Positions 1-25,016 of a stretch of 25,016 nt of DNA are shown one piece after another. Positions within the stretch are counted from its first letter, which is position 1. Every line of letters begins with the position of its first letter. The notes under the pieces are model-generated. The model was not told the origin of the DNA, made no database searches, and saw only the letters and a list, made by a program, of their open reading frames with translations. The position numbers were made by a program, and so were the translations under genes. Source of the DNA: a virus (lineage: Duplodnaviria > Heunggongvirae > Uroviricota > Caudoviricetes). The DNA lies in the IMG/VR virus record IMGVR_UViG_2675903352_000013, positions 1 to 25,016 of that record, one strand, 5' to 3'.

Positions 1-285
1 TCACTTAAATAAGTGATACTGGTTGTCTGGAGATTCAGGGGGCCAGTCTATAATAGCAGTGCGGTTAACTTCCCTCACACTCACCAGAAGTGATTCCAGA
101 CGCGTAACGGTGAAACTCCCCGGCCCAAGATTATCCAGGGCCACCAGCAAACGAGCTGTAAGCTCTGCGTCGCTGTCGTTCAGCGTTTTCACCATTCTGG
201 CCGCTACACCTGTGCTATAGCGAGATATCCAGATAGCATGGGCAATCGATTCATCACGCAGCCGTTCATTCACTGTTTGCATCAT
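1..285 (-). CDS. Phage head protein, N-terminal fragment (possibly head morphogenesis/minor capsid); gene continues beyond the window start
   Basis: ATG ATG at 285..280 on the minus strand, overlapping the portal stop (266..268); position immediately downstream of portal in the packaging operon. Family assignment is by synteny only. Confidence 0.35.
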   Translation of the reverse strand: MMQTVNERLRDESIAHAIWISRYSTGVAARMVKTLNDSDAELTARLLVALDNLGPGSFTVTRLESLLVSVREVNRTAIIDWPPESPDNQYHLFK

Positions 286-1672
286 TGATTCCCATCAGCG
301 TTACGCCCTGATTTTTTAATTCATCGATCACTTCCTCTGGACGGGAATCCTGATCGATAAATTTCAACGCCTGCAACACCCGAACCGCATCAATCTGACG
401 TATATCACCACCCTGACGCAATGACTGAACAGCCAGCGCGGAGGATGAGTCAAACACCTGGGCAGATACATCCAGCTCAGTGCGCACATCCACATTGCCG
501 CCACAACTCTCTCCGATCCATTCCGCCATTATCTGGAGAATATTATCGAGGGCATCTTCGAGGGAGTTCGCCATTGTATAAAGCGGCGAGTTTTCCTGCA
601 TCCGTTCTTCATTGGTCTGATCCACAGATTTAGTGGATGTATTTTCAGCCCGAAGAAGTTTAGCGCCGGCATGACGCATCTGATTTTCCAGTTTCTCCAG
701 AGATATTTCGCCAGACTCTATCGCGGCACCGCTATGCTCAACATATTCAAGGCCATTTTTTGCCCTGTCATCAAAAATCGTCGCGGTCGATGCTCCTACC
801 GTCAGTTCTTCGTTCCTGTCCAGTCCGTAAGCCACCAGCAATGGAACCCGAGCAACATGCAGAATATTGTCCTGCTCGCTCTGGCTTTGCCAGTGCTTGA
901 TATTCAGCAAGCCAAGATTAAGCAATGGCGGTGTACCGCGCATAAACCCGATTTTCTTCGTGTAAAGCGTTACCAAGGGAATATCATCACGGCTGGTTTC
1001 CCATGACTCGTGAAGCGTCCAGACAGATTCACCATTAGTACCTTCGCTGCGTCGATAAATTTCAACGCGACGGGACATGATATGGCGGATCTGCTCCACC
1101 TTCTTCTGCCCGAAATCATCACCATCGATAATGATGACTTCTTTTATACGCAAATCTGTGAGAACAACTTTTCCTTTTTCAACTTTCGATTTCCACCCAA
1201 TAACCTGACGGGGATTCAGCATCGTAACGTATGGGCGACTACCAACCGCATTTTCATCAGCTTTTGTCCGAATCCCTTTCATATCTGTTCGAGGATAATC
1301 CACCAGCGCATGCGCCACGCCATACTGAAGCGCTAGACAGAAAAATTGCTGCGCCCATACATCCAGTCGACTCCCCTCCATGTCGATATTTTCTGCATAT
1401 TCCCTGATTTTTTCCGGCGTCTCTTCACTCAGCACTGTCGGCTCTGCAAATATGCGCCCAATATTTTGCTTAATACTTTCTTCATACACAGGAAGTAGCG
1501 TAGCCACAGACAAGCGTTTTTTATATGTATCTTCATCTTCATTAGGCCATTTAGGGAGATAATTTTTCCCCTGCCTGCGCATTTCAAGCGTGCCACCCAT
1601 CAGTGCGTCGTTAATATCCCACGCCTCCAGCATATCGTTATAGTCGAGGTTGGGTGTTGATATATCAGCCAT
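266..1672 (-). CDS. Phage portal protein
   Basis: 468-aa ORF with ATG at 1672..1670, starting 2 nt after the TerL stop (TAA 1677..1675). Size and position directly downstream of TerL are typical of portal proteins; no specific motif recognised. Confidence 0.6.
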   Translation of the reverse strand: MADISTPNLDYNDMLEAWDINDALMGGTLEMRRQGKNYLPKWPNEDEDTYKKRLSVATLLPVYEESIKQNIGRIFAEPTVLSEETPEKIREYAENIDMEGSRLDVWAQQFFCLALQYGVAHALVDYPRTDMKGIRTKADENAVGSRPYVTMLNPRQVIGWKSKVEKGKVVLTDLRIKEVIIIDGDDFGQKKVEQIRHIMSRRVEIYRRSEGTNGESVWTLHESWETSRDDIPLVTLYTKKIGFMRGTPPLLNLGLLNIKHWQSQSEQDNILHVARVPLLVAYGLDRNEELTVGASTATIFDDRAKNGLEYVEHSGAAIESGEISLEKLENQMRHAGAKLLRAENTSTKSVDQTNEERMQENSPLYTMANSLEDALDNILQIMAEWIGESCGGNVDVRTELDVSAQVFDSSSALAVQSLRQGGDIRQIDAVRVLQALKFIDQDSRPEEVIDELKNQGVTLMGINDANSE

Positions 1673-1674
1673 AA

Positions 1675-3993
1675 TTAAATCCGAAGTGATGTAACTCTTC
1701 CGGTCGGTTTGACAATAGGGAATTGCTTAACAATAAAATAACCTCCGGCATCATTCGGGTGATCGTTGCCAGATTTTTTATCAGGCTCACCCTTATCATC
1801 CCAGACCTGTTGCTCCAGAGATTCGGCATATACCGGACAACGCTTCACATTAACTTTATAGCGACGCTCACCATTGGCATTGCAGAACATTGCATTCATT
1901 GAGTTAACGCGATCTTTTACTGGCGGATTCGAACTGTTTACAACAACGTTAAAACCAGCCTGTTTAAGCTGAGCAATATCCGTCGCACTTGCGTTATTTG
2001 ATTTTCTGGAATCCCCGGATGCATCAGGATAAATATAAATTTCCCTTACTTTCCGATAATCATTCCCGTCATATAACCAGAAGCGCTCTTTAATAATACG
2101 GATCATATCTGGTGTATCGTAAGCGTTAATGATTTCAGTTACTGCGCATGGAAGCCCAAAACGTAACACATGAACGACTCCAGCCATTTTTCCGACGTTA
2201 AAATCCATCCCGATATATATCGGCTCACCTGGCTGTTCCTCTTCTTCGCAATTATTCAGTTTTCGGTCAAACTGATGGTAAACAGTACCACTTGTCAGGT
2301 TAGTAAACTGTCCTCGAAGATAGGCTTTAATCAGCTCTGGAGGATATGACTCAAGGAGCGAGGGAATGTAATCTGCTGGCAAATTCTTTTCATTATCGAA
2401 AGTAGATGCCTGCACCAGACCATACAGTGAGGCCAGCTCTGTTTTTTCACGTACGGCTTTAACAAACTGCTCGTAGACAAATTTGAATCCTTCCGGCGTG
2501 GTTGTAACGTCAATACCGTTACGAAGTCCATCAACCTTATAACGCATACGCGCAATTATCTTGCGCCACGCTGTTCTGGCTTTTTCCTTCGGCAAAATGT
2601 CCAGTTCATCCACCAGCGCATTACCAATTTTGAAACCGACGATCGTTTGCGGCTTCTCCATCGTTCTGCAGATAGTGGTTCCACGATACTGACGTCCGTA
2701 ATAAAAATGAACTTCTTTATTTCCCTCGTTAATTTTTACATTTAGCCCCCAGTCGGCAGCAACTTCTTCAACTGTAGGATAAAAAATATCGCGAATTTGT
2801 GGATATGTAGGCGCAAAATATCCCTGATTTATACCCGGATGCTCCCAAATCCCCTTACATATGCCACCACATCCAACCCATGTTTTACCGCTATTGTGAT
2901 GAATCGTCCCATCAGCAGTTACGTAGCAGTTATTATCCAATACCTGGAGGTCATAATATGGCTCGGCCTTCTGCAACAGTGTTACACTCAATATGTTGCA
3001 GGTTTCGATTAAGGAGTTTGGTTTTGACGCCTCTTGACCGTTTAATTTGTGATTTAGCACATCCAGAACGTACCGTTTCAGAAGTTGCTTCTCTGGCAGG
3101 TTGTGACCGCAGTCATGTTTATCGTTGCATATCTCGTTATGGGTTAACGCTGAAACAACACCAGAAGCCTGTCCCTCGAGAAAGTGCGAAGGACAGAATC
3201 CTCGCTCTTGCTGATGGTCACCGTACGTCGGCAGAGATCGCGGCGGAAGTTGGTTGCACAGAAAAGCACGTTCAAAATATTCTCCGAATTCACAACGCCA
3301 ACCGGCTACCCTGTGGCGCCAGAAAGGGTGAGTTGAACCCCAGCTTTCGTGGTGGTCGAATTGTTGATCTGGATGGATATGCCGTTGTTCCAGCGCCTGC
3401 TGACCATCCATATATGCGCAGAACAGGCATGATGTTTGAACATCGTTTGATCGCTGAAAAGAAGCTGGGGCGTTATCTGCTGCCATCAGAAGTTGTTGAC
3501 CATATAGACGGGCTTCATCTGCATAACACCCCAAGTAATCTGCGAGTTTTTGATTCAAACGTGGATCACCTGCGTGCAACGATTTCGGGACGGCGGCCAA
3601 ACTGGTCAGAAGAAGGTTTTGCGAAGATGCAAATACCTTCACCGATTCGTCCAGACTATCCACAGATCGATAGCTACCGTCAGCGCAAAAAACGCGGTGA
3701 TGTCCGCTTGCTACAAATTCTCCTCGCTGCGTCACTACTCGGTATAGATTCGACACACCTTTTGGGTACGCACCACCACTTAGCGAAAGCTCAAATCGAT
3801 TATTCTCATCCGACCAAGATAAAACGCGCATTGGTCGAGTTATTTCCTGAATGGGTAGAATCCCATTCTCTGTAACCACAGGCGTACTTCCCCTCAGGCA
3901 ACCAAAACCAGCAACATAGGCTTTAAATTTATGAGGCATAGAAAGAAATCGCGCCTGAGGCACATTAAGCGTCGGAGAGATCATCTTCATCAC
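1675..3993 (-). CDS. Terminase large subunit (TerL) carrying an in-frame intein within the Walker A P-loop
   Basis: Continuous 772-aa ORF. N-extein ends KAYVAGFG and C-extein begins SGKTWVGCGG, so removing residues 32..367 restores a canonical P-loop AGFGSGKT. Downstream motifs: Walker B-like NALVDELD, and nuclease-domain acidic motifs IYIGMDFNVGK and YPDASGDS. Start overlaps the putative terS 3' end by 29 nt. Confidence 0.8.
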   Translation of the reverse strand: MMKMISPTLNVPQARFLSMPHKFKAYVAGFGCLRGSTPVVTENGILPIQEITRPMRVLSWSDENNRFELSLSGGAYPKGVSNLYRVVTQRGEFVASGHHRVFCADGSYRSVDSLDESVKVFASSQNLLLTSLAAVPKSLHAGDPRLNQKLADYLGCYADEARLYGQQLLMAADNAPASFQRSNDVQTSCLFCAYMDGQQALEQRHIHPDQQFDHHESWGSTHPFWRHRVAGWRCEFGEYFERAFLCNQLPPRSLPTYGDHQQERGFCPSHFLEGQASGVVSALTHNEICNDKHDCGHNLPEKQLLKRYVLDVLNHKLNGQEASKPNSLIETCNILSVTLLQKAEPYYDLQVLDNNCYVTADGTIHHNSGKTWVGCGGICKGIWEHPGINQGYFAPTYPQIRDIFYPTVEEVAADWGLNVKINEGNKEVHFYYGRQYRGTTICRTMEKPQTIVGFKIGNALVDELDILPKEKARTAWRKIIARMRYKVDGLRNGIDVTTTPEGFKFVYEQFVKAVREKTELASLYGLVQASTFDNEKNLPADYIPSLLESYPPELIKAYLRGQFTNLTSGTVYHQFDRKLNNCEEEEQPGEPIYIGMDFNVGKMAGVVHVLRFGLPCAVTEIINAYDTPDMIRIIKERFWLYDGNDYRKVREIYIYPDASGDSRKSNNASATDIAQLKQAGFNVVVNSSNPPVKDRVNSMNAMFCNANGERRYKVNVKRCPVYAESLEQQVWDDKGEPDKKSGNDHPNDAGGYFIVKQFPIVKPTGRVTSLRI
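2893..3900 (-). other. Intein (Hint domain) inserted in the TerL P-loop, about 336 aa
   Basis: Read directly from the minus-strand translation: block A-like CLRGSTPVVTENGILPIQEI starting with Cys (codon 3900..3898); block B-like GEFVASGHHRVF; block F/G-like YYDLQVLDNNCYVTADGTIHHN followed by +1 Ser (codon 2892..2890). No LAGLIDADG or HNH motif in this frame between the blocks. Confidence 0.7.
2958..3875 (+). CDS. HNH endonuclease (HNH_3-like motif) with two N-terminal HTH-like segments, encoded antisense within the TerL intein
   Basis: Plus-strand ORF (track 2880..3875). ATG at 2958 is preceded by GGAGG at 2946..2950 with a 7-nt spacer. Motif DGYAVVPAPADHPYMRRTGMMFEHRLIAEKKLGRYLLPSEVVDHIDGLHLHNTPSNLRVFDSNVDHL matches the classic phage HNH homing-endonuclease pattern. 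Two HTH-like repeats upstream (RTVSEVASLAGCDRSHVYRCISRYGL and RTSAEIAAEVGCTEKHVQNILRIHNA). The C-terminal ~100 aa may be non-functional read-through constrained by the opposite-strand frame. Confidence 0.6.
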   Translation: MARPSATVLHSICCRFRLRSLVLTPLDRLICDLAHPERTVSEVASLAGCDRSHVYRCISRYGLTLKQHQKPVPRESAKDRILALADGHRTSAEIAAEVGCTEKHVQNILRIHNANRLPCGARKGELNPSFRGGRIVDLDGYAVVPAPADHPYMRRTGMMFEHRLIAEKKLGRYLLPSEVVDHIDGLHLHNTPSNLRVFDSNVDHLRATISGRRPNWSEEGFAKMQIPSPIRPDYPQIDSYRQRKKRGDVRLLQILLAASLLGIDSTHLLGTHHHLAKAQIDYSHPTKIKRALVELFPEWVESHSL

Positions 3994-5059
3994 TCCTCAC
4001 TCTGGCATCAACCACATTAATATTGATCGCCACAGGCTGGGGATGTTCATTACCCTCCACCGTTTCGATCTCTTTGCGCAGTTTCTGGTTTTCCATTCTG
4101 CGCCGTTCAATTTCCAGTTCCTGCAGTCGCTTATCTGCACATAATGCCCCGCCAGCGGAAAGCAAACGCAATAATTCACGCCGGGCGGCAGCTTTATTCT
4201 CCAGCAGGATCTCAACGCCGAATTTTCCGAGCTTTGCTCCTGCATACAATTGCCGCGCATTTCCATCAAGCAAAGTGGTATCAGCCATATAAAGCTGACC
4301 TGTACCTTCTCCACCGCATTTCGGACAGTCTGGATTTGGTATGGCGCTATCAACGAAACCGAGGCCACCATATTCAGGTTCTGGTTTACCATCTTTGGAT
4401 GCCTGCGCGGCAGCCCTGTCAAATTCTGCTATATCGCGCCACTGATAGAGGTGATTCTCCCCCCAGCAATAGCGACAGTTAACACGGCGAAATTGCGCAA
4501 GCTGATTGGGATCAGCCTGCACGATGGCCATCAACTGACTCACCAGTAAATCCAGGTCTGCGGTATAGCGTTTCTGGTAATGATTGCGAAAGTAGCTGAT
4601 GGCACGAAAAACCCTGGCATTTCTAAGCATACGACTGGCATTGCTGTTTGCTGTCGCACCTTGCCCCTCGTAACCAGCCAGGCGGTATGCCTCTGTCGGC
4701 TTTTTCCCCTGAGCAACCAACATGGCGAATTTTGCCTGCTGGTCAGAAATACCGAATTCATCGGGGCAAAACGAAATTTCTTCCGTGTCCCCCTCAATCA
4801 GGAGTGCATCGGATACAGCCTTTTTTTTCTGAGATTTTCCGTTTTGCTTTTGCGCAGTCTGCGCAGTTTTTTTTCGCGCACTTTTTTGCGCAGTTTTGCG
4901 CACTTCTGTCTGCGCATTTTTCGGAGGTTTCTTGATGTAACGACGGGCTGTTGCGTAATTCAGTCCCTTTGCTTCACACCACGCCACCGGAGATACACCG
5001 GAGCGGGTGTATTCAGCAATATATTCCTGCTGCAACGCCCCCCAGTCCGGTCTGCTCAT
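3965..5059 (-). CDS. Putative terminase small subunit / DNA-packaging DNA-binding protein
   Basis: 364-aa ORF with ATG at 5059..5057, immediately upstream of and overlapping TerL. N-terminal HTH-like segment (VSPVAWCEAKGLNYATARRYI), Lys/Gln-rich low-complexity linker, CxxC...CxxC pair, C-terminal coiled-coil-like tail. Assignment rests on synteny and architecture. Confidence 0.45.
   Translation of the reverse strand: MSRPDWGALQQEYIAEYTRSGVSPVAWCEAKGLNYATARRYIKKPPKNAQTEVRKTAQKSARKKTAQTAQKQNGKSQKKKAVSDALLIEGDTEEISFCPDEFGISDQQAKFAMLVAQGKKPTEAYRLAGYEGQGATANSNASRMLRNARVFRAISYFRNHYQKRYTADLDLLVSQLMAIVQADPNQLAQFRRVNCRYCWGENHLYQWRDIAEFDRAAAQASKDGKPEPEYGGLGFVDSAIPNPDCPKCGGEGTGQLYMADTTLLDGNARQLYAGAKLGKFGVEILLENKAAARRELLRLLSAGGALCADKRLQELEIERRRMENQKLRKEIETVEGNEHPQPVAININVVDARVRSDEDDLSDA
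4842..4925. repeat. Array of six (T)GCGCA(G/C)-T-rich direct repeats at roughly helical spacing inside the putative terS gene
   Basis: Sequence ttttgcgcagtctgcgcagttttttttcgcgcacttttttgcgcagttttgcgcacttctgtctgcgcattttt; GCGCA cores near 4852, 4861, 4877, 4888, 4898 and 4911. The corresponding protein segment is a low-complexity K/T/A/Q stretch. Confidence 0.6.
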
Positions 5060-5062
5060 CAG

Positions 5063-5314
5063 TTAGTCCTGATTTTTATCCACCCTGAGTAATGCACGCA
5101 GAGCAAAGGCATCCCCTTTTCTGGCAAGCTTAAACAATGCCGCCCGTAGCTCGGCTTCACCTTTCGCTCTGCCCTTACGGATGGACGCATAAAAATTTGT
5201 CATTGTTTCCCGATTTTCTTTCAGTCTGTTCAGATCAACATCCAGAACGTCAGCGATTTGTTGTGCAGTCATCCGGCATGCTGCCAGAGACTCGACTTTC
5301 GAATACGGAATCAT
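5063..5314 (-). CDS. Small HTH-containing protein directly upstream of terS
   Basis: 83-aa ORF, ATG at 5314..5312 preceded by a GGGGGTGA Shine-Dalgarno-like sequence; stop TAA is 3 nt before the terS ATG. HTH-like segment MTAQQIADVLDVDLNRL. Confidence 0.45.
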   Translation of the reverse strand: MIPYSKVESLAACRMTAQQIADVLDVDLNRLKENRETMTNFYASIRKGRAKGEAELRAALFKLARKGDAFALRALLRVDKNQD

Positions 5315-6200
5315 TTATCACCCCCATTGATATGCAGGGTGTCTTCTTCCTGTATTTTTCGTGAAGGATTTTTACTGCAGCGTTGTTCCAGGTGACCTGA
5401 TGGTGAATGCGTTTATGGCTGGCGCCCATCAGTGAGATTTTTACGCACGACGGCGCATACATGACGGAGTAAAAACTTTTAACGTAGGTACCGGAATCCA
5501 GATACAGTTCGGTCATTCCGCCGCTGTTTTTCTGCGTTTGCTTCTGCCCTAACTGGACAGCGCCAATCGTCAAAAACAATTCACCACGACGACCGAGATT
5601 CGTGTATGTATTCACATCCTCGTTAATACGCCCCATAAATGAGAATGGTCGGTCAACAGAACAAATAAAGCTGTTCATTGCTTTGCGTTTCACCCATGCA
5701 GCATGACCACCATTATCACCAAGAAAGTCTCCCCCCTGCGCCATAGCGATGGAAAGCGCAGGAATTGATTCGTAATACGCCAGCATTTCAGAAAGGATCG
5801 CGTCCAGTTTCCTTATCGGAAAATAAGCCTGGTCATAGTTGCGATCTACCCGAAACTGAAACTCGTGATAGTCGTCATCAAGCTGGATGTAGTATTTACA
5901 CCCAACCTTTTTTGCCAGGCCCAAACAGGCATTCCTGGCATAAAAGATTGAACGTCGATCGCCAAAGTTGTCGGCTTCGTCAAAACGACTGGCGATATCG
6001 GCTTTGGAAAACACCAGCACCTGCTCACCAAATTCTGCTACGTACTGATGCCGGGTTTTATCTTCATCATCAACAACGATAAAAATTTTCCCGGTATAGC
6101 CAGCACGACGCAACGTCCGGTAAGTCAGAACTTTGTCCGGTCGCCCGTGAGTCAGAATAAAGGCGCAAAAATCATCACGCATATTACTCCTCCTCGCCAT
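5250..6200 (-). CDS. Hypothetical protein with GT-A-like glycosyltransferase signatures
   Basis: 316-aa ORF, ATG at 6200..6198 with SD GGTGGAG; overlaps the ParB-like gene by 17 nt. N-terminal pattern FILTHGRPDKVL...GKIFIVVDDED and a DxD-like motif YIQLDDDYHEF resemble the GT-A fold. The fold call is tentative. Confidence 0.5.
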   Translation of the reverse strand: MARRSNMRDDFCAFILTHGRPDKVLTYRTLRRAGYTGKIFIVVDDEDKTRHQYVAEFGEQVLVFSKADIASRFDEADNFGDRRSIFYARNACLGLAKKVGCKYYIQLDDDYHEFQFRVDRNYDQAYFPIRKLDAILSEMLAYYESIPALSIAMAQGGDFLGDNGGHAAWVKRKAMNSFICSVDRPFSFMGRINEDVNTYTNLGRRGELFLTIGAVQLGQKQTQKNSGGMTELYLDSGTYVKSFYSVMYAPSCVKISLMGASHKRIHHQVTWNNAAVKILHEKYRKKTPCISMGVINDSVFESRVSGSMPDDCTTNR

Positions 6201-6963
6201 GCATGATCTCCACCATGCGCTGCGTCATCCTGACAAACCCATTTTCAATTGCCTGCTGATAATCAATGATCACCAGAGCCGATTCCTCAAAAAGGCTCTG
6301 AATTTCAGCGGGGGCGTGAGCGTAATAGTCCGCGATTCTGCTGAAATTAAACACCGTGTGACGTTCTGCCGCGCACAGAAGGAATTTCTCAATATCAGGA
6401 TCAAGGGACACCGAACGTGTCCGGCTGATCAGCTCCTGAGTTTTCGTATCGTCGTACAGTTCACAGATATCCGGTTTATCGCCTGACGGCTCATAAACAG
6501 GCGTATCAATTTTCGTCGTATACGGCTCCTCCTCATTTCCTGTACCAGGCAAAATATCCGTCAACAGTTCATCAATTTCTGTCGGGCTGAAGCCTGTCAG
6601 GGAGACATCAAAATCAGCATTAATTAGGTCCGACAGCTCCATCCGTAACAGATCTTCATCCCAGCCAGCATTCATCGGCAGGCGATTATCTGCCAGACGG
6701 TACGCCTTTTTCTGATCATCCGTCAGACCAGACAGAACGATGACCGGAACGAAATCCATTTTGAGCACTTCAGCCGCCATAACGCGACCGTGACCCGCAA
6801 TAACTTCGCCCTTTTCATCAATCAGCACCGGATTAGTCCAGCCAAATTGCTTAATGCTTTCTACCAGTTGCGTCACCTGCTCAGGGCTGTGTGTCCTGGC
6901 ATTGTGTGCATACAGAGACAGCTCTTGTAACGGGCGATAGACGATCTTCAATTTCTCGCTCAT
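6184..6963 (-). CDS. ParB-like nuclease domain protein
   Basis: 259-aa ORF, ATG at 6963..6961 with SD GAGG. N-terminal ParB/Srx-like domain (YRPLQELSLYAHNARTH, LVESIKQFGWTNPVLID, IAGHGRVMAAEVL, KKAYRLADNRL); acidic C-terminal half. Confidence 0.7.
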   Translation of the reverse strand: MSEKLKIVYRPLQELSLYAHNARTHSPEQVTQLVESIKQFGWTNPVLIDEKGEVIAGHGRVMAAEVLKMDFVPVIVLSGLTDDQKKAYRLADNRLPMNAGWDEDLLRMELSDLINADFDVSLTGFSPTEIDELLTDILPGTGNEEEPYTTKIDTPVYEPSGDKPDICELYDDTKTQELISRTRSVSLDPDIEKFLLCAAERHTVFNFSRIADYYAHAPAEIQSLFEESALVIIDYQQAIENGFVRMTQRMVEIMHGEEE

Positions 6964-7248
6964 ACAGCCTCGCTTTATTAATAAAAAAGCCCGCTATCGG
7001 CCAGTGCGCAGGGTGCGCGGCGGGTGCAGATAACGAGCTTTGACATTATCGAAGCCCCCTATCAAAGGAGCTTCTGTAATGTCAGTCCAGAACGAACGTA
7101 ACCTTTGTATTTGTCGCTCGCCGTACAAGACGCGCTGCTTCGCGTTGCATTTCATCGATAACTTTTGGCGTCATCGGCTAATGCGCATATTTACATTCAA
7201 TCACTGCAAAAAATCCCGTTCATCGTTTCGCTGTCTGGTGGGATAACT

Positions 7249-7527
7249 TCAACGTTTAATCGTGCCATTGGTTTGTGCTGCCCTGTTTTTCTCAAAAGTC
7301 CTGATATCAGCCTTATCCCTGTTGCACTGTGCTAACGCTGACAACAATGCAACATTCAGGTTAAGGCTTGCCCCCCACGTAAACGGGTCGGGTAAATCTG
7401 GCTGGGGTGTTTCAGCCGTCAGACTGGCTGGTAACGGAACCACCGGCACCGACACGTATACCGTTCGCGTATTCGTGCAACCGCTTAACTGCGCCAGAAG
7501 GAACGATACGAACAGCGCAATCATCAT
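7249..7527 (-). CDS. Rz1-like outer-membrane spanin lipoprotein, starting inside Rz in another frame
   Basis: Internal ATG ATG at 7527..7522; signal peptide with lipobox MMIALFVSFLLAQLSGC followed by a Pro-rich mature region. Starts within Rz and extends past its stop. Confidence 0.5.
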   Translation of the reverse strand: MMIALFVSFLLAQLSGCTNTRTVYVSVPVVPLPASLTAETPQPDLPDPFTWGASLNLNVALLSALAQCNRDKADIRTFEKNRAAQTNGTIKR

Positions 7528-7804
7528 CCGCAACAGCCACTTTGATATCTTTCTGGATTCTCTGTGACTCCAGTGCGATCTGCTGTTTTGCATGCTGGTT
7601 AGCCTCTATAACTGTGTTGATGATTTGCAGTGATTGCAGGACGTTACGGGTAATGGCTGTTGCTGATTCAGCATTTCGTACAGCCTCATCAGCGCGCTCC
7701 TTTTCGTGTTGATATTTGCTGTAGTAATGCCCGGCATACCAGATAAAAGAACCGATGACGGTAACAAAGAAGGCAACAATAACCAGCTTATATCTCAGCT
7801 TCAT
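7412..7804 (-). CDS. Rz-like inner-membrane spanin
   Basis: 130-aa ORF, ATG at 7804..7802, overlapping the endolysin 3' end. N-terminal transmembrane helix (LVIVAFFVTVIGSFIW) followed by a predicted coiled-coil periplasmic domain. Confidence 0.6.
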   Translation of the reverse strand: MKLRYKLVIVAFFVTVIGSFIWYAGHYYSKYQHEKERADEAVRNAESATAITRNVLQSLQIINTVIEANQHAKQQIALESQRIQKDIKVAVADDDCAVRIVPSGAVKRLHEYANGIRVGAGGSVTSQSDG

Positions 7805-8264
7805 TTACCACCCCACCAGCTTCTTTAAATCGGGCAATCAGGTCACCGATTCTATGTTCATACTGACCGTAACCAGCGCCCGGCAACGAAGCCCAGATAT
7901 TGCTGCAACGGTCGATTGCCTGACGAATATCGCCGCGGTCAATCATCGGTAATGCGCCACGCTCTTTAATCTGCTGCAGCGCTACAGCATCCTGACTTTC
8001 TGGAGAAAAATCTTTCAGGCCAAGTTGCTTGCGGTAGGCATCCCACCAGCGTGAAAGAAGCTGGTAACGTCCGGCGGCTGTTGATTTGAGTTTCGGATTT
8101 AGCGTGACAAGTTTGCGGGGGTGATCGGAGTAATCAGTGAACAGTTCGCCACCGACAATAACATCATAACCGTGATTTCTGGTTTTCTACCGTCCGTTAT
8201 CCGTTCCTTCTGACCATGCCACCATATCAAGGAAAGCTTTACGCTGGGAATTCAGTGTCTGCAT
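7788..8264 (-). pseudogene. Lambda R-like endolysin (lytic transglycosylase) with an in-frame premature amber codon
   Basis: Minus-strand translation from ATG 8264..8262 reads MQTLNSQRKAFLDMVAWSEGTDNGR, then TAG (plus-strand cta at 8187..8189), then continues in the same frame KTRNHGYDVIVGGELFTDYSDHP...KEAGGVVNEAEI to TAA at 7790..7788. Total 159 codons; closely resembles lambda R as recalled, which has Gln at this position. Confidence 0.75.
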
Positions 8265-8267
8265 TAA

Positions 8268-8627
8268 TTACTCCTTATGGGCACCAAACTTGTTACCGAT
8301 GACCCTCATTGCCGCACCACGAATAGCATCAACACCAATCAGCCCCACCCCACCACCAATGGCAACAGAAAGTGATTTAGGCCATCCGACATACTCAAGC
8401 GCGGATGCAAAAGTCAACGTCAGAGCACCACAGAGCAAAATCTCAAGCGTTTTTCGTTTCCAGCCCCCACCACCGCCAAAATAGGCGATGCGCAAACCAG
8501 CCATAACGATCGACATAATCACTGCACCCAGCGGTGTATCTCCACGCCACCAGCTCTGAAACAACTCCAGCCAGTCCGGCCAGGTATTTGGGTTATGAGG
8601 CATTTCATCATCTCTCACCTCGCACAT
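8268..8627 (-). CDS. Holin (possible dual-start holin/antiholin)
   Basis: 119-aa ORF, ATG at 8627..8625, directly upstream of the endolysin. Two Met codons (M1 and M9) ahead of hydrophobic segments; Gly-rich membrane segments. Confidence 0.55.
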   Translation of the reverse strand: MCEVRDDEMPHNPNTWPDWLELFQSWWRGDTPLGAVIMSIVMAGLRIAYFGGGGGWKRKTLEILLCGALTLTFASALEYVGWPKSLSVAIGGGVGLIGVDAIRGAAMRVIGNKFGAHKE

Positions 8628-8650
8628 ATCGCGGGTGCAAATTGAGGGAA

Positions 8651-8680
8651 TAAAAAATCCCCGAATATTCCGGGAGCGGA
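8651..8680 (-). terminator. Rho-independent terminator-like hairpin (third of three between Q and the lysis genes)
   Basis: Minus-strand CCCGGAATATTCGGGG hairpin followed by ATTTTTTATT. Confidence 0.4.
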
Positions 8681-8723
8681 AACGGGGAAAGGCGTTGCAC
8701 TAAATGGGCCTGTCTGCGGCCTT

Positions 8724-8750
8724 AAATAAAAAACCCCGGCAAATGCCGAG
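8724..8750 (-). terminator. Rho-independent terminator-like hairpin (second of three)
   Basis: Minus-strand CCTCGGCATTTGCCGGGG stem followed by TTTTTTATTT. Confidence 0.45.
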
Positions 8751-8971
8751 GTCAGTTAATCGTTGCCGCTGTTAGTGCCGCGGTGCACTATCTCTTTATC
8801 AGGCTACTTACGCGTTAAACCGGGTGCCAACCGTAACTCAGTGATGCTTTACGCTTCCTCTCCTTCACTACGTCGCCATGGGAGCCCGACCAGATTAACG
8901 CTGTCGTCACGTTGCCAAAATATGGCATCCAATGAATTCTTTTTATTTAGCTATTTCATTTTTCTATCCGT

Positions 8972-9003
8972 CAGAAACAACAAAACCCGCTCGGTGGCGG
9001 GTT
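8972..9003 (-). terminator. Rho-independent terminator-like hairpin, candidate tR' downstream of a putative Q-dependent late promoter
   Basis: Minus-strand AACCCGC-caccga-GCGGGTT stem followed by TTGTTGTTT. A promoter-like TTGCAT-17-TTCAAT lies on the minus strand around 9050..9090. Confidence 0.45.
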
Positions 9004-9100
9004 CTATTAAAGTTCAATTGCACTTGGTTCGCCTCGCGATACAGCTTTGCGAAGCGTAGCTGAATTGAATCAGTTTATTGGCAAAAATGCAATAACTTTT

Positions 9101-9643
9101 TTATTGGCTTTCTCCGCATAACGCTAATTTCATTGGTATATACAGAATGTGCTCAGCAACACTCAACCATGCGTCAATGCGATTTCTGCAAGTTTTCAAG
9201 CTCCAGCCAGGGCGATACTCATTTAACTGTTGTGCCATTTTCAGCTTACTCATCCCCCGTCCCTCATACCGTTGTCGAAGGACGCTAATCAATCCCGGAT
9301 GTTCTGTCAGCACCTCACTTATAACCCGATCAATACATAACGCCTCTGCATCAGTACAATGCGCCAGCCAGCTCTTTTGCTTCCCGTTGATCATCTCACG
9401 TAAAAATGCTTCCAGCTCCGGCTTCTCTATTCCCGCTTTTTTCATCCTGCGCAGGGCTTCATTGACGGCTGTTTTCGTCAATTTTTTGGATGCCAGCAAC
9501 TGGTTAAACATATTTCCCATCTTACCGCCGCCAATATACGACCAGCGCCCCCACATGCGCAGTTTTCCCTGAATCCAGACACTTTCCAGCGTGGTGAGAC
9601 GAAGGTGTTCCCCGCTTTTGCCTGTATTTGTTGGGTAAATCAT
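9101..9643 (-). CDS. Putative late-gene antiterminator (Q-like), by position
   Basis: 180-aa ORF, ATG at 9643..9641 with strong SD AAGGAAGG; ATGA overlap with the upstream gene's stop. It is the last gene before the terminator cluster and lysis cassette. No sequence-level family match recalled. Confidence 0.4.
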   Translation of the reverse strand: MIYPTNTGKSGEHLRLTTLESVWIQGKLRMWGRWSYIGGGKMGNMFNQLLASKKLTKTAVNEALRRMKKAGIEKPELEAFLREMINGKQKSWLAHCTDAEALCIDRVISEVLTEHPGLISVLRQRYEGRGMSKLKMAQQLNEYRPGWSLKTCRNRIDAWLSVAEHILYIPMKLALCGESQ

Positions 9644-9894
9644 AAATAACCTTCCTTTCTCCAGATTTCTTGTGTGCGAAAAACACCTTCTGCATGCATC
9701 AGGCGCAATTCTTCTTTGGTGTAATCACTGGTTTTTACCCGCCCGTCGATTAAATCGTGGCACGAGCTACAGGCAATCGCTGCCTGCATATCGTGTGGCT
9801 TTATCGCTGTTCCGCACGTTCCCGCCAGTCGGTAATGCGCCGCACGGATGTTTCGGGATTGTGATTGCAGTAGCCAGGAATTCTGACTGTACAC
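9640..9894 (-). CDS. YbcO-like (DUF1364) protein, GTG start
   Basis: Motif CGTAIKPHDMQAAIACSSCHDLIDGR...EGVFRTQEIWRKEGYL resembles the YbcO family as recalled. Track start is GTG; an in-frame stop lies 18 nt upstream, so the N-terminus appears shorter than I recall for the family. Confidence 0.5.
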   Translation of the reverse strand: MYSQNSWLLQSQSRNIRAAHYRLAGTCGTAIKPHDMQAAIACSSCHDLIDGRVKTSDYTKEELRLMHAEGVFRTQEIWRKEGYL

Positions 9895-9928
9895 ATCTGA
9901 CCTTTTGCCGCTTTACGTAAATCCACCA

Positions 9929-10528
9929 TTACGCAAACTCCAGCAGCTGCGCGGCCACATTTTCGACTTCCTCCAGAGAGGAGAATTTACGGAACAGGAT
10001 CCAGTTCCACAGGACGTTAAGTACGGCTTTATAAACCTGTTGAAATTCAGTTTCGTCCATATTCGCAAAAGCAATGGACTTCGCCCGACGCCCGCGGCTA
10101 CCGTCTGGATAAAAATGCTCGGTGTAGAAGCCGGCCTGAATGGTCACCCACTCGCGGAAAGCGTCAAATGATTTGAGCAATGCCATATCCTGGGTTCTGC
10201 GTGTCGCAACGGTATTCAGATATTGTTCCGCGGCATCACTCAGAGCTGGCGTATGTTCCCTGCCTACTGATTCACACAGGTAATCAACGAAGCCGAACAC
10301 CATTTCTCGTTCGCGAGGTGTGATCGCCCCACCGCTCGGAGTCCAGTAATCGAATCCAAGTTGCAGAAGTTTGAAAAAACGCTTGTGAAATGCATAGTTA
10401 CGCACACGCTTAAAATCAGCATGTATCCACTCGCCTATTTTGATTTGATGCAGAAAATCGCAACTCTCCGGTGTCGCCGGGAGCAGTAAGCCGGAAGATG
10501 TTTGTTTAACCAGTTGTATATGCGCCAT
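9929..10528 (-). CDS. Hypothetical phage protein (nin-region)
   Basis: 199-aa ORF, ATG at 10528..10526 with SD GGAGAA. No family recognised. Confidence 0.5.
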   Translation of the reverse strand: MAHIQLVKQTSSGLLLPATPESCDFLHQIKIGEWIHADFKRVRNYAFHKRFFKLLQLGFDYWTPSGGAITPREREMVFGFVDYLCESVGREHTPALSDAAEQYLNTVATRRTQDMALLKSFDAFREWVTIQAGFYTEHFYPDGSRGRRAKSIAFANMDETEFQQVYKAVLNVLWNWILFRKFSSLEEVENVAAQLLEFA

Positions 10529-10599
10529 CGTAGTTCTCCGCTGGCGCAGTAGAATGGGTGTTCAGCCCGTTGTGTAGTATACCAGAATCAATGCCAATA

Positions 10600-10812
10600 C
10601 TAACAGGATGCCCTGACTCGCAACTCATCTGGCAATTTATCATTTCCCATAATATCACTATTCCTCATCGGTAAAAAAATTGCCTTGCGACCATTCCGAT
10701 ACATCATTGCTTTTTGTGTATCAGGGAAATAATCCATTTCAACAATAACTGACAGATCATCACAACGTATGACTGCAAATTTAGCGCCAAAAGATTTCTG
10801 TGATTTTTTCAC
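10600..10812 (-). CDS. Small hypothetical protein, GTG start
   Basis: 70-aa ORF; GTG start preceded by GGAGG at a 5-nt spacer. Adjacent to an AT-rich tract. Confidence 0.4.
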   Translation of the reverse strand: MKKSQKSFGAKFAVIRCDDLSVIVEMDYFPDTQKAMMYRNGRKAIFLPMRNSDIMGNDKLPDELRVRASC

Positions 10813-10996
10813 GATGCCTCCAAGTCTCTAAGGAAAGAGGTTTATATCTACCTGGAGGCAAAAATATATATACACAGAATATTTATTTCATGTTGTATAT
10901 TTGATTATTTAATGTGCAGGTGCAATGACTTTTATTTATTGCCGCGCATATAATCAAATATGTGATCATCTTTCATCCTTCGTATTCGACAGACAA

Positions 10997-11022
10997 TAAA
11001 AAACCCGCCGAAGCGGGTTAGG
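10997..11022 (-). terminator. Rho-independent terminator at the 3' end of the hok transcript
   Basis: Minus-strand AACCCGC-ttcg-GCGGGTT followed by a T-run; a second perfect hairpin GGCGAGGGA-gaaa-TCCCTCGCC lies at about 11058..11081. Confidence 0.5.
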
Positions 11023-11087
11023 TGCGGGTGCGTTGAGGATGCCTGACACATCAGAGGTGGCGAGGGATTTCTCCCTCGCCAGGTCTC

Positions 11088-11243
11088 TTACTCCTCAGGT
11101 TCGTAAGCTGTGAAGACAGCGACCTCCGTCTGGCCGGTTCGGATTCGTACCTCGCAGAGGTCTTTCCTCGTTACCAGTGCCGTCACTATGACGGTTAAAC
11201 AGATGACGATCAGGGCGATTAACATCGCCTTTTGCTGCTTCAT
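11088..11243 (-). CDS. hokD: Hok/Gef-family type I toxin (HokD/RelF-like)
   Basis: 51-aa product from the internal ATG at 11243..11241: MKQQKAMLIALIVICLTVIVTALVTRKDLCEVRIRTGQTEVAVFTAYEPEE, matching the Hok/Gef pattern and HokD as recalled. The track ORF extends in frame upstream to 11360. Confidence 0.85.
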   Translation of the reverse strand: MKQQKAMLIALIVICLTVIVTALVTRKDLCEVRIRTGQTEVAVFTAYEPEE

Positions 11244-11319
11244 AGCCTGCTTCTCCTGTGTAAGTTCACAGAGATATTGCTCGCCTGGATACTGTTTCTT
11301 ATCGGTTATAGTGGTCATA

Positions 11320-11748
11320 TCACTCTCCTTTTCCCTTAAGCATTGCAGCGCGACAGGCATTCCAGCCCTTCACATAACCTACCATCATCAACTGGTCATT
11401 CATGGCGGGCAGCATTGTGCGGGACGTACTGATTTCCTCCGGCACTACCGGAACTGACGGCACAGACAGTAAAGCCTTGGCCATACACATTGCTTCCAGT
11501 CCTGTAGCCTCAGCTATACCGTCACGAATAAGTTCAAGCCCCTCTTTTGTTAACAGTTTCATTCTTTTATACATGACTGGCACCACCGGCTCTGCTTCCA
11601 GTGATGCCAGCGCGACTTTAAATGCGGTAAGTACGTTTTTAACCACATCGATTTTGAATACTATTTCATCACATACAAACGATTTATCGTCTACTACCGT
11701 TTCAATTCCGGTAATCGTGTTTTGTAGCCATTTGGTTAATTCAGTCAT
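11320..11748 (-). CDS. Hypothetical protein
   Basis: 142-aa ORF, ATG at 11748..11746 with SD AAGGG. No family recognised; its 3' end overlaps the in-frame region upstream of hokD. Confidence 0.5.
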   Translation of the reverse strand: MTELTKWLQNTITGIETVVDDKSFVCDEIVFKIDVVKNVLTAFKVALASLEAEPVVPVMYKRMKLLTKEGLELIRDGIAEATGLEAMCMAKALLSVPSVPVVPEEISTSRTMLPAMNDQLMMVGYVKGWNACRAAMLKGKGE

Positions 11749-11878
11749 TTTTCATTACCGCCCTTTCAGGCGGTCTCCTGATATTCTGAGGGTGCAGAAA
11801 TCCCTCCGGTTAAGGATTTAATAAAAATCACTTCTGATTTAAATTTTCAGTATTTTGTTGTCAGGTGGTTTATCGTCT

Positions 11879-12070
11879 TTATCTTTCAGCCTTATTTCTC
11901 AGCCATACACAAACAGGGCCATCTTCGGTGTCATATATCGAACCAATAAACCATCCATCGCCCTCTGGTCGTTCCGGTTCCCATGCAGAAATATCAGCAT
12001 CACAAGCATCAAAGTCAGCACATCCTTCGTCTCTGAAGCAGAGGACGTATTGAAGATTATTTTCCTCCAT
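11879..12070 (-). CDS. Small acidic hypothetical protein
   Basis: 63-aa ORF with ATG start. Preferred over the overlapping 86-aa GTG-start ORF on composition, but weak. Confidence 0.35.
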   Translation of the reverse strand: MEENNLQYVLCFRDEGCADFDACDADISAWEPERPEGDGWFIGSIYDTEDGPVCVWLRNKAER

Positions 12071-12176
12071 CCAGGCGTTAAACTCTTCCGTTGAAATATA
12101 TTCCCGACCATCACAGAATTTTTCATATTCAGGATGCGTCCAGCAGCCATATTCATCACGTACTACTGGTATTTCT

Positions 12177-12368
12177 CTAATTTATTTCATTTCTGTTCTC
12201 CCACGTTTTCAGACTTTCACCACAGAACGGGCAAAAACACATTGCAACACCACGACCGATATATTGCCCAGAGTGAATTTGAGCAATATCTATGCCTGAC
12301 TCGCCGGTGTTTATGTTCACACGTTCCGGGATAAATATGCCTTTACTCTTGTAATGTTGGATTTCCAT
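12177..12368 (-). CDS. Small hypothetical protein with C-terminal CxxC
   Basis: 63-aa ORF with ATG at 12368..12366; weak RBS. Confidence 0.3.
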   Translation of the reverse strand: MEIQHYKSKGIFIPERVNINTGESGIDIAQIHSGQYIGRGVAMCFCPFCGESLKTWENRNEIN

Positions 12369-12437
12369 ATTCGAGAGATTTTGCCAAAGCCGCGCACGGT
12401 TCTATCTTGTTGCCATTAACCTGACATTTTGATGCGT

Positions 12438-12854
12438 TCACAGTACCACCTCCTGAAAATTTCCCCTCCAGAAAGCCAGCACGCGCTGCATAGCTTCGCT
12501 CTGACGGCACTCGCGACAAATTATGTTCTGTCGCCTGTTGTAACGGCGTATTTCACCATCCGGCAATGAATAAATCAGGTCGGGGTCGCTCTTCTTTTTC
12601 GCTGTACCTTTCGACATTTTTTTGCAGGCCTTTATCCAGTCCTTACGCGCCTGCTCCGAAGGAAATATCCCATGCCCCGAGCCATATACTGCACCACTGA
12701 CCACCAGCTCTTTCGCCAGAACTTCTATCAGGTGTCTGGTAGCTCCGGTTTCATCTTCCAGTTGCTTACGCGTTTTCCTTCCGTCTCTGCGTACCAGTTC
12801 CACAATACGCGCCTTCAGTTGTTCCCTGTATTCAGGTGTAAAAACGTTTCCCAT
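12438..12854 (-). CDS. Hypothetical protein
   Basis: Track ORF starts at TTG 12911; the internal ATG at 12854..12852 is preceded by GAGG at a 6-nt spacer and gives a 138-aa product. Confidence 0.45.
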   Translation of the reverse strand: MGNVFTPEYREQLKARIVELVRRDGRKTRKQLEDETGATRHLIEVLAKELVVSGAVYGSGHGIFPSEQARKDWIKACKKMSKGTAKKKSDPDLIYSLPDGEIRRYNRRQNIICRECRQSEAMQRVLAFWRGNFQEVVL

Positions 12855-12861
12855 AAACGCC

Positions 12862-13377
12862 TCACTTTTCCGATACAACGCGACTGGTGGAATCGACAAT
12901 CTGTCGGACAATATCCCGGTGTTTATTCAGCTCCCGCAGTGCTGCGCAGACGCGCTCCCACTTCTGGACACGGTTTTTTGCCCGGCGCAATTCGCGGTTT
13001 GCCAGATGCAGCGATGGCAAAATCAGGTCATCGGCTTGTGTTTCGGTGAACGATGGCAGCGACTGCACAATGTCCGCCACAGTTCCTGTTTTAATTTCTT
13101 CCGGTATTGCAGCTTCCGGCGCTGGTAACGCAACACCAGATGGCTGAGGAAAGGCTTTACCACCATTTCCCGTTACCGATGCGGCTTTCGGCTCTGCTGG
13201 TAAATTATCGTCCGGCATGCAGTAACGAAATTTACCGTTCTGATTTACACGAATCAGACGCCCTTTGCTGATTGCCTGAGCCAGCGTTGAAGCCACTTTG
13301 CGTGATGTGGTACCGAACAACGTAGCCAGTTCATCCGCCGTTTGTGGTCCGCGTTGTTCAATCGTCGCGGTTAAAAT
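12862..13377 (-). pseudogene. Downstream part of a tandem winged-helix protein gene; open frame lacks an ATG and appears frameshifted from the upstream ORF
   Basis: Frame is open from the TAG at about 13377 and encodes a wH-like segment [31 protein letters not shown] before the track's TTG start at 13320. No ATG is available upstream in this frame. Confidence 0.4.
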
Positions 13378-13624
13378 CGCACTCTGAGATTTTCGCTACT
13401 GTTGCTGTGGTGGTTTCTTCCGGCAGTTCTGCCTGCATTGGCTGTTCCTGCTGAACGTTGTTATCAGCCACACGCCAGGTGTACGCGCTTTTATCAACAA
13501 AACCAGCATTTTTCAGTTCCCATAGTTCGTTAAGCACTTCTTCACGACTGATATCAAGTCGCGCCGCAAGTTCTATGGATGTGGCTTTTCCCATTGCTTT
13601 CAGTGCGTCAAAAACAGTCTCCAT
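13358..13624 (-). CDS. Winged-helix DNA-binding protein, N-terminal part of a possibly split gene
   Basis: ATG at 13624..13622 with SD GGGAGA; sequence [43 protein letters not shown]. Stop TGA at 13358 lies about 20 nt from where the downstream frame opens. Confidence 0.5.
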
Positions 13625-13646
13625 TAAATTTTTCTCCCGGTAAAAA

Positions 13647-14393
13647 TCACTTCGTGATTCCTGGCTGGACGACATTCGGGCGCCAGCTTTCCCAGTTAAA
13701 ATTCACCCAGCGTCCGCCGTTCATGGTCATGCGATCCATAATCCGCTCACCGAGCAATGTTTTCATGGCCTCATAGTTCAGGTTTGTCAGCATTCCCACG
13801 CTACGCATCGACGCTGTCCGTCGATCAATAATCTGGTGCAGTACCACCTGCTCGTTTTTCGTCTCACGCTGAATGCCAATTTCATCAAGAACCAGCAGAT
13901 CCACTTCGCACAGTTCCCGCAAAAATTTTTCGCCTGACTGCCCGTCGTCATAGCTGGCGTGCAGGGCACTCATAACATCAGCCACAGTAACCACTATCAC
14001 TGTCTGGCCGTCTTTCAGCAGGCGATTTCCGATAGCCGCCGCCAGATGGTTTTTCCCGGTACCAGGTTTTCCACTGAACGCGAAATTTGTACACCCGGTC
14101 ATCAGTTCATCGGCGATGGATTTTGCCTGGCTTAACGCGTATCGCTGACCGTCGTTCTGCACCTGGTAATTCGCAAACGAGCATTTGCGGTGCAACGGCT
14201 GGATGCCAGAGCGATTCAGGATTTTTTCAACCCGCAACTGACGATTCAGGCGGTTGATCTCCTCGCAACGTTTCTGGCCTTCAGCAAGTTGCCACTCGCG
14301 CCACTCCGCAACCGTTCTGAATGGGGCGGTTACATGTGGTGGGGTCAGTCTGCGGATACGTTCCAAGACGCCTCCTGTCGCAATATTTTTCAT
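13647..14393 (-). CDS. ydaV: DnaC-like helicase loader / replication protein (YdaV-like)
   Basis: 248-aa ORF with ATG at 14393..14391; Walker [16 protein letters not shown] and IstB/DnaC-like organisation; length matches Rac YdaV as recalled. Confidence 0.8.
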
Positions 14394-14399
14394 GGTTCG

Positions 14400-15266
14400 T
14401 TACCCCCTGAAGCCTGGCGGGATCGCACTGTCCGGCAACGAGACGGTGTTAACCTGCCGAGGCAACGTCTCCGGTCGAACGCCTTTCGGCGCGAACAAGC
14501 CCTGGTATTCGTTGGCGATGCTGTGTCGAATCACCTGCTCAGGGGTAAAACCCTGCTGGCGGAATTTTTCCAGTTCCCGTATCGCCCCGTTAGCGCCCTG
14601 CTCCGTTCGAATCGGTTTTCGCAATGCCTGCCTGAACCGGACCCACTCATGCCAGAGTGTTTCCGGCAACCAATCGGGCAACTCAATAGCCTCCGGCTCG
14701 AATTTTTTAGATGCTCGTTTTTGGCGAGGGGGATTTAGGGGGAGATCAGTATTTATATCTTCCTCTTCCTCTTCCTCTGGTAACGCTTTTTGATCCGTTT
14801 GTGTAACGCTGGCAGCGTTACCTTTTCGTTTCAGTTCGCGTATTTTTGTAACCCTCTCGTTTGTAATCGCCCGTTTTTTAGAGCTTTTTCCGTTATGACG
14901 TTCAAAGTTAGGTAGAGAAAGCCCACCGTTATTTTCGACCAGCCATCCAACCTGAATTAACGCATCAGCAAAACCAGCCATAAAAGTGATGCGATCTATT
15001 GCACTTTTTGTAACGCTGCGAGCGTTACACTCTGCGTTACCGTCTATCATTTGTTGATCCGCCCATGCCCAGAAGCGAATGACTTTCCCTAATGCGGCAT
15101 CTGGATCAATATTCAGAATCTCAGCAAGCCTGAATATTTCCGGCTTATCCGGCGTAATAACCTCGAGCTTTATCCAGTTTGAAGCCATATTGTTTTCACC
15201 TTGTAACGCTGTAAGCGTTACATTTAACTGATACCGAACAAAACAGTCCGGCACGATTAATTTCAA
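14400..15266 (-). CDS. ydaU: Replication initiation protein (YdaU-like); start uncertain
   Basis: 288-aa track ORF starting at TTG 15266, abutting the ydaT stop. Alternative ATG at 15188..15186 with SD AAGGTG gives 262 aa. Acidic Glu-run linker; contains three palindromic repeats. Confidence 0.6.
   Translation of the reverse strand: MKLIVPDCFVRYQLNVTLTALQGENNMASNWIKLEVITPDKPEIFRLAEILNIDPDAALGKVIRFWAWADQQMIDGNAECNARSVTKSAIDRITFMAGFADALIQVGWLVENNGGLSLPNFERHNGKSSKKRAITNERVTKIRELKRKGNAASVTQTDQKALPEEEEEEDINTDLPLNPPRQKRASKKFEPEAIELPDWLPETLWHEWVRFRQALRKPIRTEQGANGAIRELEKFRQQGFTPEQVIRHSIANEYQGLFAPKGVRPETLPRQVNTVSLPDSAIPPGFRG
14803..14821. repeat. 19-bp perfect palindrome GTAACGCT-N3-AGCGTTAC, copy 1 (candidate iteron/origin site)
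   Basis: gtaacgct ggc agcgttac; an additional half-site GTAACGCT at 14780..14787. Confidence 0.7.
15010..15028. repeat. 19-bp perfect palindrome GTAACGCT-N3-AGCGTTAC, copy 2
   Basis: gtaacgct gcg agcgttac; extra half-site-like tgcgttac at 15033..15040. Confidence 0.7.
15203..15221. repeat. 19-bp perfect palindrome GTAACGCT-N3-AGCGTTAC, copy 3
   Basis: gtaacgct gta agcgttac; lies between the TTG and ATG candidate starts of ydaU. Confidence 0.7.
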
Positions 15267-15689
15267 TCAATGCACTACGACAGAGTCGCCGGGCGACCCG
15301 CCGCCGCTGAAATGTGCTTTACGATAAACGGCCTGGACTGCATCATCATGCGCATCAATTGCCGTACTCAACGCTTCCTGCGCCGCCAGTAATGCACGGC
15401 GTTCCAGGGTATCGAAGATGCAGAGTCGGTGACGCAGCTCGCGCGGAAGAATTGCCAGAACCGCAGGGATCAGTTTCTGAATTTTTTCCCTTTGGGCTTT
15501 CGTTTCACCTTTCAACCAACGGTGATAGATATTCTGCTGATTGTTCCAGTCCTTGCCAGGCACCAGGGGCAATTCGCCGCCCCCCTGGCGCAGATATTCT
15601 TCAGTAATTGCATTGGCAACCCATGCCTGCCCTTTTTCAGATGCCATGGCCAACAACACTGATTCGATATGCTCATGCCTGATTTTCAT
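15267..15689 (-). CDS. ydaT: YdaT-like protein (putative toxin of the Rac YdaS/YdaT pair)
   Basis: 140-aa ORF, ATG at 15689..15687 overlapping the ydaS stop (ATGA). Sequence MKIRHEHIESVL...QAWVANAITEEYLRQGGGELPLVPGKDWNNQQNIYHRWLKGETK closely matches Rac YdaT as recalled. Confidence 0.75.
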   Translation of the reverse strand: MKIRHEHIESVLLAMASEKGQAWVANAITEEYLRQGGGELPLVPGKDWNNQQNIYHRWLKGETKAQREKIQKLIPAVLAILPRELRHRLCIFDTLERRALLAAQEALSTAIDAHDDAVQAVYRKAHFSGGGSPGDSVVVH

Positions 15690-15928
15690 GAATCAACCGC
15701 TCCTATGCTGTTTTCGCTATGCTTACCGTCTGGGGGGAATACATCGTCAAGTCCACAATGAGCGCCAAGCCGATTAAGGGTAGAAACAATTTTTCTGCAC
15801 TCCTCTAGTCCAGGGGTACGAAAATTTGCTTCGTAATTTGCCAGTCGGCTTTGTATCCACCCTAACTGAACAGCGAGTTGTCTTTGAGACAGACCAAGCT
15901 GTTTTCGATATGTTGAAATTTTGTTCAT
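15686..15928 (-). CDS. ydaS: Cro/YdaS-like HTH (XRE-family) regulator
   Basis: 80-aa ORF, ATG at 15928..15926 with SD GGAGG at a 7-nt spacer; HTH segment LGLSQRQLAVQLGWIQSRLANYE; divergent from the repressor gene. Confidence 0.65.
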   Translation of the reverse strand: MNKISTYRKQLGLSQRQLAVQLGWIQSRLANYEANFRTPGLEECRKIVSTLNRLGAHCGLDDVFPPDGKHSENSIGAVDS

Positions 15929-16024
15929 TGAAAACCTCCGATGACAATTTTAAACACACATTGTGTTATACGATCAAGCTGTTTTGTGTTTTATATAAAT
16001 CACGAATCGTGATACAAGGATGCA
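15929..16024. promoter_or_regulatory. Divergent promoter/operator region between the cro-like and repressor genes
   Basis: Contains ACACA-T-TGTGT inverted repeat (15956..15966), a TTTTGTGTTTT half-site, and a 15-bp perfect palindrome ATCACGAATCGTGAT at about 15999..16013. Confidence 0.5.
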
Positions 16025-16444
16025 ATGGAAAAAGAAAACGAAAAAATTGCCGCTAGTAGGCTCAATGACAAAATTGCAATGCGTCTTAAAGAGCGCAGGC
16101 AGAAGCTCGGTTTATCTCAAGGAAAACTTGCTGAAATCTGCGGATGGACGCAATCGCGTATAGGTAACTATGAGGCGGGCAGCAGAAATGTTGGAGTGCA
16201 TGATGCTGTCGTATTGGGAAAGGCACTTGGCATATCTCCTCCTGAGCTCCTCTTTGGAGAACAGGAATCTTCTGAATTGTGGTTAAATGAATCCCAACGA
16301 AAACTTCTTGAGTTGTTTAACCAGCTACCGGGCTCAGAACAACAACGAATGATTGAGCTATTTGAAGTCCGGCTAAAAGAAATCGATGAGTATGTAGAAA
16401 AATATTTGAGAGGCAGGCTTAAAGATAATCCCCCACCGGAGTAA
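16025..16444 (+). CDS. Prophage repressor, XRE-family HTH (RacR-like position)
   Basis: 139-aa ORF, ATG at 16025 with SD AAGGA; HTH LGLSQGKLAEICGWTQSRIGNYE; no peptidase S24 domain. Confidence 0.7.
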   Translation: MEKENEKIAASRLNDKIAMRLKERRQKLGLSQGKLAEICGWTQSRIGNYEAGSRNVGVHDAVVLGKALGISPPELLFGEQESSELWLNESQRKLLELFNQLPGSEQQRMIELFEVRLKEIDEYVEKYLRGRLKDNPPPE

Positions 16445-16473
16445 TGATCTTGATATCACAGTAATATGCCAAT

Positions 16474-16497
16474 CAGCCCGCTATCAGCGGGCTTTTT
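16474..16497 (+). terminator. Rho-independent terminator downstream of the repressor gene
   Basis: AGCCCGCT-atc-AGCGGGCT followed by TTTTTTGT. Confidence 0.7.
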
Positions 16498-16526
16498 TGT
16501 ACCATCATCATATGACATCCACCACA

Positions 16527-16570
16527 AAACACATTTCGTGTTGACACACGAAAACACATTGTGTTTAATA
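16527..16570 (+). promoter_or_regulatory. Candidate promoter with operator half-sites upstream of ydaF/ydaG
   Basis: AACACA-T-TGTGTT inverted repeat at 16553..16565 and AACAC-N5-GTGTT at about 16528..16543; TTGACA at 16542..16547 with TTTAAT about 17 nt downstream. Confidence 0.4.
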
Positions 16571-16745
16571 AGCATATCCAAACAACGCCCCACCAGAGAA
16601 CGGCAGGACAATACCTTGAGTTATCCAGCCACTGAACAGGGCTAAGTAGCCAGCCTGAGGCATACGAACATGACGGCTGTTGTTGATTGATACAAAGCGC
16701 AGTAGATAAAACGTTCCGCTACCCGGCGTTAATGGGAGAGATAAG

Positions 16746-16880
16746 ATGGTGCATTACGAAGTAGTTCAGTATTTGATGGATTGTTGCGGTATCACTTACA
16801 GCCAGGCTGTGCAGGCTTTACGTAGCAACGACTGGGATCTCTGGCAGGCAGAAGCCTCTATCCGCAACAACAAGATGTGA
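16746..16880 (+). CDS. ydaF: YdaF-like small protein
   Basis: 44-aa ORF below the track cutoff: MVHYEVVQYLMDCCGITYSQAVQALRSNDWDLWQAEASIRNNKM. Confidence 0.55.
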   Translation: MVHYEVVQYLMDCCGITYSQAVQALRSNDWDLWQAEASIRNNKM

Positions 16881-16891
16881 GGGTTTCCAAA

Positions 16892-17047
16892 ATGCAAAAA
16901 ATCGACCTCGGCAACAACGAATCCCTGGTGTGCGGCGTGTTACCCAACCAGGACGGTATGTTCACCACGATGACGTATACCAAAAGCAAAACGTTTAAAA
17001 CCGAAGCTGGTGCCAGCCGATGGTTGGAGAAGCACACAGTAAGCTAA
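16892..17047 (+). CDS. ydaG: YdaG-like small protein
   Basis: 51-aa ORF: MQKIDLGNNESLVCGVLPNQDGMFTTMTYTKSKTFKTEAGASRWLEKHTVS. Confidence 0.55.
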   Translation: MQKIDLGNNESLVCGVLPNQDGMFTTMTYTKSKTFKTEAGASRWLEKHTVS

Positions 17048-17493
17048 CGATTAAAACCTCTACTCCTGCTGTTCCAGAATAACTTCATAAAATGGGAGTA
17101 TTTTTCGGTGACGAGATAATAAGAACAGTTTGCGCTATCACTCTGATGTTGAATGATGCCCTTCCGTTCTAATTTTTTCATAACCGGGTTACGGCAAGGA
17201 GAAATGATAATAAGATTTCCTGTTTTAAGGAAATCTTTAAATACAGCGATTTCTTTCTCAGATAAACGAAGCAATACTCGTTGCTCTGGTAGTAATGAAT
17301 AATGCTTTTGAATATGCGCTCGCAATCTTGAGAAGGAAATGGCGACCACAAAAGAAAAGGCAAAAACGATAATCTGAAACAACCAAGGTATTTCAGTATA
17401 AGTATTGAATGCGACAACAAACTCTTTCGGCATCAACCAGAGAGTGAGGCCAAAAATAATAATCGTGTACATAAGTCTTTCGATGTGGCTCAT
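17044..17493 (-). CDS. sieB: Superinfection exclusion protein B (SieB-like)
   Basis: Track ORF starts at TTG 17499; first in-frame ATG at 17493..17491. Sequence SHIERLMYTIIIFGLTLWLMPKEF...FQIIVFAFSFVVAISFSRL with two transmembrane segments matches SieB as recalled. Confidence 0.7.
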   Translation of the reverse strand: MSHIERLMYTIIIFGLTLWLMPKEFVVAFNTYTEIPWLFQIIVFAFSFVVAISFSRLRAHIQKHYSLLPEQRVLLRLSEKEIAVFKDFLKTGNLIIISPCRNPVMKKLERKGIIQHQSDSANCSYYLVTEKYSHFMKLFWNSRSRGFNR

Positions 17494-17972
17494 TAGCAAA
17501 AAGTTTCAACAATGGAGTAAATACATCCAACATATCAATAACTCTCGACTGTAAGGGTATTGAAATGTTAACACAAGCTCTCGCTGTAGGGGTATAGCAG
17601 AGACCACCGAAGCCCGGAGGTGGTGAAATAAAACCGGGCACAACACGAAGGCGCATTTCCGGTATCCATAAAGAGTCGGTCTTGTCTGTTAAATTTAAAT
17701 GGTGGGAGTGCGCCTCCGGTTGTAAATAACGACATTGCTGTGTGTAGTCCTGGCGGCATCAGTTTTTTCTTGAAGTTTGGCTGATGTCCGCCCTTTTTAA
17801 AGTGAATTTTGTGATGCGGTGAATGCGGCTAAGCGCACGCGGAACAGTTAAAGCTAAAAACAGTGTTATGGGTGGATTCTCTGTATCCGGCGTTAATTGT
17901 TAACTGGTTAACGTCACCTGGAGGCACCAGGCACCGCATCGACAAAATTCATTTGTAAAAATGGAGATAATT

Positions 17973-18194
17973 ATGATTACTCATCACTTCGGAACTGATG
18001 AAATACCACGTCAGTGTGTAACTCCTGGCGATTATGTTCTTCATGAAGGCCGGACATATATCGCCTCGGCAAACAATATAAAAAAGCGAAAACTTTATAT
18101 TCGTAGCCTGACCACAAAAACATGCATTTCTGACTGCATGGTTAAAGTCTTCCTCGGTAGTGATGGTTTACCTGTAAAAGCAGAGTCATGGTGA
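17973..18194 (+). CDS. racC: RacC-like small protein
   Basis: Second ATG at 17973 is preceded by GGAG at a 6-nt spacer; product begins [26 protein letters not shown]. Confidence 0.5.
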
Positions 18195-18364
18195 TGGATA
18201 AGAAAATAAAATGTGCTTACCACCTTTGCAAAAAAGACGTTGAAGAAAGCAAAACTATTGAAAGAATGCTTCATTTCATGCACGGAACTTTATCAAAAGA
18301 CGAACCGAGAAAATATTGCAGTGAAACTTGTGCCGAAAAAGACCAGATGGCACACGAACTTTAA
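18194..18364 (+). CDS. ydaE: YdaE-like zinc-binding small protein
   Basis: 56-aa ORF not in the track: [56 protein letters not shown]; its ATG overlaps the racC-like stop (TGATG). Confidence 0.65.
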   Translation: MDKKIKCAYHLCKKDVEESKTIERMLHFMHGTLSKDEPRKYCSETCAEKDQMAHEL

Positions 18365-18438
18365 TTAACTGACTATTCGAAACTGAATTTATGCCAGCAA
18401 TGGCAGGGATTCGCTCAACCTTAATTAAGGAGAAAAAC

Positions 18439-18714
18439 ATGATTACCAATTATGAAGCCACTGTTGTAACTACTGATGACATTGTTCACGAGGTCAATCT
18501 GGACGGAAAGCGTATTGGCTACGTGATTAAAACAGAAAATAAAGAAACCCCATTCACTGTGGTTGATATCGACGGCCCATCAGGCAACGTTAAAACACTT
18601 CATGAAGGCGTCAAAAAAATGTGCCTGGTGCACATTGGAAATAATCTGCCAGCAGAAAAAAAAGCTGAGTTTCTGGCAACTCTGATTGCAATGAAATTAA
18701 AAGGTGAAATTTAA
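18439..18714 (+). CDS. kilR: KilR-like cell-division (FtsZ) inhibitor
   Basis: ATG at 18439 preceded by AGGAG at a 7-nt spacer; MITNYEATVVTTDDIVHEVNLDGKRIGYVIKTENKETPFTVVDIDGPSGNVKTL... matches Rac KilR as recalled. An upstream in-frame ATG at 18391 lacks an RBS. Confidence 0.75.
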   Translation: MITNYEATVVTTDDIVHEVNLDGKRIGYVIKTENKETPFTVVDIDGPSGNVKTLHEGVKKMCLVHIGNNLPAEKKAEFLATLIAMKLKGEI

Positions 18715-18814
18715 AAAAAAGAAAGCCTGCACAGTGTACAGGCCTGAGTGAAAAACCTGGGACATTTATTCATCACTCGCACTAAATTTTAATCTGAGTT
18801 GAGGTTAAAAAACA

Positions 18815-21800
18815 ATGAGCACTGACAAACAAAATTTTGCGTTACATTGCGACGCGAAAAATGAGGGCGCAAGAAAACGCCTCGGCATCAAAGGCGGCTT
18901 CTTCTGGACAGAGGCAAAAAAACTTTCTGTTGCGGTTTCACGCTGCATTGCTGCAATGGACGATGCAGGCTACGACGAAGATGATTTTAAAAAACCTGTT
19001 CGCGTAAATTTGCCCGTTGTTGATGACCTTCCGCCAGAAGGCGTATTTGATACGGAATTCTGCAACCGTTACGAAAAAGGCGGTGAAGATGGCATTACAA
19101 TGGTATTTATCGCGCCATCACACTCTGTTCAGGACAAACCAGCCAGCACTGACAACACCAACGTCAACGGCGAAGATATGACTGAGATTGAGGAGAATAT
19201 GCTACTCCCGATTTCAGGTCAGATTCTGCCTGTTCGCTGGCTGGCACAGCACAGCAGCGAAAAACCGGTAACGCACGTTTCACGGGAAGAACTGCGCGCA
19301 TTACATAACGCACAGGATGAAAAACTTCCCGCAGTTACAGCGCTGGCCATCTCAAATAAAGCAGCGCAACTCGAACCGCTGGAGATTCGCGATCTCCACA
19401 AACTGGTTCGTGACACTGACAAAGTTTTCCCTAATCCTGGTAATTCAGATCTGGGACTGATGACTGCTTTTTTCGAAGCATACCTGGGCACCGACTACAC
19501 CGATCGAGGTCTGCTGACAAAAGAGTGGATGAAAGGGAATCGTGTTTCACGCATCACCCGCACGCCCTCCGGTGCTAATGCTGGCGGCGGGAACAAAACT
19601 GATCGCGGTGAAGATTTCGTCCACGATCAGGCTTCGCTGGCACGCGATGTTGCGACTGGCATTCTGGCCCGTTCAATGGATGTTGATATTTATAACCTTC
19701 ATCCGGCACACGCTAAACGTATTGATGAAATCATCGCAGAGAATAAGCCGCCCTTTTCTGTTTTCCGTGACATATTCACTGCTATGCCTGGGGGATTGGA
19801 TTATTCCCGCGCCATCGTGGTTGCATCCGTGAAAGAAGCACCTATCGGTATTGAGGTTATTCACGCGCACGTCACTGAATATCTGAACAAGGTGCTGATT
19901 GAAACCAATCACGCCAATCCTGATCAGGAAATCGTGGATATTACTTGCGGCCGTTCCTCAGCCCCAATGCCACAGCGTGATACAGAAGAAGGAAAACAAG
20001 GTGAAGAAAAACCACAACCATCTGGCGCAATGGCAAATGAACAGGCAACGCCTGAAACAGTGGAACCGGATACAACTGAACATCATCAGAACACGCAGTC
20101 GATGGATGCTCAGCCACAGGTAAATTCTGTTGATGCGAAATATCAGGAACTGAGGGCAGAACTCCATGAAGCCCGGAAAAACATTCCGCCCCAAAATCCT
20201 GTCGATGCAGACAAATTACTGGCTGCCTATCGCGGAGAATTTGTTGAAGGGATTAGCGACCCGAATGATCCGAAATGGGTTAAGGGGATCCAGACTCGCG
20301 ATTCTGTGTACCAGCATCAGCCAGAAACGGAACAGAACGACCAGAAAGCTGAACAGAACAGCCCAAATACGCAACAAAACGAGCCAGAAACGAAACAGTC
20401 TGAGCCAGTAGTGCAACAACAGGAAACGGAGAAAGTTTGCACCGCCTGCGGTCAGGCTGGAGGAAATAGCTGCCCTGACTGTGGTGCAGTGATGGGAGAC
20501 GCAACGTATCAGGAAACCTTTAATGAAGAAAATATGGATGAATCTCAGGAAAAAGATTCGGAGAAAATGGAAGACGATAAACATCCGCACAAGGAAAACA
20601 CTGGCAACCATCCGCATCACAATTGCAGTGATGAAACTGGTGAAGCGTCAGCTCCTGTAGCAACTGAAATCATGTGGCCGTCATATTTCGAGCCTGGTCG
20701 CTATGAAAACCTCCCGAACGAGGTTTATCACGCCGCCAACGGAATAAGCAGCACGATGCTGAAGGATGCCCGTATCAGTTTGATGTATTACCACGGGCGG
20801 CACATTGCCGGAACTATTCCGTGTGAAGAAAGTGATGCATTGCTACGTGGGCGGATCATTCACAGCTATGTTCTGGAAACGGATAAATTCTCTGATGAAT
20901 ATGCCATTCCGGTACCGGTTCCTGAAGATGTGGTTGCCACTTCTCAAGAACTGATCGCCATTATTAAAAAACACAATGCCAGTTTGCCAGCACTGATGAC
21001 GCCAGAGCAGATAAAAGAGTGGATCGAAAACTACAACAGCACTCTTATTCAGCCACTGTCGGTAAGTGCTGGAGCCGAAGAAACAGGCATTCTTTACGGC
21101 TCGCTCCCGGAGGAATTCCGGCGTATTCCAGAAGGAGAAAAACACACTGCATCAGCAATGAAAGCCTGTATTAAAGAATACAACGCAAGCCTCCCCTCTC
21201 TACTGAAAACCAGTGGAACACGGGAGCAACTTCTGGAGCAAATTGAAACTGTAGATCCAGAACTGGCAAAAAAGAACGGGCTAAATCTTTGCCTTACAAC
21301 ATCAGTGGTACAAAAGAGCAATTAACCGAAATCGCCCGGAAAATTCGCCCGGAACTGGTAACACTGGAGGACTGGCAAAAACGCCAGCAAGAAGAAAATG
21401 CAGGAAAAACGTTTATCAGTCCAGATATGTATGAACAGGCAAAAAATATTCACGCGGCACTGCAAAACAATACTGACGCGGCAAGACTACTCAACCACCC
21501 GGATCGCAAATCTGAAATCAGCTATTTCGGGTTTGATGAAGAAACCGGGCTGGAAATCAGGGTCCGCCCTGATATCGAAATCCGACTGCCATACGAAAGC
21601 ATCTGCGCCGACGTGAAATCAGTAAGCTTCGGTTATGTGCGGCAAGAACGACTAAAAGATCGCTTACACCGTGAAATTATTGAACGTGATTATCACCTGA
21701 GCGCCGCAATGTACTGCGATGTGGCAAACCTGGATAAATTTTTCTGGGTCTTCGTCAATAAGGATGCTGGCTATCACTGGGTGGCAGTTGTGGAAGCTTC

Positions 21801-21960
21801 GCAGGAACTCCTTGAACTTGGTCGCCAGGAGTATCGCCGGACGCTACGCCAGATAAACGAAGCTCTGGAGACAAACAACTGGCCAGCACCAATTACCGAA
21901 AGTTATACCGACGAATTAAACGACTTTGATCTTCGTCGTCTTGAAGCACTGAGCATCTGA
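18815..21960 (+). pseudogene. recE: RecE (exonuclease VIII) homologue, apparently split by a frameshift into 836-aa and 223-aa ORFs
   Basis: N-terminal and central regions strongly resemble Rac RecE as recalled. The nuclease domain begins in ORF1 ([15 protein letters not shown]...[12 protein letters not shown]) and continues in ORF2 (RPDIEIRLPYE...DVKSV), which has no ATG (TTG at 21289); the frames overlap at 21247..21325. Confidence 0.7.
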
Positions 21961-21971
21961 GGAAGGACACA

Positions 21972-23024
21972 ATGAACGAATTAACTCAACAAGAAAATAT
22001 TAACTCTAACGTTGCGGTTTTCAGCCCTCAGTCCCTGGCTGCAATTCAGACATTTTCTCAGGTAATGGCTTCCGGCATGGCTACTGTACCGGAACACCTC
22101 CGGGGAAATCCATCAGACTGTATGGCCATCACCATGCAGGCGATGCAGTGGCAAATGAACCCTTACGCAGTAGCTCAGAAAACTTTCGTTGTGAATGGTG
22201 TGCTCGGATATGAAGCGCAACTGGTTAATGCCGTAATCAGTACCCGTGGACCGCTAACCGGGCGTATTGAATATGACTGGTTCGGACCGTGGGAAAAAAT
22301 TATCGGGAAATTTGAAATCAGGAAGAACGATAAAGGGAAAGAATATCGCGTACCTGGATGGAAGCTGGCCGATGAAAACGGGATCGGAGTTCGTGTCCAG
22401 GCAACGCTACGTGGAGAGAGCAAACCACGCGTACTTGAGTTACTTCTGGCGCAGGCCAGAACACGTAACTCAACGTTATGGGCCGATGATCCTCGCCAGC
22501 AACTTGCCTATCTGGCACTAAAACGCTGGGCACGCCTTTATTGCCCTGAAGTGATTCTTGGAGTGTACACCCGGGACGAACTGGACGAACCACAGGAAAA
22601 AATCATTAATCCGGTTCAGGAACATAAAAACACATCCGCCTGCCGTGCGGAACGTGAAACAACAATTATTGAGCAGGATGCCGGGGAAAACTGGATCGAT
22701 GCTTTCCGTGAACGTATTGAGCAAGCACAAAGCACCGAAGAAACAACGGCACTTCGCCAGGAAGTAGAAGCTCATAAAAATACACTTGGTGCTCTCTACA
22801 CAGAACTTAAAGGAAAAGTGGTTCAGCGTCATCACCGTCTTAATGCTATTGCCCGTATTGAGAAGATGATAAATGACCTGCCTTCATCAGGTGATCCAGA
22901 AGCAGAACAAAAATTTACGGCTCTGGAAAACACGCTGAATGCTGTACGACCACATTTAGGAGAATTATATGAGGCGTATAAAACGACACTGACAGACCTG
23001 AAACCAGAATATATCGGCTCCTGA
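21972..23024 (+). CDS. RecT/Bet (Redbeta)-family single-strand annealing protein
   Basis: 350-aa ORF immediately downstream of recE, RBS GGAAGGA. Segment TLWADDPRQQLAYLALKRWARLYCPEVILGVYTRDE parallels the conserved GPW...ARLAFGFAGIYDKDE region of lambda Bet. Confidence 0.7.
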   Translation: MNELTQQENINSNVAVFSPQSLAAIQTFSQVMASGMATVPEHLRGNPSDCMAITMQAMQWQMNPYAVAQKTFVVNGVLGYEAQLVNAVISTRGPLTGRIEYDWFGPWEKIIGKFEIRKNDKGKEYRVPGWKLADENGIGVRVQATLRGESKPRVLELLLAQARTRNSTLWADDPRQQLAYLALKRWARLYCPEVILGVYTRDELDEPQEKIINPVQEHKNTSACRAERETTIIEQDAGENWIDAFRERIEQAQSTEETTALRQEVEAHKNTLGALYTELKGKVVQRHHRLNAIARIEKMINDLPSSGDPEAEQKFTALENTLNAVRPHLGELYEAYKTTLTDLKPEYIGS

Positions 23025-23088
23025 TATTTACCATGGCGGTGTAGCCTCGCCGCCATCGCAAAATTATATATTTATGAGAGAAAAGACA

Positions 23089-23283
23089 ATGCGATATGAA
23101 AAAGTTAAGCCATGTCCGTTTTGTGGTTGTCCATCTGTAACAGTGAAAGCCATTTCAGGGTATTACCGGGCAAAATGCAACGGCTGCGAATCCCGAACTG
23201 GCTATGGTGGAAGTGAGAAAGAAGCCCTCGAAAGATGGAATAAACGAACCGCTGAAAATATTAATGGAGGCATCTATGTATAA
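23089..23283 (+). CDS. ralR: Restriction alleviation protein RalR (Lar)
   Basis: 64-aa product from the second ATG: MRYEKVKPCPFCGCPSVTVKAISGYYRAKCNGCESRTGYGGSEKEALERWNKRT..., matching Rac Lar as recalled. Confidence 0.8.
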   Translation: MRYEKVKPCPFCGCPSVTVKAISGYYRAKCNGCESRTGYGGSEKEALERWNKRTAENINGGIYV

Positions 23284-23464
23284 AATTACCGCCACAATTG
23301 AAAAGGAAGGTGGTACTCCTACTAACTGGACAAGATATTCAAAATCTAAACTAACGAAATCAGAATGCGAAAAAATGCTCTCAGGGAAAAAAGAAGCAGG
23401 CGTTTCCAGAGAGCAAAAAGTAAAACTGATGAATTTTAATTGCGAGAAACTTCAGTCCTGGTAA
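23276..23464 (+). CDS. ydaC: YdaC-like small protein
   Basis: ATG at 23276 preceded by GGAGG at a 6-nt spacer; overlaps the ralR stop; product MYKITATIEKEGGTPTNWTRYSKSKLTKSECEKMLSGKKEAG... Confidence 0.6.
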   Translation: MYKITATIEKEGGTPTNWTRYSKSKLTKSECEKMLSGKKEAGVSREQKVKLMNFNCEKLQSW

Positions 23465-23563
23465 GTTGCATTGTATTCAAATTAAAACTTCATAGCTGAT
23501 TATTAATAATCAACGCCGGGCGTCAATTTCTGTCTAATATTGTCGCCCGCCAGAGGTGATGCG

Positions 23564-23779
23564 ATGGCACAAGTGATCTTTAATGAAGAGTGGATGGTTG
23601 AATACGGTCTGATGCTTCGTACTGGTCTGGGGGCCAGACAAATTGAAGCATATCGCCAGAACTGTTGGGTGGAAGGCCTCCACTTCAAACGAGTATCTCC
23701 TTTAGGTAAGCCAGACAGCAAGCGAGGGATTATCTGGTACAACTATCCGAAGATAAATCAGTTTATCAAAGACTCATAA
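23564..23779 (+). CDS. xisR: Excisionase (XisR/YdaQ-like)
   Basis: Track ORF starts at TTG 23540; ATG at 23564 is preceded by AGGTG. 71-aa product [44 protein letters not shown]...; stop abuts the integrase ATG. Confidence 0.75.
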
Positions 23780-23780
23780 T

Positions 23781-25016
23781 ATGTCTAAATTACCAACAGG
23801 TGTCGAGATTCGAGGTAAATACATTCGCATCTGGTTCATGTTTCGAGGGAAACGATGTCGGGAAACATTGAAAGGCTGGGAGGTTACTAACAGTAACATT
23901 AAAAAGGCCGGGAGTTTAAGAGCATTGATAGTTCACGAAATAAATTCCGGCGAGTTCGAGTATTTAAGACGTTTTCCCCAGTCCAACACCGGGGCAAAAA
24001 TGGTGACAACGAGGGTCATAAAAACATTCGGAGAGCTTTGTGATATCTGGACAAAAATTAAAGAGACAGAGTTAACAACAAACACAATGAAGAAAACAAA
24101 ATCACAATTAAAAACCCTCAGGATAATCATTTGCGAGAGTACCCCAATATCACATATTCGTTATAGCGATATCTTAAGCTACCGAAATGAACTGCTGCAT
24201 GGAGAAACGCTTTACCAGGATAATCCAAGAGTCAACAAAAAAGGAAGAACCGTGCGCACAGTTGATAACTATATCGCCCTGCTATGTTCGTTGTTACGTT
24301 TTGCGTATCAGTCGGGATTTATATCAACCAAACCATTTGAAGGAGTAAAAAAATTACAGCGAAACAGAATAAAGCCTGATCCGTTATCTAAAACAGAATT
24401 CAATGCATTAATGGAAAGAGAAAAAGGACAGAGTCAAAACTTGTGGAAATTTGCTGTTTACTCCGGGCTTCGTCACGGGGAACTGGCAGCCCTGGCGTGG
24501 GAGGATGTGGATTTCGAGAAGGGAATTGTGAATGTCAGAAGAAACCTGACGATACTTGATATGTTCGGTCCTCCAAAAACAAATGCCGGGATCCGAACGG
24601 TAACATTACTGCAGCCTGCTCTTGAAGCACTGAAGGAGCAATACAAACTGACCGGACATTATCGCAAAAGCGAAATCACCTTTTATCATCGGGAGTATGG
24701 CAGAACCGAAAAGCAAAAACTGCATTTTGTTTTCATGCCCAGGATGTGTAACGGAAAACAAAAACCTTATTACTCGGTAAGCAGTTTGGGGGCGAGATGG
24801 AATGCAGCAGTAAAACGTGCTGGTATTCGCCGCCGTAATCCGTACCATACGCGACATACTTTTGCCTGTTGGCTGTTGACGGCAGGAGCGAACCCGGCAT
24901 TTATAGCCAGCCAGATGGGGCATGAAACTGCGCAGATGGTGTATGAAATTTACGGTATGTGGATTGATGACATGAACGACGAACAGGTAGCCATGTTGAA
25001 TGCGCGGTTATCGTAG
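23781..25016 (+). CDS. intR: Tyrosine-recombinase integrase (IntR-like), complete, ending at the window edge
   Basis: 411-aa ORF with ATG at 23781 and TAG at 25014..25016. N-terminus MSKLPTGVEIRGKYIRIWFMFRGKRCRETLKGW and C-terminal catalytic region HTRHTFACWLLTAGANPAFIASQMGHE match Rac IntR as recalled. Confidence 0.9.
   Translation: MSKLPTGVEIRGKYIRIWFMFRGKRCRETLKGWEVTNSNIKKAGSLRALIVHEINSGEFEYLRRFPQSNTGAKMVTTRVIKTFGELCDIWTKIKETELTTNTMKKTKSQLKTLRIIICESTPISHIRYSDILSYRNELLHGETLYQDNPRVNKKGRTVRTVDNYIALLCSLLRFAYQSGFISTKPFEGVKKLQRNRIKPDPLSKTEFNALMEREKGQSQNLWKFAVYSGLRHGELAALAWEDVDFEKGIVNVRRNLTILDMFGPPKTNAGIRTVTLLQPALEALKEQYKLTGHYRKSEITFYHREYGRTEKQKLHFVFMPRMCNGKQKPYYSVSSLGARWNAAVKRAGIRRRNPYHTRHTFACWLLTAGANPAFIASQMGHETAQMVYEIYGMWIDDMNDEQVAMLNARLS

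Follow-up and report, generated by a model that had tools for sequence, protein, structure and literature searches.

The 25,016-nt stretch of DNA analysed here (the window) is best read as part of a decaying Rac-family prophage of Escherichia albertii, inserted at ttcA, whose terminase large subunit gene terL holds a composite selfish element made up of an intein and an antisense HNH nuclease gene; we put the probability of this reading as a whole at roughly 0.85. The prophage is of an ordinary and well-known type, and its sole unusual feature is the predicted terL intein with a presumed homing nuclease on the opposite strand.

The window corresponds to positions 42-25057 of contig BBVQ01000008.1 (L005) of E. 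albertii NIAH_Bird_8 (strain designation from PMC5797873), a draft assembly of 167 contigs, and window 13781-25016 matched L005 at 100% identity. The chromosomal flank was only ~87% identical to E. coli and the prophage 91–96% identical to E. coli Rac-like prophages and phages. On the minus strand, from left to right, lie genes for the portal, TerL, TerS, a TAGT-like protein, a ParB-like protein, Rz/Rz1, endolysin R, a holin and a Q-like regulator (DUF1133), followed by ybcO, a NinB-like DUF1367 gene, hok, a DUF977 gene, ydaW, ydaV, ydaU, ydaT and a cro-like gene; the plus strand carries a repressor gene, ydaG/F-like genes, kilR, ydaE, racC, recE, recT, ralR, xis and int. Alignment with the K-12 Rac prophage covered 8,020 of the 25,016 bases at 82–94% identity (int-xis-ralR, part of recE, racC-kilR-sieB-ydaF/G, ydaT, ydaU/V/W and ynaK). 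Gene order and this alignment agree with the initial annotation, which had described a Rac-like early region running on into nin-like, Q-like, lysis and terS-terL-portal genes, and synteny bears out its proposal that the early genes are followed by late ones no longer present in K-12 Rac. The window covers the 25 kb next to the integrase end of a Rac-family lambdoid prophage at the 5' end of ttcA, and this prophage is recognisable as the full-length form of an element that deletion has reduced to a remnant in E. coli K-12.

The gene arrangement is not new, for ttcA is a recognised site of full-length Rac-like prophages: Sp10, CP-933R (O157:H7), Rac-SA53 (KU052037), vB_EcoS-666R9 (ON470614; 666R9 below) and the MEI003 prophage share the order from int to portal and beyond, with insertion in ttcA where known, and 69–84% of the window aligned with them at about 91–93% identity. 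Sp10 and CP-933R, both in ttcA, keep replication machinery and infectivity (PMC4632033). The complete IntR-type tyrosine integrase gene (23781-25016, plus strand, 411 aa, stop codon 25014-25016) ends at the window edge, as had been noted before, and is preceded by an XisR-like excisionase gene (DUF1233; 23564-23779, plus strand). The expectation that attachment site and target would lie just beyond 25016 was confirmed in the L005 flank, where ttcA begins 52 nt past the integrase stop and the att core AAGAAAGAACAATACAATCTCAACAA lies within its 5' end (approximately window-equivalent 25092-25117), which places ttcA and the att core 52–100 nt past position 25016. The distal att copy, a ttcC' remnant adjoining uspF, was seen in the syntenic MEI003 prophage of E. 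coli. Because integrase, excisionase and att look intact, excision may still occur.

Eight small lesions and an IS were found in the prophage, more than the "few point lesions" of the initial annotation, although the amber codon and frameshifts that it listed do exist. Frameshifts affect recE (18815-21960, plus strand, broken into 836- and 223-aa parts where an A7 run at about 21268 has lost one A), ydaW (DUF1627; 12862-13675, minus strand, A3>A4 at 13373-13376), ybcO (9640-9929, minus strand, -1 at 9841/2, a lesion common to strain L014), sieB (17044-17656, minus strand, +1 near 17484) and one small ORF, while a second small ORF has an early TAA (both within 11882-12441, minus strand; +1 T at 12352 and GAA>TAA at codon 3, 12182-12184). 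The lambda-R-like endolysin gene (7788-8264, minus strand) has an amber at codon 26 (TAG at 8187-8189, CAG in five relatives). At the left end, a Mu-F-like head-morphogenesis gene (52-282, minus strand, phrog_241) is reduced to a 5' fragment of 77 of 370 codons, which was 100% identical to residues 1-77 of the L014 protein (tblastn), by the terminal 50 nt of an IS2-type (IS3 family) element (1-50). These 50 nt had 100% matches, in multiple copies on chromosomes and plasmids, in 4,503 of 5,426 E. coli genomes; in L017 they end a 1,331-bp element (TGGATTTGCCCC...GGGGGCCAGTCTA) with a 5-bp target duplication and an IS3-family transposase, and the prophage DNA of relatives matched from position 51 onward only. 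The head-tail module is seen in relatives only, and the extension of the prophage leftward past position 1, as proposed initially, is conjectural, since the window and its contig end in the IS; the junction is known as a contig end, which fits either a simple insertion or a deletion.

With these lesions the NIAH_Bird_8 prophage is decaying and most likely unable to form plaques, and the intact R, recE and Mu-F genes and complete head-tail module of relatives 98.6–99.4% identical to it fit the earlier view of a recent inactivation. It is unlikely that most lesions are draft-assembly artefacts in a really intact prophage, with the IS end a break made by the assembler at a repeat. The record is a draft, so single-base frameshifts could be sequencing errors; two of them (recE and ydaW) fall in A-runs, and the window's left edge lies only 41 nt from the start of the source contig. 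However, the R amber is a substitution and not an indel, the ybcO frameshift recurs in independently assembled genomes (one of them complete), sieB in other E. albertii is called solely from downstream of the frameshift site, and the IS end abutting codon 77 indicates an IS copy physically joined to the prophage there. A functional, inducible temperate phage with its lesions suppressed or confined to dispensable genes, the other possibility raised initially, is likewise improbable. Integrase, excisionase, att, replication genes, Q, holin, spanins, terS, portal and the terL frame are all intact, and recE, sieB, ybcO and ydaW are plausibly dispensable, two of their lesions being common to other strains; nevertheless the endolysin amber and the IS2-type end inside the head-morphogenesis gene make continued function unlikely, and simple SOS induction is not assured, since no peptidase domain for self-cleavage was found in the 139-aa repressor-like protein.

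The initial annotation had also called the lysis and packaging modules apparently complete, which the amber in R and a 1,008-nt in-frame insertion in terL contradict. The terL precursor (Terminase_6N/6C; 1675-3984, minus strand) lies in an open frame of 772 codons in which the Pfam terminase domains start only after residue 368, and comprises an N-extein (3901-3984), an intein (2893-3900) and a C-extein (1675-2892). Relative to the 433-aa intein-less allele of 666R9, the insertion is precise, in frame and 336 codons long, and it splits Walker A as GFG|SGKT (intein-less site GGTTTTGGC|TCGGGCAAAACATGG). Its 336 aa have the features of a class-1 intein (Cys1, S65-x-x-H68 in block B, terminal HHN and +1 Ser), and these splice motifs are kept in 15 divergent intein copies. 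A profile of the 15 inteins matched the DnaB mini-inteins 4o1r (E 8.7e-15) and 1mi8 in the PDB in two stretches, and the AF2 model showed confident β-structure at residues 1-92 and 299-336 (pLDDT 25-58 for 93-298), with top Foldseek matches that were all inteins (probability 1.00). Motifs, profile and model together identify the insertion as a putative class-1 intein with a Hint fold, which the precursor would have to lose by splicing for the ATPase to be restored. The intein is absent from the earlier account of the window.

Antisense inside the intein lies a gene for a putative HNH homing endonuclease of 283 aa (3024-3875, plus strand), assigned a TTG start at 3024 with an AAGGAG Shine-Dalgarno sequence at 3011-3016 (the longest ORF would begin at ATG 2880); no sigma-70-like promoter was found for it. 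Its product matched HNH_3 (25.4 bits, cut-off 24.8) and HTH_29 (33.6 bits) in Pfam and had 380 homologues (45–92% identity among the 120 listed). The AF2 model (pLDDT 78) had I-HmuI as its nearest structural match (Foldseek probability 0.97), but this match was local, with a weak E-value of 0.16. Read in the terL sense, most of the HNH gene would form a non-conserved, low-confidence linker of ~205 residues at the usual endonuclease insertion point, and the C-terminal ~100 HNH codons are co-encoded with the Hint N-lobe. Across divergent loci the HNH gene was antisense inside an open frame of 346-1160 aa (mostly 650-840) in 19 of 21 cases (contig look-ups 3/3, genome scan 16/18), and 15 of the 19 showed G|C...HHN|[STC]GK[ST]; the frame relation of the two genes was identical. 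At positions 1/2/3 of the HNH codons the differences were 0.39/0.32/0.63 in the linker and 0.33/0.375/0.37 under the Hint N-lobe, a pattern in which apparent dual constraint on the overlap is seen.

The HNH protein is presumably a homing endonuclease that would cut intein-less terL alleles, repair then copying intein and nuclease together. Of 5,426 complete E. coli genomes, that of MEI003 is the only one with the terL intein, and MEI003 is also alone in this among the full-length E. coli relatives. The flanks of the insertion site differ synonymously (GGC|TCG GGC versus GGT|...|AGC GGT) and the E. albertii and E. coli copies are ~99% identical over a block around the intein; co-conversion would be expected to leave such a pattern. 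A role as a packaging cofactor working with the terminase, of the kind found in HK97-like cos phages, is quite improbable for the protein. HNH genes beside terminase genes are often packaging factors (PMC3592412), and this one sits in the packaging operon region; yet it runs antisense to the late operon, nested in an intein in those 19 of 21 divergent loci, and is missing from 666R9, a close relative with the same terS, terL and portal, and from 5,425 of the 5,426 complete genomes. Its nearest structural match is a homing enzyme, and the signs of co-conversion likewise favour homing over packaging.

A still weaker case can be made that the 1-kb insertion merely inactivates terL, leaving a pseudogene, a free-standing HNH gene and a functionless terL-sense frame, which we regard as very improbable. 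PGAP calls the MEI003 terL "incomplete, missing N-terminus" and places an HNH gene opposite it, the precursor is very rarely predicted by gene callers (with only 6 such proteins in the database), and Pfam intein models gave no match on the window terL at E<=0.01. Against this, the frame is stop-free in 15 of 15 divergent loci, whereas synonymous shuffles of the HNH gene gave 4-11 terL-frame stops and were stop-free in <=0.65% of trials; the junction residues, Hint fold, PDB intein matches and dual constraint beneath the Hint N-lobe also speak for an intein. The same arrangement is carried by the isolated, propagating Pectobacterium phage Ymer and Pseudoalteromonas phage PHS3, and is thus compatible with a working terminase. 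It is scarcely credible that the insertion is a group I or group II intron with a homing endonuclease ORF: although HNH ORFs are common in phage introns, an Rfam gathering-threshold scan, which covers known intron families, found no intron in the window, and the inserted stretch keeps the frame without a stop over precisely 336 codons, with Cys...His-Asn|Ser at its boundaries and a Hint fold.

Opposite-strand intein nucleases have precedents: antisense LAGLIDADG in the Synechocystis DnaX intein, and antisense LAGLIDADG or VSR-like nucleases in actinophage terL and other inteins (bioRxiv 10.1101/2025.01.02.630785). Like these, the window element pairs a splicing domain in the host-gene frame with a nuclease read from the other strand of the intein; shared features also include a terminase large subunit as host protein and routine mis-annotation by gene callers. 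It differs in its HNH_3/I-HmuI-like nuclease with N-terminal HTH repeats and in its hosts, Proteobacterial phages; that survey lists HNH only in frame, and the antisense intein nucleases that we found in the literature included LAGLIDADG and VSR-like enzymes but no HNH. The ShiLan-type "hidden" out-of-frame HNH insertions of mycobacteriophage DNA methylases (PMC11855218) are likewise stop-free in the host frame with HNH read in another, and the two HNH cores showed detectable similarity (44% over about 80 aa); however, HNH in ShiLan is on the same strand with no detectable splicing domain, whereas the window HNH is antisense and flanked by a canonical Hint domain. TerL P-loop mini-inteins and "fractured genes" with free-standing nucleases have also been described (Dassa et al. 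2009, PMC2677866). Unlike in fractured genes, terL in the window is not split, precursor and nuclease occupying opposite strands of the same DNA. P0126, a related terL intein that has no nuclease region, supports the scenario discussed for fractured genes, in which a free-standing nuclease invaded an intein.

The remaining late genes, all on the minus strand, encode a lambda S family holin (8268-8627, phrog_126; PF05106 on the relatives' product), Rz (7412-7804) and Rz1-like (within 7249-7593) spanins (together 7249-7804; phrog_214, phrog_456, phrog_3001), a ParB_N protein (6184-6963), a TAGT-like glycosyltransferase (5250-6182; PF20691, E 1.7e-35), a small ORF with a terS-like PHROG match (5063-5314, phrog_309), an intact 364-aa TerS (Terminase_2; 3965-5059, 99.7% identical to the L012 protein) and an intact 468-aa portal protein (DUF4055; 266-1672, phrog_145, E 2e-161), an identical copy of which occurs on many contigs. 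Window 6710-7007 aligned to K-12 ynaK, which marks the ParB_N protein as the full-length counterpart of that remnant. Upstream, also on the minus strand, are the Q-like regulator (DUF1133, weak Phage_antitermQ; 9101-9643), the DUF1367/NinB-like gene (9929-10528, phrog_319), a Hok/Gef-family toxin gene (11088-11243; 90% identity to MEI003 Hok by tblastn, PF01848 in relatives), the DUF977 gene (12438-12854), ydaV (DnaC/IstB-like ATPase; 13647-14393), ydaU (replication initiator-like, aligning to K-12; 14400-15188) and ydaT (PF06254; 15267-15689). The plus strand carries kilR, ydaE and racC (17973-18714), a 350-aa recT allele (21972-23024) and the ralR toxin gene (23089-23283), with the RalA antitoxin sRNA on the minus strand (23282-23460; Rfam RF02694, 209 bits against a gathering score of 170).

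From this gene content, divergent early operons would be expected under an HTH repressor/cro switch, a rightward one of kilR-racC-recET-ralR-xis-int and a leftward one of the replication genes ydaT-ydaU-ydaV followed by nin genes and Q. A Q-dependent late operon would then provide S-R-Rz/Rz1 lysis, TerS, T4/P22-type TerL and the DUF4055 portal would carry out headful packaging, and IntR/XisR would recombine att sites within ttcA.

K-12 Rac (b1345-b1375, between ttcA and ttcC') has the same integration site and orientation and shares intR, xisR, ralR/RalA, racC, ydaE, kilR, sieB, ydaF/G, ydaT/U/V/W and ynaK (8.0 kb), but lacks the nin/Q/holin/endolysin block, everything between ynaK (ParB) and ydaY, and the TAGT-terS-terL-portal-head-tail block. 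It has trkG, racR/ydaS and a 269-aa recT, alleles not carried by the window, whose host also differs (E. albertii); recT and the recE C-terminus are another allele than in K-12. The Cro-like HTH_3 protein (15686-15928, minus strand) is not a ydaS allele and the repressor-like HTH_3 protein (16025-16444, plus strand) does not resemble RacR; window 15696-16585 had no DNA match to K-12 or MEI003, and by sequence comparison the pair is unrelated to RacR/YdaS. The full-length E. coli versions carry trkG and, in some cases, tRNAs and T3SS effectors; the window copy is set apart by its immunity cassette and by its particular set of lesions.

The large terminase subunit gene (terL) of the window comprises 772 codons versus 433 in phage vB_EcoS-666R9 (ON470614), the difference being a precise, in-frame insertion of 336 codons (2893–3900, minus strand) that divides the Walker A motif GFGSGKT as GFG/SGKT. 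The junctions read ...AGFG/CLRGSTPVV...DGTIHHN/SGKTWVG (slashes mark the boundaries of the insertion), and the empty site is seen in vB_EcoS-666R9, where the intein-less terL sequence is GGTTTTGGC/TCGGGCAAAACATGG. The residues of a class-1 intein are present (C1; S65 to H68 of block B; H335-N336; and S+1), and C1, H68, H334, H335 and N336 do not vary across 15 divergent copies. A profile built from these 15 copies matched the DnaB mini-inteins 4o1r (E = 8.7e-15) and 1mi8 (E = 1.1e-12) in the PDB, with the N-lobe and C-lobe aligned as two separate stretches. The AlphaFold model of the intein likewise shows confident β-structure for residues 1–92 and 299–336, with residues 93–298 at pLDDT 25–58, and the top 25 Foldseek hits with this model were all inteins or Hint domains (probability 1.00). 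Pfam intein families gave no match to the window TerL at E ≤ 0.01; PF14890 is recorded on two homologous database proteins, P0122 and P0123. Together, the PDB profile matches and the searches with the predicted fold establish the terL insertion as a class-1 intein. The initial annotation had read an apparently complete packaging module here and overlooked the intein.

Two isolated phages, Pectobacterium phage Ymer and Pseudoalteromonas phage PHS3, carry the element in their sole terL, which argues that the intein would splice; the terL frame, kept open against expectation, is a further indirect indication of splicing. In the Ymer record the gene appears as a hypothetical protein of 754 aa, whereas the PHS3 gene is split in its annotation. 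A related TerL protein in the databases, P0126, has a mini-intein that lacks the nuclease region.

Lying wholly within the intein, on the strand opposite to terL, is an open reading frame (2880–3875, plus strand) with an HNH_3 match in Pfam (25.4 bits; cut-off 24.8) and a helix-turn-helix (HTH) match above threshold. The gene probably starts at the TTG at 3024, which follows an AAGGAG, and would encode 283 aa (3024–3875). Residues D160, H161, D163, G164, H168, N169, N173, N180 and H183 are shared without exception by 20 homologues, and sequence identity was 45–92% among the 120 matches listed, which came from Yersinia, Pseudomonas, Acinetobacter and many metagenomes. The predicted structure has confident C-terminal helices and loosely packed domains (pTM 0.36). 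A local Foldseek match to I-HmuI (1u3e) had a probability of 0.97 but an E-value of 0.16 over 96 columns, and the global search was dominated by HTH proteins and was uninformative. No sigma-70-like promoter was found around the antisense gene in the promoter scan. A chance open frame on the plus strand was rejected on three grounds: 380 database homologues at E ≤ 0.001, the Pfam matches and an excess of substitutions at third codon positions.

The converse possibility, that the terL-sense frame has stayed open by chance opposite a selected nuclease gene, was rejected by synonymous shuffling of the HNH reading frames, which introduced 4–11 stop codons into the terL frame and left it stop-free in ≤0.65% of trials; in reality, none of the 15 divergent loci has a stop in that frame. 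An HNH gene antisense within an open frame of 346–1160 aa was found in three loci reached through divergent homologues and in 16 of 18 from a scan of species-representative genomes. Fifteen such loci carry the pattern G/C...HHN/(S, T or C)GK(S or T), and four more show an HN/SGKS junction under a looser pattern. The relation between the HNH and terL frames is identical in every locus, and the distance from the HNH stop codon to the N-terminus of the intein is 13–49 nt in 15 of 17. Substitutions in the linker are concentrated at third positions of HNH codons (0.63 versus 0.39 and 0.32), a pattern indicating that protein-level selection there acts on the HNH frame only. Under the Hint N-lobe the three HNH-codon positions are equally constrained (0.33, 0.375 and 0.37), which reads as the signature of two proteins encoded on opposite strands. 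These comparisons of loci indicate an arrangement that is conserved and not accidental.

The most far-reaching reading of the insertion, to which we give slightly better than even odds (about 0.55), is that the terL insertion is an old, widespread and apparently undescribed composite mobile element, in which a P-loop intein is combined with an antisense HNH nuclease, the C-terminal domain of the nuclease and the N-lobe of the intein being co-encoded over ~300 nt under dual purifying selection. Antisense nucleases are known in other inteins: the DnaX intein of Synechocystis has a LAGLIDADG enzyme, and actinophage inteins, including those in terL, have LAGLIDADG or VSR-like enzymes; in the same survey the antisense nuclease genes as a rule fall outside the splicing domain, and HNH nucleases are listed only in frame (bioRxiv 10.1101/2025.01.02.630785). 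The HNH gene of the window, in contrast, is antisense and overlaps the Hint N-lobe. Insertions of the ShiLan type carry a same-strand, out-of-frame HNH gene and no splicing domain (PMC11855218); their HNH core, from mycobacteriophage methylases (phage records H74–H85), is ~44% identical to that of the window. No description of an antisense HNH gene overlapping a Hint lobe was found in the literature searched, the coverage of which was incomplete, so that an earlier description is possible and we regard the overlap as only probably a new variant.

If this reading is correct, the element, being carried by a Rac-like Escherichia phage, would be a genetically tractable model for the merger of a free-standing nuclease with an intein (for mobile inteins, a 'splicing-first' origin), as well as for long bacterial genes that overlap in antisense. 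The antisense HNH/intein pair is a clear-cut natural example in which the two strands of one DNA segment specify two conserved proteins, and its host range permits direct tests of splicing, homing and antisense expression.

Within Escherichia, the element was found in one of 5,426 complete E. coli genomes (MEI003, 98.5% identical), and in E. albertii both frames are open in all eight portal-sharing loci and in the window (nine copies). Alignment of window positions 1551–4250 with the MEI003 locus revealed a block of ~99% identity centred on terL and the intein, with flanks at 86–95%, and the codons at the intein junctions differ synonymously from the empty allele. Both features are consistent with homing accompanied by co-conversion, and the 1551–4250 block is possibly a co-conversion tract exchanged between phages of E. 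albertii and E. coli. The MEI003 terL (9625–12030 of its locus, L001) also carries an extra, in-frame direct duplication of 87 nt in the C-extein.

The MEI003 terL is labelled a pseudogene by PGAP, and only six terL-sense, precursor-like proteins were detected among 5.8 billion database sequences. Gene callers favour the HNH reading and leave terL shortened or uncalled, a systematic blind spot in annotation: the pipelines mis-call an intein-bearing terL as a pseudogene accompanied by an HNH gene. Calls of phage completeness that depend on an 'intact terL' will therefore be wrong for this lineage.

The source of the window was established by exact-protein look-up of the terminal integrase, which led to contig BBVQ01000008.1; window positions 13781–25016 are 100% identical to this contig, and the window is placed at contig positions 42–25057. 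The series BBVQ01000001–167 belongs to Escherichia albertii NIAH_Bird_8 (PMC5797873), and the chromosomal flank (ttcA-dbpA-zntB) shows ~87% identity to any E. coli. Against Rac-like prophages of E. coli and deposited phage genomes the window is 91–96% identical; vB_EcoS-666R9 covers 69% of it (at 91%) and Rac-SA53 (KU052037) covers 41%.

Genes were mapped from open reading frames, Pfam and PHROG scans, precomputed Pfam matches of near-identical proteins and tblastn with annotated relatives. On the minus strand the order is portal, terL, terS, a small ORF, a TET-associated-glycosyltransferase-like (TAGT) gene, a ParB_N gene, Rz/Rz1, a lambda-R-like endolysin, an S-type holin, a Q-like gene (DUF1133), ybcO, a NinB-like gene (DUF1367), hok, several small ORFs, a DUF977 gene, ydaW, ydaV, ydaU, ydaT and a cro-like gene. 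The plus strand continues with an HTH repressor, ydaG/ydaF-like genes, kilR, ydaE, racC, recE, recT, ralR, a DUF1187 gene, xis and int, with sieB on the minus strand amid these early genes. The Rac early set (recE/recT, racC, kilR, sieB, ydaT/U/V/W and RalR/RalA) is complete and in Rac order, with recE, sieB and ydaW frameshifted. The integrase (Arm-DNA-bind_2 and Phage_integrase domains) and excisionase (DUF1233) share 97.6% and 98.6% amino acid identity, respectively, with IntR and XisR of MEI003. A lambda-type lysis cassette, consisting of a class I holin, an R-type transglycosylase and Rz/Rz1, lies in one late block downstream of Q (phrog_126, phrog_214 and phrog_456, with R recognised by translation), in which R is inactivated by an amber codon.

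Several smaller features of the map may be recorded. The ParB_N and TAGT-like proteins (5250–6963) are encoded directly upstream of terS and may have an accessory role in DNA modification or at the packaging site. Within terS, a 27-nt in-frame indel (4871–4897) is polymorphic among E. albertii copies (364 versus 355 aa). [quoted passage not shown] Two toxin modules were recognised: a Hok/Gef-family gene (11088–11243), and RalR with a full-length RalA sRNA (23089–23460; 209 bits). The RalA antitoxin RNA itself (23282–23460) was the sole match in the Rfam scan of the window at gathering score, with no intron and no Sok. The tRNA scan of the window found none; in E. coli relatives, MEI003 among them, genes for tRNA-Gly and tRNA-Thr separate Q from the holin.

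Alignment with Rac of K-12 MG1655 covered 8,020 bases of the window at 82–94% identity, in segments comprising int-xis-ralR (intR-xisR-ralR DNA at 94%), part of recE, racC through ydaG, ydaT, ydaU/V/W and ynaK. Positions 51–6709 and 7008–13173 have no K-12 counterpart in this alignment, and 15696–16585 had no DNA match in K-12 or MEI003. In place of the late blocks of the window (nin/Q/holin/endolysin and TAGT-terS-terL-portal-head-tail, both missing from K-12 Rac), the K-12 annotation has only ydaW, the spanin remnants rzpR/rzoR, trkG, ynaK and ydaY, with ynaK corresponding to a remnant of the window's ParB gene. Since the late blocks are reduced to such remnants and these window segments are unaligned, K-12 Rac is a deletion derivative of a phage of this kind. 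The gene map and the K-12 alignment agree with the initial annotation in joining a Rac-like early region to late modules.

The RacR/YdaS pair that marks the Rac family is absent. The window repressor has only an HTH domain (HTH_3), with no peptidase domain, and showed no similarity to RacR (BLASTP E = 2); the repressor and cro genes are also unlike the vB_EcoS-666R9 allele. The pair (15686–16444) is an immunity-cassette swap, and it is also unrelated to the allele of other E. albertii strains that have the same integrase. Because immunity swaps are normal within lambdoid families, the absence of RacR/YdaS still allows membership of the Rac family. The prophage adds an E. albertii example to the well-described, full-length Rac family and displays what K-12 Rac has lost, but is otherwise of little consequence in itself.

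Nine lesions were listed for the prophage, the ninth being the repressor/cro pair unrelated to RacR/YdaS. The endolysin gene R has an amber codon (CAG to TAG at codon 26, 8187–8189) where five relatives have CAG. An IS2-type end, the last 50 nt of the element, occupies positions 1–50, and homology to prophage DNA of relatives starts only at position 51, so that the Mu-F-like head-morphogenesis gene is interrupted beyond its first 77 codons (of 370). The remaining lesions are an A7 to A6 change splitting recE into 836 and 223 aa; A3 to A4 in ydaW (13373–13376); a -1 change in ybcO at 9841/2, common to another strain; a +1 in sieB near 17484 (in other E. albertii strains the annotated gene begins only downstream of that position); a +1 at 12352 in an 87-aa ORF; and GAA to TAA at codon 3 of a 103-aa ORF. 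As the source is a draft assembly, the homopolymer indels are provisional.

The IS2 assignment rests on the 50 nt in the window, the element body lying outside both window and contig. Multiple copies of this end occur in 4,503 E. coli genomes, and in one E. coli locus (L017) the same 50 nt terminate an element of 1,331 bp that is flanked by a 5-bp target duplication and encodes a frameshifted IS3-family transposase. The contig starts 41 nt to the left of the window, inside the insertion sequence, which points to an assembly break at a repeat; the leftward continuation of the prophage proposed in the initial annotation is accordingly conjectural for this strain.

Relatives that are 98.6–99.4% identical over 51–11257 have intact R and Mu-F genes, and run on into capsid, tail-tube and tape-measure genes. 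The decay in NIAH_Bird_8 consequently looks recent, in keeping with the recent inactivation first suspected; the accompanying proposal of apparently complete lysis and packaging modules in a phage that might still function sits poorly with the amber codon in R, the IS2-type end in the Mu-F-like gene and the indels. A complete or functional prophage is not supported, and inducibility of the NIAH_Bird_8 prophage should not be assumed.

An attachment site and insertion target had been predicted just past position 25016, and in the source contig ttcA indeed starts 52 nt after the integrase stop codon, with the att core AAGAAAGAACAATACAATCTCAACAA in its 5' end (position 11312 of L005, the NIAH_Bird_8 locus). 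Integration is at the 5' end of ttcA, with a core located in coding sequence and a TtcA N-terminus supplied by the phage. Rac attL likewise lies inside ttcA, and Sp10 and CP-933R are Rac-like prophages at the same site (PMC4632033). In the syntenic prophage of E. coli MEI003, a second att copy lies ~51.7 kb away in a ttcC'-like remnant adjoining uspF, and the interval between the two copies contains a full head-tail module and type III secretion system effector genes. These effectors, nleG, a HECT-type E3 ligase and nleC (13475–17734 of MEI003 locus L018), occupy the interval that separates the tail fibres from the distal att.

Follow-up and report, generated by a model that had tools for sequence, protein, structure and literature searches.

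One 1008-bp segment of the window (the whole stretch of DNA analysed, 25,016 nucleotides) very probably represents a composite mobile element, in which a self-splicing intein read from the minus strand and an antisense HNH homing-endonuclease gene read from the plus strand share the same DNA. An earlier sequence-only reading had described, on the minus strand, an intein-like insert in the terminase large subunit (TerL), and overlooked a plus-strand ORF of 331 codons (2880..3875) that spans this insert. The features of the region are:

1675..3984, minus strand: TerL precursor gene, 769 aa from ATG 3984, the ORF being open from GTG 3993
3901..3984, minus strand: N-extein, 28 aa, ending in AYVAGFG, the first half of the Walker A loop
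2893..3900, minus strand: predicted intein, 336 aa, Cys1 ... His335-Asn336, then Ser+1
3625..3900, minus strand: predicted intein N-terminal splicing domain, aa 1-92, with blocks A and B and GHH 66-68; beta-rich, pLDDT 76-88
3007..3624, minus strand: intein linker, aa 93-298, antisense read-through of the HNH gene; stop-free, with poor protein conservation and no predicted fold
2893..3006, minus strand: predicted intein C-terminal splicing domain, aa 299-336, with blocks F and G (YYDLQVLDNNCYVTADGTIHHN)
1675..2892, minus strand: C-extein, 405 aa and stop, starting with SGKTW, the second half of Walker A
2946..2950, plus strand: Shine-Dalgarno GGAGG, 7 nt before ATG 2958, within the intein block F codons of the other strand
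2958..3875, plus strand: putative antisense HNH homing-endonuclease gene, 305 aa and stop, wholly inside the intein
3030..3290, plus strand: two predicted helix-turn-helix (HTH) modules of the HNH protein, aa 25-61 and 78-111
3381..3584, plus strand: predicted HNH beta-beta-alpha nuclease core, aa 142-209, with invariant D181, H182, D184, H189, N190, N194, N201 and H204
3609..3866, plus strand: predicted C-terminal helical domain of the HNH protein, aa 218-303, block-mean pLDDT about 78-96, antisense to the intein N-terminal splicing domain
3625-3872, both strands: dual-coding stretch, HNH C-terminal domain over intein N-terminal splicing domain

The predicted intein in the terminase gene

The minus-strand TerL ORF, which the sequence-only reading had described as uninterrupted, is indeed continuous over 1675..3993, giving 772 aa from GTG, and its start is likely ATG 3984 (769 aa) rather than GTG 3993. 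The P-loop had been said to be split into AGFG and SGKT by about 336 aa, in agreement with an insert of exactly 1008 nt (2893..3900), that is, 336 codons in frame on the minus strand. Likewise, the Cys and block A-like start, the block B-like stretch and the block F/G-like end followed by Ser were all found as described, the ORF containing AYVAGFG, the insert CLRGSTPVVTENGILPIQEI...GEFVASGHHRVF...YYDLQVLDNNCYVTADGTIHHN, and then SGKTW. The Pfam domains Terminase_6N and Terminase_6C both fall within the C-extein, the former starting at TerL aa 368, directly after the insert. The expectation that excision would restore the P-loop is borne out by the intein-free E. coli allele L002, which has a contiguous AGFGSGKTW and whose protein is ~98% identical to the TerL excised in silico; a contiguous P-loop is present in 785 of 786 E. 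coli TerL homologues. Around the insertion point, the empty allele reads GCTGGTTTTGGC on one side and TCGGGTAAAACATGG on the other, and the L002-type empty allele includes GCTGGTTTTGGCTCGGGTAAAACATGG; at the junction, occupied and empty alleles differ synonymously (GGC TCG versus GGT...AGC).

The insert was assigned to the class-1-type inteins, with its site in the Walker A loop of TerL, and this is supported by its precise in-frame insertion, its conserved nucleophiles and block residues, and its predicted Hint fold. Thus, C1, GHH 66-68, D317, H335-N336 and S+1 are all present in the intein of the window copy, and T6, H67, H68, D317, H334, H335 and N336 are invariant among 10 diverse relatives, C1 being nearly so. 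In block B, Ser or Ala replaces the Thr that is found in most inteins. An AlphaFold2 model of the insert, built on 7 sequences only, predicts confident beta structure for aa 1-92 and 299-336 (block-mean pLDDT 72-89), and the top 50 Foldseek matches of this model in the PDB consist entirely of inteins and further Hint-fold domains (hedgehog, BIL), the best ones being Ssp DnaB (E=5e-6) and Ssp DnaE (TM 0.75). The comparison with intein profiles that had been suggested as a check was weakly positive for this copy, which scores 17 bits with PF14890 (gathering 35.8) and 13 bits with TIGR01445 (24.5). Among the relatives, 8 of 10 match PF14890 at E<=0.01 (best 1.6e-7), and a profile of the intein run against PDB sequences finds the Spl DnaX mini-intein (E=0.039). 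A single-sequence phmmer search of the insert against PDB sequences retrieved no intein and only chance LAGLIDADG matches (E about 2), so that profile and fold searches were needed.

The sequence-only reading was also right in finding no endonuclease motif on the strand of the intein. An in-frame endonuclease in the middle of the intein was rejected: aa 93-298 have no Pfam match and a pLDDT of 25-58, and their protein identity lies far under that of the opposite frame.

The antisense HNH gene and the DNA it shares

Judged from its sequence, the plus-strand protein belongs with the I-HmuI-like HNH_3 enzymes and combines two HTH modules with a C-terminal helical domain specific to its family. 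The conserved His, Asn and His/Asn of the beta-beta-alpha-metal nuclease motif are present, and we infer a probable homing nuclease activity and the corresponding target site. The C-terminal domain was found in only 40 clusters among 1.84 billion representatives, always in a C-terminal position and in proteins of <=303 aa. A profile of the HNH family searched against PDB sequences gave HTH-type matches only and no HNH structure. The longer start of the plus-strand ORF at 2880 is probably not used, and a GGAG-type ribosome-binding site (RBS) lies 6-9 nt ahead of the ATG in 7/7 HNH loci examined. A sigma-70 promoter scan of both strands over 2500-4300 detected nothing sigma-70-like for the plus-strand HNH gene. 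A TATTAT was noticed by eye at 2931-2936, with no acceptable -35 element.

The overlap of the HNH ORF with the splicing domains of the intein amounts to about 250 nt in the N-domain and 49 nt in the C-domain. The two frames can be distinguished by their patterns of substitution. Between 2998 and 3540, substitutions gather at plus-strand codon position 3 (0.50-0.59) versus position 2 (0.11-0.28), and in the exteins and the intein ends they gather at minus-strand codon position 3. The linker DNA is 83/73/58% identical when read as HNH protein versus 57/40/36% when read as intein linker. In the middle of the insert, it is the plus frame that is under selection, the minus frame there being merely kept stop-free. 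Over 3628-3852, substitution is low in all three phases (0.08-0.20); constraint acts on both frames for about 250 nt, and part of the low divergence here could stem from shared recent ancestry instead of dual constraint.

The open minus frame of the insert is far beyond chance: it has 0 stops, whereas synonymous shuffling of the antisense gene introduces 5-12 on average, and the minus frame came out stop-free in 0/20,000 shuffles (six loci). For the plus frame, the fraction of shuffles leaving it open over the intein N-domain is 0.003-0.057 per locus. These shuffle results are not independent, because the comparator loci are related to each other.

It is proposed that, from the minus strand, TerL would be made as a precursor of 769 aa, in which the N-terminal 92 and C-terminal 38 residues of the insert would form a Hint domain, bridged by about 200 unstructured read-through residues. 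This domain would remove the whole insert by class-1 protein splicing, using Cys1, the block B His, the terminal His-Asn and Ser+1, and would join AGFG to SGKT, restoring the Walker A loop so that packaging could work. From the plus strand, the 305-aa homing endonuclease would be translated separately from its own GGAGG-ATG, and would nick or cleave TerL alleles lacking the intein, in or close to the sequence for the P-loop, after which recombinational repair off the occupied allele would carry over the intein along with the nuclease gene. Since this gene lies antisense across the intein, selection on its codons would act against stops in the TerL frame, and the last 85 or so of these codons share DNA with the intein N-terminal splicing domain.

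Tentatively, and with somewhat less than even confidence, it can be suggested that the C-terminal helical domain of the HNH protein (aa 218-303) was born de novo by antisense overprinting on a pre-existing intein N-domain, the 250 nt then encoding two independently folded, functional domains. If true, overprinting would make the nuclease inseparable from the intein, the two moving as a single unit, and the overprinted domain, alpha-helical and lying opposite the beta-rich half of the Hint fold, would presumably bind DNA. Furthermore, the transcription of the nuclease gene, convergent with the late operon, might influence when homing occurs or how strongly TerL is expressed, and the family, so far unrecognised, may rank among the commoner intein types in phage terminases.

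Distribution, mobility and rival explanations

The insert is present in 1 of 786 E. coli genomes with this TerL, and absent from all 10 matching phage records. The sequence-only reading had considered it an unusual element in an enterobacterial Rac-like prophage; a Rac-like prophage is plausible because of a RalA sRNA at 23282-23460, whereas the element is no oddity, since numerous phages and prophages harbour members of the same large family. This family comprises at least 380 HNH clusters in the protein database and at least 355 contigs in the viral contig collection, and spans many phyla as well as cultured phages. Among 96 related loci, 95 have the nested architecture, with an open minus frame spanning the whole HNH match, and about 88 have the pattern G/C...HN/[STC]GK[TS] (slashes marking the intein boundaries). 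At all loci examined the HNH gene lies within the intein boundaries, and the element occurs in several TerL families without detectable extein similarity. The cultured, infective phages that bear it (the Pectobacterium Ymer group and Pseudoalteromonas PHS3) imply that TerL must be rescued and, given the viability of phages with this same architecture, we infer that the intein of the window probably undergoes protein splicing.

Relative to the window, identity in the loci L012 and L043 is 98% for the intein N-domain but only 79% for the extein, and in L033 and L034 the values are 91% for the intein N-domain and 88% for the extein; this disagreement between intein and extein similarities indicates mobility. 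The family also contains decay stages, namely a truncated HNH (L098) and a mini-intein (P0126), which are consistent with a homing cycle; free-standing relatives such as L028 occur too. Beside the C-extein junction, 17 differences were counted in the adjoining 150 nt versus 2-5 in the three preceding bins, a sign of a co-conversion tract that is only suggestive because divergence is mosaic elsewhere.

It is unlikely, in our opinion, that the intein splices while the HNH of this copy is an inactive, vertically inherited relic heading to a mini-intein. Such a situation would fit the 6% divergence of the nearest intein-free E. coli alleles (no near-identical intein-free partner was found in E. 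coli, the closest allele being 93.8% identical), the lack of a detected promoter for the HNH gene, the decay stages mentioned above, and the similar divergence of intein and extein in comparisons with Yersinia, Pseudomonas and Acinetobacter loci. However, the HNH ORF is intact and retains all family-invariant residues, it has a strong GGAGG RBS, purifying selection on the plus frame is evident, and the intein is more conserved than the extein in L012 and L043, which indicates recent transfer among enterobacterial prophages. Removal of the insert as RNA, that is, as a group I or II intron with an antisense endonuclease gene, could be thought of, as I-HmuI-type HNH enzymes are typically intron-encoded and introns can hold antisense endonuclease genes. 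Its probability is nevertheless practically nil: no intron or other RNA family in Rfam reaches its gathering score across the TerL region, on which RNA splicing is rejected, and the insert is an in-frame segment of exactly 336 codons, whose open frame is under selection and whose ends form a predicted Hint domain.

A further explanation would be that TerL is dead, split by the insertion of a free-standing HNH gene, as suggested by the PGAP/RefSeq annotation of NZ_CP071263.1 (the MEI003 copy), where a TerL pseudogene 'missing N-terminus' is followed by an HNH endonuclease gene, and by the many gene callers that report a truncated TerL plus an HNH gene. This is scarcely credible in view of a frame that is unbroken through the insert in 95 of 96 loci, something that synonymous shuffles essentially never match; moreover, the predicted Hint fold lies at the insert ends with its splicing residues conserved, selection on the minus frame shapes the N-extein and the ends of the intein, and the same arrangement occurs in plaque-forming phages. 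Nor is it at all probable that the HNH protein is a packaging accessory aiding DNA cutting by the terminase, comparable to those encoded beside the terminase genes of HK97-like cos phages, instead of a homing enzyme. Terminase genes often have an HNH gene as neighbour, and the two can be linked in function (PMC3592412); the HNH gene considered here lies with TerS on one side and the main part of TerL on the other. However, 785 of the 786 E. coli prophages whose TerL is 94% identical do without it. Packaging therefore does not depend on this gene, and a packaging role was rejected on this distribution. Besides, the enzyme appears to be of the HNH_3/I-HmuI type with HTH modules, its gene is on the opposite strand, and it always lies within the intein boundaries and travels with the intein between unrelated TerL families.

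Significance and comparison with known systems

Taken as an intein with a nested antisense HNH gene, the arrangement is widespread and usually mis-annotated, annotation pipelines either calling TerL a pseudogene or truncated, or missing the nuclease; only 6 intein-frame proteins have been called, versus the 380 HNH clusters. Phage completeness and terminase-based classification are affected by these errors. Antisense endonuclease genes in inteins, of LAGLIDADG and VSR-like types, are already known, and what appears to be new is the HNH type, which would add a third nuclease class to the rare inteins with a separate antisense homing-endonuclease gene and extend them beyond actinobacteriophages or cyanobacteria. 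The element also offers a natural system to study overprinting and the limits of two-strand coding, and supports models in which mini-inteins are invaded by free-standing nuclease genes and in which P-loop-coding DNA allows inteins to hop between unrelated ATPases. Possible applications might derive from its compact splicing core (about 130 aa), which tolerates an unstructured insert of 200 residues, and from an HNH enzyme that may target P-loop-coding DNA.

Inteins with antisense endonucleases have been described in Synechocystis DnaX and in a Chloroflexus SpoVR-like protein (Gorbalenya 1998; Gogarten 2002), and actinobacteriophage inteins with anti-sense LAGLIDADG or VSR-like homing endonucleases (HENs) have been reported recently (Gosselin, Arsenault & Gogarten, bioRxiv 10.1101/2025.01.02.630785). 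As in these, the endonuclease ORF is separate and on the strand opposite to the central region of the intein, the in-frame central region is unstructured, the terminase large subunit is among the hosts, and the distribution suggests that both parts move as one unit. Unlike them, where HNH enzymes are listed in-frame only, the nuclease would be of the I-HmuI-like HNH_3 type with two HTH modules, the hosts are Proteobacteria-type prophages and phages, and the insertion site lies in Walker A between G and SGK[TS]. In addition, their endonuclease, as described so far, lies outside the splicing domains, whereas the ORF described here overlaps both the N-domain and the C-domain; an antisense HNH with such an intein overlap was not found in the literature searched.

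TerL P-loop inteins are known from mycobacteriophages (Kelley et al. 2016, PMC5050341), and Terminase_6 inteins from prophages (Novikova et al. 2016, PMC4760082). In common with both sets, the present element would be class 1, is located in the TerL Walker A loop and has a sporadic distribution, and a further likeness is that packaging would need splicing. However, the TerL1-b and TerL1-c inteins that were tested in that work have an identifiable in-frame endonuclease domain, instead of an antisense one, and the P-loop sites a and b are at or adjoining the boundary between GK and T, three residues downstream of the G/SGKT site used here, where the TerL is of the Terminase_6 type.

With regard to the nuclease, the HNH gene of ShiLan, 'hidden' out of frame in a mycobacteriophage DNA methylase (Arsenault et al. 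2025, PMC11855218), is likewise concealed within a phage gene that carries an in-frame insertion, where it occupies an alternative frame, and the two nuclease cores are related (44% identity over aa 118-199). The ShiLan gene, nevertheless, is on the same strand in another frame, in an insertion without a detectable splicing domain, whereas the one described here is antisense to an intein with a predicted Hint fold. The HNH enzyme considered here differs from I-HmuI, the intron-encoded HNH nicking homing endonuclease of Bacillus phage SPO1 (PDB 1u3e), in being nested in an intein instead of a group I intron, in the N-terminal position of its HTH modules and in its family-specific C-terminal domain. 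Finally, packaging HNH proteins like HK97 gp74 are small, encoded on the same strand beside the terminase genes and required for packaging, in contrast to the antisense, intein-nested protein of 305 aa with HTH modules encoded in the window.

The insert in TerL and its predicted splicing domain

The TerL frame (1675..3993, minus strand) runs without interruption and comprises 772 amino acids counted from a GTG, the likely start being ATG 3984, since intein-free homologues begin with MISPTLNV. Reading this frame returned the split P-loop as described in the sequence-only reading, ...AYVAGFG / CLRGSTPVVTENG...GEFVASGHHRVF...YYDLQVLDNNCYVTADGTIHHN / SGKTW..., where slashes mark the borders of the insert. 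Aligned by BLAST to the allele of an E. coli prophage lacking the intein (L002, NZ_AP022245.1), the window shows a net insertion of 1008 nt at 2893..3900. This empty allele encodes a contiguous AGFGSGKTW, including the AGFGSGKT that had been anticipated, and its product is about 98% identical to the window TerL minus the insert. The DNA junction is GGC/TCG in the empty allele versus GGT/TGC...AAT/AGC in the occupied one, with a synonymous change in both flanking codons, and Pfam Terminase_6N begins directly after the insert.

Hint-fold matches, conserved splicing residues and the exact in-frame insertion argue that the insert is an intein, as first proposed. The profile check gave weak scores for the window copy (PF14890, 17 bits; TIGR01445, 13 bits); of ten relatives, eight matched PF14890 (best E=1.6e-7). 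An AlphaFold model, built on a shallow alignment of 7 sequences, has confident beta structure in residues 1-92 and 299-336 (block-mean pLDDT 72-89) and none in residues 93-298 (pLDDT 25-58). The top 50 Foldseek matches of this model in the PDB are all inteins or other Hint domains, including Ssp DnaB (E=5e-6), Spl DnaX, Npu DnaB, Ssp DnaE (TM 0.75) and Mtu RecA. Among ten diverse relatives, T6, H67, H68, D317, H334, H335 and N336 are invariant, and C1 nearly so. A 564-aa metagenome TerL (P0126) carries, at a .../SGKS site, a mini-intein of the same family of ~136 aa without a nuclease region, which delimits the splicing core to the first ~99 and the last ~36 residues. The +1 residue and P-loop vary at the insertion site (HHN/STKT in L081, 1303-3657; HHN/CGKS in L021; HHN/TGKS in L027 and phage Ymer; L108 is also among the variant loci), and therefore the C-extein nucleophile of the family would be Ser, Thr or Cys.

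It is proposed that TerL would be made as a precursor containing the insert, whose two ends would assemble a Hint domain around an unstructured 200-residue loop; this domain would splice itself out, rebuilding the Walker A loop. The gene on the opposite strand would be translated on its own into a modular HNH enzyme, which would nick or cut empty P-loop-coding sites, its putative target, and repair would then copy the entire insert.

Around the insert, the TerS gene (stop 3965) shares ~20 nt at its end with the TerL start, as in intein-free relatives, and a minus-strand terminator-like hairpin (3964-3950) lies within the N-extein. The Rfam sRNA RalA is matched at 23282-23460 (minus strand; 209 bits, gathering score 170), consistent with the Rac-like prophage context noted earlier; RalA counteracts RalR, a toxin of Rac-type prophages, as its antitoxin.

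The antisense HNH gene and two-strand coding

A plus-strand ORF (2880..3875), overlooked in the sequence-only reading, runs antisense across the entire insert. It scores above gathering for Pfam HNH_3 and HTH_29 and matches PHROG 10730 'HNH endonuclease' (E=4.8e-48). Homologues measuring 275-305 aa indicate ATG 2958 as its start; GGAGG stands 7 nt upstream, and a GGAG-type ribosome-binding site precedes the start codon in 7/7 loci inspected. The gene is presumably transcribed, and a promoter scan of 2500-4300 found no sigma-70-like promoter for it. The AF2 model of its product, from 74 sequences (mean pLDDT 86), contains:

HNH residues 25-111: two HTH modules
HNH residues 142-209: beta-beta-alpha core
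HNH residues 218-303: helical C-terminal domain (block-mean pLDDT about 78-96)

Residues D181, H182, D184, H189, N190, N194, N201 and H204 are invariant in the family, and the nuclease core shares 44% identity with the 'hidden' HNH of mycobacteriophage ShiLan. The C-terminal domain alone matched 40 clusters among 1.84 billion representatives, and in 40/40 it forms the C-terminus of a protein of at most 303 aa. A free-standing relative in a Calditrichia MAG (L028, JANQRS010000032.1, 2749-3705, plus strand) has two HTH-like modules, the HNH core, a different C-terminus and no intein; its antisense strand carries no open frame, and the surrounding ~1.5 kb contain no recognisable terminase ORF. 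This locus may represent the free-standing ancestor, and its C-terminus, together with the restricted cluster distribution, would fit an origin of the C-terminal domain by overprinting on the intein, without constituting proof.

Substitutions between the window and the Yersinia, Pseudomonas and Acinetobacter copies were counted by position modulo 3; the strands are in register such that first codon positions lie opposite each other, and a third position on either strand lies opposite a second position. Selection differs by stretch:

Exteins and intein ends (a few dozen codons at each): selection on the minus frame, with changes at minus-strand position 3
2998-3540, middle of the insert: changes at plus-strand position 3 (0.50-0.59 vs 0.11-0.28 at plus-strand position 2); HNH frame alone selected
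3628-3852, HNH C-terminal domain opposite the intein N-domain: three phases all low (0.08-0.20), which could in part reflect shared history; both frames constrained

Read as HNH protein, the linker DNA is 83/73/58% identical, vs 57/40/36% read as intein linker, and the N-domain DNA is conserved in both readings (90/76/60% intein, 79/70/60% HNH). Permuting synonymous HNH codons, with the protein and its codon usage held constant, introduced 5-12 stops on average into the TerL frame, which stayed stop-free in 0/20,000 shuffles in six loci and 11/20,000 in a seventh, these loci being related and their statistics not independent. In the reverse test, in which synonymous codons of the intein N-domain were shuffled, the plus frame stayed free of stops in only 0.3-5.7% of trials, depending on the locus. 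The phase relation of the frames is identical in 7/7 loci tested. The double open frame is not due to chance.

Distribution, mobility and alternative readings

At cluster level, 380 homologues of the HNH protein were found, and at least 355 viral contigs carry one. An open minus-strand frame spans the whole HNH match in 95/96 fetched loci, and G/C...HN/[STC]GK[TS] is seen in about 88 of them. Hosts include Enterobacter, Yersinia, Pseudomonas aeruginosa, Acinetobacter and MAGs labelled as many other phyla. The element also occurs in TerL families without BLASTP-detectable similarity to the window TerL (e.g., MGPVG/SGKS), where identity to the window copy is still about 50% in the HNH and 50-60% in the intein N-domain. 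Two enterobacterial prophages (L012, L043) share 98% of the intein N-domain vs 79% of the extein with the window, and two others (L033, L034) 91% vs 88%. Among 786 complete E. coli genomes that encode this TerL, MEI003 alone has the insert, also at blastn sensitivity, and it is absent from 10/10 matching GenBank phage records. An IMG/VR locus (L098, IMGVR_UViG_3300034072_000605, 1658-3655; AGFG/.../SGKTW) has a 224-aa intein, an open TerL frame and a truncated antisense frame of 170 aa missing the HTH modules, which looks like a decaying endonuclease. This intein/extein incongruence, the low occupancy and the decay forms (L098, P0126) are what a homing cycle would predict.

In all occupied AGFG/SGKTW alleles Ser+1 is encoded by AGY, vs TCG in the empty E. 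coli allele (window 2890-2895, 3898-3903; L002 2713-2722), and the preceding Gly by GGT in the window copy vs GGC; these differences may mark co-conversion or target-site immunity. Adjoining the C-extein junction, window 2743-2892 differs from the empty allele at 17 nt over 150 nt, the three preceding bins at 2-5 each; a co-conversion tract is only suggested, divergence elsewhere being mosaic. The MEI003 TerL (L001, NZ_CP071263.1, ~3187-3361; window ~1861-1948) has an in-frame 87-bp tandem duplication in its C-terminal half that the window lacks.

Mis-annotation of the element is systematic. PGAP gives MEI003 (L001, 3001-5288) an 'HNH endonuclease' gene and a TerL pseudogene 'missing N-terminus', and other gene callers output a truncated TerL plus the HNH gene (among others, L004, L008, L010 and L109). 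The annotation of phage Ymer gives the complete precursor as a 'hypothetical protein' and omits the HNH. Only 6 intein-frame proteins are called in a 5.8-billion-protein database vs the 380 HNH clusters.

Such annotations would make TerL a disrupted pseudogene, a reading contradicted by several results. Cultured carriers comprise seven Pectobacterium phages (Ymer group, whose genus paper does not mention the intein), Dickeya phage Setonix and Pseudoalteromonas phage PHS3; because these phages are infective, their TerL must be rescued, the strongest indirect argument that splicing occurs. Several results likewise contradict an RNA intron and an HNH acting as packaging accessory. That the nuclease of the window copy is a non-mobile relic appears improbable, and a mobile intein with an antisense homing endonuclease is the preferred reading.

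Comparison with known inteins

Inteins in the P-loop of TerL are well established (PMC5050341, PMC4760082), and antisense endonuclease ORFs of LAGLIDADG type are on record in inteins (Gorbalenya 1998; Gogarten 2002). A survey of actinobacteriophage inteins reports antisense LAGLIDADG and VSR-like endonucleases, with HNH in-frame only and secondary ORFs typically outside the splicing domain (bioRxiv 10.1101/2025.01.02.630785). The literature searched yielded no report of an antisense HNH in an intein, nor of a proteobacterial and phage family of such inteins, and the element is therefore considered new in nuclease class, site and dual coding, its kind being known. It differs from the known antisense-endonuclease and TerL P-loop inteins in its HNH class, in the exact insertion site G/SGKT, and in the extensive two-strand coding of two domains predicted to be folded.

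Follow-up and report, generated by a model that had tools for sequence, protein, structure and literature searches.

An HNH endonuclease gene antisense to a terminase P-loop intein in a caudoviral prophage

The terminase gene and its intein

The window analysed here is a stretch of 25,016 nucleotides of caudoviral DNA (IMG/VR record IMGVR_UViG_2675903352_000013), whose minus strand carries a large-terminase (terL) precursor gene at 1675..3993. This gene consists of N-extein, intein and C-extein, is read from a GTG at 3993, and runs without stops across 772 codons. The precursor matches the Pfam families Terminase_6N (7.5e-30) and Terminase_6C (4.7e-10). Its exteins are 96-98% identical to the 433-aa intein-free TerL of E. 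coli 357900, and the intein-free terL allele starts at an ATG equivalent to position 3984. Alignment to the intein-free E. coli allele gives the intein as an exact in-frame insertion of 1008 nt (2893..3900, minus strand; 336 codons), from Cys1 (TGC, 3898-3900) to a terminal His-His-Asn (AAT, 2893-2895). The N-extein (3901..3993, minus) ends in KAYVAGFG, the first half of the Walker-A P-loop, and the C-extein (1675..2892, minus) begins SGKTWVGC and supplies the remainder of TerL up to the stop. The residue after the intein is Ser+1 of SGKT, so that the C-terminal junction reads IHHN/S.

The intein of the window is assigned to the Hint fold. Its N-terminal lobe (3625..3900, minus; residues 1-92) holds a block-B-like GEFVASGHH, in which the Thr-x-x-His of block B appears as S-G-H-H; among relatives the His is kept and the Thr position is S, A, T or N, while a second lineage (L019) has a canonical TDEH. 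The C-terminal lobe (2893..3006, minus; residues 299-336) ends in YYDLQVLDNNCYVTADGTIHHN and has a pLDDT of 72-89, the intein model being built on 7 sequences (an intein query against a 5.8-billion-protein database gave 6 matches). With the Pfam family Intein_splicing the window intein scores 15.2 bits, under the gathering cut-off of 35.8 bits; the cut-off is passed by L019 (48.5 bits), which bears the same antisense HNH gene. Between the lobes lies a minus-strand spacer (3007..3624; intein residues 93-298, about 205 residues), which is free of stops, lacks a predicted fold and is not conserved as protein.

The HNH gene on the opposite strand

The plus strand of the same DNA carries an open reading frame of 305 aa at 2958..3875, with ATG at 2958 and TAA at 3873-3875. 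It is an antisense gene within the late operon. A preliminary description of the window had located this frame correctly, together with a GGAGG (2946..2950, plus) 7 nt upstream of the ATG. ATG 2958 is limited to the closest relatives, however, and residues 1-20 of the 305-aa frame have a pLDDT below 50. The start conserved in relatives lies at 3024 (3024..3875, plus; 283 aa, MTPLD), where the window has TTG and most relatives have ATG, and it is preceded at 7 nt by an AAGGAG Shine-Dalgarno sequence (3011..3016, plus). Of 70 loci, 67 have a Shine-Dalgarno-like motif and a start codon at the corresponding place. A scan of 2300-4300 gave no sigma-70-like promoter around the HNH gene, and no promoter or terminator signal exceeding shuffle expectation.

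Two helix-turn-helix DNA-binding modules (3048..3308, plus; residues 31-61 and 81-117 of the 305-aa frame) precede an HNH_3 beta-beta-alpha-metal nuclease core (3438..3572, plus) of the form EHR...VVDHIDGLHLHN.PSNLRVF.SN.DH. Matches over the curated Pfam cut-offs were obtained for HTH_29 (3.4e-8), HTH_28, HTH_23 and HNH_3 (1e-5), as the preliminary description had anticipated in naming two HTH-like segments, quoting the HNH motif and predicting HNH_3. The HNH_3 match of the window frame is marginal (25.5 bits against a cut-off of 24.8), and relatives score 33 and 51 bits. H182, N194, N201 and H204 are invariant in 29 sequences. The nearest solved structure is the homing enzyme I-HmuI, with modest similarity.

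The conserved domains had been placed at about 3060..3600; they are present there but do not end near 3600, since a helical C-terminal domain is conserved to about 3866. This domain (3669..3866, plus; GDVRLLQILLAA..LGIDS..LLGTHHHL..AQID...) lies antisense to the intein N lobe, and its pLDDT of 81-95 could stem in part from conservation of the opposite-strand intein. It belongs to no Pfam family and has 33 matches among 1.84 billion representatives, nearly all of them C-terminal in proteins of at most 303 aa. What had been proposed, a genuine HNH endonuclease gene lying antisense where the endonuclease domains of inteins normally sit, is supported.

Distribution and mobility

A search with the HNH protein as query, by which inteins with decayed HNH genes are under-sampled, gathered 97 related loci (78 distinct sequences). 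The junction G/C...HN/[STC]GK[ST] is common to these 97 loci, and Cys1, HHN and the +1 Ser/Thr/Cys are kept across relatives. The same P-loop site is occupied by the cassette in TerL families that are merely 24-28% identical. Among 777 E. coli genomes that have this terL type, the cassette is present in just one; in the other 776, prophages with a 90-95% identical terL, there is neither intein nor HNH gene at this place and terS directly abuts terL. When the window is compared with the Enterobacter loci L007 and L040, the cassette DNA is 83-99% identical and the flanking terL and terS 52-76%, with a sharp identity step at the intein borders, which indicates that the cassette moved recently. 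When the insertion site was examined for a co-conversion tract by comparison with one intein-free E. coli allele, divergence proved slightly higher in the first ~180 nt of the C-extein, although the background is equally mosaic and all intein-free E. coli alleles are at least 5% diverged. The distribution is sporadic, with transfer between alleles, as for a homing element.

Two further relatives show each partner on its own. L106 is a related mini-intein at the same site without an HNH gene, and L024 is a free-standing relative of the HNH protein with the same architecture of two HTH modules and HNH, in which the antisense frame is missing. The preliminary description had considered either a nested mobile element or a novel arrangement; the first part fits these two loci, but the class of arrangement has already been published. 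The most probable account, to which we give roughly three chances in four, is a composite mobile element in which a mini-intein on the minus strand and an HNH endonuclease gene on the plus strand would be partners.

It is also conceivable, though unlikely, that the HNH gene is real and conserved and no longer homes, being kept for phage exclusion or antisense regulation of terL while the cassette spreads by ordinary recombination. Cassettes diverged to ~45% identity are still intact, which is unusual for a cycle of invasion, decay and loss; antisense transcription across terL would be expected to alter terL expression; and homing is itself something that we infer. On the other hand, homing would be expected to leave just such a sharp drop in identity where the intein gives way to divergent flanking terL, and a sporadic distribution as well; exclusion, moreover, is compatible with homing because cutting of intein-free rivals is the first step in both.

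Many cos phages have a packaging-associated HNH enzyme of the HK97 gp74 type beside their terminase genes, and the HNH gene of the window does lie between terS and the body of terL, the typical site of such genes. An enzyme of this kind, housed in the intein and serving packaging rather than homing, is nevertheless very improbable. The terminase does not need it, as the 776 E. coli prophages indicate, and it is present strictly together with the intein. The HNH protein is of the HNH_3 family, has two HTH modules and is nearest in structure to I-HmuI, and the cassette travels as a unit between unrelated TerL families.

Selection on both strands

Both frames are open in identical relative register in the 97 loci. 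Plus-frame stops are confined to the region opposite the intein C lobe and to roughly the final 10 codons, and every locus with complete sequence has a single stop-free minus frame of 700-940 codons across the element. When the plus frame was shuffled among synonymous codons, the used minus frame acquired a mean of 5-13 stops (probability of none at most 0.001 in 16 of 16 divergent relatives, in which the two unused minus frames hold 4-23 stops). The reciprocal shuffle predicted 3-11 plus-frame stops where 0-1 were observed, the one being the stop codon of the frame itself. Both frames are therefore open far beyond chance.

The regime of selection changes along the element. The ratio of third- to second-position variation in the plus frame (p3/p2) is 1.6-4.1 in 3030-3614, about 1 with low variability in 3615-3839, and 0.3-0.6 at the ends. 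Judged from codon-position and fourfold-site patterns, the middle (3024..3610) evolves as a plus-strand gene and its minus frame is merely held free of stops, while the ends of the intein evolve as minus-strand coding sequence under purifying selection. The C lobe (2893..3006) has the ordinary pattern of minus-strand coding, with a minus-frame amino-acid identity of 0.74 and fourfold sites saturated at 0.70. A dual-coding core at 3696..3840 is under purifying selection in both reading frames: amino-acid identity is 0.64 in the plus and 0.62 in the minus frame, and fourfold sites differ by 0.28/0.29, whereas the single-coding parts of this alignment give 0.60-0.70. This pattern is seen in both close and distant subsets. 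In the main lineage the HNH frame reaches to within ~10 codons of the intein N-terminus, an overlap of ~80 codons with the N lobe, while in a second lineage (L019-L023) it stops short of the N lobe. The earlier suggestion that both strands are under constraint is borne out by codon-position, fourfold-site and stop-avoidance data alike, and the comparison of synonymous sites by strand, which had been proposed with it, assigns the middle to the plus strand, the ends to the minus strand and 3696..3840 to both.

These data bear on the proposal that the prophage is defective, its intein dead and its terL a pseudogene which the HNH gene has merely disrupted. PGAP labels the terL of E. coli MEI003 'incomplete; missing N-terminus', i.e. 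a pseudogene, and the usual output of gene callers at such loci gives a truncated terL alone as the terL call. Decay is nonetheless highly improbable, as none of the 78 distinct sequences has a minus-frame stop where 5-13 are expected, Cys1, HHN and the +1 residue are kept, and the intein ends are under purifying selection in the minus frame. A TerL begun downstream of the intein would, moreover, miss half of its Walker-A motif. The arrangement is present in cultured lytic phages, within their sole terL (Pectobacterium phage Ymer and relatives; Pseudoalteromonas PHS3), and since these form plaques, their TerL must work.

The idea that the plus frame is an antisense artefact, open by chance opposite an intein that alone is coding and perhaps retains a degenerate same-strand endonuclease, can draw on the openness of the minus frame throughout, on the fact that chance does produce long antisense frames and on a faint resemblance, found by phmmer, of intein residues 72-132 to the LAGLIDADG enzyme I-SmaMI (E=2). 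It is refuted by the codon-position data: in 3030-3614 the plus third positions vary most and the second least, while minus-frame amino-acid identity there is 0.20-0.32 and variation clusters at minus codon position 2. It is opposed as well by the Pfam matches and invariant catalytic residues of the plus frame and by its free-standing relative without an antisense frame. The minus-strand interior, as had been expected, contains no recognisable endonuclease, with no Pfam family at E<=10, a pLDDT of 25-58 and the I-SmaMI match as its sole PDB sequence match, at chance level. A LAGLIDADG remnant in the spacer was accordingly rejected: the LAGLIDADG-like stretch is exactly antisense to the conserved HNH core, where the minus frame is free of amino-acid-level selection.

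Comparison with known systems

Kelley et al. reportedly treated mycobacteriophage TerL inteins in 2016. The L106 mini-intein sits at the same P-loop insertion site (G/C...HHN/SGKS), and its N and C lobes are recognisably homologous to those of the window intein (VLSWS, GGFPK, LYRVVT, GEF.A.GHHRVL, NNYVT.DGTIHHN). Unlike the window intein, it has no spacer, and its antisense frames reach at most 64 aa.

The preliminary description knew of no intein with a homing endonuclease on the opposite strand. This does not hold: a recent preprint refers to antisense LAGLIDADG inteins in Synechocystis dnaX and a Chloroflexus SpoVR-like gene (Gorbalenya 1998; Gogarten 2002, via bioRxiv 10.1101/2025.01.02.630785), and Gosselin, Arsenault & Gogarten added antisense VSR-like (EDxHD) and frame-3 EndoVII-like endonucleases, some of these non-canonical endonucleases lying in actinophage terminase (TerL) inteins; among actinophage inteins, LAGLIDADG as well as VSR-like enzymes are encoded antisense (bioRxiv 10.1101/2025.01.02.630785). 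The element of the window is a member of this rare, already described class of non-canonical inteins with an antisense homing endonuclease. It shares with them an open intein frame with a separate opposite-strand endonuclease frame between the splicing blocks, a host gene that is often the phage terminase large subunit, a proposed origin from a free-standing endonuclease gene invading an intein, signs of ongoing horizontal transfer, and neglect by annotation pipelines. It differs in that the endonuclease is an HNH_3 enzyme with two HTH modules, not LAGLIDADG or VSR-like, and the element occurs in phages of Proteobacteria and in many uncultured phages rather than in actinophages. HNH endonucleases in that survey are in frame only, and the second frame typically lies outside the splicing domain (bioRxiv 10.1101/2025.01.02.630785), whereas here it enters the N-terminal Hint lobe by ~80 codons and both frames are constrained. 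In the searchable literature we found neither an antisense HNH in an intein nor an antisense frame extending into an intein splicing domain.

Other systems resemble the element in part. I-HmuI (PDB 1u3e) is encoded on the sense strand of a group I intron of phage, an RNA element, while the window has a protein intron and an antisense gene. In the ShiLan insertion of mycobacteriophage DNA methylases, a 'hidden' out-of-frame HNH was reported (Arsenault, Gosselin & Gogarten 2025, PMC11855218). As in the window, the HNH gene there overlaps a host frame kept open through the insertion, and the HNH cores are 43-44% identical over ~80 residues (tblastn 8e-8); ShiLan, however, has no splicing domain and its HNH lies on the same strand in another frame, whereas the window has a bona fide Hint-fold intein with an antisense HNH. 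In fractured genes, a free-standing endonuclease gene separates the two halves of a split intein (Dassa et al. 2009, PMC2677866). They likewise have an endonuclease of free-standing type at the insertion point of the intein, phage terminase among the hosts, and short coding overlaps of endonuclease and intein (6-69 bp, against the whole length of the endonuclease gene here). Their host gene is split into two frames and trans-spliced, but here it is continuous, and their endonucleases are GIY-YIG or Vsr-like, not HNH_3.

Proposed mechanism and origin

Under the composite-element reading, a mini-intein interrupts the phage large-terminase gene within its Walker-A (P-loop) codons. Translation would run through N-extein, N lobe, unstructured spacer of ~205 residues, C lobe and C-extein; the Hint lobes would then co-fold and self-excise, restoring GFG-SGKT and an active TerL. 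The spacer DNA would also encode, from its own Shine-Dalgarno sequence and start codon, a separate plus-strand protein, probably an HNH endonuclease of I-HmuI-like type that also bears two HTH modules and a helical C-terminal domain. If it acts as other homing endonucleases do, this enzyme may nick or cut the intein-free terL of a co-infecting phage or resident prophage, whereupon recombinational repair would copy the entire cassette into the cut allele. The prophage of the window encodes RecE and RecT, which could perform such repair. Cleavage, splicing and expression are inferred from sequence.

Three modes of selection would follow one another along such an element, acting on the plus protein and the absence of minus stops in the middle, on the minus protein at the ends, and on both over ~145-230 nt, where the HNH C-terminal domain overlaps the intein N lobe. 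As to origin, the likeliest course is that a free-standing HNH gene entered a mini-intein in the loop where endonucleases are usually inserted and that the HNH C-terminus was extended across the N lobe after the invasion. The element supports the view of intein evolution in which the splicing domain comes first and the endonuclease invades later.

Consequences for annotation

Gene callers disallow a gene fully nested antisense inside another, and for this reason they report an HNH gene with a truncated or 'pseudogene' terL. The HNH gene of E. coli MEI003 is called by PGAP from ATG 2880 as an 'HNH endonuclease' of 331 aa (WP_077828224.1). The protein database holds 449 clusters of HNH homologues at E<=1e-3 against the 6 intein matches, a scarcity that is itself informative. 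Because the nested antisense layout is misannotated, prophage-intactness calls and intein censuses are biased.

Significance

A broader reading, to which we give an even chance, is that the locus belongs to a family of terminase P-loop inteins which is large, old and still mobile and carries a full-length antisense homing endonuclease. In this family ~50-80 codons would be truly dual-coding, the HNH C-terminal domain having been overprinted on the strand opposite the Hint N lobe, with both proteins under purifying selection. Such a family would range over phages of Enterobacteriaceae, Pseudomonas, Acinetobacter and Pectobacterium and many uncultured phages. If this is true, few long antisense overlapping gene pairs in phages would be as well supported, and the element would be a living link joining free-standing endonuclease genes, split inteins and canonical inteins that contain their endonuclease. 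The natural antisense pair comes with unusually clean comparative evidence, comprising 78 distinct sequences, three selection regimes within 1 kb and a dual-constrained stretch. HNH joins the endonuclease types able to partner an intein from the opposite strand. The mini-intein, which tolerates an unstructured insert of ~200 residues, and the HNH endonuclease, which may target conserved P-loop DNA, are possible tools. Cultured Pectobacterium phages, some carrying close relatives of the element and some lacking them, make experiments on homing, splicing and antisense expression feasible.

Organization of the intein and its antisense HNH gene

The late operon on the minus strand of the window comprises terS (3965..5059), a 772-codon ORF encoding the TerL precursor (1675..3993) and the portal gene (266..1672). 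The end of terS and the GTG/ATG start region of terL share about 29 nt (3965-3993), an ordinary translational coupling. Matches of the 772-codon ORF to Terminase_6N and Terminase_6C are confined to residue 368 onward. As a reference for the insertion, the intein-free terL allele of E. coli strain 357900 (433 aa) was used. Residues 4-31 and 368-772 of the window ORF align to this protein with 96-98% identity, and 336 extra codons lie between the two blocks. In the DNA, exactly 1008 nt are inserted (2893..3900), splitting the Walker-A codons, so that GGTTTTGGC/TCGGGCAAAACA becomes ...GGTTTTGGT[TGC...CACAAT]AGCGGTAAAACA. The intein starts with Cys and ends with His-His-Asn, and Ser follows the insert. 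The Pfam Intein_splicing model stays below threshold for the window intein, so its assignment as an intein is based on three other features: the residues at the junctions, the exactness of the insertion and the predicted fold.

On the plus strand, the preliminary description had reported an ORF running from ATG 2958 to TAA 3875 behind GGAGG (2946-2950), with HTH-like segments and an HNH motif, inside a minus-strand intein. These observations were correct. The ORF has matches above the curated Pfam cut-offs to HTH_29, HTH_28, HTH_23 and the expected HNH_3. For the middle 199 residues of the minus-frame intein, no Pfam family comes up even when the limit is relaxed to E<=10, and the sole similarity among PDB sequences is at chance level (E=2). 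The plus-strand ORF has 449 homologues with E<=1e-3, the most distant about 45% identical across 90% of its length, and some are named 'HNH endonuclease' by their sources (Yersinia, Pseudomonas, Acinetobacter). An alignment of 29 diverse members has H162, D181, H182, N190, N194, N201 and H204 invariant. A Shine-Dalgarno-like motif and start codon occur at a homologous position in 67 of 70 relatives; this conserved start is TTG 3024 in the window, with AAGGAG upstream (3011-3016), and ATG 2958 is found in the closest relatives only. A scan for a promoter of the antisense HNH gene found none.

Several plus-strand genes, namely RecE/ExoVIII (18815-21325), a PDDEXK DUF3799 protein (21289-21960), RecT (21972-23024) and an integrase (23781-25016), together with the minus-strand RalA sRNA, antitoxin of the RalR toxin (23282-23460; Rfam RF02694, 209 bits), mark the window as a Rac-like lambdoid prophage. 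Immediately upstream of terS, the minus strand encodes a TET-associated glycosyltransferase family protein (PF20691, 1.7e-35) and an adjoining ParB_N-like protein (5250-6200 and 6184-6963), a pair that may belong to a phage DNA-hypermodification module.

Annotation of the element is inconsistent. In E. coli MEI003 (NZ_CP071263, 1889-4176), PGAP gives a terL pseudogene 'missing N-terminus' and an HNH endonuclease; in Pseudoalteromonas phage PHS3, a truncated 391-aa terL and the HNH are annotated; in Pectobacterium phage Ymer, there is a 754-aa 'hypothetical protein' and the HNH is not annotated. A collection of 5.8 billion proteins holds 449 HNH clusters versus only 6 matches to the intein.

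Selection on the two strands

To separate the constraints on the two frames, pairwise differences in a 70-sequence codon alignment were scored by codon position. At 2895-2984 the plus-frame p3/p2 ratio is 0.29-0.64 and the minus wobble position is the most variable, as in minus-strand coding; at 3840-3899 the ratio is about 0.5, again minus-strand coding. Across 3030-3614 it rises to 1.6-4.1 and minus second positions vary most, the signature of plus-strand coding. At 3615-3839 it is about 1 with all positions low, so that both frames are constrained there. Fourfold-degenerate sites agree with this picture. In the intein C lobe, where the minus frame is selected, amino acid identity is 0.74 and fourfold-site difference 0.70. 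In the HNH core, where the plus frame is selected, identity is 0.64 (0.32 in the minus frame) and fourfold-site difference 0.60. At 3696-3840 both frames are conserved (0.64 plus, 0.62 minus) and fourfold-site difference falls to 0.28 plus and 0.29 minus. The pattern is retained when the 20 closest sequences and the 50 that are more distant are analysed separately.

Judged by these codon patterns, the intein ends read as ordinary minus-strand coding sequence and the middle of the 'intein' as a plus-strand gene, selection on its antisense frame being limited to keeping it open, with some 145-230 nt of the element predicted to be dual-coding. The earlier suggestion that both strands are constrained was supported. 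When the plus ORF is shuffled synonymously, the minus frame acquires 5-13 stops, and P(0) is <=0.001 for every one of 16 loci. The reciprocal shuffle expects more plus-frame stops than are observed.

The HNH C-terminal domain, encoded by the dual-coding stretch, matches no Pfam family. Of 1.84 billion representative proteins only 33 contain a match to it, which in nearly every case lies at the C-terminus of a protein of <=303 aa. A free-standing relative from a Calditrichia MAG (L024; 311 aa, two HTH and HNH_3 at 1.5e-13), which has no antisense ORF, ends in a different C-terminus. The rarity of this domain and the different C-terminus of L024 fit the idea, without proving it, that the domain arose by overprinting of the Hint N lobe.

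Comparative loci, distribution and mobility

A search with the HNH alignment supplied 19 loci from species genomes and a further 80 out of 300 matches in IMG/VR; the contigs of three database proteins completed the set. In all but the two most distant loci, the minus frame is free of stops for 700-940 codons, a stretch that covers the HNH match in full. The minus ORF carries the junction G/C...[H/S]N/[S/C/T]GK[S/T] in 97 loci (78 distinct sequences), which share the P-loop insertion site in terminases of quite different families, and the two frames keep one and the same relative register in 97/97. Stops in the plus frame are found only opposite the intein C lobe and in about the final 10 codons ahead of the intein N-terminus.

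A second intein lineage, distinct in sequence (L019-L023; for example L019, 2831-3769), occupies the same TerL P-loop site. This lineage has the N lobe CVHPDTLIDTPNG...TDEHKF and exceeds the Pfam Intein_splicing threshold with 48.5 bits. Its antisense HNH is of the same family as that of the window and lies in the same register; as the HNH ORF stops short of the N lobe, almost no dual-coding stretch exists there. One locus (L106) has a 135-residue mini-intein at this site, with recognisably homologous N and C lobes and no antisense ORF over 64 aa. In another (L094, IMGVR_UViG_3300034072_000605, ~2995-3504), opposite a 666-aa minus ORF, the plus ORF, about 170 codons long, spans HNH residues 133-298 alone, with the HNH core and C-terminal domain but not the HTH modules. 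It appears to be a deletion derivative and may represent a stage of endonuclease decay. The element also occurs on short contigs binned into a Thermoplasmata archaeon MAG and an actinobacterium MAG; these are probably mis-binned phage contigs, so host range is not to be read from their labels.

Compared with two Enterobacter loci (L007, L040), the window has DNA identity of 0.83-0.99 within the intein and 0.52-0.76 in flanking terL/terS, with the steps at the intein borders. At the protein level the L007 C-extein is 78% identical and the intein and HNH 91-98%; for a further locus, L003, the ranking is the opposite. The cassette is also found in TerL proteins only 24-28% identical to that of the window, its own parts being 50-77% identical. 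Among complete E. coli genomes, 777 have this terL type and one, MEI003, the cassette. The same arrangement occupies the only terL of plaque-forming isolates, namely Pectobacterium phages Ymer, Abuela, Sabo, Taid, Pappous, Koroua and Amona, Dickeya phage Setonix and Pseudoalteromonas PHS3; the structure was verified in Ymer and PHS3. In such phages the TerL precursor must give active enzyme, which argues for splicing.

Taken together, the element is best explained, with a probability of roughly three in four, as a mobile homing cassette in the terL P-loop, made up of a mini-intein and an antisense I-HmuI-like HNH gene. Its anatomy and selection carry high confidence, the homing mechanism moderate confidence. 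In the latter, the TerL precursor would splice, and the HNH protein would be expressed and would nick or cut intein-free terL at or near GGC/TCGGGCAAAAC; prophage RecET could supply the recombination.

Relation to known inteins

The preliminary description, which was aware of no intein with an opposite-strand endonuclease, had the anatomy right and overstated its novelty: antisense cases are cited by Gosselin, Arsenault & Gogarten (bioRxiv 10.1101/2025.01.02.630785). From earlier work (Gorbalenya 1998; Gogarten 2002, as cited in that preprint), they list the Synechocystis dnaX and Chloroflexus SpoVR-like inteins as carriers of an antisense LAGLIDADG endonuclease. In actinophage inteins, those of TerL included, the same authors reported endonucleases of LAGLIDADG and VSR-like type on the antisense strand, as well as an EndoVII-like one in frame 3; they proposed that free-standing endonuclease genes invade inteins, and warned that annotation misses such elements. 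In the split inteins of Dassa et al. (2009), one of them in a terminase, a free-standing endonuclease gene lies between the two halves. For an antisense HNH in an intein, no report was found in open-access full text and bioRxiv, an absence of evidence.

Compared with the published antisense-endonuclease inteins, the window element has another endonuclease family and other phage hosts, belongs to a much larger and more diverse family, and differs in its overlap, which extends into the Hint fold and is constrained in both frames there. It is thus a new variant among known antisense-endonuclease inteins. The group of Gosselin, Arsenault and Gogarten also reported a mycobacteriophage methylase insertion that conceals an out-of-frame HNH and lacks a splicing domain (PMC11855218). 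The HNH core of the window element is 43-44% identical to the hidden HNH of ShiLan (NC_041988, 44692-44913) and its relatives (tblastn 8e-8), and this HNH clade may be prone to a life as overlapping ORFs inside host genes.

Follow-up and report, generated by a model that had tools for sequence, protein, structure and literature searches.

The window, that is, the whole stretch of 25,016 nt that was analysed, carries the genes of the small and large terminase subunits and of the portal protein, whose coordinates are collected in Table 1 with those of the features discussed below. The product of terS matches Pfam Terminase_2 (PF03592; 31.4 bits vs a cutoff of 26.1, aa 122-321) and the 'terminase small subunit' family PHROG 51 (E 2e-74), and the large subunit is of the T4-like Terminase_6N/6C type. 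The distant relatives of the TerS core include that of Pseudomonas phage F116, a generalized transducer. Beyond the short ORF that directly precedes terS, the genes of a TAGT-type glycosyltransferase and of a ParB_N protein are located further upstream. The prophage is assigned to the Rac-like lambdoid elements because its relatives adjoin ynaK/trkG, and the RalA sRNA detected with Rfam at 23282-23460 agrees with this assignment.

Table 1. Features of the terminase region, in window coordinates
Feature	Position	Strand	Remarks
Portal gene	266-1672		downstream of terS
terL, large terminase	1675..3993	-	T4-type Terminase_6N/6C, profile match
Intein in terL, 336 aa	2893-3900
terS, small terminase, 364 aa	3965..5059	-	Pfam Terminase_2, PHROG 51
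Terminase_2 core with Zn-ribbon insert	aa 122-321, window 4097-4696	-
DNA for basic low-complexity linker, codons 43-80	4820..4933	-	A-tracts alternating with GCGC cores
Hexamer array	4851..4916	.	five TGCGCA + CGCGCA; proposed core of pac / TerS-recognition site
Exact TGCGCA copies	4851-4856, 4860-4865, 4887-4892, 4897-4902, 4911-4916	+
Degenerate copy CGCGCA	4875-4880	+	one-off variant
terS codons 1-44, three-helix PacA-like HTH domain	4928..5059	-	MSRPDWGALQQEYIAEYTRSGVSPVAWCEAKGLNYATARRYIKK; proposed hexamer reader
83-aa ORF directly upstream of terS	5063..5314	-	related to part of TerS family phrog_309

Enterobacterial TerS proteins share a layout in which a 45-residue N-domain, with the consensus MAKPDWGALQ.QFLAEHAKTGISPKDWCEAQGLNYATARRYIKK, is followed by a linker of variable length and sequence and then by the Terminase_2 core, while the core-only TerS homologues of about 245-260 aa have no N-terminal extension at all. 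In the window, the DNA that codes for the linker between the N-terminal 45-residue HTH domain and the Terminase_2 core is occupied by an array of five TGCGCA hexamers and one variant within 66 bp. An earlier sequence-only reading of this DNA had reported six TGCGCA-type copies within terS, separated by T-runs and lying over a low-complexity K/T/A/Q linker, and each of these elements is found at its place: five copies are exact and the sixth reads CGCGCA, the T-runs of the + strand correspond to A-tracts of 4-8 nt on the coding strand, and the K/T/A/Q-rich peptide encoded under the array is PKNAQTEVRKTAQKSARKKTAQTAQKQ. On the coding strand, the hexamers start at terS nt 144, 158, 168, 180, 195 and 204 (array nt 144-209), with successive spacings of 14, 10, 12, 15 and 9 bp. 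The same reading had described the copies as close to helical phasing; this description is not supported by the spacings, which do not place the cumulative positions on one face of the helix, or by the family-wide hexamer periodicity, which is strongest at 3 and 12-13 bp and only weak at 10-10.5 bp. No second cluster of at least three TGCGCA within 60 bp is present elsewhere in the 25-kb window.

The codons in which the hexamers are embedded are informative on the level at which the array operates. Their coding-strand readings are AAT GCG CAG, GTG CGC AAA, ACT GCG CAA, AGT GCG CGA, ACT GCG CAG and ACT GCG CAA, so that five copies share the frame xxT GCG CAx and one, GTG CGC AAA, is out of frame with the others. 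In the five same-frame copies, the leading T occupies a free third-codon position and the Ala codon is invariably GCG. The hexamer is in excess over both chance and coding need. Specifically, TGCGCA occurs 20 times in the whole window vs 10.4 expected, and the probability that 5 of the 20 sites fall inside 66 bp is about 4e-6 according to our own scan-statistic estimate. When the codons are permuted with the peptide held fixed (synonymous shuffles, n = 3000), codons 43-100 of the window gene contain 5 TGCGCA vs 0.40 expected, and none of the 3000 shuffles reaches this count. With the motif fixed beforehand from the window, shuffles of four distant lineages (36-55% TerS identity) return 4 copies vs 0.23 expected, 5 vs 0.67, 4 vs 0.65 and 5 vs 0.72, with P <= 0.001 for the excess in each.

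A conservative and unbiased variant of this analysis, the max-6-mer test, considers any 6-mer that reaches the same multiplicity under the codon usage of the gene itself; for the terS gene of the window, the array zone yields P = 0.008 and the 300 nt that follow yield P = 1.0. The top 6-mer of this test is TGCGCA in 14 of 15 representatives, mostly with P <= 0.004, and the control zone reaches P < 0.05 in 5 of 34 genes. As a positive control of the method, the same test recovers TGATCA in the pacA genes of P1 and of Cronobacter phage JK004 (P = 0.000 and 0.005, respectively). Since one copy lies off-frame and the shuffles never reach the observed count, the array acts on DNA rather than on protein.

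Conservation among relatives leads to the same conclusion. A total of 239 loci was gathered from genomes, IMG/VR contigs and phage records, and de-replication by k-mer similarity alone, which does not make the loci phylogenetically independent, left 38 representatives with an ARRY-type N-domain, as in the window, and 11 with an AKRY-type one. The vB_EcoS records reportedly come from a genome survey of clinical isolates. Protein searches with the 59-aa N-terminus returned mostly frameshift-truncated fragments and were of little use for diversity. Between nt 110 and 400, all 38 non-redundant ARRY-type terS genes contain 4-8 TGCGCA, in at least two reading frames in 37 of them and in all three in 6; Buttiauxella locus L008, for instance, uses three frames (AGT GCG CAA, ACT GCG CAG, ATG CGC AAC, AAC TGC GCA). 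The common spacings in the family are 7, 10 and 14 bp, none of which is a multiple of three, and the flanks of the hexamer follow the consensus AAA(N)TGCGCA(A/G)A. The density of TGCGCA is 24.4 per kb in the array zone vs 0.53 per kb across the remainder of these loci, and hexamers in two or three frames persist down to about 36% TerS identity, while the linker diverges in sequence and length. The repeats are thus conserved independently of the protein, in shifting frames and positions, which was the outcome that the sequence-only reading had named as a check. Moreover, its suggestion that a DNA-level signal dominates over the peptide is borne out by the off-frame copy, the synonymous-shuffle excess and the frame-independent conservation taken together: the array is under selection at the DNA level.

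The number of copies is far less constant than their sequence. Among near-identical relatives, the differences amount to whole repeat units (one copy more in L026, one less in L027 and two less in L028), indicating that the array is plastic in number and constant in word. Decay is seen in some of the E. coli copies (MRK to MCK, GCG to GCA), and public data contain many terS alleles that are truncated by frameshifts at the A-runs. The variable copy number and the decayed copies imply either that no single copy is essential or that many of these prophages are defective.

The type of hexamer changes with the type of N-domain. All 38 ARRY genes carry at least four TGCGCA and neither TGCGAA nor TTCGCA, and all 11 AKRY genes carry at least four TGCGAA/TTCGCA and at most two TGCGCA; in the latter, the motif often takes the form of a 12-bp palindrome, TGCGAATTCGCA, that encodes A-N-S-Q. 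The ARRY type also occurs in Aeromonas phage phiARM81mr, with seven TGCGCA in two frames and none elsewhere in its 3.2-kb locus, and in the Stx phage GER2, with five copies in three frames, while Klebsiella RothD, Pasteurella Pmp11 and Providencia PSTCR3 are all of the AKRY type and carry TGCGAA/TTCGCA. Each domain type is found on at least two unrelated TerS cores, as tblastn matches the N-module alone on unrelated C-terminal cores. The TGCGCA-type arrays of Aeromonas and Escherichia phages and of Serratia and Pantoea genome loci have differing neighbours, and across the sequences compared the TerS N-domain is the only constant partner of the array. TerS genes with another N-domain (...GW.R) have repeats of their own, namely GTACGCA, GGGGCAA, AAAGTCAC, TGGAAA and ACGGTCGG; 4 of 12 such genes pass the max-6-mer test, and with the control zone at P < 0.05 in the fraction of genes given above, the extension to other N-domains is only partly supported.

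The N-domain matches no named Pfam or NCBIfam family above threshold, the sub-threshold matches being to transposase-type HTH domains (IS66 TnpA for the domain of the window, IS21/IS3 for PacA). Its AF2 model consists of three helices with a pLDDT of 78-89, and the best Foldseek matches of this model are DeoR/SorC bound to operator, IS21 IstA and sigma region 4, all with E > 0.5; since these matches are not significant, the HTH likeness serves only as a matter of consistency. A profile built from 17 N-domain sequences aligns colinearly with the N-terminus of the P1/JK004 PacA proteins over 39 columns (hhalign, 93.6%, E 2e-7, with small profiles of Neff about 2), and pairwise BLASTP aligns 39-41 residues with E 0.009, the rest of TerS belonging to another family. 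The N-domain of TerS thus resembles the N-terminus of PacA, and the suggested homology derives from a short domain and shallow profiles. When PacA residues 1-306 are used as the tblastn query, only P1-like phages are retrieved.

The likeness to P1 extends from the domain to the DNA. The pac site of P1 is a 161-bp segment of pacA in which seven TGATCA/G repeats contain Dam sites (PMC10028697; PMC11260489), arranged as HEX4-IHF-cleavage-HEX3 (Sternberg & Coulby; Skorupski et al.; summarised in PMC10028697). Its function depends on the methylation of the hexamers, and their synonymous mutation lowers the titre about 9-fold (PMC10028697). In the P1 record, the TGATCA/G hexamers start at pacA nt 194, 201, 213 and 228 and at 324, 336 and 347 (range 194-352), in two frames, and the primary cleavage sites lie at nt 276-285, adjoining the IHF site. 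In phage JK004, whose PacA is 68% identical to that of P1, the hexamers are at the same positions despite the diverged peptide. As in P1, the window has an array of palindromic TGNNCA hexamers inside the small-terminase gene, beginning just past the DNA for an N-terminal HTH domain and a basic stretch, with hexamers in more than one frame that are kept while the peptide diverges.

Several differences accompany these similarities. The hexamer has a CG centre in the window (TGCGCA) and an AT centre in P1 (TGATCA/G), and the six copies form one cluster of 66 bp, whereas those of P1 flank a central cleavage site in a 4+3 layout; this bipartite arrangement is absent from the window terS, which holds no second cluster. 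No match to the IHF consensus WATCARNNNNTTR was found in the first 500 nt of terS. The hexamers contain no GATC, so that the Dam methylation control of P1 cannot apply here. Furthermore, TerS has a Terminase_2/Zn-ribbon core and is paired with a T4-type Terminase_6 large subunit, in place of the PacA and PacB of P1. The array is therefore regarded as a probable variant of the P1-type pac that falls outside the P1 system proper. The recognition helices are nearly the same, NTARRYL in P1 vs ATARRYI in the window, although the centre of the hexamer changes from AT to CG, and hence the helix alone cannot explain the specificity; part of it must come from other residues or, in P1, from methylation.

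On this basis, the array is probably the recognition part of the Rac-like prophage's pac site, built on the plan of P1. The candidate pac or TerS-binding site that the sequence-only reading had placed inside terS is accordingly upheld as a conserved element that tracks a PacA-like N-domain, and its function as such a site is the step drawn by comparison; binding, cleavage, packaging direction and stoichiometry are likewise inferred. According to the proposed mechanism, the N-domain HTH would be tethered by a long basic linker to the ring-forming Terminase_2 core, and the linker-coding DNA would present five to six palindromic hexamers, about 12 bp apart, with A-tracts between them that render it bendable. 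On concatemeric phage DNA, a single TerS oligomer would use several of its N-domains to engage several hexamers in a cooperative manner, and the bound array would mark this DNA for the T4-type TerL, which would cut nearby. Headful packaging would then start in the terS-to-terL direction, towards lower coordinates, a direction that is suggested by analogy with P1 and other pac phages. The DNA of the linker is proposed to do double duty, encoding a Lys-rich peptide and providing bendable, hexamer-bearing DNA.

Reader domain and sites lie within about 250 bp and would thus move as one unit, a cassette that has been grafted onto TerS cores unrelated to each other. The odds are even that this represents a portable reader-plus-site cassette, found on at least three unrelated cores and obeying a simple rule in which ARRY corresponds to TGCGCA, AKRY to TGCGAA/TTCGCA and the P1 domain to TGATCA. 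The cassette would occur in Escherichia phages, Stx phages among them, in phages of Klebsiella, Aeromonas, Pasteurella and Providencia, and in prophage-like loci within Serratia and Pantoea genomes.

The co-variation of domain and hexamer says that the two belong together but not what binding achieves, and hexamers bound by the N-domain might instead act as a roadblock or operator in the terS-terL operon, that is, in autoregulation rather than at the start of packaging. The pac region of SPP1, which covers promoters together with the beginning of the gene for the small terminase (PMC4737164), offers a parallel for such a function, and autoregulation and packaging could coexist, as proposed for SPP1. 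As a replacement for packaging, autoregulation is unlikely: there is no promoter-like site in 4500-5400, the array is intragenic and lies well past the start codon, genome recognition is what TerS is known to do, and the homologous arrangement of P1 is a proven cleavage and packaging site (PMC10028697). An origin without any DNA-level function is more improbable still. In that case, the array would be a neutral by-product of a slippage-prone, A-rich, microsatellite-like linker in which TGCGCA was caught up by accident, and the whole-unit copy changes between near-identical relatives, the common frameshifts at A-runs and the low complexity of the linker peptide would fit such a process. Slippage would, however, be expected to let the hexamer decay at 36-55% TerS identity, where the linkers are unalignable, whereas it is kept in every ARRY gene and gives way as a block to TGCGAA/TTCGCA where a single residue of the HTH is changed; comparable repeats are, in addition, mostly lacking from the control zone of these genes.

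An RNA or transcription signal, in which hexamer hairpins would stabilise the mRNA or terminate antisense transcription entering terS, is very improbable. Three terminator-like sites of the + strand do fall within the array (e.g., 4850-4866, with a 7-bp stem and a T8 tail), and both strands fold better than shuffles (z -3.1 and -3.8), but hairpin potential of this kind comes with the repetition of any palindromic hexamer. Terminator-like matches were found on the antisense strand only, with no intrinsic terminator in the direction of terS, and the sense-strand hairpins have the homopolymer run before rather than after them. Moreover, the locus matches no Rfam family, the variable spacing yields no conserved structure, and the relatives with another N-domain carry direct repeats that do not pair (GTACGCA, AAAGTCAC and GGGGCAA, significant in 4/12 genes). 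A comparably slight probability is given to a different binder of the hexamers, such as the HTH-like 83-aa protein, the ParB-like protein, a host factor or a methyltransferase/restriction system. TGCGCA is an FspI-type site, the genes of the 83-aa, ParB_N and glycosyltransferase proteins are directly upstream, and P1 pac is methylation-dependent (PMC10028697), all of which would suit such a binder. The 83-aa family, however, is found beside terS genes of five different motif types, many TGCGCA-type loci do not have it, and without co-variation with the motif the protein is ruled out as the hexamer reader, although it is possibly a packaging accessory. For the remaining candidates, the occurrence of TGCGCA arrays across hosts with different neighbours again points to the TerS N-domain as the sole constant partner.

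The comparison with other packaging systems places the array closest to P1. P22 and SPP1 had been named in the sequence-only reading as precedents for a pac site inside the small terminase gene; this feature would be shared with them, but the best precedent is P1. The TerS core of SPP1/SF6 is of the same Pfam family, Terminase_2, and their pac (pacL-pacC-pacR, with box repeats, read by G1P) resembles the array in overlapping the start of terS, in having direct repeats and in consisting of AT-run/GC-step DNA (PMC4737164). DNA in which AT-runs alternate with GC/CG pairs has been proposed to wrap around small terminase rings, and the box repeats of SF6/SPP1 have little effect on binding by the DBD, so that recognition has been attributed to DNA shape (PMC4737164). 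Unlike in SPP1/SF6, an exact hexamer is conserved here and switches with a reader domain absent from SPP1 G1P, an argument for base-specific recognition by this extra domain. Like the array, the pac of P22 is embedded in the coding sequence of terS and can be tested by wobble mutations (PMC11260489). It differs, however, in being a single asymmetric site of about 22 bp, not repeated, inside gene 3, and P22 TerS belongs to an unrelated fold family without an N-terminal accessory HTH.

In phage lambda, the R-sites of cosB are repeated sites for the N-terminal winged HTH of gpNu1 and adjoin the cut site. Multiple repeats proposed for the N-terminal HTH of a small terminase are thus common to both systems, but the R-sites are intergenic, 16 bp long and IHF-dependent, and are part of a cos system whose TerL is of the lambda type, in contrast to the intragenic hexamers and T4-type TerL of the window. 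The LF82 phage Gally, which has a mapped pac peak inside terS (PMC9928086), was considered as direct evidence and set aside, as its small TerS is unrelated and its TerL is of the PBSX type. The literature searched, from which the older P1 literature stood apart, contained no description of a TGCGCA array or of a PacA-like cassette.

The sequence of a pac site has been defined in very few cases: that of ES18 is still unknown (PMC11260489), and recognition in SPP1/SF6 looks largely sequence-independent (PMC4737164). Here, comparative genomics alone leads to a discrete, base-specific candidate site and to its probable reader domain. If this holds true, packaging specificity and pac sites could be read from the sequence of hundreds of prophages, and specificity could be re-programmed by swapping about 250 bp. 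If confirmed, the site would also indicate the point from which lateral transduction proceeds in these lysogens, would yield, like P1 pac, compact and portable packaging signals for use in phagemid and transduction tools, and would provide a one-residue/one-base switch (R39K with C-to-A) for studying DNA recognition by small terminases. Of 5426 complete E. coli genomes, 905 contain a close relative of the terS region of the window.

The arrangement in which an N-terminal HTH domain of TerS would recognise repeats in the DNA encoding its own linker may extend beyond the terS genes that carry the TGCGCA array. Specifically, the terS genes of five relatives (L009, L105, L108, L014, and L114) encode a different N-terminal HTH domain (the ...GW.R type); the DNA for the corresponding linker contains repeats peculiar to these genes and independent of reading frame, including GTACGC (five copies in two frames, plus one inverted copy), AAAGTC (five copies, belonging to a longer AAAGTCAC repeat), and GGGCAA (four copies). 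The wider distribution of this layout is suggested because the repeats of GW.R-type genes are significant in 4 of the 12 genes tested.

The linker is also the place where many public TerS sequences are interrupted. Numerous proteins of 66-104 aa annotated as “terminase” (clusters P0005 and P0026-P0051) are N-terminal pieces of the TerS encoded here and arise by frameshifts at the A-runs of the linker (4820-4933); the fragment cluster P0035 is found on 62 contigs, P0005 comprises 46 member sequences, and a frameshift is also present in the relative L091. Homopolymer sequencing errors, pseudogenes, or slippage products are the candidate origins of these fragments. A terS segment 86% identical in DNA to this enterobacterial gene (query 272-867) is found in PP818812.1 (Actinobacillus phage vB_Apl-pPE4), whose recorded host, Actinobacillus pleuropneumoniae, makes such identity unexpected.

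Upstream of terS (see the table), the 83-aa ORF, annotated as 69 aa in relatives, aligns to the middle of phrog_309, a “terminase small subunit” PHROG of 319 positions, and is kept beside terS genes of several distinct N-domain types; it may represent a second, separate packaging accessory. The neighbouring glycosyltransferase is labelled TAGT by Pfam, “beta-glucosyl-HMC-alpha-glucosyltransferase” by PHROG, and “GREB1-related” by RefSeq. DNA modification tied to packaging is possible; none of the ORFs scanned was recognised as a TET/JBP or methyltransferase gene.

Features of the window outside terS
Feature	Position	Strand	Remarks
Antisense ORF, 331 aa	2880-3875	+	encodes an HNH endonuclease that also has HTH domains; Pfam HNH_3; PHROG 10730, E 6e-48
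terL insert, 336 aa	2893-3900	-	inside terL (1675-3993)
83-aa ORF	5063-5314	-	directly upstream of terS; phrog_309, E 2e-21
TET-associated-type glycosyltransferase and ParB_N-domain protein	5250-6963	-	immediately upstream of the packaging genes
RecE-like and RecT-like genes	18815-23024		
RalA antitoxin sRNA, full-length	23282-23460	-	Rfam RF02694, 209 bits

The large terminase gene is interrupted exactly at its Walker-A motif, which reads GFG/SGKTW in relatives and GFG/CLRGST...TIHHN/SGKTW in the window (slashes mark the junctions). The junctions bear a canonical intein signature, and the Intein_splicing match to the insert is weak (E 0.0055). The insert is carried by L025, L026, L028, and L051, while L027 and the remaining relatives have a terL from which it is precisely absent. 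On the other strand, the antisense ORF covers nearly the entire intein, and synonymous shuffles of either frame introduce about nine stops in the opposite one; since 0 of 5000 remain open, about 1 kb at this locus seems to be maintained open on both strands. The insert may be an intein with its homing endonuclease encoded antisense.

The RalA sRNA is the marker of the Rac-prophage RalR/RalA toxin-antitoxin.

Follow-up and report, generated by a model that had tools for sequence, protein, structure and literature searches.

Organization of the locus

In the window analysed here (the whole 25,016-nucleotide stretch IMGVR_UViG_2675903352_000013:1-25016), two adjacent genes are located within the late operon of a Rac-like prophage, on the minus strand, with the lysis genes on one side and the terminase genes on the other (Table 1). 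The upstream gene encodes a ParB/Srx-type protein (hereinafter the partner) and the downstream gene encodes a predicted glycosyltransferase. As stated in the initial annotation, the packaging genes have the pair at their head: the glycosyltransferase gene overlaps, at its 3' end and by 23-65 nt, a small gene whose product resembles part of the terminase small subunit, followed by terS, terL and the portal gene.

Table 1. Features of the locus, with positions counted from the first nucleotide of the window.
Feature	Position	Strand	Remarks
Partner gene, 259 aa	6184..6963	-	ORF; PGAP names ynaK / 'ParB/Srx family N-terminal domain-containing protein'
Partner, ParB/Srx-type nucleotide-binding domain (residues 1-135)	6559..6963	-	AF2 pLDDT 74-93 over most of 11-130
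Partner, acidic linker, predicted disordered	6469..6558	-	pLDDT <50 for 137-160
Partner, motif Y148-T-x-K-I-x-x-P155-x-Y157-E-P (YTxKIxxPxYEP) within the linker	6487-6522	-	
Partner, helical C-terminal domain (CTD; residues 166-259)	6187..6468	-	Signature of TAGT-linked partners
GAGGAGGAG, candidate strong Shine-Dalgarno sequence of the glycosyltransferase gene	6187..6195	-	Within the final codons of the partner gene
Predicted TAGT-family GT-A glycosyltransferase gene	5250..6182	-	310 aa from Met7; longest ORF to 6200, 316 aa
Glycosyltransferase, DDD (D108-D110, in YIQLDDD), putative GT-A metal and nucleotide-sugar binding motif	5871..5879	-	98-100% conserved in 62 homologues
Small gene	5063..5314	-	83 aa in the longest ORF, 69 aa in the E. 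coli annotation; phrog_309, 2.1e-21
terS	3965-5059	-	Pfam Terminase_2, Terminase_6N and Terminase_6C matches across terS/terL
terL	1675-3993	-	As for terS; packaging genes together 1675..5059

The longest ORFs of the two genes (6184-6963 and 5250-6200) share 17 nt, an overlap that was originally taken to indicate translational coupling. However, the homologues of the glycosyltransferase from other genera begin with MRDDF, which corresponds to Met7 of the window ORF, and direct reading of the junction gives GAGGAGGAG-TAA-T-ATG, where the stop codon of the partner gene (6186-6184) is separated by one base from a candidate ATG (6182-6180). Because of these two observations, this ATG is most likely the true start and the protein would comprise 310 aa, the length that is annotated in E. 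coli. The two genes are tightly coupled whichever start applies; instead of overlapping by 17 nt, they are probably separated by a 1-nt spacer.

A scan of positions 4900-9200 detected no sigma-70-like promoter, compared to 6.1 expected in shuffled sequences, and detected a terminator-like hairpin (8753-8732) upstream of the holin gene; a gene for a Q-like antiterminator is located farther upstream (9101-9643). Given the lack of a local promoter of this type, the hairpin before the holin gene and the upstream Q-like gene, expression of the pair from a lambdoid late transcript fits the data. Both ORFs are clearly real genes rather than chance open frames, and both are subject to purifying selection, with dN/dS values, estimated against close relatives, of 0.06-0.085 in the case of the enzyme and 0.12-0.165 in that of the partner. 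The homologues of both proteins number in the thousands.

A glycosyltransferase of the TAGT family

Judged from its sequence, the 310-aa protein belongs to the TAGT (TET-associated glycosyltransferase) family, reportedly defined by Iyer and colleagues in 2013, with the catalytic residues intact. It matches the Pfam TAGT profile (PF20691) over residues 14-228 (window positions 5517-6161; profile positions 4-205 of 205) with a score of 123.3 bits (E = 1.7e-35), compared to the curated gathering cut-off of 27.5 bits, and it matches phrog_842 with an E-value of 7.5e-100; among the NCBIfam and PADLOC models, none matches this protein. The AF2 models of both proteins were built on shallow alignments of 17-18 sequences and are poor for the C-terminal half of the enzyme and for the CTD of the partner; for residues 11-155 of the enzyme, pLDDT is about 75-96, with the exception of residues 71-90 (56-69), and the value for the N-terminal half is about 90. 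A Foldseek search of PDB with this model retrieved the GT-A enzymes SpsA, ColGalT1 and SunS/ThuS (E-values from 7e-5 to 1e-3), with glycogenin also among the GT-A matches, and a search of BFVD retrieved TAGT proteins (E = 1.5e-20; TM 0.61-0.68). Accordingly, the N-terminal half of the enzyme is predicted to adopt the GT-A fold, and structure prediction yielded no non-glycosyltransferase fold. The resemblance to GT-A nucleotide-sugar transferases that was noticed initially is therefore correct with respect to the fold but understated, given that the protein belongs to the TAGT family proper.

The DxD-like motif that had been pointed out in the same protein is present and nearly invariant (Table 1). 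Together with R20 and E194-D195, the latter within N193-E194-D195, it makes up an R...DDD...ED signature that is 96-100% conserved in 62 sequences; the ED is followed by a valine, and a conserved tyrosine is found three positions further on. The equivalent motif described for phage GT-A DNA glycosyltransferases is R...DDD...ED(Y/F) (bioRxiv 10.1101/2023.12.21.572611). The enzyme is basic (pI 8.7) and retains a conserved C-terminal extension past the Pfam model (residues ~219-271).

The ParB-like partner protein

By both fold and profile, the N-terminal domain of the partner belongs to the ParB/Srx superfamily, as was recognized at the outset. The protein matches phrog_620 (5.1e-87), and the best Foldseek matches of its model are CTP-bound ParB (E ~1e-5), Noc, KorB and sulfiredoxin, with SerK also retrieved. 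Pfam ParB_N (PF02195) scores it at 24.4 bits, slightly below the 26.3 cut-off, and is precomputed on nearly all homologues. The domain aligns with ParB box II, with GERR in ParB compared to GHGR in the partner, and the most conserved residues of the domain in 48 sequences are N21 (100%), G57 (97%), N93 (95%), R23 (93%) and D102 (93%). Two matches to models of DNA methyltransferases, PADLOC MTase_II (1e-36; positions 14-151 of 436) and phrog_498 (2.1e-49; positions 31-171 of 633), involve only the first ~140 residues of the partner, and within PADLOC, the only match is to this methyltransferase-type ParB domain. Database names of the partner include 'chromosome partitioning protein' and 'ParB-like nuclease'; the score with the partition protein model TIGR00180 is 32.8 bits compared to the cut-off of 58.45, no helix-turn-helix (HTH) DNA-binding domain is detectable with Pfam profiles or in the AF2 model, and the ORFs of the window yielded no ParA gene.

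In the AF2 model, this domain (residues 1-135) is followed by a low-confidence linker (137-165) and a helical CTD (166-255). The linker contains a short motif in which Y148, P155 and Y157 are invariant among 31 representatives (29-46% identity to the query) and 97% conserved across the 48 locus sequences. The CTD, with the invariant residues F194, L195, R201, A211, Y214, Q222, L230, D234, A238 and G242, is represented by 1187 clusters at 50% identity and is nearly always located at the C-terminus of proteins of ~260 aa. It has no significant match in Pfam, and the best match of its profile among all PDB sequences, to designed armadillo repeats (E = 0.017), was judged to be due to chance. Conservation within the partner is lowest in the ParB domain, which varies between phyla and is absent altogether in five loci and in the 191-kb Vibrio phages. 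The partner is strongly acidic in all its domains (pI 4.5, net charge -25). For ynaK, the literature searched contains one functional report, according to which its overexpression in E. coli MG1655 increased the MIC of six antibiotics (PMC12924614), an effect that in our view has no bearing on the intact pair.

Two-way linkage and distribution of the pair

The TAGT of this subfamily is never solitary but is always accompanied by a ParB-type partner with the distinctive CTD. Co-occurrence analysis bears out the pairing from both sides: the partner gene is directly upstream, on the same strand, in all 62 evaluable loci retrieved with the enzyme, and the enzyme gene is downstream in all 79 evaluable viral loci retrieved with the CTD. 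Among isolated phages, each of the 28 CTD records falls within the 34 enzyme records, and in one protein (P0382), TAGT, ParB domain and CTD are naturally fused. This obligate two-way linkage is a new result; the literature searched includes no characterised ParB-plus-TAGT pair, and no match to a pair of defined function was found.

The hosts include Proteobacteria, Bacteroidota, Firmicutes, Actinobacteria and other phyla, along with one haloarchaeal virus, so that the pair ranges from Bacteroides to Haloarcula at 40-60% identity of the enzyme. Prophages with the pair are matched in 1264 of the 5426 complete E. coli genomes. The pair is located at most ~3 kb upstream of terminases from three unrelated families, and the terminase and portal families are wholly different between loci; in Lactobacillus phage c5, the pair comprises the first two genes past the cos site. 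No third gene family is recurrent within 8-10 kb of the pair in 146 loci, the next most frequent cluster, the terminase large subunit, being present in 23 of ~108 locus groups. When the neighbouring gene clusters were scanned with Pfam through 146 representatives, the 25 top families excluded a recurring TET/JBP dioxygenase, although not a single occurrence. The pair does without a third conserved gene, and it is found in E. coli prophages and in small culturable phages. In variant loci, a further gene joins the pair, coding for another TAGT, for a TAGT fused to a methyltransferase or for a phosphatase-nucleotidyltransferase; this last fusion (His_Phos_1-nucleotidyltransferase), which would be expected to provide a special donor, sits between the two genes in eight loci, and a C5-methyltransferase is encoded ~7 kb upstream of the pair in five.

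A possible two-subunit DNA glycosyltransferase

The interpretation that we tentatively favour, while rating it somewhat short of probable, is that the pair constitutes an autonomous, late-expressed, two-subunit DNA glycosyltransferase, for which the ParB-activated phage thymine dioxygenases offer an analogy. The 310-aa protein would be the catalytic subunit, using a nucleotide-sugar as donor at the DDD/ED site, and the 259-aa protein would be its dedicated accessory subunit. The CTD and the linker motif of the partner may bind or activate the enzyme, and the ParB/Srx nucleotide-binding domain may help the enzyme to engage double-stranded DNA. Both proteins would be produced late, from the transcript shared with the lysis and packaging genes, replicated phage DNA would be glycosylated shortly before packaging, and the modified DNA would enter the next host shielded from nucleases.

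The choice of a glycosyltransferase acting on DNA is motivated by the activity of the characterised TAGT members and their structural relatives, namely the T2/T6 beta-glucosyl-HMC-alpha-glucosyltransferase (PMC13216743) as well as phage GT-A enzymes that glycosylate 5hmC and the trypanosome base-J glucosyltransferase JGT (bioRxiv 2023.12.21.572611), and by the location of the pair upstream of three unrelated families of terminases. The resemblance of the N-terminal domain of the partner to the ParB domains of methyltransferase fusions, and the growth of the variant loci, which resembles that of glycan-building hypermodification clusters, point in the same direction. The two-subunit arrangement is suggested by the exceptionless linkage and the natural fusion, with a precedent in the ParB-like activator of a phage thymine dioxygenase. 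In addition, an earlier proposal, cited in PMC8256090, held that ParB proteins guide DNA-modification enzymes in the course of packaging. The DNA-modification module that the initial annotation envisaged becomes more plausible by virtue of the TAGT membership and of a partner domain that is closest to methyltransferase-fused ParB.

Several observations argue against this model. The acidity of the partner is unlike that of a DNA-loading factor. The ParB domain is missing in some partners and so cannot be essential for the chemistry. The structural models are weak precisely at the C-terminal half of the enzyme and the CTD of the partner. In the dioxygenase system, mutation of the nucleotide-binding residues of ParB changed little, and attempts to trap a stable complex failed (PMC13229309). 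A further difficulty is the acceptor of the sugar, which is considered next.

The sugar acceptor and alternative explanations

Profile searches of the ORFs of the window detected no TET/JBP dioxygenase, hydroxymethylase or C5-methyltransferase, and none of these is present in the annotated Rac-like phage vB_EcoS-666R9 or in Lactobacillus phage c5 (31.8 kb), in which all hypothetical proteins are at most 208 aa long, too small for a dioxygenase. Yet, to our knowledge, all characterised enzymes of the TAGT and JGT types transfer to a hydroxyl, that of 5hmC, of 5hmU or of a sugar already attached to the base, and the canonical DNA bases have no hydroxyl group. The literature searched reports no modified base in any phage that carries the pair. 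Because no gene other than the two is conserved, the acceptor must be universal, and the wide host range favours DNA over targets specific to a host or a virion. One candidate answer, rather unlikely in our estimate, is that the pair sugar-coats an unmodified DNA base, for example at an exocyclic amine, or another universal position in DNA, without prior hydroxymethylation. Glycosylation of the 3'-OH ends that terminase leaves in DNA was considered and rejected given that cos phages, such as c5, must ligate these ends. The 'solitary TAGT' class, which was found in 288 of 753 phage genomes, had been left unexplained by the 2026 survey that counted it (PMC13216743).

It is unlikely, although several observations point in this direction, that the enzyme glycosylates a protein, be it its own partner (on the invariant Tyr148, Thr149 or Tyr157 of the linker motif), a protein of the host, or one that belongs to the virion or takes part in packaging. 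The partner is the sole other universal component of the module, and among its short elements the best conserved is the motif, rich in Tyr and Thr, of the acidic and disordered linker; an acidic partner and a basic enzyme would suit an enzyme-substrate, or enzyme-chaperone, relation; structural genes adjoin the pair; and the GT-A matches include glycogenin, which glucosylates its own tyrosine, along with the peptide S-glycosyltransferases SunS and ThuS. Moreover, GREB1, an animal TAGT-domain protein, has been reported to O-GlcNAcylate the oestrogen receptor (PMC7968844). However, the differences in terminase and portal families among loci make a shared virion or packaging target unlikely, the span of hosts from Bacteroides to Haloarcula does the same for a host protein, the ParB domain of this type is otherwise found on DNA methyltransferases, and it is hard to see what use a self-glycosylated small protein would be to such diverse phages. 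Quite improbable, too, is the classical role of TAGTs, with 5-hydroxymethyl-pyrimidines (or sugars on these) provided by a dioxygenase or hydroxymethylase encoded elsewhere in the phage, or supplied by the host or a co-infecting phage, even though this is the sole demonstrated chemistry of the family. The most common neighbours of phage 5mYOX genes are glycosyltransferase (31%), ParB (27%) and terminase (19%) genes, and thousands of 5mYOX-like sequences are missed by the Pfam model (PMC13229309); the C5-methyltransferase of the five loci mentioned above is also compatible with this role. Against it stand the lack of a supplying gene in the window and in the annotated Rac-like phage, the size of the hypothetical proteins of phage c5, the lack of a recurrent third family in the 146 loci, and the strong purifying selection on both genes in dioxygenase-free genomes.

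The acceptor could also be RNA (the 2'-OH, or the tRNAs that anticodon nucleases attack), a nucleotide or an immune signal derived from one, or some other metabolite of universal occurrence, so that the pair would serve in anti-defence or metabolic takeover, a scenario to which we give as little credence as to the classical role. RNA and nucleotides do possess the hydroxyl that a universal acceptor requires, ParB/Srx folds bind CTP, ATP or GTP and count among them small-molecule kinases, for example SerK, and sulfiredoxin (PMC12704722), and a phosphatase-nucleotidyltransferase fusion intervenes between the two genes in some of the loci. Nevertheless, partners without a nucleotide-binding domain exist, late expression beside the packaging genes fits modification of the packaged genome better than an early takeover, and the PADLOC matches do not go beyond the methyltransferase-type ParB domain. 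Nor do we know of any TAGT family member that acts on RNA, nucleotides or metabolites. Finally, we consider it highly improbable that the two proteins perform separate, ordinary roles, the ParB-like protein as a nuclease, partition or pac-site factor and the glycosyltransferase in envelope change (seroconversion or superinfection exclusion). The names of the partner in databases suggest the former, phages often have ParB-like genes adjoining terminase genes, and some prophages encode GT-A enzymes that modify teichoic acid, TarP for example (bioRxiv 10.1101/2023.12.21.572611). Such roles are difficult to reconcile with the strict two-way linkage and the natural fusion, with a partner devoid of an HTH in a window whose ORFs include no ParA, with a soluble, basic enzyme produced on a late transcript rather than in the lysogen, or with the spread of the pair over Gram-negative and Gram-positive bacteria and an archaeal virus, the envelopes of which are unlike.

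Implications

Hypermodification of phage DNA affects how restriction, CRISPR and type IV defence turn out, and it is a source of tools for biotechnology. The locus described here joins two loose ends left by recent papers, the solitary TAGTs that lack a substrate maker and the ParB-like proteins of modification clusters, and the pair could represent a novel modification of DNA or a novel glycosylation of protein. If the target is DNA, as in the two-subunit DNA glycosyltransferase that we favour, the pair would explain why the DNA of some temperate phages resists restriction or sequences poorly. Should direct glycosylation of a base prove to be the reaction, it would be a DNA modification chemistry that has not yet been described, present in phages, both temperate and lytic, from most bacterial phyla and one haloarchaeon, as well as in the prophages of roughly one in four complete E. 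coli genomes.

Comparison with known systems

The window enzyme shares Pfam PF20691, the predicted GT-A fold and the R...DDD...ED signature with the TAGTs that include the T2/T6 enzyme and the phage 5hmC GT-A enzymes. It represents, however, a separate subfamily, for which tblastn at 1e-10 finds no T-even phage, and differs from those enzymes by the conserved C-terminal extension, the obligate partner and the lack of an associated pathway for making 5hmC or 5hmU; it belongs to the 'solitary TAGT' class of PMC13216743. The TAGT domain is also the common element with GREB1 and the source of the PGAP name 'GREB1-related protein', but GREB1 is a large eukaryotic protein, and the name is uninformative on the substrate of the phage protein.

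On the side of the partner, the N-terminal domain has the fold of the CTP-dependent DNA clamps ParB, Noc and KorB and keeps R23, R60 and N93 as counterparts of the phosphate-binding residues. Unlike these clamps, the partner is very acidic, lacks an HTH or parS-binding domain, has a histidine in place of the catalytic glutamate of GERR and falls below the cut-offs of TIGR00180 and ParB_N; furthermore, no ParA was detected among the ORFs of the window. A closer match is the N-terminal ParB part of the ParB-domain/DNA-methyltransferase fusions (phrog_498; PADLOC MTase_II, PDLC03229), which have been described as a class enriched in prophages (PMC12704722). In contrast to these fusions, the partner contains no methyltransferase domain: the ParB domain is joined to a novel CTD and would serve a separate glycosyltransferase. 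M.EcoGII, a non-specific prophage adenine methyltransferase, was considered as a direct analogue that would carry a ParB domain and was rejected because it has no extra domains (PMC5778455).

The closest functional parallel is the phage thymine dioxygenase 5mYOX176 with ParB176, the ParB-like protein that activates it specifically on dsDNA and consists of a nucleotide-binding domain, an unstructured linker and a CTD; it has no DNA-binding domain and requires both end domains for activation (O'Toole et al., PNAS 2026, PMC13229309). Likened on the basis of this published description, both systems combine a DNA-modifying enzyme, or in the present case a candidate for one, with a separate small ParB-like protein of the same domain order that lacks an HTH, and both are encoded near terminase genes, in phage DNA-modification clusters. 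Here, the client is a predicted glycosyltransferase rather than an Fe/2OG dioxygenase, no dioxygenase is present, the linker motif and the CTD are the most conserved parts of the partner, and some partners have no ParB domain. ParB-like proteins recur in modification clusters, with the activator role demonstrated for one dioxygenase (PMC13229309); if DNA is the target of the pair, the principle of ParB as an enzyme activator would be extended to a second class of enzymes.

Linkage of the glycosyltransferase to a ParB-like partner

The gene for the TAGT-family (TET-associated glycosyltransferase) GT-A enzyme and the gene for the ParB-like protein directly upstream constitute a two-gene unit, and this linkage is the main new result of the present analysis. 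The partner ORF was found directly upstream of the enzyme, on the same strand, in 62 of the 66 loci identified by a scan for the enzyme with one genome per species; the other 4 loci are cut at contig ends or contain gene fragments. A reverse scan of viral contigs with patterns of the C-terminal helical domain (CTD) of the partner yielded 80 loci, and the enzyme is encoded downstream on the same strand in all 79 that have room for it, abutting or overlapping in 71 and separated by one intervening gene in 8. In isolated phages, the enzyme is present in 34 records, which include every one of the 28 that have the CTD. The six enzyme-only records correspond to two degenerate copies in Lactobacillus phages and a distant version in a Porphyromonas phage (26% identity), each present in two records.

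The hosts include Enterobacterales, Vibrio, Bacteroidota, Firmicutes, Veillonella, Nocardia, Acidobacteriota, Planctomycetota and Saccharibacteria, and the pair is also found in the haloarchaeal virus HHTV-2; enzymes across these hosts are 40-60% identical to the window protein. Of 5426 complete E. coli genomes, 1264 contain DNA matching the pair, and in 857 the match spans at least 80% of the 2.3-kb query. In PGAP annotation, the partner is named ynaK or 'ParB/Srx family N-terminal domain-containing protein', and the enzyme 'GREB1-related protein' or 'hypothetical protein'.

The pair is followed within ~3 kb by a terminase large-subunit gene from one of three unrelated families (T7-like, Terminase_3 and Terminase_6), the downstream portal families differ among loci, and replication genes flank the other side. 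In Lactobacillus phage c5, the pair comprises the first two genes past the cos site. No third gene family travels with the pair in ~108 locus groups, where the enzyme cluster is represented in 97, the partner cluster in 89 and the next most frequent, a terminase, in 23. The unit requires no further conserved phage gene.

Several variant loci gain glycan-building functions, namely a second TAGT, a TAGT-methyltransferase fusion, or a fusion protein encoded between the partner and the enzyme. The latter, of 318-331 aa, is found in eight viral loci (L121, L123, L125, L134, L139-L142; for example, L142:8695-9651) and combines a histidine phosphatase (His_Phos_1, cobC-like) with a cytidylyl/adenylyltransferase-like domain (RfaE domain II / TagD-like), which suggests that an NDP-activated donor might be made by these phages. 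In the same eight loci, the enzyme has EYEDDY in place of QLDDDY at its DxD region. The more elaborate arrangements, in L051 (3518-5275), L033, L048, L052 and the single database protein P0382, comprise a TAGT-SAM methyltransferase fusion with a second TAGT behind it, a partner gene that is flanked or followed by two TAGT genes, and a TAGT domain fused to the ParB domain and CTD in one polypeptide.

Organization of the locus

The window is a lambdoid, Rac-like prophage that encompasses intR, recE/recT, sieB, a replication module, a Q-like antiterminator (DUF1133), holin and spanin genes, followed by packaging and head genes, and is 91-94% identical in DNA sequence to E. coli Rac-like prophages adjoining ttcA.

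Coordinates of the features discussed, in the window or in the partner protein
Feature	Position	Strand	Remarks
Pair (partner and enzyme genes)		-	Between spanin genes and terS
Partner gene	6184-6963	-	ORF, 259 aa
Enzyme gene	5250-6200	-	Longest ORF, 316 aa
Partner, ParB/Srx nucleotide-binding domain	Residues 1-135		phrog_620, structural matches, near-threshold Pfam ParB_N
Partner, acidic linker, predicted disordered	Residues 137-165		Structure model
Partner, helical domain (CTD)	Residues 166-255		Structure model
terL intein	2893-3900	-	Inside terL (1675-3993)
HTH + HNH_3 endonuclease ORF, antisense	2880-3875	+	331 aa; conserved, 380 homologues
Spacer at the trkG position	6964-7248		285 nt
Lambda-R-type endolysin gene	~7788-8265	-	In-frame TAG at codon 26
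Sole listed endolysin ORF	7788-7946		52-aa C-terminal piece
Hok/Gef family ORF	11088-11360	-	90 aa; between replication and Q-like antiterminator genes
Mu-F-like minor head protein gene	1-285	-	Start only

The pair described in the initial annotation is real: both ORFs are present and, compared with close relatives, evolve under purifying selection (dN/dS 0.06-0.085 for the enzyme and 0.12-0.165 for the partner). The 17-nt overlap reported there holds for the two longest ORFs but not for the likely true start of the enzyme. In other genera the homologues begin with MRDDF, equivalent to Met7 of the window ORF, and the junction reads GAGGAGGAG-TAA-T-ATG, so the likely arrangement is the partner stop codon, 1 base and the enzyme ATG at 6182, preceded by a strong predicted ribosome-binding site, for a product of 310 aa, the length also annotated in E. 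coli. A small terS-like gene overlaps the 3' end of the enzyme gene and precedes terS, terL and the portal gene. A scan of 4900-9200 detected no sigma-70-like promoter (6.1 expected in shuffles) and a terminator-like hairpin immediately upstream of the holin gene, with the Q-like antiterminator gene further upstream; this layout fits a single late transcript.

Several other features of the locus deserve mention. The potassium transporter gene trkG, which separates the lysis genes from ynaK in related Rac-like prophages of E. coli, is missing, and its position holds only a spacer with a GC-rich stem and then a T run immediately before the partner gene. The in-frame TAG codon of the endolysin gene is CAG (Gln) in E. 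coli relatives; the prophage may be lysis-defective, or the codon may be suppressed or a sequencing error. Residues 45-86 of another small ORF match the Hok/Gef type I toxin family (Pfam E 6.8e-23). Downstream of the portal gene, the related Rac-like phages encode a Mu-F-like minor head protein (L001:120-1232; ON470614.1 26579-27691), which one record annotates as an NAD+-asparagine ADP-ribosyltransferase. ADP-ribosyltransferase domains of the Scabin-like and enterotoxin-A-like types neighbour the pair in several loci and are probably MuF-type injected toxins.

TerL is 772 aa long, as against 433, due to a 336-aa intein inside the Walker A motif (AGFG/C...HHN/SGKTW) with canonical ends (Cys1, His-Asn, Ser+1). 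A prophage of Pseudomonas aeruginosa (L153) shows the same arrangement of intein and antisense endonuclease; the antisense HNH proteins are 74% identical whereas the middle of the intein, in the sense frame, is only 36% identical. Selection seems to act on the endonuclease, the sense frame being merely held open. Among 5426 complete E. coli genomes, a single one has the insert, and PGAP annotates its terL as partial. We know of no described intein with a homing endonuclease on the antisense strand.

Domain composition of the two proteins

The enzyme is an intact TAGT glycosyltransferase. It matches PF20691 with 123 bits (E 1.7e-35; cut-off 27.5) and phrog_842 (7.5e-100), and R20, D108-D110 and E194-D195, equivalent to the R...DDD...ED signature of phage GT-A DNA glycosyltransferases, are 96-100% conserved among 62 homologues. 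The N-terminal half of its AlphaFold model is mostly confident, with structural hits to GT-A enzymes in the PDB and to TAGT-domain proteins in a viral structure library (E 1.5e-20). With a pI of 8.7 (family median 8.9), the protein is basic. The T2/T6 enzyme belongs to a separate subfamily: tblastn with the window enzyme at 1e-10 against 50,697 phage records retrieved 34 records and no T-even phage.

The partner consists of a ParB/Srx domain, a linker and a helical domain. It matches phrog_620 (5e-87) and scores slightly below the Pfam ParB_N threshold; the N-terminal domain resembles CTP-bound ParB, Noc, KorB, sulfiredoxin and SerK structurally. Its nearest relatives are ParB domains fused to DNA methyltransferases (phrog_498 2e-49; PADLOC MTase_II 1e-36). 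The initial assignments of a GT-A transferase and a ParB/Srx-like protein are therefore both borne out. Identity as a partition ParB was rejected given the lack of an HTH domain, the lack of a ParA gene among the window ORFs and a score below the TIGR00180 cut-off.

Across phyla, the variable part of the partner is the ParB domain, where conservation is 93-100% for N21, R23, G57, N93 and D102, and 60-90% for the box II arginine R60. The CTD and the linker motif Y148-T-x-K-I-x-x-P155-x-Y157-E-P are near-invariant. The CTD is the obligate part because partners encoded in five loci and in 191-kb Vibrio phages are reduced to the linker motif and CTD. No relatives of the CTD were found in Pfam or PDB; its family comprises 1187 clusters (50% identity), and the domain nearly always forms the C-terminal end of a ~260-aa protein. 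The partner is very acidic (pI 4.5, net charge -25). In a 2026 screen that gave no mechanism, E. coli MG1655 overexpressing ynaK, the K-12 counterpart of the partner gene, had three- to six-fold higher MICs for six antibiotics (PMC12924614).

Possible function of the pair

The same pair occurs in phages whose virions are unrelated and whose hosts belong to different domains of life, so the acceptor of the enzyme must be universal. The precedent of TAGT enzymes and the methyltransferase-type ParB domain of the partner point, by analogy, to DNA. These considerations, along with the predicted late expression near packaging genes, lead us to favour, with slightly less than even confidence, an autonomous two-subunit DNA glycosyltransferase. 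The pair would be made late, with the packaging genes; the partner would activate or position the enzyme, as ParB176, the activator of a phage thymine dioxygenase, does with its dioxygenase; and the enzyme would glycosylate replicated genomes ahead of packaging, as late expression beside the packaging genes suggests. Given its strong negative charge and dispensable ParB domain, the partner does not look like a DNA loader. The possible DNA-modification or anti-defence module of the initial annotation is upheld as a two-gene unit with an intact enzyme and, more tentatively, sharpened to a role on DNA.

The weak point of the DNA reading is chemistry: known relatives use a hydroxyl acceptor, which is absent from canonical DNA. 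The main rival is protein glycosylation, with the partner's own invariant Tyr/Thr motif as the simplest acceptor; the methyltransferase-type ParB domain counts against this reading, which we regard as unlikely. A hydroxymethyl-pyrimidine from a hidden source would be the kind of substrate that characterized relatives use, and we consider it improbable; no TET/JBP dioxygenase, thymidylate-synthase-type hydroxymethylase or C5-methyltransferase was found in the window, none is annotated in the Rac-like phage vB_EcoS-666R9, and the longest unassigned protein of phage c5 (31.8 kb) is at most 208 aa. An acceptor that is neither DNA nor protein could also be universal and appears comparably improbable. 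That such tightly linked genes have two unrelated, ordinary functions is very hard to credit, and a small share of the probability is assigned to none of these readings. The pair is common and found in culturable phages.

Comparison with known modification systems

Phage GT-A enzymes of the TAGT kind glycosylate 5hmC produced by a methyltransferase and a TET-like dioxygenase; ~65% of the glycosyltransferase contigs that were mined lacked these neighbours and were put aside (bioRxiv 2023.12.21.572611). The T2/T6 TAGT enzyme places the second glucose on glucosyl-hmC, and solitary TAGT homologues, whose role was left open, were counted in 288 of 753 phage genomes in the same 2026 study (PMC13216743). 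In a survey of the ParB fold, which makes no mention of glycosyltransferases, fusions to DNA methyltransferases were frequent in prophages (PMC12704722). Aravind and co-workers proposed, as cited in PMC8256090, a role for ParB proteins in guiding modification enzymes to DNA during packaging. Literature searches for a characterized ParB-plus-TAGT pair found none.

The closest parallel is the phage thymine dioxygenase that is activated, specifically on dsDNA, by a ParB-like protein (2026; PMC13229309). This activator, ParB176, has the same three-part layout as the partner and no DNA-binding domain, and in the survey made in that study, glycosyltransferases, ParBs and terminases were the commonest neighbours of such dioxygenases (PMC13229309). 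Both genes of the pair belong to known families; what is new is a TAGT enzyme that, without a substrate-making enzyme, comes with an obligate ParB-CTD partner.

Follow-up and report, generated by a model that had tools for sequence, protein, structure and literature searches.

A probable recent amber mutation in the lambda R-type endolysin gene of a Rac-type prophage of Escherichia albertii NIAH_Bird_8

Host and gene content of the prophage

The window, i.e. the whole stretch of DNA that was analysed, comprises 25,016 nucleotides of the IMG/VR virus record IMGVR_UViG_2675903352_000013. Positions 8815-25016 are 100% identical to BBVQ01000008.1 (GCA_001514805.1), the one NCBI contig recovered by an exact search with the truncated 836-aa RecE, which continues into the host genes ttcA, dbpA, zntB, dgcM and smrA. 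The BBVQ accession belongs to Escherichia albertii NIAH_Bird_8 (Ooka et al., 2015, Table S1; PMC4700944), a phylogroup G3 strain obtained in 2004 from a Japanese little egret; its draft genome consists of Illumina MiSeq reads at 65x, from which Platanus built 167 scaffolds (Ooka et al., 2015; PMC4700944). Against every one of 5,405 E. coli genomes, the host flank reaches an identity of only about 86%, and its DgcM is 99% identical to that of the E. albertii type strain NBRC 107761. Together with the adjacency to ttcA, these identities assign the element to the Rac-family prophages, at the ttcA site of E. albertii.

The early half of the window is of Rac type, with racR-like and cro-like repressors, ydaT/U/V homologues, sieB, kilR, recE, recT, a ralR-like gene, xis and intR. 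An open reading frame for a Hok/Gef-family toxin (11088-11360, minus strand; PF01848, E = 7e-23) is situated between the replication genes and the Q-like gene, a position that it likewise occupies in relatives. The late region downstream of the spanins encodes a ParB-N protein, a TET-associated glycosyltransferase homologue, TerS, TerL and the portal protein. The glycosyltransferase homologue follows the ParB-N protein (259 aa) at 5250-6963 on the minus strand, between the spanins and TerS, and matches PF20691 (E = 2e-35) as well as phrog_842, "beta-glucosyl-HMC-alpha-glucosyltransferase" (E = 7.5e-100). The window shows no sign of a TET/JBP dioxygenase, and the ParB-N/glycosyltransferase pair may constitute a DNA-modification module of Rac-type prophages.

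The lysis genes follow each other on the minus strand in the order Q-like gene, leader with two hairpins, holin, endolysin, i-spanin and o-spanin, so that the endolysin locus is part of a holin-endolysin-spanin cassette downstream of a late antiterminator:

9101..9643, minus strand: Q-like late antiterminator (DUF1133), intact (PF06576, E = 6e-103; PF06530, E = 8e-7)
8659..8753, minus strand: two terminator-like hairpins, situated in the leader that separates the Q-like gene from the holin gene (pattern match only)
8268..8627, minus strand: lambda-family holin/antiholin (PF05106, E = 3e-27; TIGR01594, E = 1.5e-37; phrog_126)
7788..8264, minus strand: presumed pseudogene of a lambda-R-type endolysin (GH104 lytic transglycosylase family), 158 codons with a single internal amber codon in the translation
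8187..8189, minus strand: the amber codon TAG, codon 26 of the endolysin gene (CTA on the plus strand)
7412..7804, minus strand: i-spanin (Rz-like, DUF2570), 130 aa, intact (phrog_214, E = 1.5e-42)
7249..7593, minus strand: o-spanin (Rz1/LysC-like lipoprotein with LSGC lipobox), intact (PF23793, E = 1.4e-18; phrog_456)

The hairpins would take the position of a Q-antiterminated late leader. The holin frame encodes 119 aa from its first ATG and is annotated from Met9 in relatives (start 8603, 111 aa). PF10828 was matched on the identical i-spanin protein of relatives, and the i-spanin gene starts inside the 3' end of the endolysin gene. The overlap of the o-spanin and i-spanin genes resembles P2 LysB/LysC, whereas lambda Rz/Rz1 is of the embedded type; as a lambda-type holin and endolysin thus stand beside overlapped LysB/LysC-type spanins, the cassette is a mosaic. 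The holin, both spanins, the Q-like protein, TerS and the portal protein are without disabling lesion.

The amber codon in the endolysin gene

The endolysin frame (8264..7788, minus strand) translates into 158 codons plus the terminal stop and is open except for the stop at codon 26, in agreement with the original prediction; it reads MQTLNSQRKAFLDMVAWSEGTDNGR up to this stop and KTRNHGYDV... past it. With Gln26 restored, the product aligns with lambda lysozyme 1AM7 over residues 3-157 (E = 2.3e-96), i.e. over its full length, and with the endolysin family phrog_90 (E = 5e-63), and the predicted membership in the lambda R family is thereby upheld. Position 26 of the lambda protein is glutamine, and the lambda R codon itself reads CAG, as had been stated. 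The derived base is A at position 8189 of the plus strand (T in the coding strand) in place of an ancestral G (C in the coding strand).

Glu19 of the endolysin, which in line with the lambda lysozyme literature we take to be the catalytic residue, aligns with lambda Glu19 and falls inside the 25-residue truncated peptide. Owing to the TAG at codon 26, an uninterrupted frame for an enzyme of about 158 aa is lacking. From codon 27 onwards, an in-frame ATG, GTG or TTG is absent until Met107. A near-full-length endolysin arising from translational restart is therefore impossible, and an N-terminally truncated restart product was rejected equally, as it would be without Glu19. The gene is best read as a pseudogene of the lambda R family and not as one of its functional members.

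Rarity and recency of the amber allele

Codon 26 of the endolysin gene is CAG in all 11 of 11 relatives (ten loci recovered through their identical i-spanin protein, together with locus L138), and five of them differ from the window gene solely at the codon-26 base (1/477; 99.8% identity). The closest E. coli allele, that of BCE049, shows 2/477 differences, namely one synonymous change and the C-to-T change at position 76, and alleles of lambdoid phages are about 85-92% identical at the DNA level. When a 61-mer centred on the TAG was compared with the 3,380 copies present in 5,426 complete E. coli genomes, a perfect match was absent and the nearest copies had exactly one mismatch; among these complete genomes, the closest relatives of the late module were not found either. 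With a degenerate codon-level pattern designed to catch any R homologue, an amber at this codon gave 0 matches in species-representative genomes, IMG/VR and JGI metagenomes, while the CAG control of the same pattern matched at least 120 viral contigs.

Throughout the 12-kb late region, only seven substitutions are absent from every relative: TerL S444T, two in the intein of TerL, two synonymous ones in TerS, ParB I182T and R Q26*. Compared with the relatives, no private variant is present in the holin, both spanins or the Q-like gene. The amber codon is thus a derived, lineage-private lesion with intact relatives, and the original view of a recent point mutation gains from its restriction to one strain and from its being the sole difference from five relatives. 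Since the gene is otherwise intact and differs at this one point, the amber codon is a genuine sequence feature for which a chance test beyond the comparison with relatives is unneeded. A programmed readthrough or recoding site at codon 26 was rejected, because the stop is absent from all homologues examined. Very probably, what is seen here is a real, recent and ordinary loss-of-function mutation of the Rac-type prophage endolysin in NIAH_Bird_8.

Other lesions are present within the same endolysin allele family. Locus L238 carries a 1-nt deletion in the C5 run at gene position 144, the low-coverage metagenome contig L240 a 28-nt deletion from position 151, and L232 a 5' truncation at position 145. 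As read from these public contigs, endolysin inactivation appears to be recurrent and independent.

Further lesions and the decay of the prophage

Two additional genes of the prophage are broken:

18815..21960, plus strand: recE, in which an A6 run at 21268-21273 causes a -1 frameshift and thereby two open reading frames of 836 aa and 223 aa
12862..13675, minus strand: gene for a winged-helix-like DUF1627 protein, in which a run of T4 in the coding strand (A4 at 13373-13376 of the plus strand) causes a +1 frameshift and splits the gene

The recE run is A7 in 10 of 10 relatives, where RecE has 1,048 aa, and the DUF1627 run is T3 in 9 of 9 relatives, where the intact protein has 253 aa. Both splits, which had been noticed originally, are real and represent private 1-nt homopolymer indels. 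Judged by comparison with the relatives, this prophage copy has three private gene-breaking lesions, in endolysin, recE and DUF1627. These three lesions speak in favour of the early-stage decay proposed at the outset, as far as the part of the prophage on this contig is concerned, which does not extend to the head and tail genes.

Private substitutions amount to about 20 overall, with synonymous and non-synonymous ones at about seven each, counts that are too small to reveal relaxed selection. Of all possible single substitutions in the endolysin gene, 4.5% are nonsense changes, which with some 20 private substitutions leads to an expectation of about one nonsense mutation and fits drift. The three-lesion pattern would consequently reflect the accumulation of mutations in a silent, unselected prophage, with neutrality as the probable regime.

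Alternatively, loss of the endolysin might have been adaptive, a selected domestication in which the host lineage was favoured by the absence of lysis and phage release. The three disabling lesions within one prophage and the recurrent inactivation in the same allele family, by 1-nt deletion, 28-nt deletion and 5' truncation, would be in line with such selection, although drift predicts recurrent lesions equally well and the allele is confined to one strain. Furthermore, the lambda holin kills the cell by itself; as the holin of this prophage is untouched and would alone kill the induced cell, an R-null allele brings no survival benefit and adaptive inactivation is not favoured. Domestication is accordingly quite improbable, and accumulation of neutral mutations is the preferred reading of the decay.

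Predicted consequences for lysis

According to the proposed mechanism, a single C-to-T transition would have turned the Gln26 codon CAG into the amber codon TAG, and translation would halt after 25 residues, leaving a peptide that keeps the position of Glu19 and none of the fold. As this peptide would be the only product, with no restart before Met107, no active endolysin should be made in a non-suppressing host. Expression downstream of the amber codon should be little affected, because the ATG of the i-spanin gene is preceded by its own purine-rich stretch GGTGGGGTGG and because a Q-modified polymerase, as known for lambda Q, resists termination.

Lysis by lambda requires the successive action of holin, endolysin and spanin (PMC5295617). 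Upon induction of the prophage, the holin would be expected to trigger and the cell to die, while the peptidoglycan would stay uncut, so that lysis would fail and the virions would stay trapped. Such a predicted induction phenotype would equal that of lambda R-amber, provided that neither a suppressor nor a further endolysin makes up for the loss. The originally suggested block of lysis in the absence of suppression is thus retained as a prediction, for which the lambda Ram strain of the Young laboratory, R Q26am W73am (PMC10865782, strain table), provides the backing by analogy.

A conditional or leaky allele, on the other hand, would have the amber codon read by a suppressor tRNA or by a near-cognate tRNA-Gln, with the prophage still lysing its host, perhaps later. 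A change from CAG to TAG is precisely what a Gln-inserting (supE-type) suppressor reverts at the protein level, and the remaining lysis genes are all intact. Equally, the context of the stop is UAG-A, and an A after UAG is what Bossi is said to have reported in 1983 to be favourable for suppression. However, amber suppressors are uncommon in wild isolates, no tRNA gene was found within the 25-kb window, and the conservation of the TAG in no relative argues against a designed feature. Moreover, lambda R-amber alleles including Q26am serve as lysis-blocked controls in non-suppressing hosts (PMC10865782). This assessment of suppressors and of a second endolysin covers the present contig. A leaky allele has little probability compared with a plain loss of function.

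Presence of the amber codon in reads and assemblies

The NIAH_Bird_8 genome is a fragmented Platanus draft, with the 167 scaffolds being the most in its study, and the two homopolymer indels within the same 25 kb belong to a class of change that can be error. The possibility that the amber codon is a sequencing or assembly artefact, with C as the true base (CAG) and an intact endolysin, was thus considered. The codon-26 change is, however, a substitution in a non-repetitive context, sequenced at an Illumina depth of 65x, and the host flank genes on the same contig are of normal length, as in relatives.

Furthermore, Logan contigs were searched with the 52-aa C-terminal open reading frame that gene callers make from the broken R gene. 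The Logan assembly of the DDBJ run DRR017189 contains a 1,064-bp contig which is 100% identical to window positions 7319-8382, TAG included, so that the amber codon is also present in an assembly made from raw reads. Equally, a Logan contig of DRR017191, common to three samples, is 100% identical to positions 20251-23960 and keeps the A6 of recE, which makes this indel reproducible in a raw-read assembly. The 88-aa DUF1627 frameshift product, in contrast, was not recovered outside the GenBank assembly, a point on the side of error. DRR017189 and DRR017191 are either the reads of the strain itself or those of sister isolates, and in either case the TAG does not stem from the Platanus consensus. 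As a different assembler working on raw reads gives the TAG, an assembler artefact is ruled out, and a systematic read-level error at codon 26 is very unlikely at 65x if DRR017189 is the same read set. Altogether, an artefact has very little probability, and the amber codon is treated as real.

A terminase intein with an antisense endonuclease gene

A more unusual item of the window than the amber codon is found in the terminase large subunit:

1675..3993, minus strand: TerL (terminase large subunit), an open reading frame of 772 aa counted as intact, with a 336-codon intein inside
2893-3900, minus strand: TerL intein of 336 codons in the Walker A motif, AGFG/CLRGST...TIHHN/SGKTW (slashes mark the junctions)
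2880-3875, plus strand: antisense open reading frame of 331 aa in the intein, with HNH_3 and HTH above Pfam thresholds (phrog_10730, HNH endonuclease, E = 6e-48)

TerL has a length of 433-435 aa in the intein-less relatives L125 and L132. With Cys1, a terminal His-Asn and Ser+1, the insert qualifies by its motifs as a canonical intein. Damage to TerL was rejected in view of the in-frame insertion and the canonical junctions, and the original statement that the packaging genes look intact holds with the refinement that the 772 aa of TerL result from an in-frame Walker A intein. The intein is patchy, present in some relatives and absent in L125 and L132. In E. coli MEI003 (L123, 2625-4912), PGAP labels the intein-bearing TerL "incomplete; missing N-terminus"; in this locus as well as in L124, L126, L131 and L133, the intein-bearing TerL is broken up by pipelines and gene callers, which annotate nothing there but the antisense "HNH endonuclease".

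The antisense HNH frame has 380 homologues, down to about 45% identity, and four diverged ones (Pseudomonas-like, Acinetobacter vivianii and two others) hold the same antisense position, in each of which the TerL frame is open over 714-824 codons with the same junction motifs. A shuffle test on Phe-[IMTNK] dipeptides was discarded, as it overstated significance with the proteins being related, and synonymous recoding per lineage was used instead. Upon recoding of each HNH gene, a mean of 5-12 sense-strand stops arose and no more than 0.1% of trials left the frame open, whereas the actual number of sense-strand stops opposite the HNH gene is 0 in five of five lineages. Protein identity is 46-74% in the HNH frame versus 30-50% for the sense translation of the same DNA. 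The central part of the intein codes for an HNH/HTH endonuclease on the antisense strand, and across five diverged lineages both frames have remained open and conserved.

Inteins with a homing endonuclease encoded antisense have been described, albeit rarely; LAGLIDADG and VSR-like types are among them, and HNH of the in-frame kind is listed as well (Gosselin et al., bioRxiv 10.1101/2025.01.02.630785). This preprint cites Gorbalenya (1998) in this connection, and the antisense HNH type is seemingly absent from the types that it lists. The arrangement in Gram-negative prophages looks like a further variant of the antisense-encoded endonucleases.

Significance for prophage annotation

The type of event described here is textbook prophage decay; it involves no new mechanism and the genome is public. 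In inventories of E. albertii prophages, the Rac-type prophage of NIAH_Bird_8 is to be scored as lysis-defective, and annotation pipelines should flag the endolysin gene as a pseudogene. The prophage can serve as a clear case from nature of how decay sets in, with three private point lesions in a module that is otherwise complete and the ancestral allele still circulating unchanged in relatives. Scarcely any probability can be given to the notion that the amber codon is a conditional switch which makes lysis dependent on a Gln-inserting suppressor tRNA or on the endolysin of a co-resident prophage; phage release would then occur only on co-induction or in suppressor hosts, and the prophage would be a satellite-like dependant still killing through its own holin. 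A simple loss of function, which opens no new lysis question, remains the preferred reading, and constitutes a natural recurrence of the classical laboratory allele lambda R Q26am.

Comparison with known systems

Among the closest systems for comparison are the Rac cryptic prophage of E. coli K-12 and other Rac-type prophages at ttcA, with which the window shares the intR-ttcA neighbourhood and the early genes recE, recT, ralR-like, kilR, sieB, racR-like and ydaS/T/U/V. Unlike Rac of E. coli K-12, the present prophage resides in E. albertii and has a complete lysis cassette and complete packaging genes, with point lesions only. The E. coli Rac-type relative MEI003, in contrast, has a different lysis module (essD, rrrD) and trkG in place of the cassette of the window.

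Lambda R (1AM7, 3D3D) has 158 aa like the window gene, with Glu19 and Gln26 at matching positions, and both genes are situated after a lambda-family holin and before the spanins. In contrast to lambda R, the window gene carries TAG at codon 26 and cannot make the enzyme. With lambda Ram it shares both the mutated codon, that of Gln26, and the CAG-to-TAG transition, and lambda Ram can thus be seen as a proxy for the lysis-blocked phenotype. This match is a mild, modest coincidence, since 13 codons of the endolysin gene can become TAG by a GC-to-AT transition. Lambda Ram is, moreover, a double amber generated by mutagenesis in lambda, whereas the window holds a single spontaneous amber in a wild E. 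albertii prophage.

Follow-up and report, generated by a model that had tools for sequence, protein, structure and literature searches.

The hok gene described here lies in a 25,016-nt stretch of DNA, hereafter the window, that comprises positions 1 to 25,016 of the virus record IMGVR_UViG_2675903352_000013. The window is a prophage of the Rac-like lambdoid type: the RalA sRNA is present (Rfam, 209 bits), and regions of E. coli genomes with recE, trkG and intR match it at ~92% identity. Contig BBVQ01000008.1 (GCA_001514805.1) is 100% identical to the window over 6,390 nt. From ~12911 to 9101 the minus strand carries a run of genes in the order DUF977, small ORFs, orf142, hok, orf70, DUF1367, a frameshifted YbcO and a DUF1133 Q-like gene, so that hok belongs to an early operon whose genes all point the same way and stands upstream of the Q-like gene by a few genes; other Rac-type phages have hok at the equivalent position. 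The phage protein gene directly upstream of hok, orf142 (11320..11748, minus strand, taken from the ORF list), gave no match in Pfam or NCBIfam profile searches and no relatives in GTDB species representatives; it matches phrog_5117, of unknown function (E = 4e-16), and an exact-protein look-up places it before a DUF551 gene in sibling prophages. Its stop codon overlaps, in the sequence TGAtATG, the start of a chimeric reading frame that runs into hok.

The hok coding sequence occupies 11088..11243 on the minus strand (51 codons and a TAA stop) and translates to MKQQKAMLIALIVICLTVIVTALVTRKDLCEVRIRTGQTEVAVFTAYEPEE. The product matches Pfam HOK_GEF (PF01848) at E = 1.2e-23 and 82.9 bits, against a cut-off of 22, which makes it a member of the Hok/Gef family, and it also matches phrog_251 (MokW-like) at E = 7e-33. 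Compared with E. coli K-12 hokD, 0 of 156 nucleotides differ and the proteins are identical; the same coding sequence is found in the full-length locus of the sibling prophage L009. A first-pass annotation, made from the sequence alone, had called a 51-aa Hok/Gef gene of HokD type at this position, and both statements hold. The coding sequence of K-12 HokD is toxic when overexpressed (bioRxiv 10.1101/2025.08.07.668861), and the window Hok, by virtue of its identity with that protein, is a predicted membrane toxin. The hok Shine-Dalgarno sequence (SD), AGGAG, was located by alignment and exact-match extension at 11253..11257 on the minus strand, and it is at 11257, 14 nt upstream of the ATG, that homology to full-length hok loci starts. 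As a separate observation, the Tyr47 codon is kept (11103-11105, minus strand; UAC in a UACG context). A cysteine of HokD, at position 46 in the numbering of the paper concerned, has been reported to be coded by RNA editing, with 6% of hokD mRNA edited (PMC12214031), and the Tyr47 codon of the window appears to be this site.

Downstream of the coding sequence, the minus strand contains a perfect 9-bp stem closed by a GAAA loop (GGCGAGGGA-GAAA-TCCCTCGCC; 11059..11080), which is present in both the MFE and the centroid folds and is conserved across all aligned hok loci. An intrinsic terminator follows at 10996..11019, again on the minus strand (AACCCGC-TTCG-GCGGGTT and a T-run; 7-bp stem with a UUCG loop, stem-loop 11019..11002), and is the sole terminator-like site that a terminator scan returned within 10500-12000. 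The two perfect hairpins, the second with a T-run, that the first-pass annotation had compared to the usual 3' end of hok are thus borne out by the sequence, by the terminator scan and by the fold of the 341-nt 3' UTR region (z = -4.3 relative to shuffles). Between the two hairpins lies an fbi-like box, CCUCAACGCACCC (11026..11038, minus strand), the complement of the start of the sibling leader, and its tac partner is gone from the window. The box pairs with GGGUGCUUGAGG, the first 12 nt of the L009 leader, over 12 bp with one bulge, a tac/fbi pairing of the kind described in PMC9841398. Because an RNAduplex comparison of the 5' leader with the 3' UTR did not discriminate (95 of 500 shuffles did equally well), the tac/fbi claim rests on this specific 12-bp complement and on the literature. 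The 3' fbi element and the terminal stem-loops of a canonical hok locus are present in the window.

A sub-threshold match to the Rfam family IsrK, at 25-33 bits compared with a gathering score of 50, was also obtained with the 3' UTR of each of the hok loci examined. IsrK is an Hfq-binding sRNA of Salmonella Gifsy-1. In the window the match covers the two 3' hairpins (10998-11079, minus strand; 31 bits) and is the only sub-threshold match on the locus; elsewhere it was found at L003 2191-2271, L009 4693-4774 and L002 3000-3081. The likeness may be mimicry by a hairpin followed by a terminator, or IsrK may be kin to the hok 3' end; a distant blastn comparison of the cassette with phages gave no Salmonella Gifsy matches that might explain it.

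The tract between the hok terminator and orf70 (10850..10980) had been noted as strongly AT-rich, and with 29% GC compared with 46.8% for the whole window it is. It lies outside the hok cassette, as homology to E. coli hokD cassettes ends at ~10989-10999, before the tract begins, and it is identical in the sibling L009. Within it lies a plus-strand promoter-like sequence (ATGACT-18-TATAAT, 10925-10954; 10/12 matches) that is directed, antisense to the gene, into the terminator and 3' UTR of hok and is likewise identical in the full-length locus of L009. At the far side of the tract an inverted repeat, GCCUCCAGG...CUUGGAGGC, with a 26-nt loop (10816-10859, minus strand) holds in its 3' arm the GGAGG Shine-Dalgarno sequence of orf70, which starts with a GTG at 10812, and the hairpin could occlude the orf70 start.

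The 5' side of the gene is of a different kind. We aligned the window and the hokD of the K-12 Qin prophage with three prophage loci (FDAARGOS_946, Rac 442/2 and Rac-SA53). All three share a conserved leader of ~190 nt beginning GGGTGCTTGAGGCT, and the window and K-12 hokD are without it, both losing homology directly upstream of AGGAGAAGCAGGCTATG. The leader of L009, which begins GGGTGCTTGAGG, is absent from the window, as is a promoter-like sequence situated just before it (TTGGCG-17-TAGAAT; L009 4325-4353). The Rfam sok model (RF01794), which spans the hok leader of full-length loci, found nothing in the whole window at its gathering threshold and nothing in 10700-11900 at E <= 10, and it gave no match on K-12 hokD; as positive controls the sibling L009 and Rac 442/2 (L003) scored 114.7 and 111.1 bits. 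From 11243 to 12000 a crude consensus search for promoters found nothing promoter-like on the hok strand, and the 4 promoter-like sites that it did find are not above the 3.3 expected from shuffles. The tac and ucb elements and the locus's own promoter, all part of a canonical locus, were not found in the window, and the mok-like start of the siblings falls in sequence that the window has lost. From these comparisons we conclude that the window hok is a gene without Sok, mok, tac or ucb and, by prediction, without a promoter of its own. Of the hok/sok/mok RNA elements for which a search had been proposed, the fbi box, hairpins and terminator were therefore found, sok proved absent by Rfam and by alignment, and the mok start and tac/ucb proved absent by alignment.

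It should be noted that the mok-like ORF of this hokD/hokW-like subfamily shares the frame of hok and gives a product of 70 aa that reads MSHKCRLASYVPKGKEKQA followed by Hok (L008 4472-4684; L009 4472-4684). The annotation of 'mok' is inconsistent in public records: that of Rac-SA53 has it in frame with hok, that of Rac 442/2 in a different frame.

Comparison with the sibling prophages shows what was lost. In siblings L008 to L012 the gene after orf142 encodes a 183-aa DUF551 protein and is coupled to orf142 by the same TGAtATG; small ORFs come next, after which L008 to L011 carry a full-length hok locus. Positions 1-3477 of L009 correspond to 14748-11272 of the window at 99.0% identity and positions 4515-6429 to 11257-9343 at 100%, and the 1,037 nt of L009 in between (3478-4514) are replaced in the window by 14 nt, CTGTGAACTTACAC. 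Relative to the siblings the deletion comprises most of the DUF551 gene, the small ORFs, the hok promoter, tac and ucb, the start of mok, and both the target and the gene of Sok. Since the target itself is gone, a Sok RNA supplied from elsewhere in the genome would be unable to act on this hok. The first-pass annotation had left unclear whether a Sok-like RNA or a mok-like frame regulates the gene, and the deletion of the leader disposes of both. What is left of the DUF551 gene is a 5' remnant of 47 nt (11272..11318, minus strand), identical to the start of the DUF551 gene in L008 to L012.

The sequence at the joint has its own origin. A stretch of 23 nt, GCAATATCTCTGTGAACTTACAC (11258..11280, minus strand), is the right end of an IS481-family element: in a blastn comparison of the complete element with the window only IS positions 1073-1095 match, at 100%; the window therefore keeps the last 23 nt of a 1,095-bp element and holds no complete IS481-family copy. 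The family assignment follows PGAP annotation and the NCBIfam model transpos_IS481 (221 bits). Complete copies are found at two comparison loci. In the cousin prophage L006 (CP117628.1) the 1,095-bp element (L006 3494-4588) lies between nucleotide 63 of the DUF551 gene and the hok SD and ends in ...GCAATATCTCTGTGAACTTACAC, and identity between L006 and the window reaches 37 nt upstream of the hok ATG. In E. coli E2348/69 (L015 2501-3595) an element identical to the L006 copy is a simple insertion in the hok SD, flanked by a 6-bp AGGAGA target-site duplication and with a complete hok leader on its other side. By eye, the -35 hexamer of the Sok gene (TTGCCT, antisense strand) adjoins the insertion point. 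In the window the 9 nt GCAATATCT at 11272-11280 are common to the IS end and the DUF551 gene, and thus constitute a microhomology at the joint. The hok coding sequence of L006 itself carries a 4-nt deletion (4636-4640) that shifts its frame, and the sequence after its terminator is a different one; the frameshift may be a sign of ongoing decay.

As the first-pass annotation had pointed out, no stop codon closes the hok frame upstream of its ATG, and the frame extends to an ATG at 11360 (90 aa). The ATG at 11318 makes a better start: it comes after the SD AAGGAGAG inside the end of orf142 and overlaps the orf142 stop. The ORF from this ATG (11318..11088) has a potential 76 aa, MTTITDKKQYPGEQYL-CELT-QEKQA-Hok, and is made up of the first 16-18 codons of the DUF551 gene, the IS-end scar and the hok SD region. 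Its residues 1-22 match phrog_6847 (a DUF551-type N-terminus) and its residues 26-75 match phrog_251 (MokW-like). This upstream frame is not a mok gene but a chimera that the deletions made and that falls in frame with hok by chance. The 76-aa chimera is recorded on one contig only, BBVQ01000008.1, and its junction was found neither in the 5,426 complete E. coli genomes nor, in an exact search, in GTDB species representatives. In predicted folds the hok SD can pair with the IS scar (UCUCUGUG/CACAGGAG) in a small hairpin.

A wider survey of E. coli places the locus among several known arrangements of the same cassette. A query containing the hokD cassette is matched by 4,737 of the 5,426 complete genomes. 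A hokD-like coding sequence joined to an intact leader is found in 4,022 of the 5,426, an IS481-hokD junction in at least 1,071 (genomes in which one place covers 80% or more of the IS-hokD query, the junctions listed being 100% identical), and the K-12-type relE-hokD junction in 1,166; in addition the cassette occurs in ~100 phage records, among them those of Stx phages, whose hokW is 93% identical. The first-pass annotation had correctly described the gene upstream of hok as an unrelated 142-aa ORF (11748..11320, minus strand; no Pfam match) and relBE as missing, and orf142 indeed has no match to RelE or RelB. It had further treated this absence as peculiar; given that relE-hokD is found in only 1,166 genomes, as against 4,022 with a leader and 1,071 with the IS junction, a hokD without relBE is the norm.

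The closest parallel is K-12 hokD (relF), the third gene of the relBE operon of Qin, which has the same coding sequence, protein, 3' hairpin, fbi box and terminator as the window, which likewise lacks the whole leader, mok and sok, and whose homology to full-length loci starts at the same AGGAGA. Both genes are thus of the hokD type in the sense that the leader is lost just upstream of the SD. They differ in what stands upstream, which in K-12 is relE and a 71-nt spacer within Qin and in the window is orf142 and the DUF551'/IS-scar chimera within a Rac-like prophage, and also in that the window, unlike K-12, retains a visible IS481-family scar showing the route of truncation. The full-length hok/sok loci (L008 to L011, Rac 442/2, Rac-SA53 and hokW-sokW of Sp5) occupy the same spot upstream of DUF1367, YbcO and the Q-like gene, with the same 3' UTR and a coding sequence that is the same or 93-100% identical, but, unlike the window, they still have their promoter, the tac and ucb elements, a mok-like start and a Sok region that scores 111-115 bits with Rfam sok. 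In IS-disrupted loci (K-12 hokA, hokC and hokE, and IS481-hokD) the element parts the hok frame from its leader and spares the coding sequence. The IS481-hokD junction, found in E2348/69 and in no fewer than 1,071 E. coli genomes, has the same IS and insertion point as the window scar, whereas in the window the IS is lost except for 23 nt and the leader is deleted rather than merely displaced. Of the K-12 genes, hokA, hokC and hokE have been described as inactivated by IS elements and hokD by rearrangement, and K-12 hokD as tolerated for want of the components needed for its expression (PMC12214031; PMC6379469). The window hok is accordingly an ordinary case, a new allele of a Hok/Gef member that groups with the known IS-damaged hok loci of K-12. 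As a further observation, homology of K-12 hokD to full-length hok ends at the very nucleotide of the IS insertion (...AC|AGGAGA), which suggests that K-12 hokD may descend from an IS-split allele; a short-word blastn search of the K-12 relE-hokD spacer for IS or leader remnants gave only chance 8-9-mers.

We consider it probable that the window gene is a silent HokD relic in the lysogen, which lost its leader and Sok through insertion of an IS481-family element, an adjacent deletion and loss of the IS by microhomology; the structural history is shown by the sequence, and the state of expression is inferred. The ancestor would have been arranged as in the siblings, with orf142, DUF551, small ORFs, the hok promoter, a leader with tac, ucb, the mok-like start and the Sok target and gene, and then hok, fbi and the terminator. 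The 1,095-bp element would then have entered the hok SD and duplicated AGGAGA, a state seen in E2348/69; a deletion beside the IS would have taken away most of DUF551 together with the small ORFs and the leader, a state seen in L006; and recombination over the 9-bp GCAATATCT would have removed all but 14-23 nt of the IS, giving the state of the window. Still in place are the hok SD, an intact coding sequence, the 3' hairpin, the terminator and an fbi box that has lost its partner. The order of these steps is an argument from parsimony, in which L006, with its different 3' flank and its frameshift, is a cousin rather than an ancestor, and the simple-insertion state is seen in E. coli only, outside this prophage lineage. 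No antisense control of the window hok would remain. With nothing promoter-like found on the hok strand over 11243-12000, hok would be transcribed solely by read-through along the early operon, whose genes point the same way and which a lysogen normally keeps repressed. Ribosomes might start from the hok SD, which may pair with the IS scar, or, having ended orf142, might restart at the ATG at 11318 and yield a 76-aa N-extended Hok. A silent hok would be tolerated because it is unexpressed, as with K-12 hokD.

The intact coding sequence and an in-frame chimera with a strong SD coupled to orf142 speak on the other side, in that the gene could be expressed on induction. It is unlikely, on balance, that the locus encodes a functional toxin without an antitoxin, held by the prophage repressor, co-transcribed with the early operon on induction and producing a 76-aa or 51-aa protein that aids killing or lysis or its timing, as reported for hokW in Sp5. 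The identity of the coding sequence with that of a toxin active on overexpression (bioRxiv 10.1101/2025.08.07.668861) would fit such a role, as would the in-frame upstream ORF with its SD AAGGAGAG and its coupling to orf142. Since the mok-like 70-aa frame of the siblings is also in frame with hok, an N-terminal extension is native to this subfamily. Leaderless hokD with intact ORFs persists in >2,000 E. coli genomes, and hokW-sokW, whose cassette is 93% identical to that of the window, has a demonstrated role in the release of phage Sp5 (PMC8621323). Against this, the allele is found in one genome and its frameshifted cousin in a second, which gives no sign of conservation; the joint of the fusion is an IS scar and points to accident; the hok SD is able to pair with that scar; and ybcO of the same operon is frameshifted. 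A bolder proposal, that the chimera is a working antitoxin-free Hok gene silenced by the repressor and translated as 76 aa through orf142 coupling, and/or that IS481 insertion at the SD is a recurrent route to hokD-type genes including that of K-12, we regard as quite doubtful.

Two further readings concern the antisense RNA and the source of the cassette. It is highly improbable that the locus is still a type I pair, with hok repressed by a new, non-Sok antisense RNA from a plus-strand promoter. Candidate promoters can be named, one being TTCACA-17-GATACT at 11265-11293 on the plus strand, formed partly by the IS end and reading antisense across the chimera start, and the other the site at 10925-10954, which reads antisense into the hok 3' end. 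Promoter-like sites show no excess over shuffles, however, and neither of the two would produce a transcript covering 11243-11257, where hok has its SD and ATG; with 29% GC, the tract around the 10925 site is one in which such a match is expected, the site is equally present in full-length siblings that have Sok, and no Rfam family was found. That the cassette was imported ready-truncated by recombination from a K-12-type hokD, rather than cut in place, is barely credible, even though the coding sequences are identical and homology to full-length loci is lost at the same nucleotide before AGGAGA. L009 matches the window at 100% across the coding sequence, the 3' UTR and the 1.9 kb that follow, whereas the K-12 3' UTR differs at 4 positions before the T-run and the K-12 flank diverges after it, and what stands upstream of AGGAGA in the window is an IS end and not the K-12 relE spacer.

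Read as a silent relic, the locus itself matters little: toxin-antitoxin loci of this kind are common, and this one has decayed in an ordinary way. It does provide an example of stepwise decay, from full locus to IS insertion to adjacent deletion to loss of the IS by microhomology, in which the toxin gene is left intact. That one IS481-family element occupies one and the same hok SD site in roughly a fifth of the complete genomes of E. coli may account for how hokD-type genes arose. For annotation, some caution is warranted: the label 'HokD' spans full-length, IS-split and leaderless loci, and a 76-aa 'HOK_GEF' call such as that of the window is a chimera.

Two minor observations concern the rest of the prophage. 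The ybcO gene (DUF1364; 9640-9929, minus strand) is frameshifted into ORFs of 42 and 84 aa; the same split sequence is found in the sibling L009 and an intact 96-aa gene in other relatives. The frameshift, in the same operon as hok, suggests that the prophage lineage is decaying. The antitoxin sRNA RalA lies at 23282-23460 on the minus strand (Rfam RF02694, 209 bits compared with a gathering score of 170), and the prophage thus has a second type I system, the RalR/RalA pair of Rac, which is apparently intact.

Follow-up and report, generated by a model that had tools for sequence, protein, structure and literature searches.

Which function is served by three perfect palindromes that lie within and just upstream of the replication initiator gene of a virus of the class Caudoviricetes? 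The window analyzed here is a stretch of 25,016 nucleotides (positions 1 to 25,016 of the IMG/VR record IMGVR_UViG_2675903352_000013). The sequence GTAACGCT-N3-AGCGTTAC forms a perfect 19-bp inverted repeat and occurs in three copies at positions 14803-14821, 15010-15028, and 15203-15221. The initial annotation had regarded these copies as far beyond chance, and the counts bear this out: a scan of the 25-kb window with the pattern GTAACGCTNNNAGCGTTAC gave zero mismatches at all three sites, and 100 dinucleotide-preserving shuffles of the window yielded a mean of 0.06 matches even when up to three mismatches were allowed. The 7-nt half-site GTAACGC was found 13 times in the window as compared to 2.2 expected copies; eight of these 13 fall within 14780-15221. 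A repeat search of positions 14200-16100 revealed neither a repeat family other than the palindromes nor a separate array of direct iterons. Arms of 8 bp, as initially described, are present in the window, but the eighth arm position is variable among relatives, and the unit conserved across them is GTAACGC-N5-GCGTTAC with a 7-nt arm and a 5-nt spacer. Within a box, the centers of the two half-sites are separated by 12 bp, close to one turn of the helix. Distances between boxes are 192/193 and 207 nt in the window and 189-243 nt in relatives; in neither case does the spacing correspond to a constant number of helical turns.

All genes of the region are located on the minus strand, whereas the boxes are given without strand. 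The initiator gene (14400-15188, minus strand) encodes 262 amino acids and starts with an ATG at 15188, which is also the start in the annotated 262-aa homologues WP_001326319.1 and ECs_1944 of strain Sakai. All three palindromes had been assigned to coding sequence; this is correct for two of them, at initiator codons 54-60 and 123-129. The remaining one, box P3 (15203-15221, perfect palindrome GTAACGCTGTAAGCGTTAC), is non-coding and occupies the gap between ydaT (stop codon at 15267) and the initiator gene, 15 nt before the ATG and with 4 nt separating its end from the Shine-Dalgarno sequence AAGGTG. Box P2, which is site 1 of the family, spans 15010-15040 and consists of the palindrome at 15010-15028 and a phased half-site at 15034-15040, one position away from the 15033 given before. 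Its coding-strand sequence, GTAACGC-AGAGT-GTAACGC-TCGCA-GCGTTAC (initiator nt 149-179), codes for G-N-A-E-C-N-A-R-S-V-T in a low-confidence loop of the N-terminal domain (pLDDT <50). Box P1, site 2 of the family (14803-14821, perfect palindrome GTAACGCTGGCAGCGTTAC, initiator nt 368-386), is located where the N-terminal domain ends and the disordered linker starts. The other previously noted half-site was found as described at 14780-14786 (no strand assigned; GCGTTAC(C) on the coding strand), 23 nt past the P1 arm and immediately before a polypurine tract.

The initiator comprises a winged-helix-like N-domain (residues ~11-96), a disordered acidic linker (~97-160), and a three-helix C-domain (~176-225). 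In the N-domain, a helix-turn-helix is followed by a beta-hairpin wing, as in winged-helix DNA-binding domains. The protein belongs to the PHROG replication-initiation proteins; its C-terminal part matches PHROG 678 'replication initiation O-like', and a marginal match to PHROG 4880 'replisome organizer' was obtained (E 0.007). A Pfam search with the whole initiator at E ≤0.01 gave no match, NCBIfam likewise contained no family for the N-domain, and RepA and RepE matched neither in sequence nor significantly in fold. The C-terminal end carries a DnaT-like tail (...PDSAIPPGFRG). The initiator was also considered as a DnaT homologue; this assignment was rejected, the likeness being confined to the last 20-34 residues (...VSxPDxxIPPGFRG; 16 bits in NCBIfam against a cutoff of 201, and E 0.04-0.06 to PDB entries 2ru8/6aep). 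Directly downstream lies ydaV (13647-14393, minus strand), a gene for a DnaC/IstB-type AAA+ helicase loader with Pfam matches to IstB_IS21 (6e-20) and Bac_DnaA (1e-8). A simple promoter scan of 14300-15900 found no sigma-70-like promoter near P3 and a single one in the cro region; apparently, the initiator gene is transcribed by read-through from the cro-ydaT operon. No DnaA box with at most one mismatch was found in 14300-15400, which is neutral for an origin at this locus because lambda needs none.

The linker-coding region contains a candidate DNA-unwinding element (14745-14778, minus strand). On the coding strand, a 21-nt run of pure purines, AGAGGAAGAGGAAGAGGAAGA (14778 to 14758), is followed by TATAAATA (14757-14750) and then by GATC. 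Among all 30-nt segments of the initiator gene, 14745-14778 has the lowest GC content (0.33) and the highest purine content (0.87). When 84 unique loci were compared over ~2.8 kb each, the longest purine run fell at this linker position in 67, with the consensus (GAGAA)n, and in most of the 84 loci GCGTTACC(T) stands directly 5' of it. The second in-gene box is usually followed by GCGTTACC and a polypurine/AT-rich tract between the DNA-binding and the C-terminal domains. The polypurine tract is also present in phage epsilon15, despite the different boxes there. Its translations differ between loci (EEEEEE or EKRREEK) and hence point to a feature at the DNA level. Further along the linker lies a C-tract motif, CCCCCTAAATCCCCC (14728-14742, minus strand), which on the coding strand encodes P-L-N-P-P and could be a PPxPP motif at the protein level; both tracts could in part result from selection on the linker peptide to be acidic or rich in proline.

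The Rac prophage of E. coli K-12 is of the same prophage type and shares the gene order cI-like, cro-like, ydaT, initiator, and ydaV, with 95% identity for YdaT, 96% for YdaV, and 80-83% for the initiator C-domain. Alignment by blastn covered 13600-14761 (90%) and 15269-15695 (93%) of the window and nothing in between. The stretch 14762-15268 (no strand assigned) is therefore the only one without DNA homology to K-12 Rac; it contains all three boxes, the polypurine tract, and the sequence coding for the N-domain, and homology to K-12 ydaU resumes at the C-tract motif. The gene had been named 'ydaU-like', which is true for its C-terminal part: in BLASTP, residues 139-262 alone align with K-12 YdaU (124 residues, 80% identical). 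The N-domain of K-12 YdaU is of the YdaU/DUF1376 type, shows no BLASTP or PHROG similarity to that of the window, and is assigned to a different PHROG. K-12 Rac contains no GTAACGC palindrome; it has repeats of its own, (A/G)TGTTCAAAC-like and clustered in the linker (locus L001, 2995-3071). An active origin, oriJ, has been reported in Rac (PMC3945230). N-domain, boxes, and polypurine tract have been swapped as one cassette, as expected of a module that determines origin specificity.

The boxes are conserved far beyond E. coli. Lack of conservation of the palindromes in related prophages had been listed among the outcomes that would refute the idea; three perfect 7+7 palindromes were kept in 81 of 84 close relatives; arms are invariant save for singleton changes, and spacers vary. 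For P3, 58 distinct sequences (57 unique relatives and the window) showed the same pattern, with variation in the central 3 nt. The ydaT-initiator-ydaV region of 1.5 kb gave a megablast match in 1628 of 5426 complete E. coli genomes, in 677 of them with at least 80% coverage. Prophage Sp10 of E. coli O157 Sakai has an initiator 95% identical to that of the window and exactly three boxes in its 49 kb; Sp10 excises, replicates, is packaged, and is transferred to K-12 (PMC2669165), which indirectly supports a module that functions in vivo. Two circular phage-like 'plasmids' of 41-52 kb carry the same initiator and boxes. A further 95 distant loci, from Pantoea, Pectobacterium, phages of Xanthomonas, Pseudomonas, and Ralstonia, genomes of Planctomycetota, and metagenomic viruses, have only the N-domain in common with the window, and nearly all of them keep the boxes; epsilon15, with GTCCGC boxes in their place, is the exception. 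Both in-gene boxes were present in 79 of the 83 unique distant loci, at N-domain identities down to ~45%, with site 2 located 189-243 nt past site 1; of 71 loci from environmental viruses, 70 have site 1 at the equivalent place in the gene. P3 is a feature of Pantoea and of the Rac-like clade of enterobacteria; among the 83 distant loci, only one has it. Across K-12 Rac, the relatives, and the distant loci, the boxes track only the winged-helix-like N-domain of the initiator.

Selection on these boxes was analyzed by a codon test with 81 unique N-domains sharing 44-100% pairwise amino-acid identity. At site 1 the codons within the arms are frozen, namely GGT for Gly (79/80), AAC (80/81), AGC (76/76), and GTT for Val (81/81), whereas third positions of other conserved Gly and Val columns are nearly random (entropy 1.6-1.9 bit). 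The site-1 peptide loop accommodates a 4-residue insertion. At site 2 the reading frame differs among loci: 66 use frame 1 (N-A-x-S-V-T) and 13 use frame 0 (V-T-x-x-A-L). The core GTAACGC-N5-GCGTTAC is, as judged from these sequence comparisons, a real DNA signal under purifying selection at the DNA level. The proposal that the palindromes are binding sites for a dimeric protein gains support from this selection on the arms and from their co-occurrence with the initiator N-domain.

Taken together, palindromes, half-sites, and the polypurine/AT-rich tract probably constitute an initiator-bound replication origin located in and just before the initiator gene. Origin function of the box region is inferred from the comparison across relatives, which also favors the earlier suggestion of a lambda-like origin inside the initiator gene, the promoter-distal box abutting the conserved linker tract. 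The anatomy is origin-like; box 2, GCGTTACC, and the AT-rich polypurine tract parallel the iterons and the AT-rich region of lambda. Dimers of the N-domain, which co-occurs with the boxes, would bind each GTAACGC-N5-GCGTTAC unit, and the extra half-sites, phased by 11-12 nt (23 nt in the linker of the window), would recruit further subunits. Speculatively, dimers at boxes ~200 bp apart may contact each other, so that the DNA between them is looped or wrapped. By analogy with lambda, the tract 14745-14778 downstream of P1 and its half-site would then be stressed and melt; domain homology and gene order suggest that the C-domain with its DnaT-like tail and the DnaC-type YdaV would load host DnaB. 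In the enterobacterial clade, which alone has P3 in this scheme, the initiator may also damp read-through transcription into its own gene, although this is speculative. The boxes are undescribed in the literature on Rac/oriJ, YdaU, DUF1376/iterons, Eru regions of Stx phages, origins of epsilon15/phiV10, and DnaT-like initiators, and no published binding data or origin mapping for this initiator family were found in the literature searched.

The main rival to the origin reading is autoregulation. The boxes would then be operators or roadblocks that limit expression of the initiator and ydaV, with the origin residing elsewhere or in the linker tract alone. The position of P3 between ydaT and the initiator ribosome-binding site fits this idea, as do the boxes being strung along the transcription unit rather than clustered and the textbook case of iteron plasmids, in which Rep dimers (RepE, RepA, pi) use inverted repeats as operators. 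However, the promoter-proximal P3 is the least conserved box, the in-gene boxes being near-universal; furthermore, box 2 adjoins the polypurine/AT tract in most loci, the promoter scan was negative near P3, and N-domain and boxes were exchanged along with the polypurine tract, as for an origin-specificity module. We therefore consider pure autoregulation rather unlikely, and the two functions are not mutually exclusive. Much less probable still are operators for the CII-like YdaT, the cI-like repressor, or a Cro-like protein, an alternative raised in the initial annotation. It could appeal to the location of the boxes just downstream of the immunity region and of P3 directly after ydaT, but it is contradicted by K-12 Rac, where a nearly identical YdaT goes without any GTAACGC palindrome, and by 45 of the 84 close relatives, which have a different cI/Cro and nevertheless all three boxes. 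Moreover, the fetched flanks of the 95 distant loci contained no homologue of YdaT or of the InitC type and only three weak matches to cI/Cro, and the cI-cro intergenic region of the window (15929-16024) has no copy of the box. An operator function of this kind is thus extremely improbable.

The palindromes might also act as hairpins, either as mRNA stem-loops affecting stability or translation or as single-stranded or cruciform DNA signals for priming or helicase loading. Each can form a stem of 8-9 bp with a 3-nt loop (-7.6 to -9.5 kcal/mol, z-scores -3.3 to -5.8), and in a simple scan 14803-14821 together with a T-run resembled a terminator on the antisense strand. Yet the sequence of the arms is invariant down to homologues of 44% identity, with no compensatory changes; many loci carry a GCGTTAG arm, in which the outer pair is lost and uncompensated. 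Single, helically phased half-sites stand beside the palindromes, the direct and inverted GTCCGC repeats of epsilon15 would not fold alike, and no Rfam family matched. Hairpins as the primary signal are accordingly very unlikely; cruciform extrusion as part of the origin function is possible. Finally, the repeats may be a by-product of a repeated peptide G-N-A-x-S-V-T, or boundary sequences that promote exchange of N-domain cassettes. Both in-gene boxes of the window do encode N-A-x-S-V-T in the same frame, but synonymous sites are frozen inside the arms only, site 2 is read in the other frame in 13 loci, P3 is non-coding, and the site-1 peptide is a low-confidence loop tolerant of insertion. 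P3 and P1 lie roughly at the two ends of the exchanged cassette; its borders at 14761/2 and 15268/9 lie away from the palindromes, and a 19-bp match offers little length for homologous exchange, which would also leave the conservation across phyla unexplained. Neither variant deserves more than a very small probability.

The putative initiator-bound origin provides a testable candidate for a large initiator family that is without a Pfam model and ranges from E. coli, including Sp10 of O157:H7 Sakai, to Uetakeviruses of the epsilon15/TL-2011b type and phages of Xanthomonas, Pseudomonas, and Ralstonia. The combination of box and polypurine tract is a signature usable for annotation of origins, for prediction of incompatibility or cross-talk among co-resident prophages, and for new vectors. 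It is, furthermore, a natural case of a DNA signal placed within a coding sequence and constraining it, the encoded protein being the probable reader of the signal. A wider and more tentative proposal, possible but with the odds against it, is that GTAACGC-N5-GCGTTAC and the (GAGAA)n tract form a self-contained, portable cassette in which the gene is its own origin, with codons set by the signal and looping between two boxes. If so, this cassette would be common to temperate phages of Enterobacteria, Pseudomonas, and Xanthomonas and to elements in Planctomycetota; the DNA signal would override the genetic code, fix rare codons, and dictate the peptide G-N-A-x-S-V-T, which lies in a loop of the domain by which the box itself would be recognized. 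Two boxes ~200 bp apart would be bridged, the DNA coding for the N-domain looped, and the polypurine tract melted, a mechanism distinct from the O-some on tandem iterons. Initiation of replication might then be coupled to transcription and translation of the initiator gene.

A close likeness was found in Salmonella phage epsilon15 (Uetakevirus), whose N-domain is 32% identical and which has the same layout of two in-gene clusters followed by a polypurine tract. Its half-site differs: GTCCGC/GCGGAC is used, in arrays phased by 11 nt that lie 279 nt from each other. The same module is present in TL-2011b, BUCT554, Xanthomonas phage CP2, and Pseudomonas phage PAN70, with N-domain identities of 32-70% including epsilon15. 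In phages of this group the upstream box is absent, and C-terminal domains and neighboring genes are different in most of them. Their annotation tables list no origin, a type of feature that such tables may omit.

Initiators that bind boxes within their own gene are known from Bacillus phage SPP1 (G38P/oriL) and from lactococcal and other phages; their proteins and box sequences are unrelated to those described here. In iteron plasmids, the Reps (RepE of F, RepA of P1 and pSC101, pi of R6K) are winged-helix initiators, monomers of which bind tandem direct iterons at the origin, whereas dimers bind inverted repeats of half-iterons that overlap the rep promoter and thereby cause autorepression. 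Here, unlike in these plasmids, there is no tandem direct array and no promoter was detected at the boxes. It counts against an origin that the inverted repeats to which Rep dimers bind in plasmids typically serve as operators for autoregulation and not as origin iterons, and that the boxes are dispersed at intervals of 189-243 bp, in contrast to the iterons of lambda and plasmids, which stand in tandem.

Lambdoid origins lie inside gene O, also in Stx phages P27 and 933W. The window resembles lambda in having dyad-symmetric repeats inside the initiator ORF, with one more 15 nt upstream, an AT-rich, purine-asymmetric tract beside the boxes in the interdomain linker, and then a helicase-loader gene; moreover, N-domain and boxes co-vary and are exchanged together as a specificity cassette. 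In lambda itself, iterons and AT-rich tract occupy the central part of gene O, whose product binds in dimeric form (PMC7466680). Instead of the 4-6 tandem iterons of lambda spaced by ~20 bp, 2-3 boxes are present at 190-240 bp; only P1 and one half-site fall into the linker, one box is in the middle of the sequence coding for the DNA-binding domain, and another is upstream of the gene. The N-domain has no Pfam match and hence none to the N-terminal family of lambda O (Phage_rep_O), the loader is of the DnaC/IstB type, unlike lambda P, and the candidate for unwinding consists of polypurine repeats of the form (GAGAA)n or (GAGGAA)n. Most likely, the design is lambda-like with an unusually spread-out layout.

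The pattern GTAACGCT-N3-AGCGTTAC was located by direct reading of 14400-15600 and by a pattern search of the window; it occurs with 0 mismatches at 15203-15221 (P3), 15010-15028 (P2) and 14803-14821 (P1). Dinucleotide-preserving shuffles of the window gave a mean of 0.06 matches with ≤3 mismatches tolerated, and the 7-nt half-site GTAACGC was present 13 times as compared to 2.2 expected, eight copies falling within 14780-15221. Hence, the three perfect palindromes described in the initial annotation are real and far beyond chance. P1 and P2 lie in the initiator gene as described (gene coordinates 368-386 and 161-179); P3 (-32 to -14), likewise assigned to coding sequence, is non-coding and located upstream of the start codon. 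Lone half-sites were found at 14780-14786 and 15034-15040 (gene nt 403-409 and 149-155), the first as annotated, the second starting at 15034 instead of 15033. P1 and the T-run after it (CTTTTCGTTT, 14803-14830, plus strand) appeared intrinsic-terminator-like in a simple scan, in antisense orientation relative to the initiator gene; this site could stop antisense transcription or be coincidental.

The replication genes of the window are all encoded on the minus strand. The initiator gene (14400-15188, minus) starts with ATG at 15188, preceded by AAGGTG and in agreement with annotated 262-aa homologues. It is flanked by ydaV, encoding a DnaC/IstB-type AAA+ loader (13647-14393, minus), and by ydaT (15267-15689, minus; Pfam YdaT_toxin), a cro-like HTH gene (15686-15928, minus) and a cI-like HTH gene (16025-16444, plus). 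Furthermore, the Rfam model of the sRNA RalA (RF02694, 209 bits) was matched over its full length at 23282-23460 (minus), RalA being the antitoxin in the RalR/RalA pair of Rac-type prophages, and relatives carry sieB, kilR and recE-type neighbours; the element is therefore a Rac-type prophage.

The full-length initiator matched PHROG 2509 "replication initiation protein" (E 2e-89) and its C-terminal part also PHROG 678 "replication initiation O-like"; a Pfam search with the protein returned no family. Alignment with YdaU of E. coli K-12 Rac was limited to residues 139-262 (80% identity), the N-terminal 138 residues being unrelated. The initiator is thus a two-module protein. AlphaFold2 models comprise an N-domain (residues ~11-96; helices 16-25, 29-48, 61-68 and 73-80, β-hairpin 84-91), a disordered linker (97-160) and a three-helix C-domain.

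Exactly three perfect GTAACGC-N5-GCGTTAC sites were present in 81 of 84 close relatives (95-99% protein identity), the other three having one mismatch in one site. When 58 distinct sequences were aligned (the window and 57 unique relatives), the 7-nt arms were invariant save singleton changes, and the central 3-5 nt varied. Distant homologues carry this core at the two corresponding places within the gene, for example in Pantoea and Pectobacterium genomes, Enterobacter phage BUCT554, E. coli phage TL-2011b and a Klebsiella phage, as degenerate copies in Xanthomonas phage CP2 and Pseudomonas phage PAN70, and in a Coralloluteibacterium genome, the Planctomycetota genomes Stieleria and Roseiconus and several MAGs. 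Both in-gene sites occur in 79 of 83 unique distant loci, separated by 189-243 nt (mode 207). The palindromes, whose loss from related prophages would have spoken against the original proposal, are conserved. Among unique environmental viral contigs 70 of 71 have the core at the in-gene positions, and all their flanks contained a single comparable match beyond -100 to +480. The boxes are dispersed, with a spacing that is not helically constant. P3 is confined to the enterobacterial clade. Stieleria magnilauensis carries two initiator copies with identical boxes 44 kb apart on one chromosome; far outside Proteobacteria, this implies either a duplication or a pair of related prophages.

In most members of the initiator family, site 2 (P1 in the window), usually with an extra half-site GCGTTACC(T), is followed at once by a polypurine tract with the consensus AGAGAAGAGAAGAGAAGAGAAGA; in the window, this polypurine/AT tract runs from 14778 down to 14750 (AGAGGAAGAGGAAGAGGAAGA, then TATAAATA). 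It is the longest purine run of a roughly 2.8-kb stretch in 67 of 84 unique loci and ranks with the segments of lowest GC content in each gene, also in GC-rich Xanthomonas and Pseudomonas phages. Its translation varies among relatives (EEEEEE, EKRREEK, REEK), which points to a DNA-level feature; it could be an unwinding element, an H-DNA former or an ssDNA target of the C-domain. A C-tract motif (CCCCCTAAATCCCCC, 14728-14742, minus) with the rare proline codon CCC is conserved after it and may be a DNA feature or a peptide (PPxPP) feature; PAN70 and one further locus (L012) have a complementary G-run after the C-tract. Many E. coli relatives carry a 114-aa in-frame linker insertion (about 2909-3285 in locus L003; proteins P0013 and P0048, 376-378 aa), which starts right after EEEEEEDINTDL, with the polypurine/AT tract on one side and the C-tract on the other. 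A Pfam search of the insertion gave no match; to judge by its sequence (..GGRIDIVVTD..GIELD..), it may be a small nuclease-like domain, and perhaps it entered the putative origin as a mobile element.

Three observations speak against selection on the encoded protein as the cause of the repeats. Across 81 unique N-domains, whose pairwise identity ranges over 44-100% (median 69%), the arm codons of site 1 (P2) are fixed (Gly GGT 79/80, Asn AAC 80/81, Ser AGC 76/76, Val GTT 81/81), whereas equally conserved Gly/Val columns elsewhere in the N-domains have third-position entropies of 1.6-1.9 bits, and GTT is used at other Val columns in merely 5-30 of about 71-74 sequences. Site 2 is read as xGT-AAC-GCx... 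(N-A-x-S-V-T) in 66 loci, but as GTA-ACG-Cxx...GCG-TTA-C (V-T-x-x-A-L) in 13, and P3 is not translated. The site-1 peptide is situated in a modelled low-confidence loop, where the enterobacterial clade tolerates a 4-residue insertion. Comparison shows that boxes and polypurine tract are DNA elements under selection and are linked to the N-domain. The boxes co-occur solely with this domain. K-12 Rac, which lacks it, keeps YdaT (95%), YdaV (96%) and the initiator C-domain (83%), and a search of K-12 Rac for the GTAACGC palindrome found none; homology to the window covers 13600-14761 and 15269-15695, and the cassette without homology (14762-15268) holds precisely these elements: polypurine tract, P1, N-domain, P2 and P3. 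In epsilon15, whose N-domain is 32% identical, GTAACGC is absent; instead, GTCCGC/GCGGAC half-sites phased at 11 nt form two clusters at gene nt 54-105 and 333-373 (2554-2605 and 2833-2873 of its locus), the second followed by GCGGACC and (GAGAA)n. Epsilon15 has the same layout with a co-varied box sequence, its polypurine tract being kept despite the changed box. Judging from these comparisons, the boxes are most likely read by the initiator itself, through its N-domain. YdaT, cI and Cro, for which the initial annotation had alternatively considered the palindromes as operators, are rejected: cI/Cro differ in 45 of 84 close relatives, and in the fetched flanks of 95 distant loci, nearly all with boxes, no YdaT or InitC-type homologue was detectable and cI/Cro homologues were almost absent (three weak matches).

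As a less probable alternative, the boxes might serve the initiator solely as an autoregulatory operator, and the promoter-proximal P3 would be best placed for this; however, P3 is the least conserved box (1/83 distant loci), and a simple scan detected no sigma-70-like promoter near it. An origin within the initiator gene fits the four-part anatomy: dyad-symmetric boxes, an adjacent AT-rich strand-asymmetric tract, a position in the linker between DNA-binding and C-terminal domains, and a helicase-loader gene next. Ori-lambda is located inside gene O, and O binds as a dimer (PMC7466680); the anatomy agrees with this published origin, and the lambda-like origin initially proposed is thus the more probable reading. 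Each box would be bound by N-domain dimers, the centres of its half-sites lying 12 bp from each other, and phased extra half-sites would bring in further subunits. Complexes at boxes about 200 bp apart would contact each other, the polypurine/AT tract adjoining P1 would melt, and the C-domain and YdaV would load host DnaB. More speculatively, the enterobacterial clade may gain autoregulation through P3.

Prophage Sp10 of O157:H7 Sakai encodes a 95% identical initiator (ECs_1944) and a DnaC-type loader and has the same three boxes, with no others in the 49 kb examined. Sp10 excises, replicates, is packaged and transfers to K-12 (PMC2669165); therefore, the module is active in vivo, the origin position within it being a candidate. 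Additionally, initiator, both boxes and polypurine tract were found in two circular phage-like PLSDB "plasmids", E. coli pE16EC1016-8 (52 kb) and the Pusillimonas sp. T7-7 plasmid (41 kb; rep_cluster_1580 in MOB-suite). According to PMC3945230, Rac has an active origin, oriJ. The K-12 ydaU linker contains at least five (A/G)TGTTCAAAC-like repeats (within 2940-3071 of the Rac locus), which are probably the oriJ boxes, then an AT/purine-rich stretch and again the CCCCCCCTAAATCCCCCCC motif.

No mention of the box motif was found in the searched literature, and annotation tables of related phage records, epsilon15 included, list no origin feature at this region, although such tables may not show origins. 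An origin in an initiator gene is expected in principle; noteworthy are the cross-phylum box invariance, frozen codons, frame switching and dispersed architecture, all directly testable. The tandem iteron array and the O-type N-domain of the lambda family are missing from the window initiator gene and its product, and the DNA-binding half of the protein is not of the YdaU/DUF1376 type. Functionally, however, the arrangement would correspond to that of lambda, in which the initiator gene houses the origin and the specificity cassette can be exchanged.

Follow-up and report, generated by a model that had tools for sequence, protein, structure and literature searches.

Two small overlapping genes that diverge from a repressor gene raise the question of whether this locus is a YdaS/YdaT-like toxin-antitoxin-type pair, as the first-pass annotation had it, or the early operon of a phage switch. 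The labels "Toxin YdaT" and "YdaS/YdaT toxin-antitoxin" still propagate, and the main value of the present analysis is the correction of this annotation. We analyzed the complete stretch of 25,016 nucleotides, here called the window. The pair is very probably the rightward early operon in the immunity region of a Rac-like lambdoid prophage of Escherichia coli that is heteroimmune and has partly decayed, with a switch of the CI/Cro/CII-analogue type, and not a toxin-antitoxin system. A lambdoid switch around YdaT is a system of an already known kind, and the immunity type seen here is uncharacterized but common. The genes at the locus are as follows.

15686-15928, minus strand: Cro-type HTH regulator of the XRE/HTH_3 class, 80 amino acids
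15267-15689, minus strand: ydaT, 140 amino acids, functional analogue of lambda CII (transcription activator)
15686-15689, minus strand: ATGA, in which the stop of cro and the start of ydaT overlap
16025-16444, plus strand: CI-type repressor, 139 amino acids, with an N-terminal HTH and a DicA-like C-terminal part
16475-16498, plus strand: intrinsic terminator behind the repressor gene
14400-15266, minus strand: O-like initiator YdaU, downstream of ydaT
13647-14393, minus strand: DnaC-like loader YdaV, downstream of ydaT

The description of a Cro-like HTH gene and a YdaT-like gene, overlapping at ATGA and lying opposite a divergent repressor gene, was borne out. The 80-amino-acid product matched HTH_3 (PF01381) at 6.7e-10. 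Direct reading of the sequence gave the overlap, at which translational coupling is possible, and an AGGAG Shine-Dalgarno sequence 10 nt upstream of the ydaT ATG. YdaU and YdaV were assigned from matches to phrog_2509 (3e-89), phrog_50 (3.6e-85), and NF009043 (1e-153). A CII-type gene thus lies directly behind cro and ahead of the replication genes, as in lambdoid immunity regions.

The 140-amino-acid protein is a true YdaT. It scored 43.3 bits against PF06254 (cutoff, 21), matched phrog_163, "CII-like transcriptional activator," at 3e-36, and was 94% identical to K-12 Rac YdaT in a pairwise alignment. The recognition-helix residues H56, R57, and W58 and the tetramerization-helix residues L107 and A110 are the same as in the Rac protein, in which the DNA-binding and tetramerization roles of YdaT residues were shown by mutation (PMC11879457); R57 and W58 are invariant among 17 diverse YdaT homologues. 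The protein also matched two solved YdaT structures, 3c4r and 8bt1, along its whole length (8bt1 at 9e-7). Prolic-Kalinsek et al. solved a YdaT structure and mapped its operator; the solved homologues are DNA-binding tetramers with a POU-like HTH fold and a defined operator (PMC9986795). The YdaT homologues of mEp237, Klebsiella phage 5, Kp4882-1, and Rac-SA53 had already been labeled CII by phage annotators.

The upstream gene encodes a Cro-type regulator, which agrees with the earlier suggestion of a lytic-switch Cro. Over its full length, its product shares 54% identity with the proteins annotated as Cro in the functional lambdoid phages VT1-Sakai, mEpX1, and phiSTEC801-Stx1a, and it matched PDB entry 28tn_A, "lambda repressor-like protein," at 8e-15. 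The Cro genes of the Stx1 phage VT1-Sakai and the lambdoid phage mEpX1 occupy the same genomic position, their Cro identity being a matter of annotation rather than experiment. The "YdaS-like" part of the first-pass annotation has to be dropped: BLASTP gave no alignment of the 80-amino-acid protein with Rac YdaS, and PF15943 (YdaS) gave no match to it at an E value of ≤0.01, while Rac YdaS itself scored 107.7 bits. The protein thus falls outside the YdaS family (PF15943/COG4197).

The 139-amino-acid repressor matched HTH_3 at 4.7e-13 and the DicA model NF007257 over residues 15-133 with 57.2 bits, which is below the cutoff of that model. It has no similarity to RacR. Pfam and family-model searches of the protein found HTH domains only and no S24 peptidase domain, so that the RecA-cleavable S24 repressor of lambdoid immunity regions is not what is encoded here. 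The exception of a repressor lacking S24 is common to RacR, PaaR2, and DicA.

The window as a whole is a lambdoid prophage of the Rac kind, inverted with respect to K-12 Rac. Its plus strand carries a DUF1391 gene (ydaF-like), kil, recE, recT, and int, and its minus strand carries ydaT, ydaU, ydaV, Q, holin, spanin, terminase, and portal genes; sieB sits among the plus-strand genes but on the minus strand. In blastn, homology to K-12 Rac was found at 15269-15695 (ydaT) and at 16586-18822 and nowhere between them, indicating that 15696-16585 is a replaced immunity cassette that stands in for racR-ydaS. The N-terminal part of ydaU (14762-15268) also had no Rac homology in blastn. The cassette contains the following elements.

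15696-16585: immunity cassette (cro, OR, repressor, terminator, and OL/PL), not homologous to K-12 Rac at the DNA level
15953-16013: OR region, two 15-bp palindromic operators between the divergent genes
15953-15967: OR operator AACACACATTGTGTT, a palindrome
15999-16013: OR operator ATCACGAATCGTGAT, a palindrome
15977 to 15949, minus strand: candidate PR, TTGATC-17-TTTAAA, a putative promoter whose spacer contains the AACACACATTGTGTT operator
16528-16569, plus strand: OL/PL region, two operators flanking candidate PL
16528-16542: OL operator AACACATTTCGTGTT, a palindrome
16552-16566: OL operator AAACACATTGTGTTT, a perfect palindrome and the fourth of the set
16541-16569, plus strand: candidate PL, TTGACA at 16541-16546, a spacer of 17, and TTTAAT at 16564-16569

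The pattern A.CAC.....GTG.T occurs three times in the 25-kb window (at 15953, 15999, and 16528), always within the cassette; shuffled sequences contained it 0.36 times on average, and three or more occurrences had a probability of 0.004. The window therefore has, as lambdoid phages do, a repressor gene and cro that diverge from a stretch of repeated operators, with further operators at PL, and the layout of operators and genes at 15696-16585 is the anatomy of a lambdoid immunity region. PL would transcribe the plus-strand genes ydaG/ydaF, kil, recET, xis, and int. PR and PRM are weak matches to the consensus, and a consensus promoter tool found no plus-strand promoter in 15000-16700. The single minus-strand match of that tool near cro was rejected as PR, as its -10 falls inside the coding region. 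Rfam showed no known RNA family in or near 15267-16600.

At the edge of the cassette, the mosaic joint coincides with a YdaT operator and with a candidate promoter beside it.

15679-15696, minus-strand reading: YdaT-box TTGATTCATGAAAATCAG at the mosaic joint, with the ydaT ATG inside its 6-nt spacer
15718-15723, plus strand: TATGCT, candidate -10 of a putative YdaT-dependent PRE-type promoter running antisense through cro

The box differs by one mismatch from the published operator TTGATT-N6-AATCAA. The YdaT-boxes of Rac (ATGATTCATGAAAATCAA) and CP-933P have been footprinted (PMC11879457 and PMC9986795, respectively). We collected 233 loci of YdaT homologues from IMG/VR and GTDB genomes, with YdaT identities of 43 to 99%, and the box lay over the ydaT ATG in every one of them (233/233); a search of the genome collection with a narrower YdaT alignment gave 13 loci. 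The 60 nt beyond the box were then clustered at <60% identity into 17 distinct contexts. In 16 of these, a TANNNT hexamer starts 38 to 39 nt from the start of the box on the strand reading towards the repressor, and the remaining context has CAAAAT at that offset. At any other offset, TANNNT occurs at most once among the 17 contexts. The hexamer falls in different codons and frames of unrelated Cro C termini, or is noncoding in Rac, indicating that the constraint is on the DNA. The same geometry between box and -10 is present in mEp237, Klebsiella phage 5 LV-2017, Kp4882-1, and Rac-SA53. In Rac K-12, the hexamer is TATGAT, 28 to 33 nt ahead of the ydaT ATG.

Relative to a promoter with that -10, the center of the box lies at approximately -41.5 to -42.5. 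This position fits an activator that overlaps the -35 region and would parallel the lambda CII site. The lambda CII site, TTGC-N6-TTGC, lies within the first cII codons. The arrangement at 15718-15723 likewise fits a candidate YdaT-dependent PRE promoter adjoining the box. Rac YdaT and CP-933P YdaT both activate a reverse promoter in a box-dependent manner (PMC11879457 and PMC8630535). For CP-933P, the YdaT-activated PRE was placed at the ydaS/ydaT junction (PMC8630535), whereas in Rac the 29-fold activation that depends on the box was ascribed to PracR4, a promoter some 190 bp away from it (PMC11879457). The comparison of loci favors a putative promoter next to the box over a distant one of the PracR4 type. 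A relaxed antisense sigma-70 scan of five cro types gave weak candidates whose distances did not agree (194, 234, 158, and 294 nt) and missed PracR4 itself.

A search of the window for the operator, allowing one mismatch, returned two sites only, the box at 15679-15696 and a second one upstream of xis-int.

23496-23513: second YdaT-type box CTGATTATTAATAATCAA, candidate PI analogue and putative YdaT-binding site
23535-23540, plus strand: TAATAT at offset 39 from the second box, upstream of xis and int
23565, plus strand: ATG of xis
23781-25016, plus strand: int
23475 to 23470, minus strand: TACAAT at offset 38 from the second box, upstream of the RalA sRNA
23282-23460, minus strand: RalA sRNA (Rfam RF02694)

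This second box looks like an analogue of the CII-dependent lambda PI, to judge from its sequence and surroundings. Rac K-12 and Rac-SA53 show the same conserved arrangement. An O157 prophage loses homology right past the second box, where a nonhomologous xis-int follows, but still has TATATT at offset 38. The same operator search of the window found no PaQ-type box in or near Q. The YdaT sites described in the Rac literature are the racR-ydaS intergenic region, the YdaT-box, and host rcsA, those of Rac YdaT having been mapped by Wons et al. (PMC11879457); in the Rac literature searched, including work that treats both YdaT and xisR, the second box near xis-int is undescribed. This box and the box-to-(-10) geometry, with its fixed spacing across genera, are what is modestly new here; taken together, they allow a CII-like regulon of Rac-type phages to be mapped concretely and raise the question of where the Rac PRE really lies. 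How lambdoid switches are understood in general is unchanged by these findings.

Like K-12 Rac, the prophage has a YdaT-box over the ydaT ATG and a second box upstream of xisR, and its flanking genes match those of Rac: ydaU/ydaV at one flank, ydaG/ydaF/sieB/kil/recET/ralR/xis/int at the opposite one. It differs in having an unrelated repressor and Cro over 15696-16585, different operators, a swapped N-terminal part of ydaU, and the ATGA overlap in place of the 22-nt gap between the cro and ydaT positions in Rac. Unlike K-12 Rac, it still carries Q, lysis, and packaging genes. The paaR2/ydaS-ydaT region of CP-933P (E. coli O157:H7) shares with it a CI-like, noncleavable repressor, a Cro-like protein, and a CII-like YdaT, together with TTGATT-N6-AATCAA at the ydaS/ydaT junction beside the YdaT-activated PRE. 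However, the CP-933P YdaT is only about 30% identical to Rac YdaT (published figure), its Cro is described as YdaS-like whereas the Cro here is of the HTH_3 type, and its repressor is followed by the paaA2-parE2 toxin-antitoxin genes, of which there are none at that place in this window.

The likeness to lambda cI-cro-cII lies in the gene order (repressor, cro, activator, O-like gene, and DnaC-like gene) with divergent promoters, in an activator site that lies within the 5' end of the gene for the activator itself and over the -35 of an antisense promoter (here a candidate), and in a second, here candidate, activator-dependent promoter for int. As in the lambda/434 immunity swap, an exchangeable block of cI, cro, and operators lies beside a shared cII-type gene. 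In contrast to lambda, cro and ydaT are not separated by a nutR/tR1 spacer, the repressor is without an S24 domain, and no PaQ-type site was found in Q.

From this arrangement we infer the following working of the switch. The 80-amino-acid Cro would compete with the 139-amino-acid CI-type repressor for the palindromic operators at OR and probably also at OL. Upon derepression or infection, PR would transcribe cro, ydaT, ydaU, and ydaV. Tetrameric YdaT would then bind the inverted repeat over its own start codon (15679-15696) and, overlapping the -35 region, activate a weak antisense promoter with its -10 at 15718-15723, the transcript of which would run back through cro into the repressor gene in the manner of lambda PRE. 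At the second box (23496-23513), YdaT probably turns on xis-int, as at lambda PI, plus the RalA sRNA. Growth inhibition by YdaT, if any, would come about at high dose, as a by-product of its action as a transcription factor on host promoters, and would not be the work of a toxin that a partner antitoxin keeps in check. One point against the switch model is that the prophage is defective, so selection for a phage switch may have lapsed.

We further propose, with slightly more doubt than belief, that YdaT may be a portable establishment module that is independent of the immunity type. Its box would be a class-II-type site near -41.5 of the adjoining promoter, and not of PracR4, and the second box would act on xis-int and the RalA antitoxin sRNA through a bidirectional promoter pair as a PI analogue. 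If true, a portable module of this kind would explain how one YdaT can serve Cro genes of several unrelated families. Near-identical YdaT proteins (at least 94%) have at least five different genes upstream of them, which fall into at least four Pfam types, and from one cassette type to the next this upstream gene changes along with the repressor. In five cassette types, the left edge of the box, between the two genes, is the exact point at which the shared sequence sets in. The partners in the wider YdaT family are YdaS-type (PF15943), P22-Cro-type (PF14549), HTH_17-like, and plain HTH_3 proteins, and the 80-amino-acid Cro is the only one of 17 YdaT partners that is unlinked to the others (BLASTP, E ≤ 1e-3).

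The partner of YdaT thus travels with the repressor and operators and not with YdaT, which argues against a cognate toxin-antitoxin pair. In a type II system, YdaT would be the toxin and the upstream HTH protein the antitoxin that neutralizes it, with additional control by the repressor, and the overlap of a small HTH gene with another small gene is a toxin-antitoxin-like layout. PF06254 is still named "toxin YdaT" in Pfam and NCBI, racR is deletable only in a strain without ydaST, and the 80-amino-acid protein has weak, subthreshold similarity to the HipB, MqsA, and Y4mF antitoxin models. However, a cognate pair should be coinherited, and the recombination joint lies exactly between cro and ydaT. 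YdaT has a POU-like DNA-binding fold with a defined operator; we found no recognized toxin fold or activity in it, its closest structures being 3c4r and 8bt1. PADLOC gave no match for YdaT and only generic HTH matches for Cro and the repressor. The label has also been rejected in the literature: Jobling (2018) argued that YdaS and YdaT are homologues of Cro and CII and, as cited there, a 2010 study provided no evidence for a toxin-antitoxin pair (PMC5917428), and Jurenas et al. described regulation and bistability for CP-933P, with no toxicity of its YdaT, and concluded that the pair is not a toxin-antitoxin system (PMC8630535). With YdaT belonging to a family of DNA-binding tetramers and its partner interchangeable, the earlier "toxin-antitoxin-type pair" is not supported, and we consider this explanation extremely unlikely. 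The statement that the Rac pair is toxic when derepressed carries over in part. Overexpression of Rac YdaT kills E. coli independently of other Rac genes (PMC11879457), a toxicity linked to activation of host rcsA. As the YdaT here is 94% identical with intact recognition residues, the same toxicity upon overexpression would be a reasonable expectation. The toxicity of YdaS is not transferable, since the Cro here is no YdaS homologue.

In place of this toxin-antitoxin reading, the CI/Cro/CII-analogue switch has to be weighed against two explanations that start from the state of the prophage. The pair had been described as kept together with complete replication, lysis, and packaging modules; replication and packaging genes are indeed present, but the lysis module is not complete. 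The endolysin gene (lambda R type, approximately 7788-8264, minus strand) is interrupted at codon 26, where an in-frame stop replaces Gln26; its read-through translation was identified by a PDB sequence search as a homologue of lambda lysozyme (1am7, 1e-95) and matched no Pfam family. recE is split into overlapping open reading frames at 18815-21325 and 21289-21960 that match consecutive parts of one exonuclease family. Given these inactivating lesions, the locus could be an inert remnant, with genes that are intact by chance in a decaying prophage, never expressed, and without present function. We regard this as very unlikely, because all three regulators have survived intact, as have four operators, both boxes, and the terminator, and because a repressed prophage with kil, holin, and replication genes requires a working repressor. 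The kil product is 90% identical to KilR. With these genes present, loss of the repressor is probably lethal for several reasons, and derepression would also turn on kil, the replication genes, and the Q-dependent holin, so deletability of the repressor is not diagnostic for the pair.

It is also improbable, though less so than an inert remnant, that the host has taken over the switch genes, which would then be kept because YdaT, acting on host promoters such as that of rcsA, and the repressor give a conditional growth-arrest or stress program with inhibition as the selected function. The recognition residues are kept in the YdaT here, and Rac YdaT activates host rcsA, with remodeling of envelope, motility, and division (PMC11879457). 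In contrast, CP-933P YdaT has no action on rcsA, and the conserved features are of the phage type, with PRE geometry maintained across genera and in intact phages and a box upstream of xis-int. Conservation of the locus bears on both explanations. The three open reading frames are intact despite the broken endolysin and recE, and the exact sequences of all three proteins (Cro, YdaT, and the repressor) occur in public E. coli data on many contigs, in favor of a host function. Against an inert remnant, 152 complete E. coli genomes carry the cassette at 97.6% identity, among them one with an O157:H7 prophage at a different attachment site.

A second copy of the YdaT-type box, the kind of inverted repeat (TTGATT-N6-AATCAA) that overlies the ydaT start codon, lies between the RalA small RNA and xis-int. 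On each strand, a -10-like hexamer starts 38 to 39 nt from this box, the conserved offset of the candidate YdaT-dependent promoter.

23496-23513, second YdaT-type box
23535-23540, plus strand, -10-like hexamer
23470-23475, minus strand, -10-like hexamer

This arrangement is kept in K-12 Rac and Rac-SA53, and in an O157 prophage the box is kept beside a non-homologous xis-int module. The second box is possibly an analogue of lambda PI; no description of it was found in the accessible literature. At the first box, the hexamer TATGCT occurs twice on the plus strand (15704-15709 and 15718-15723, spaced 14 nt), each time as part of a short directly repeated sequence, CTATGCT. Of these two copies, just the one at 15718-15723 has the conserved spacing to the box.

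The region beside the second box also contains the RalA gene and an adjoining open reading frame (ORF) in the place held by ralR in Rac.

23282-23460, minus strand, RalA antitoxin small RNA (Rfam RF02694, 209 bits)
23074-23283, plus strand, 69-aa ORF, candidate ralR

The region of the 69-aa ORF has homology to Rac. If this ORF is ralR, the window has a genuine type I toxin-antitoxin system, located away from the cro/ydaT pair. The C-terminal part of another ORF (11088-11360, minus strand) matches a Mok/Hok-type host-killing family (phrog_251, 1e-32), and this ORF possibly represents another type I toxin locus.

Two functions of the prophage are encoded by interrupted reading frames.

7788-8264, minus strand, endolysin, homologue of lambda R lysozyme (PDB 1am7, 1e-95)
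18815-21325 and 21289-21960, plus strand, recE as two overlapping ORFs matching an exonuclease VIII family

Codon 26 of the endolysin gene is an in-frame stop, and the lysis cassette is therefore broken. The two recE ORFs cover positions 1 to 704 and 693 to 880 of one exonuclease VIII family, an apparent frameshift. The large terminase ORF was called mechanically, and the small terminase ORF is unusually long; the true starts may differ from those implied by the lengths listed, or a fusion may be involved.

1675-3993, minus strand, large terminase, 772 aa, with terminase families matching residues ~366 to 769 only
3965-5059, minus strand, small terminase, 364 aa

In the O-like initiator YdaU, DNA homology to K-12 Rac is absent from the N-terminal part (14762-15268, minus strand) and present in the C-terminal part, so the replication-origin specificity of this prophage may also have been swapped.

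Related sequences were additionally found under other organism names. Contig JARKOR010000130.1, binned as "Candidatus Nanosynbacter," has a ydaT region of the Rac type with 94% identity to that of the window, and the "Actinobacillus phage" record PP818812.1 has Rac-like genes and encodes a Cro 100% identical to the E. coli Cro of the window. In both cases the sequence seems to derive from E. coli and to have been filed under a different name.
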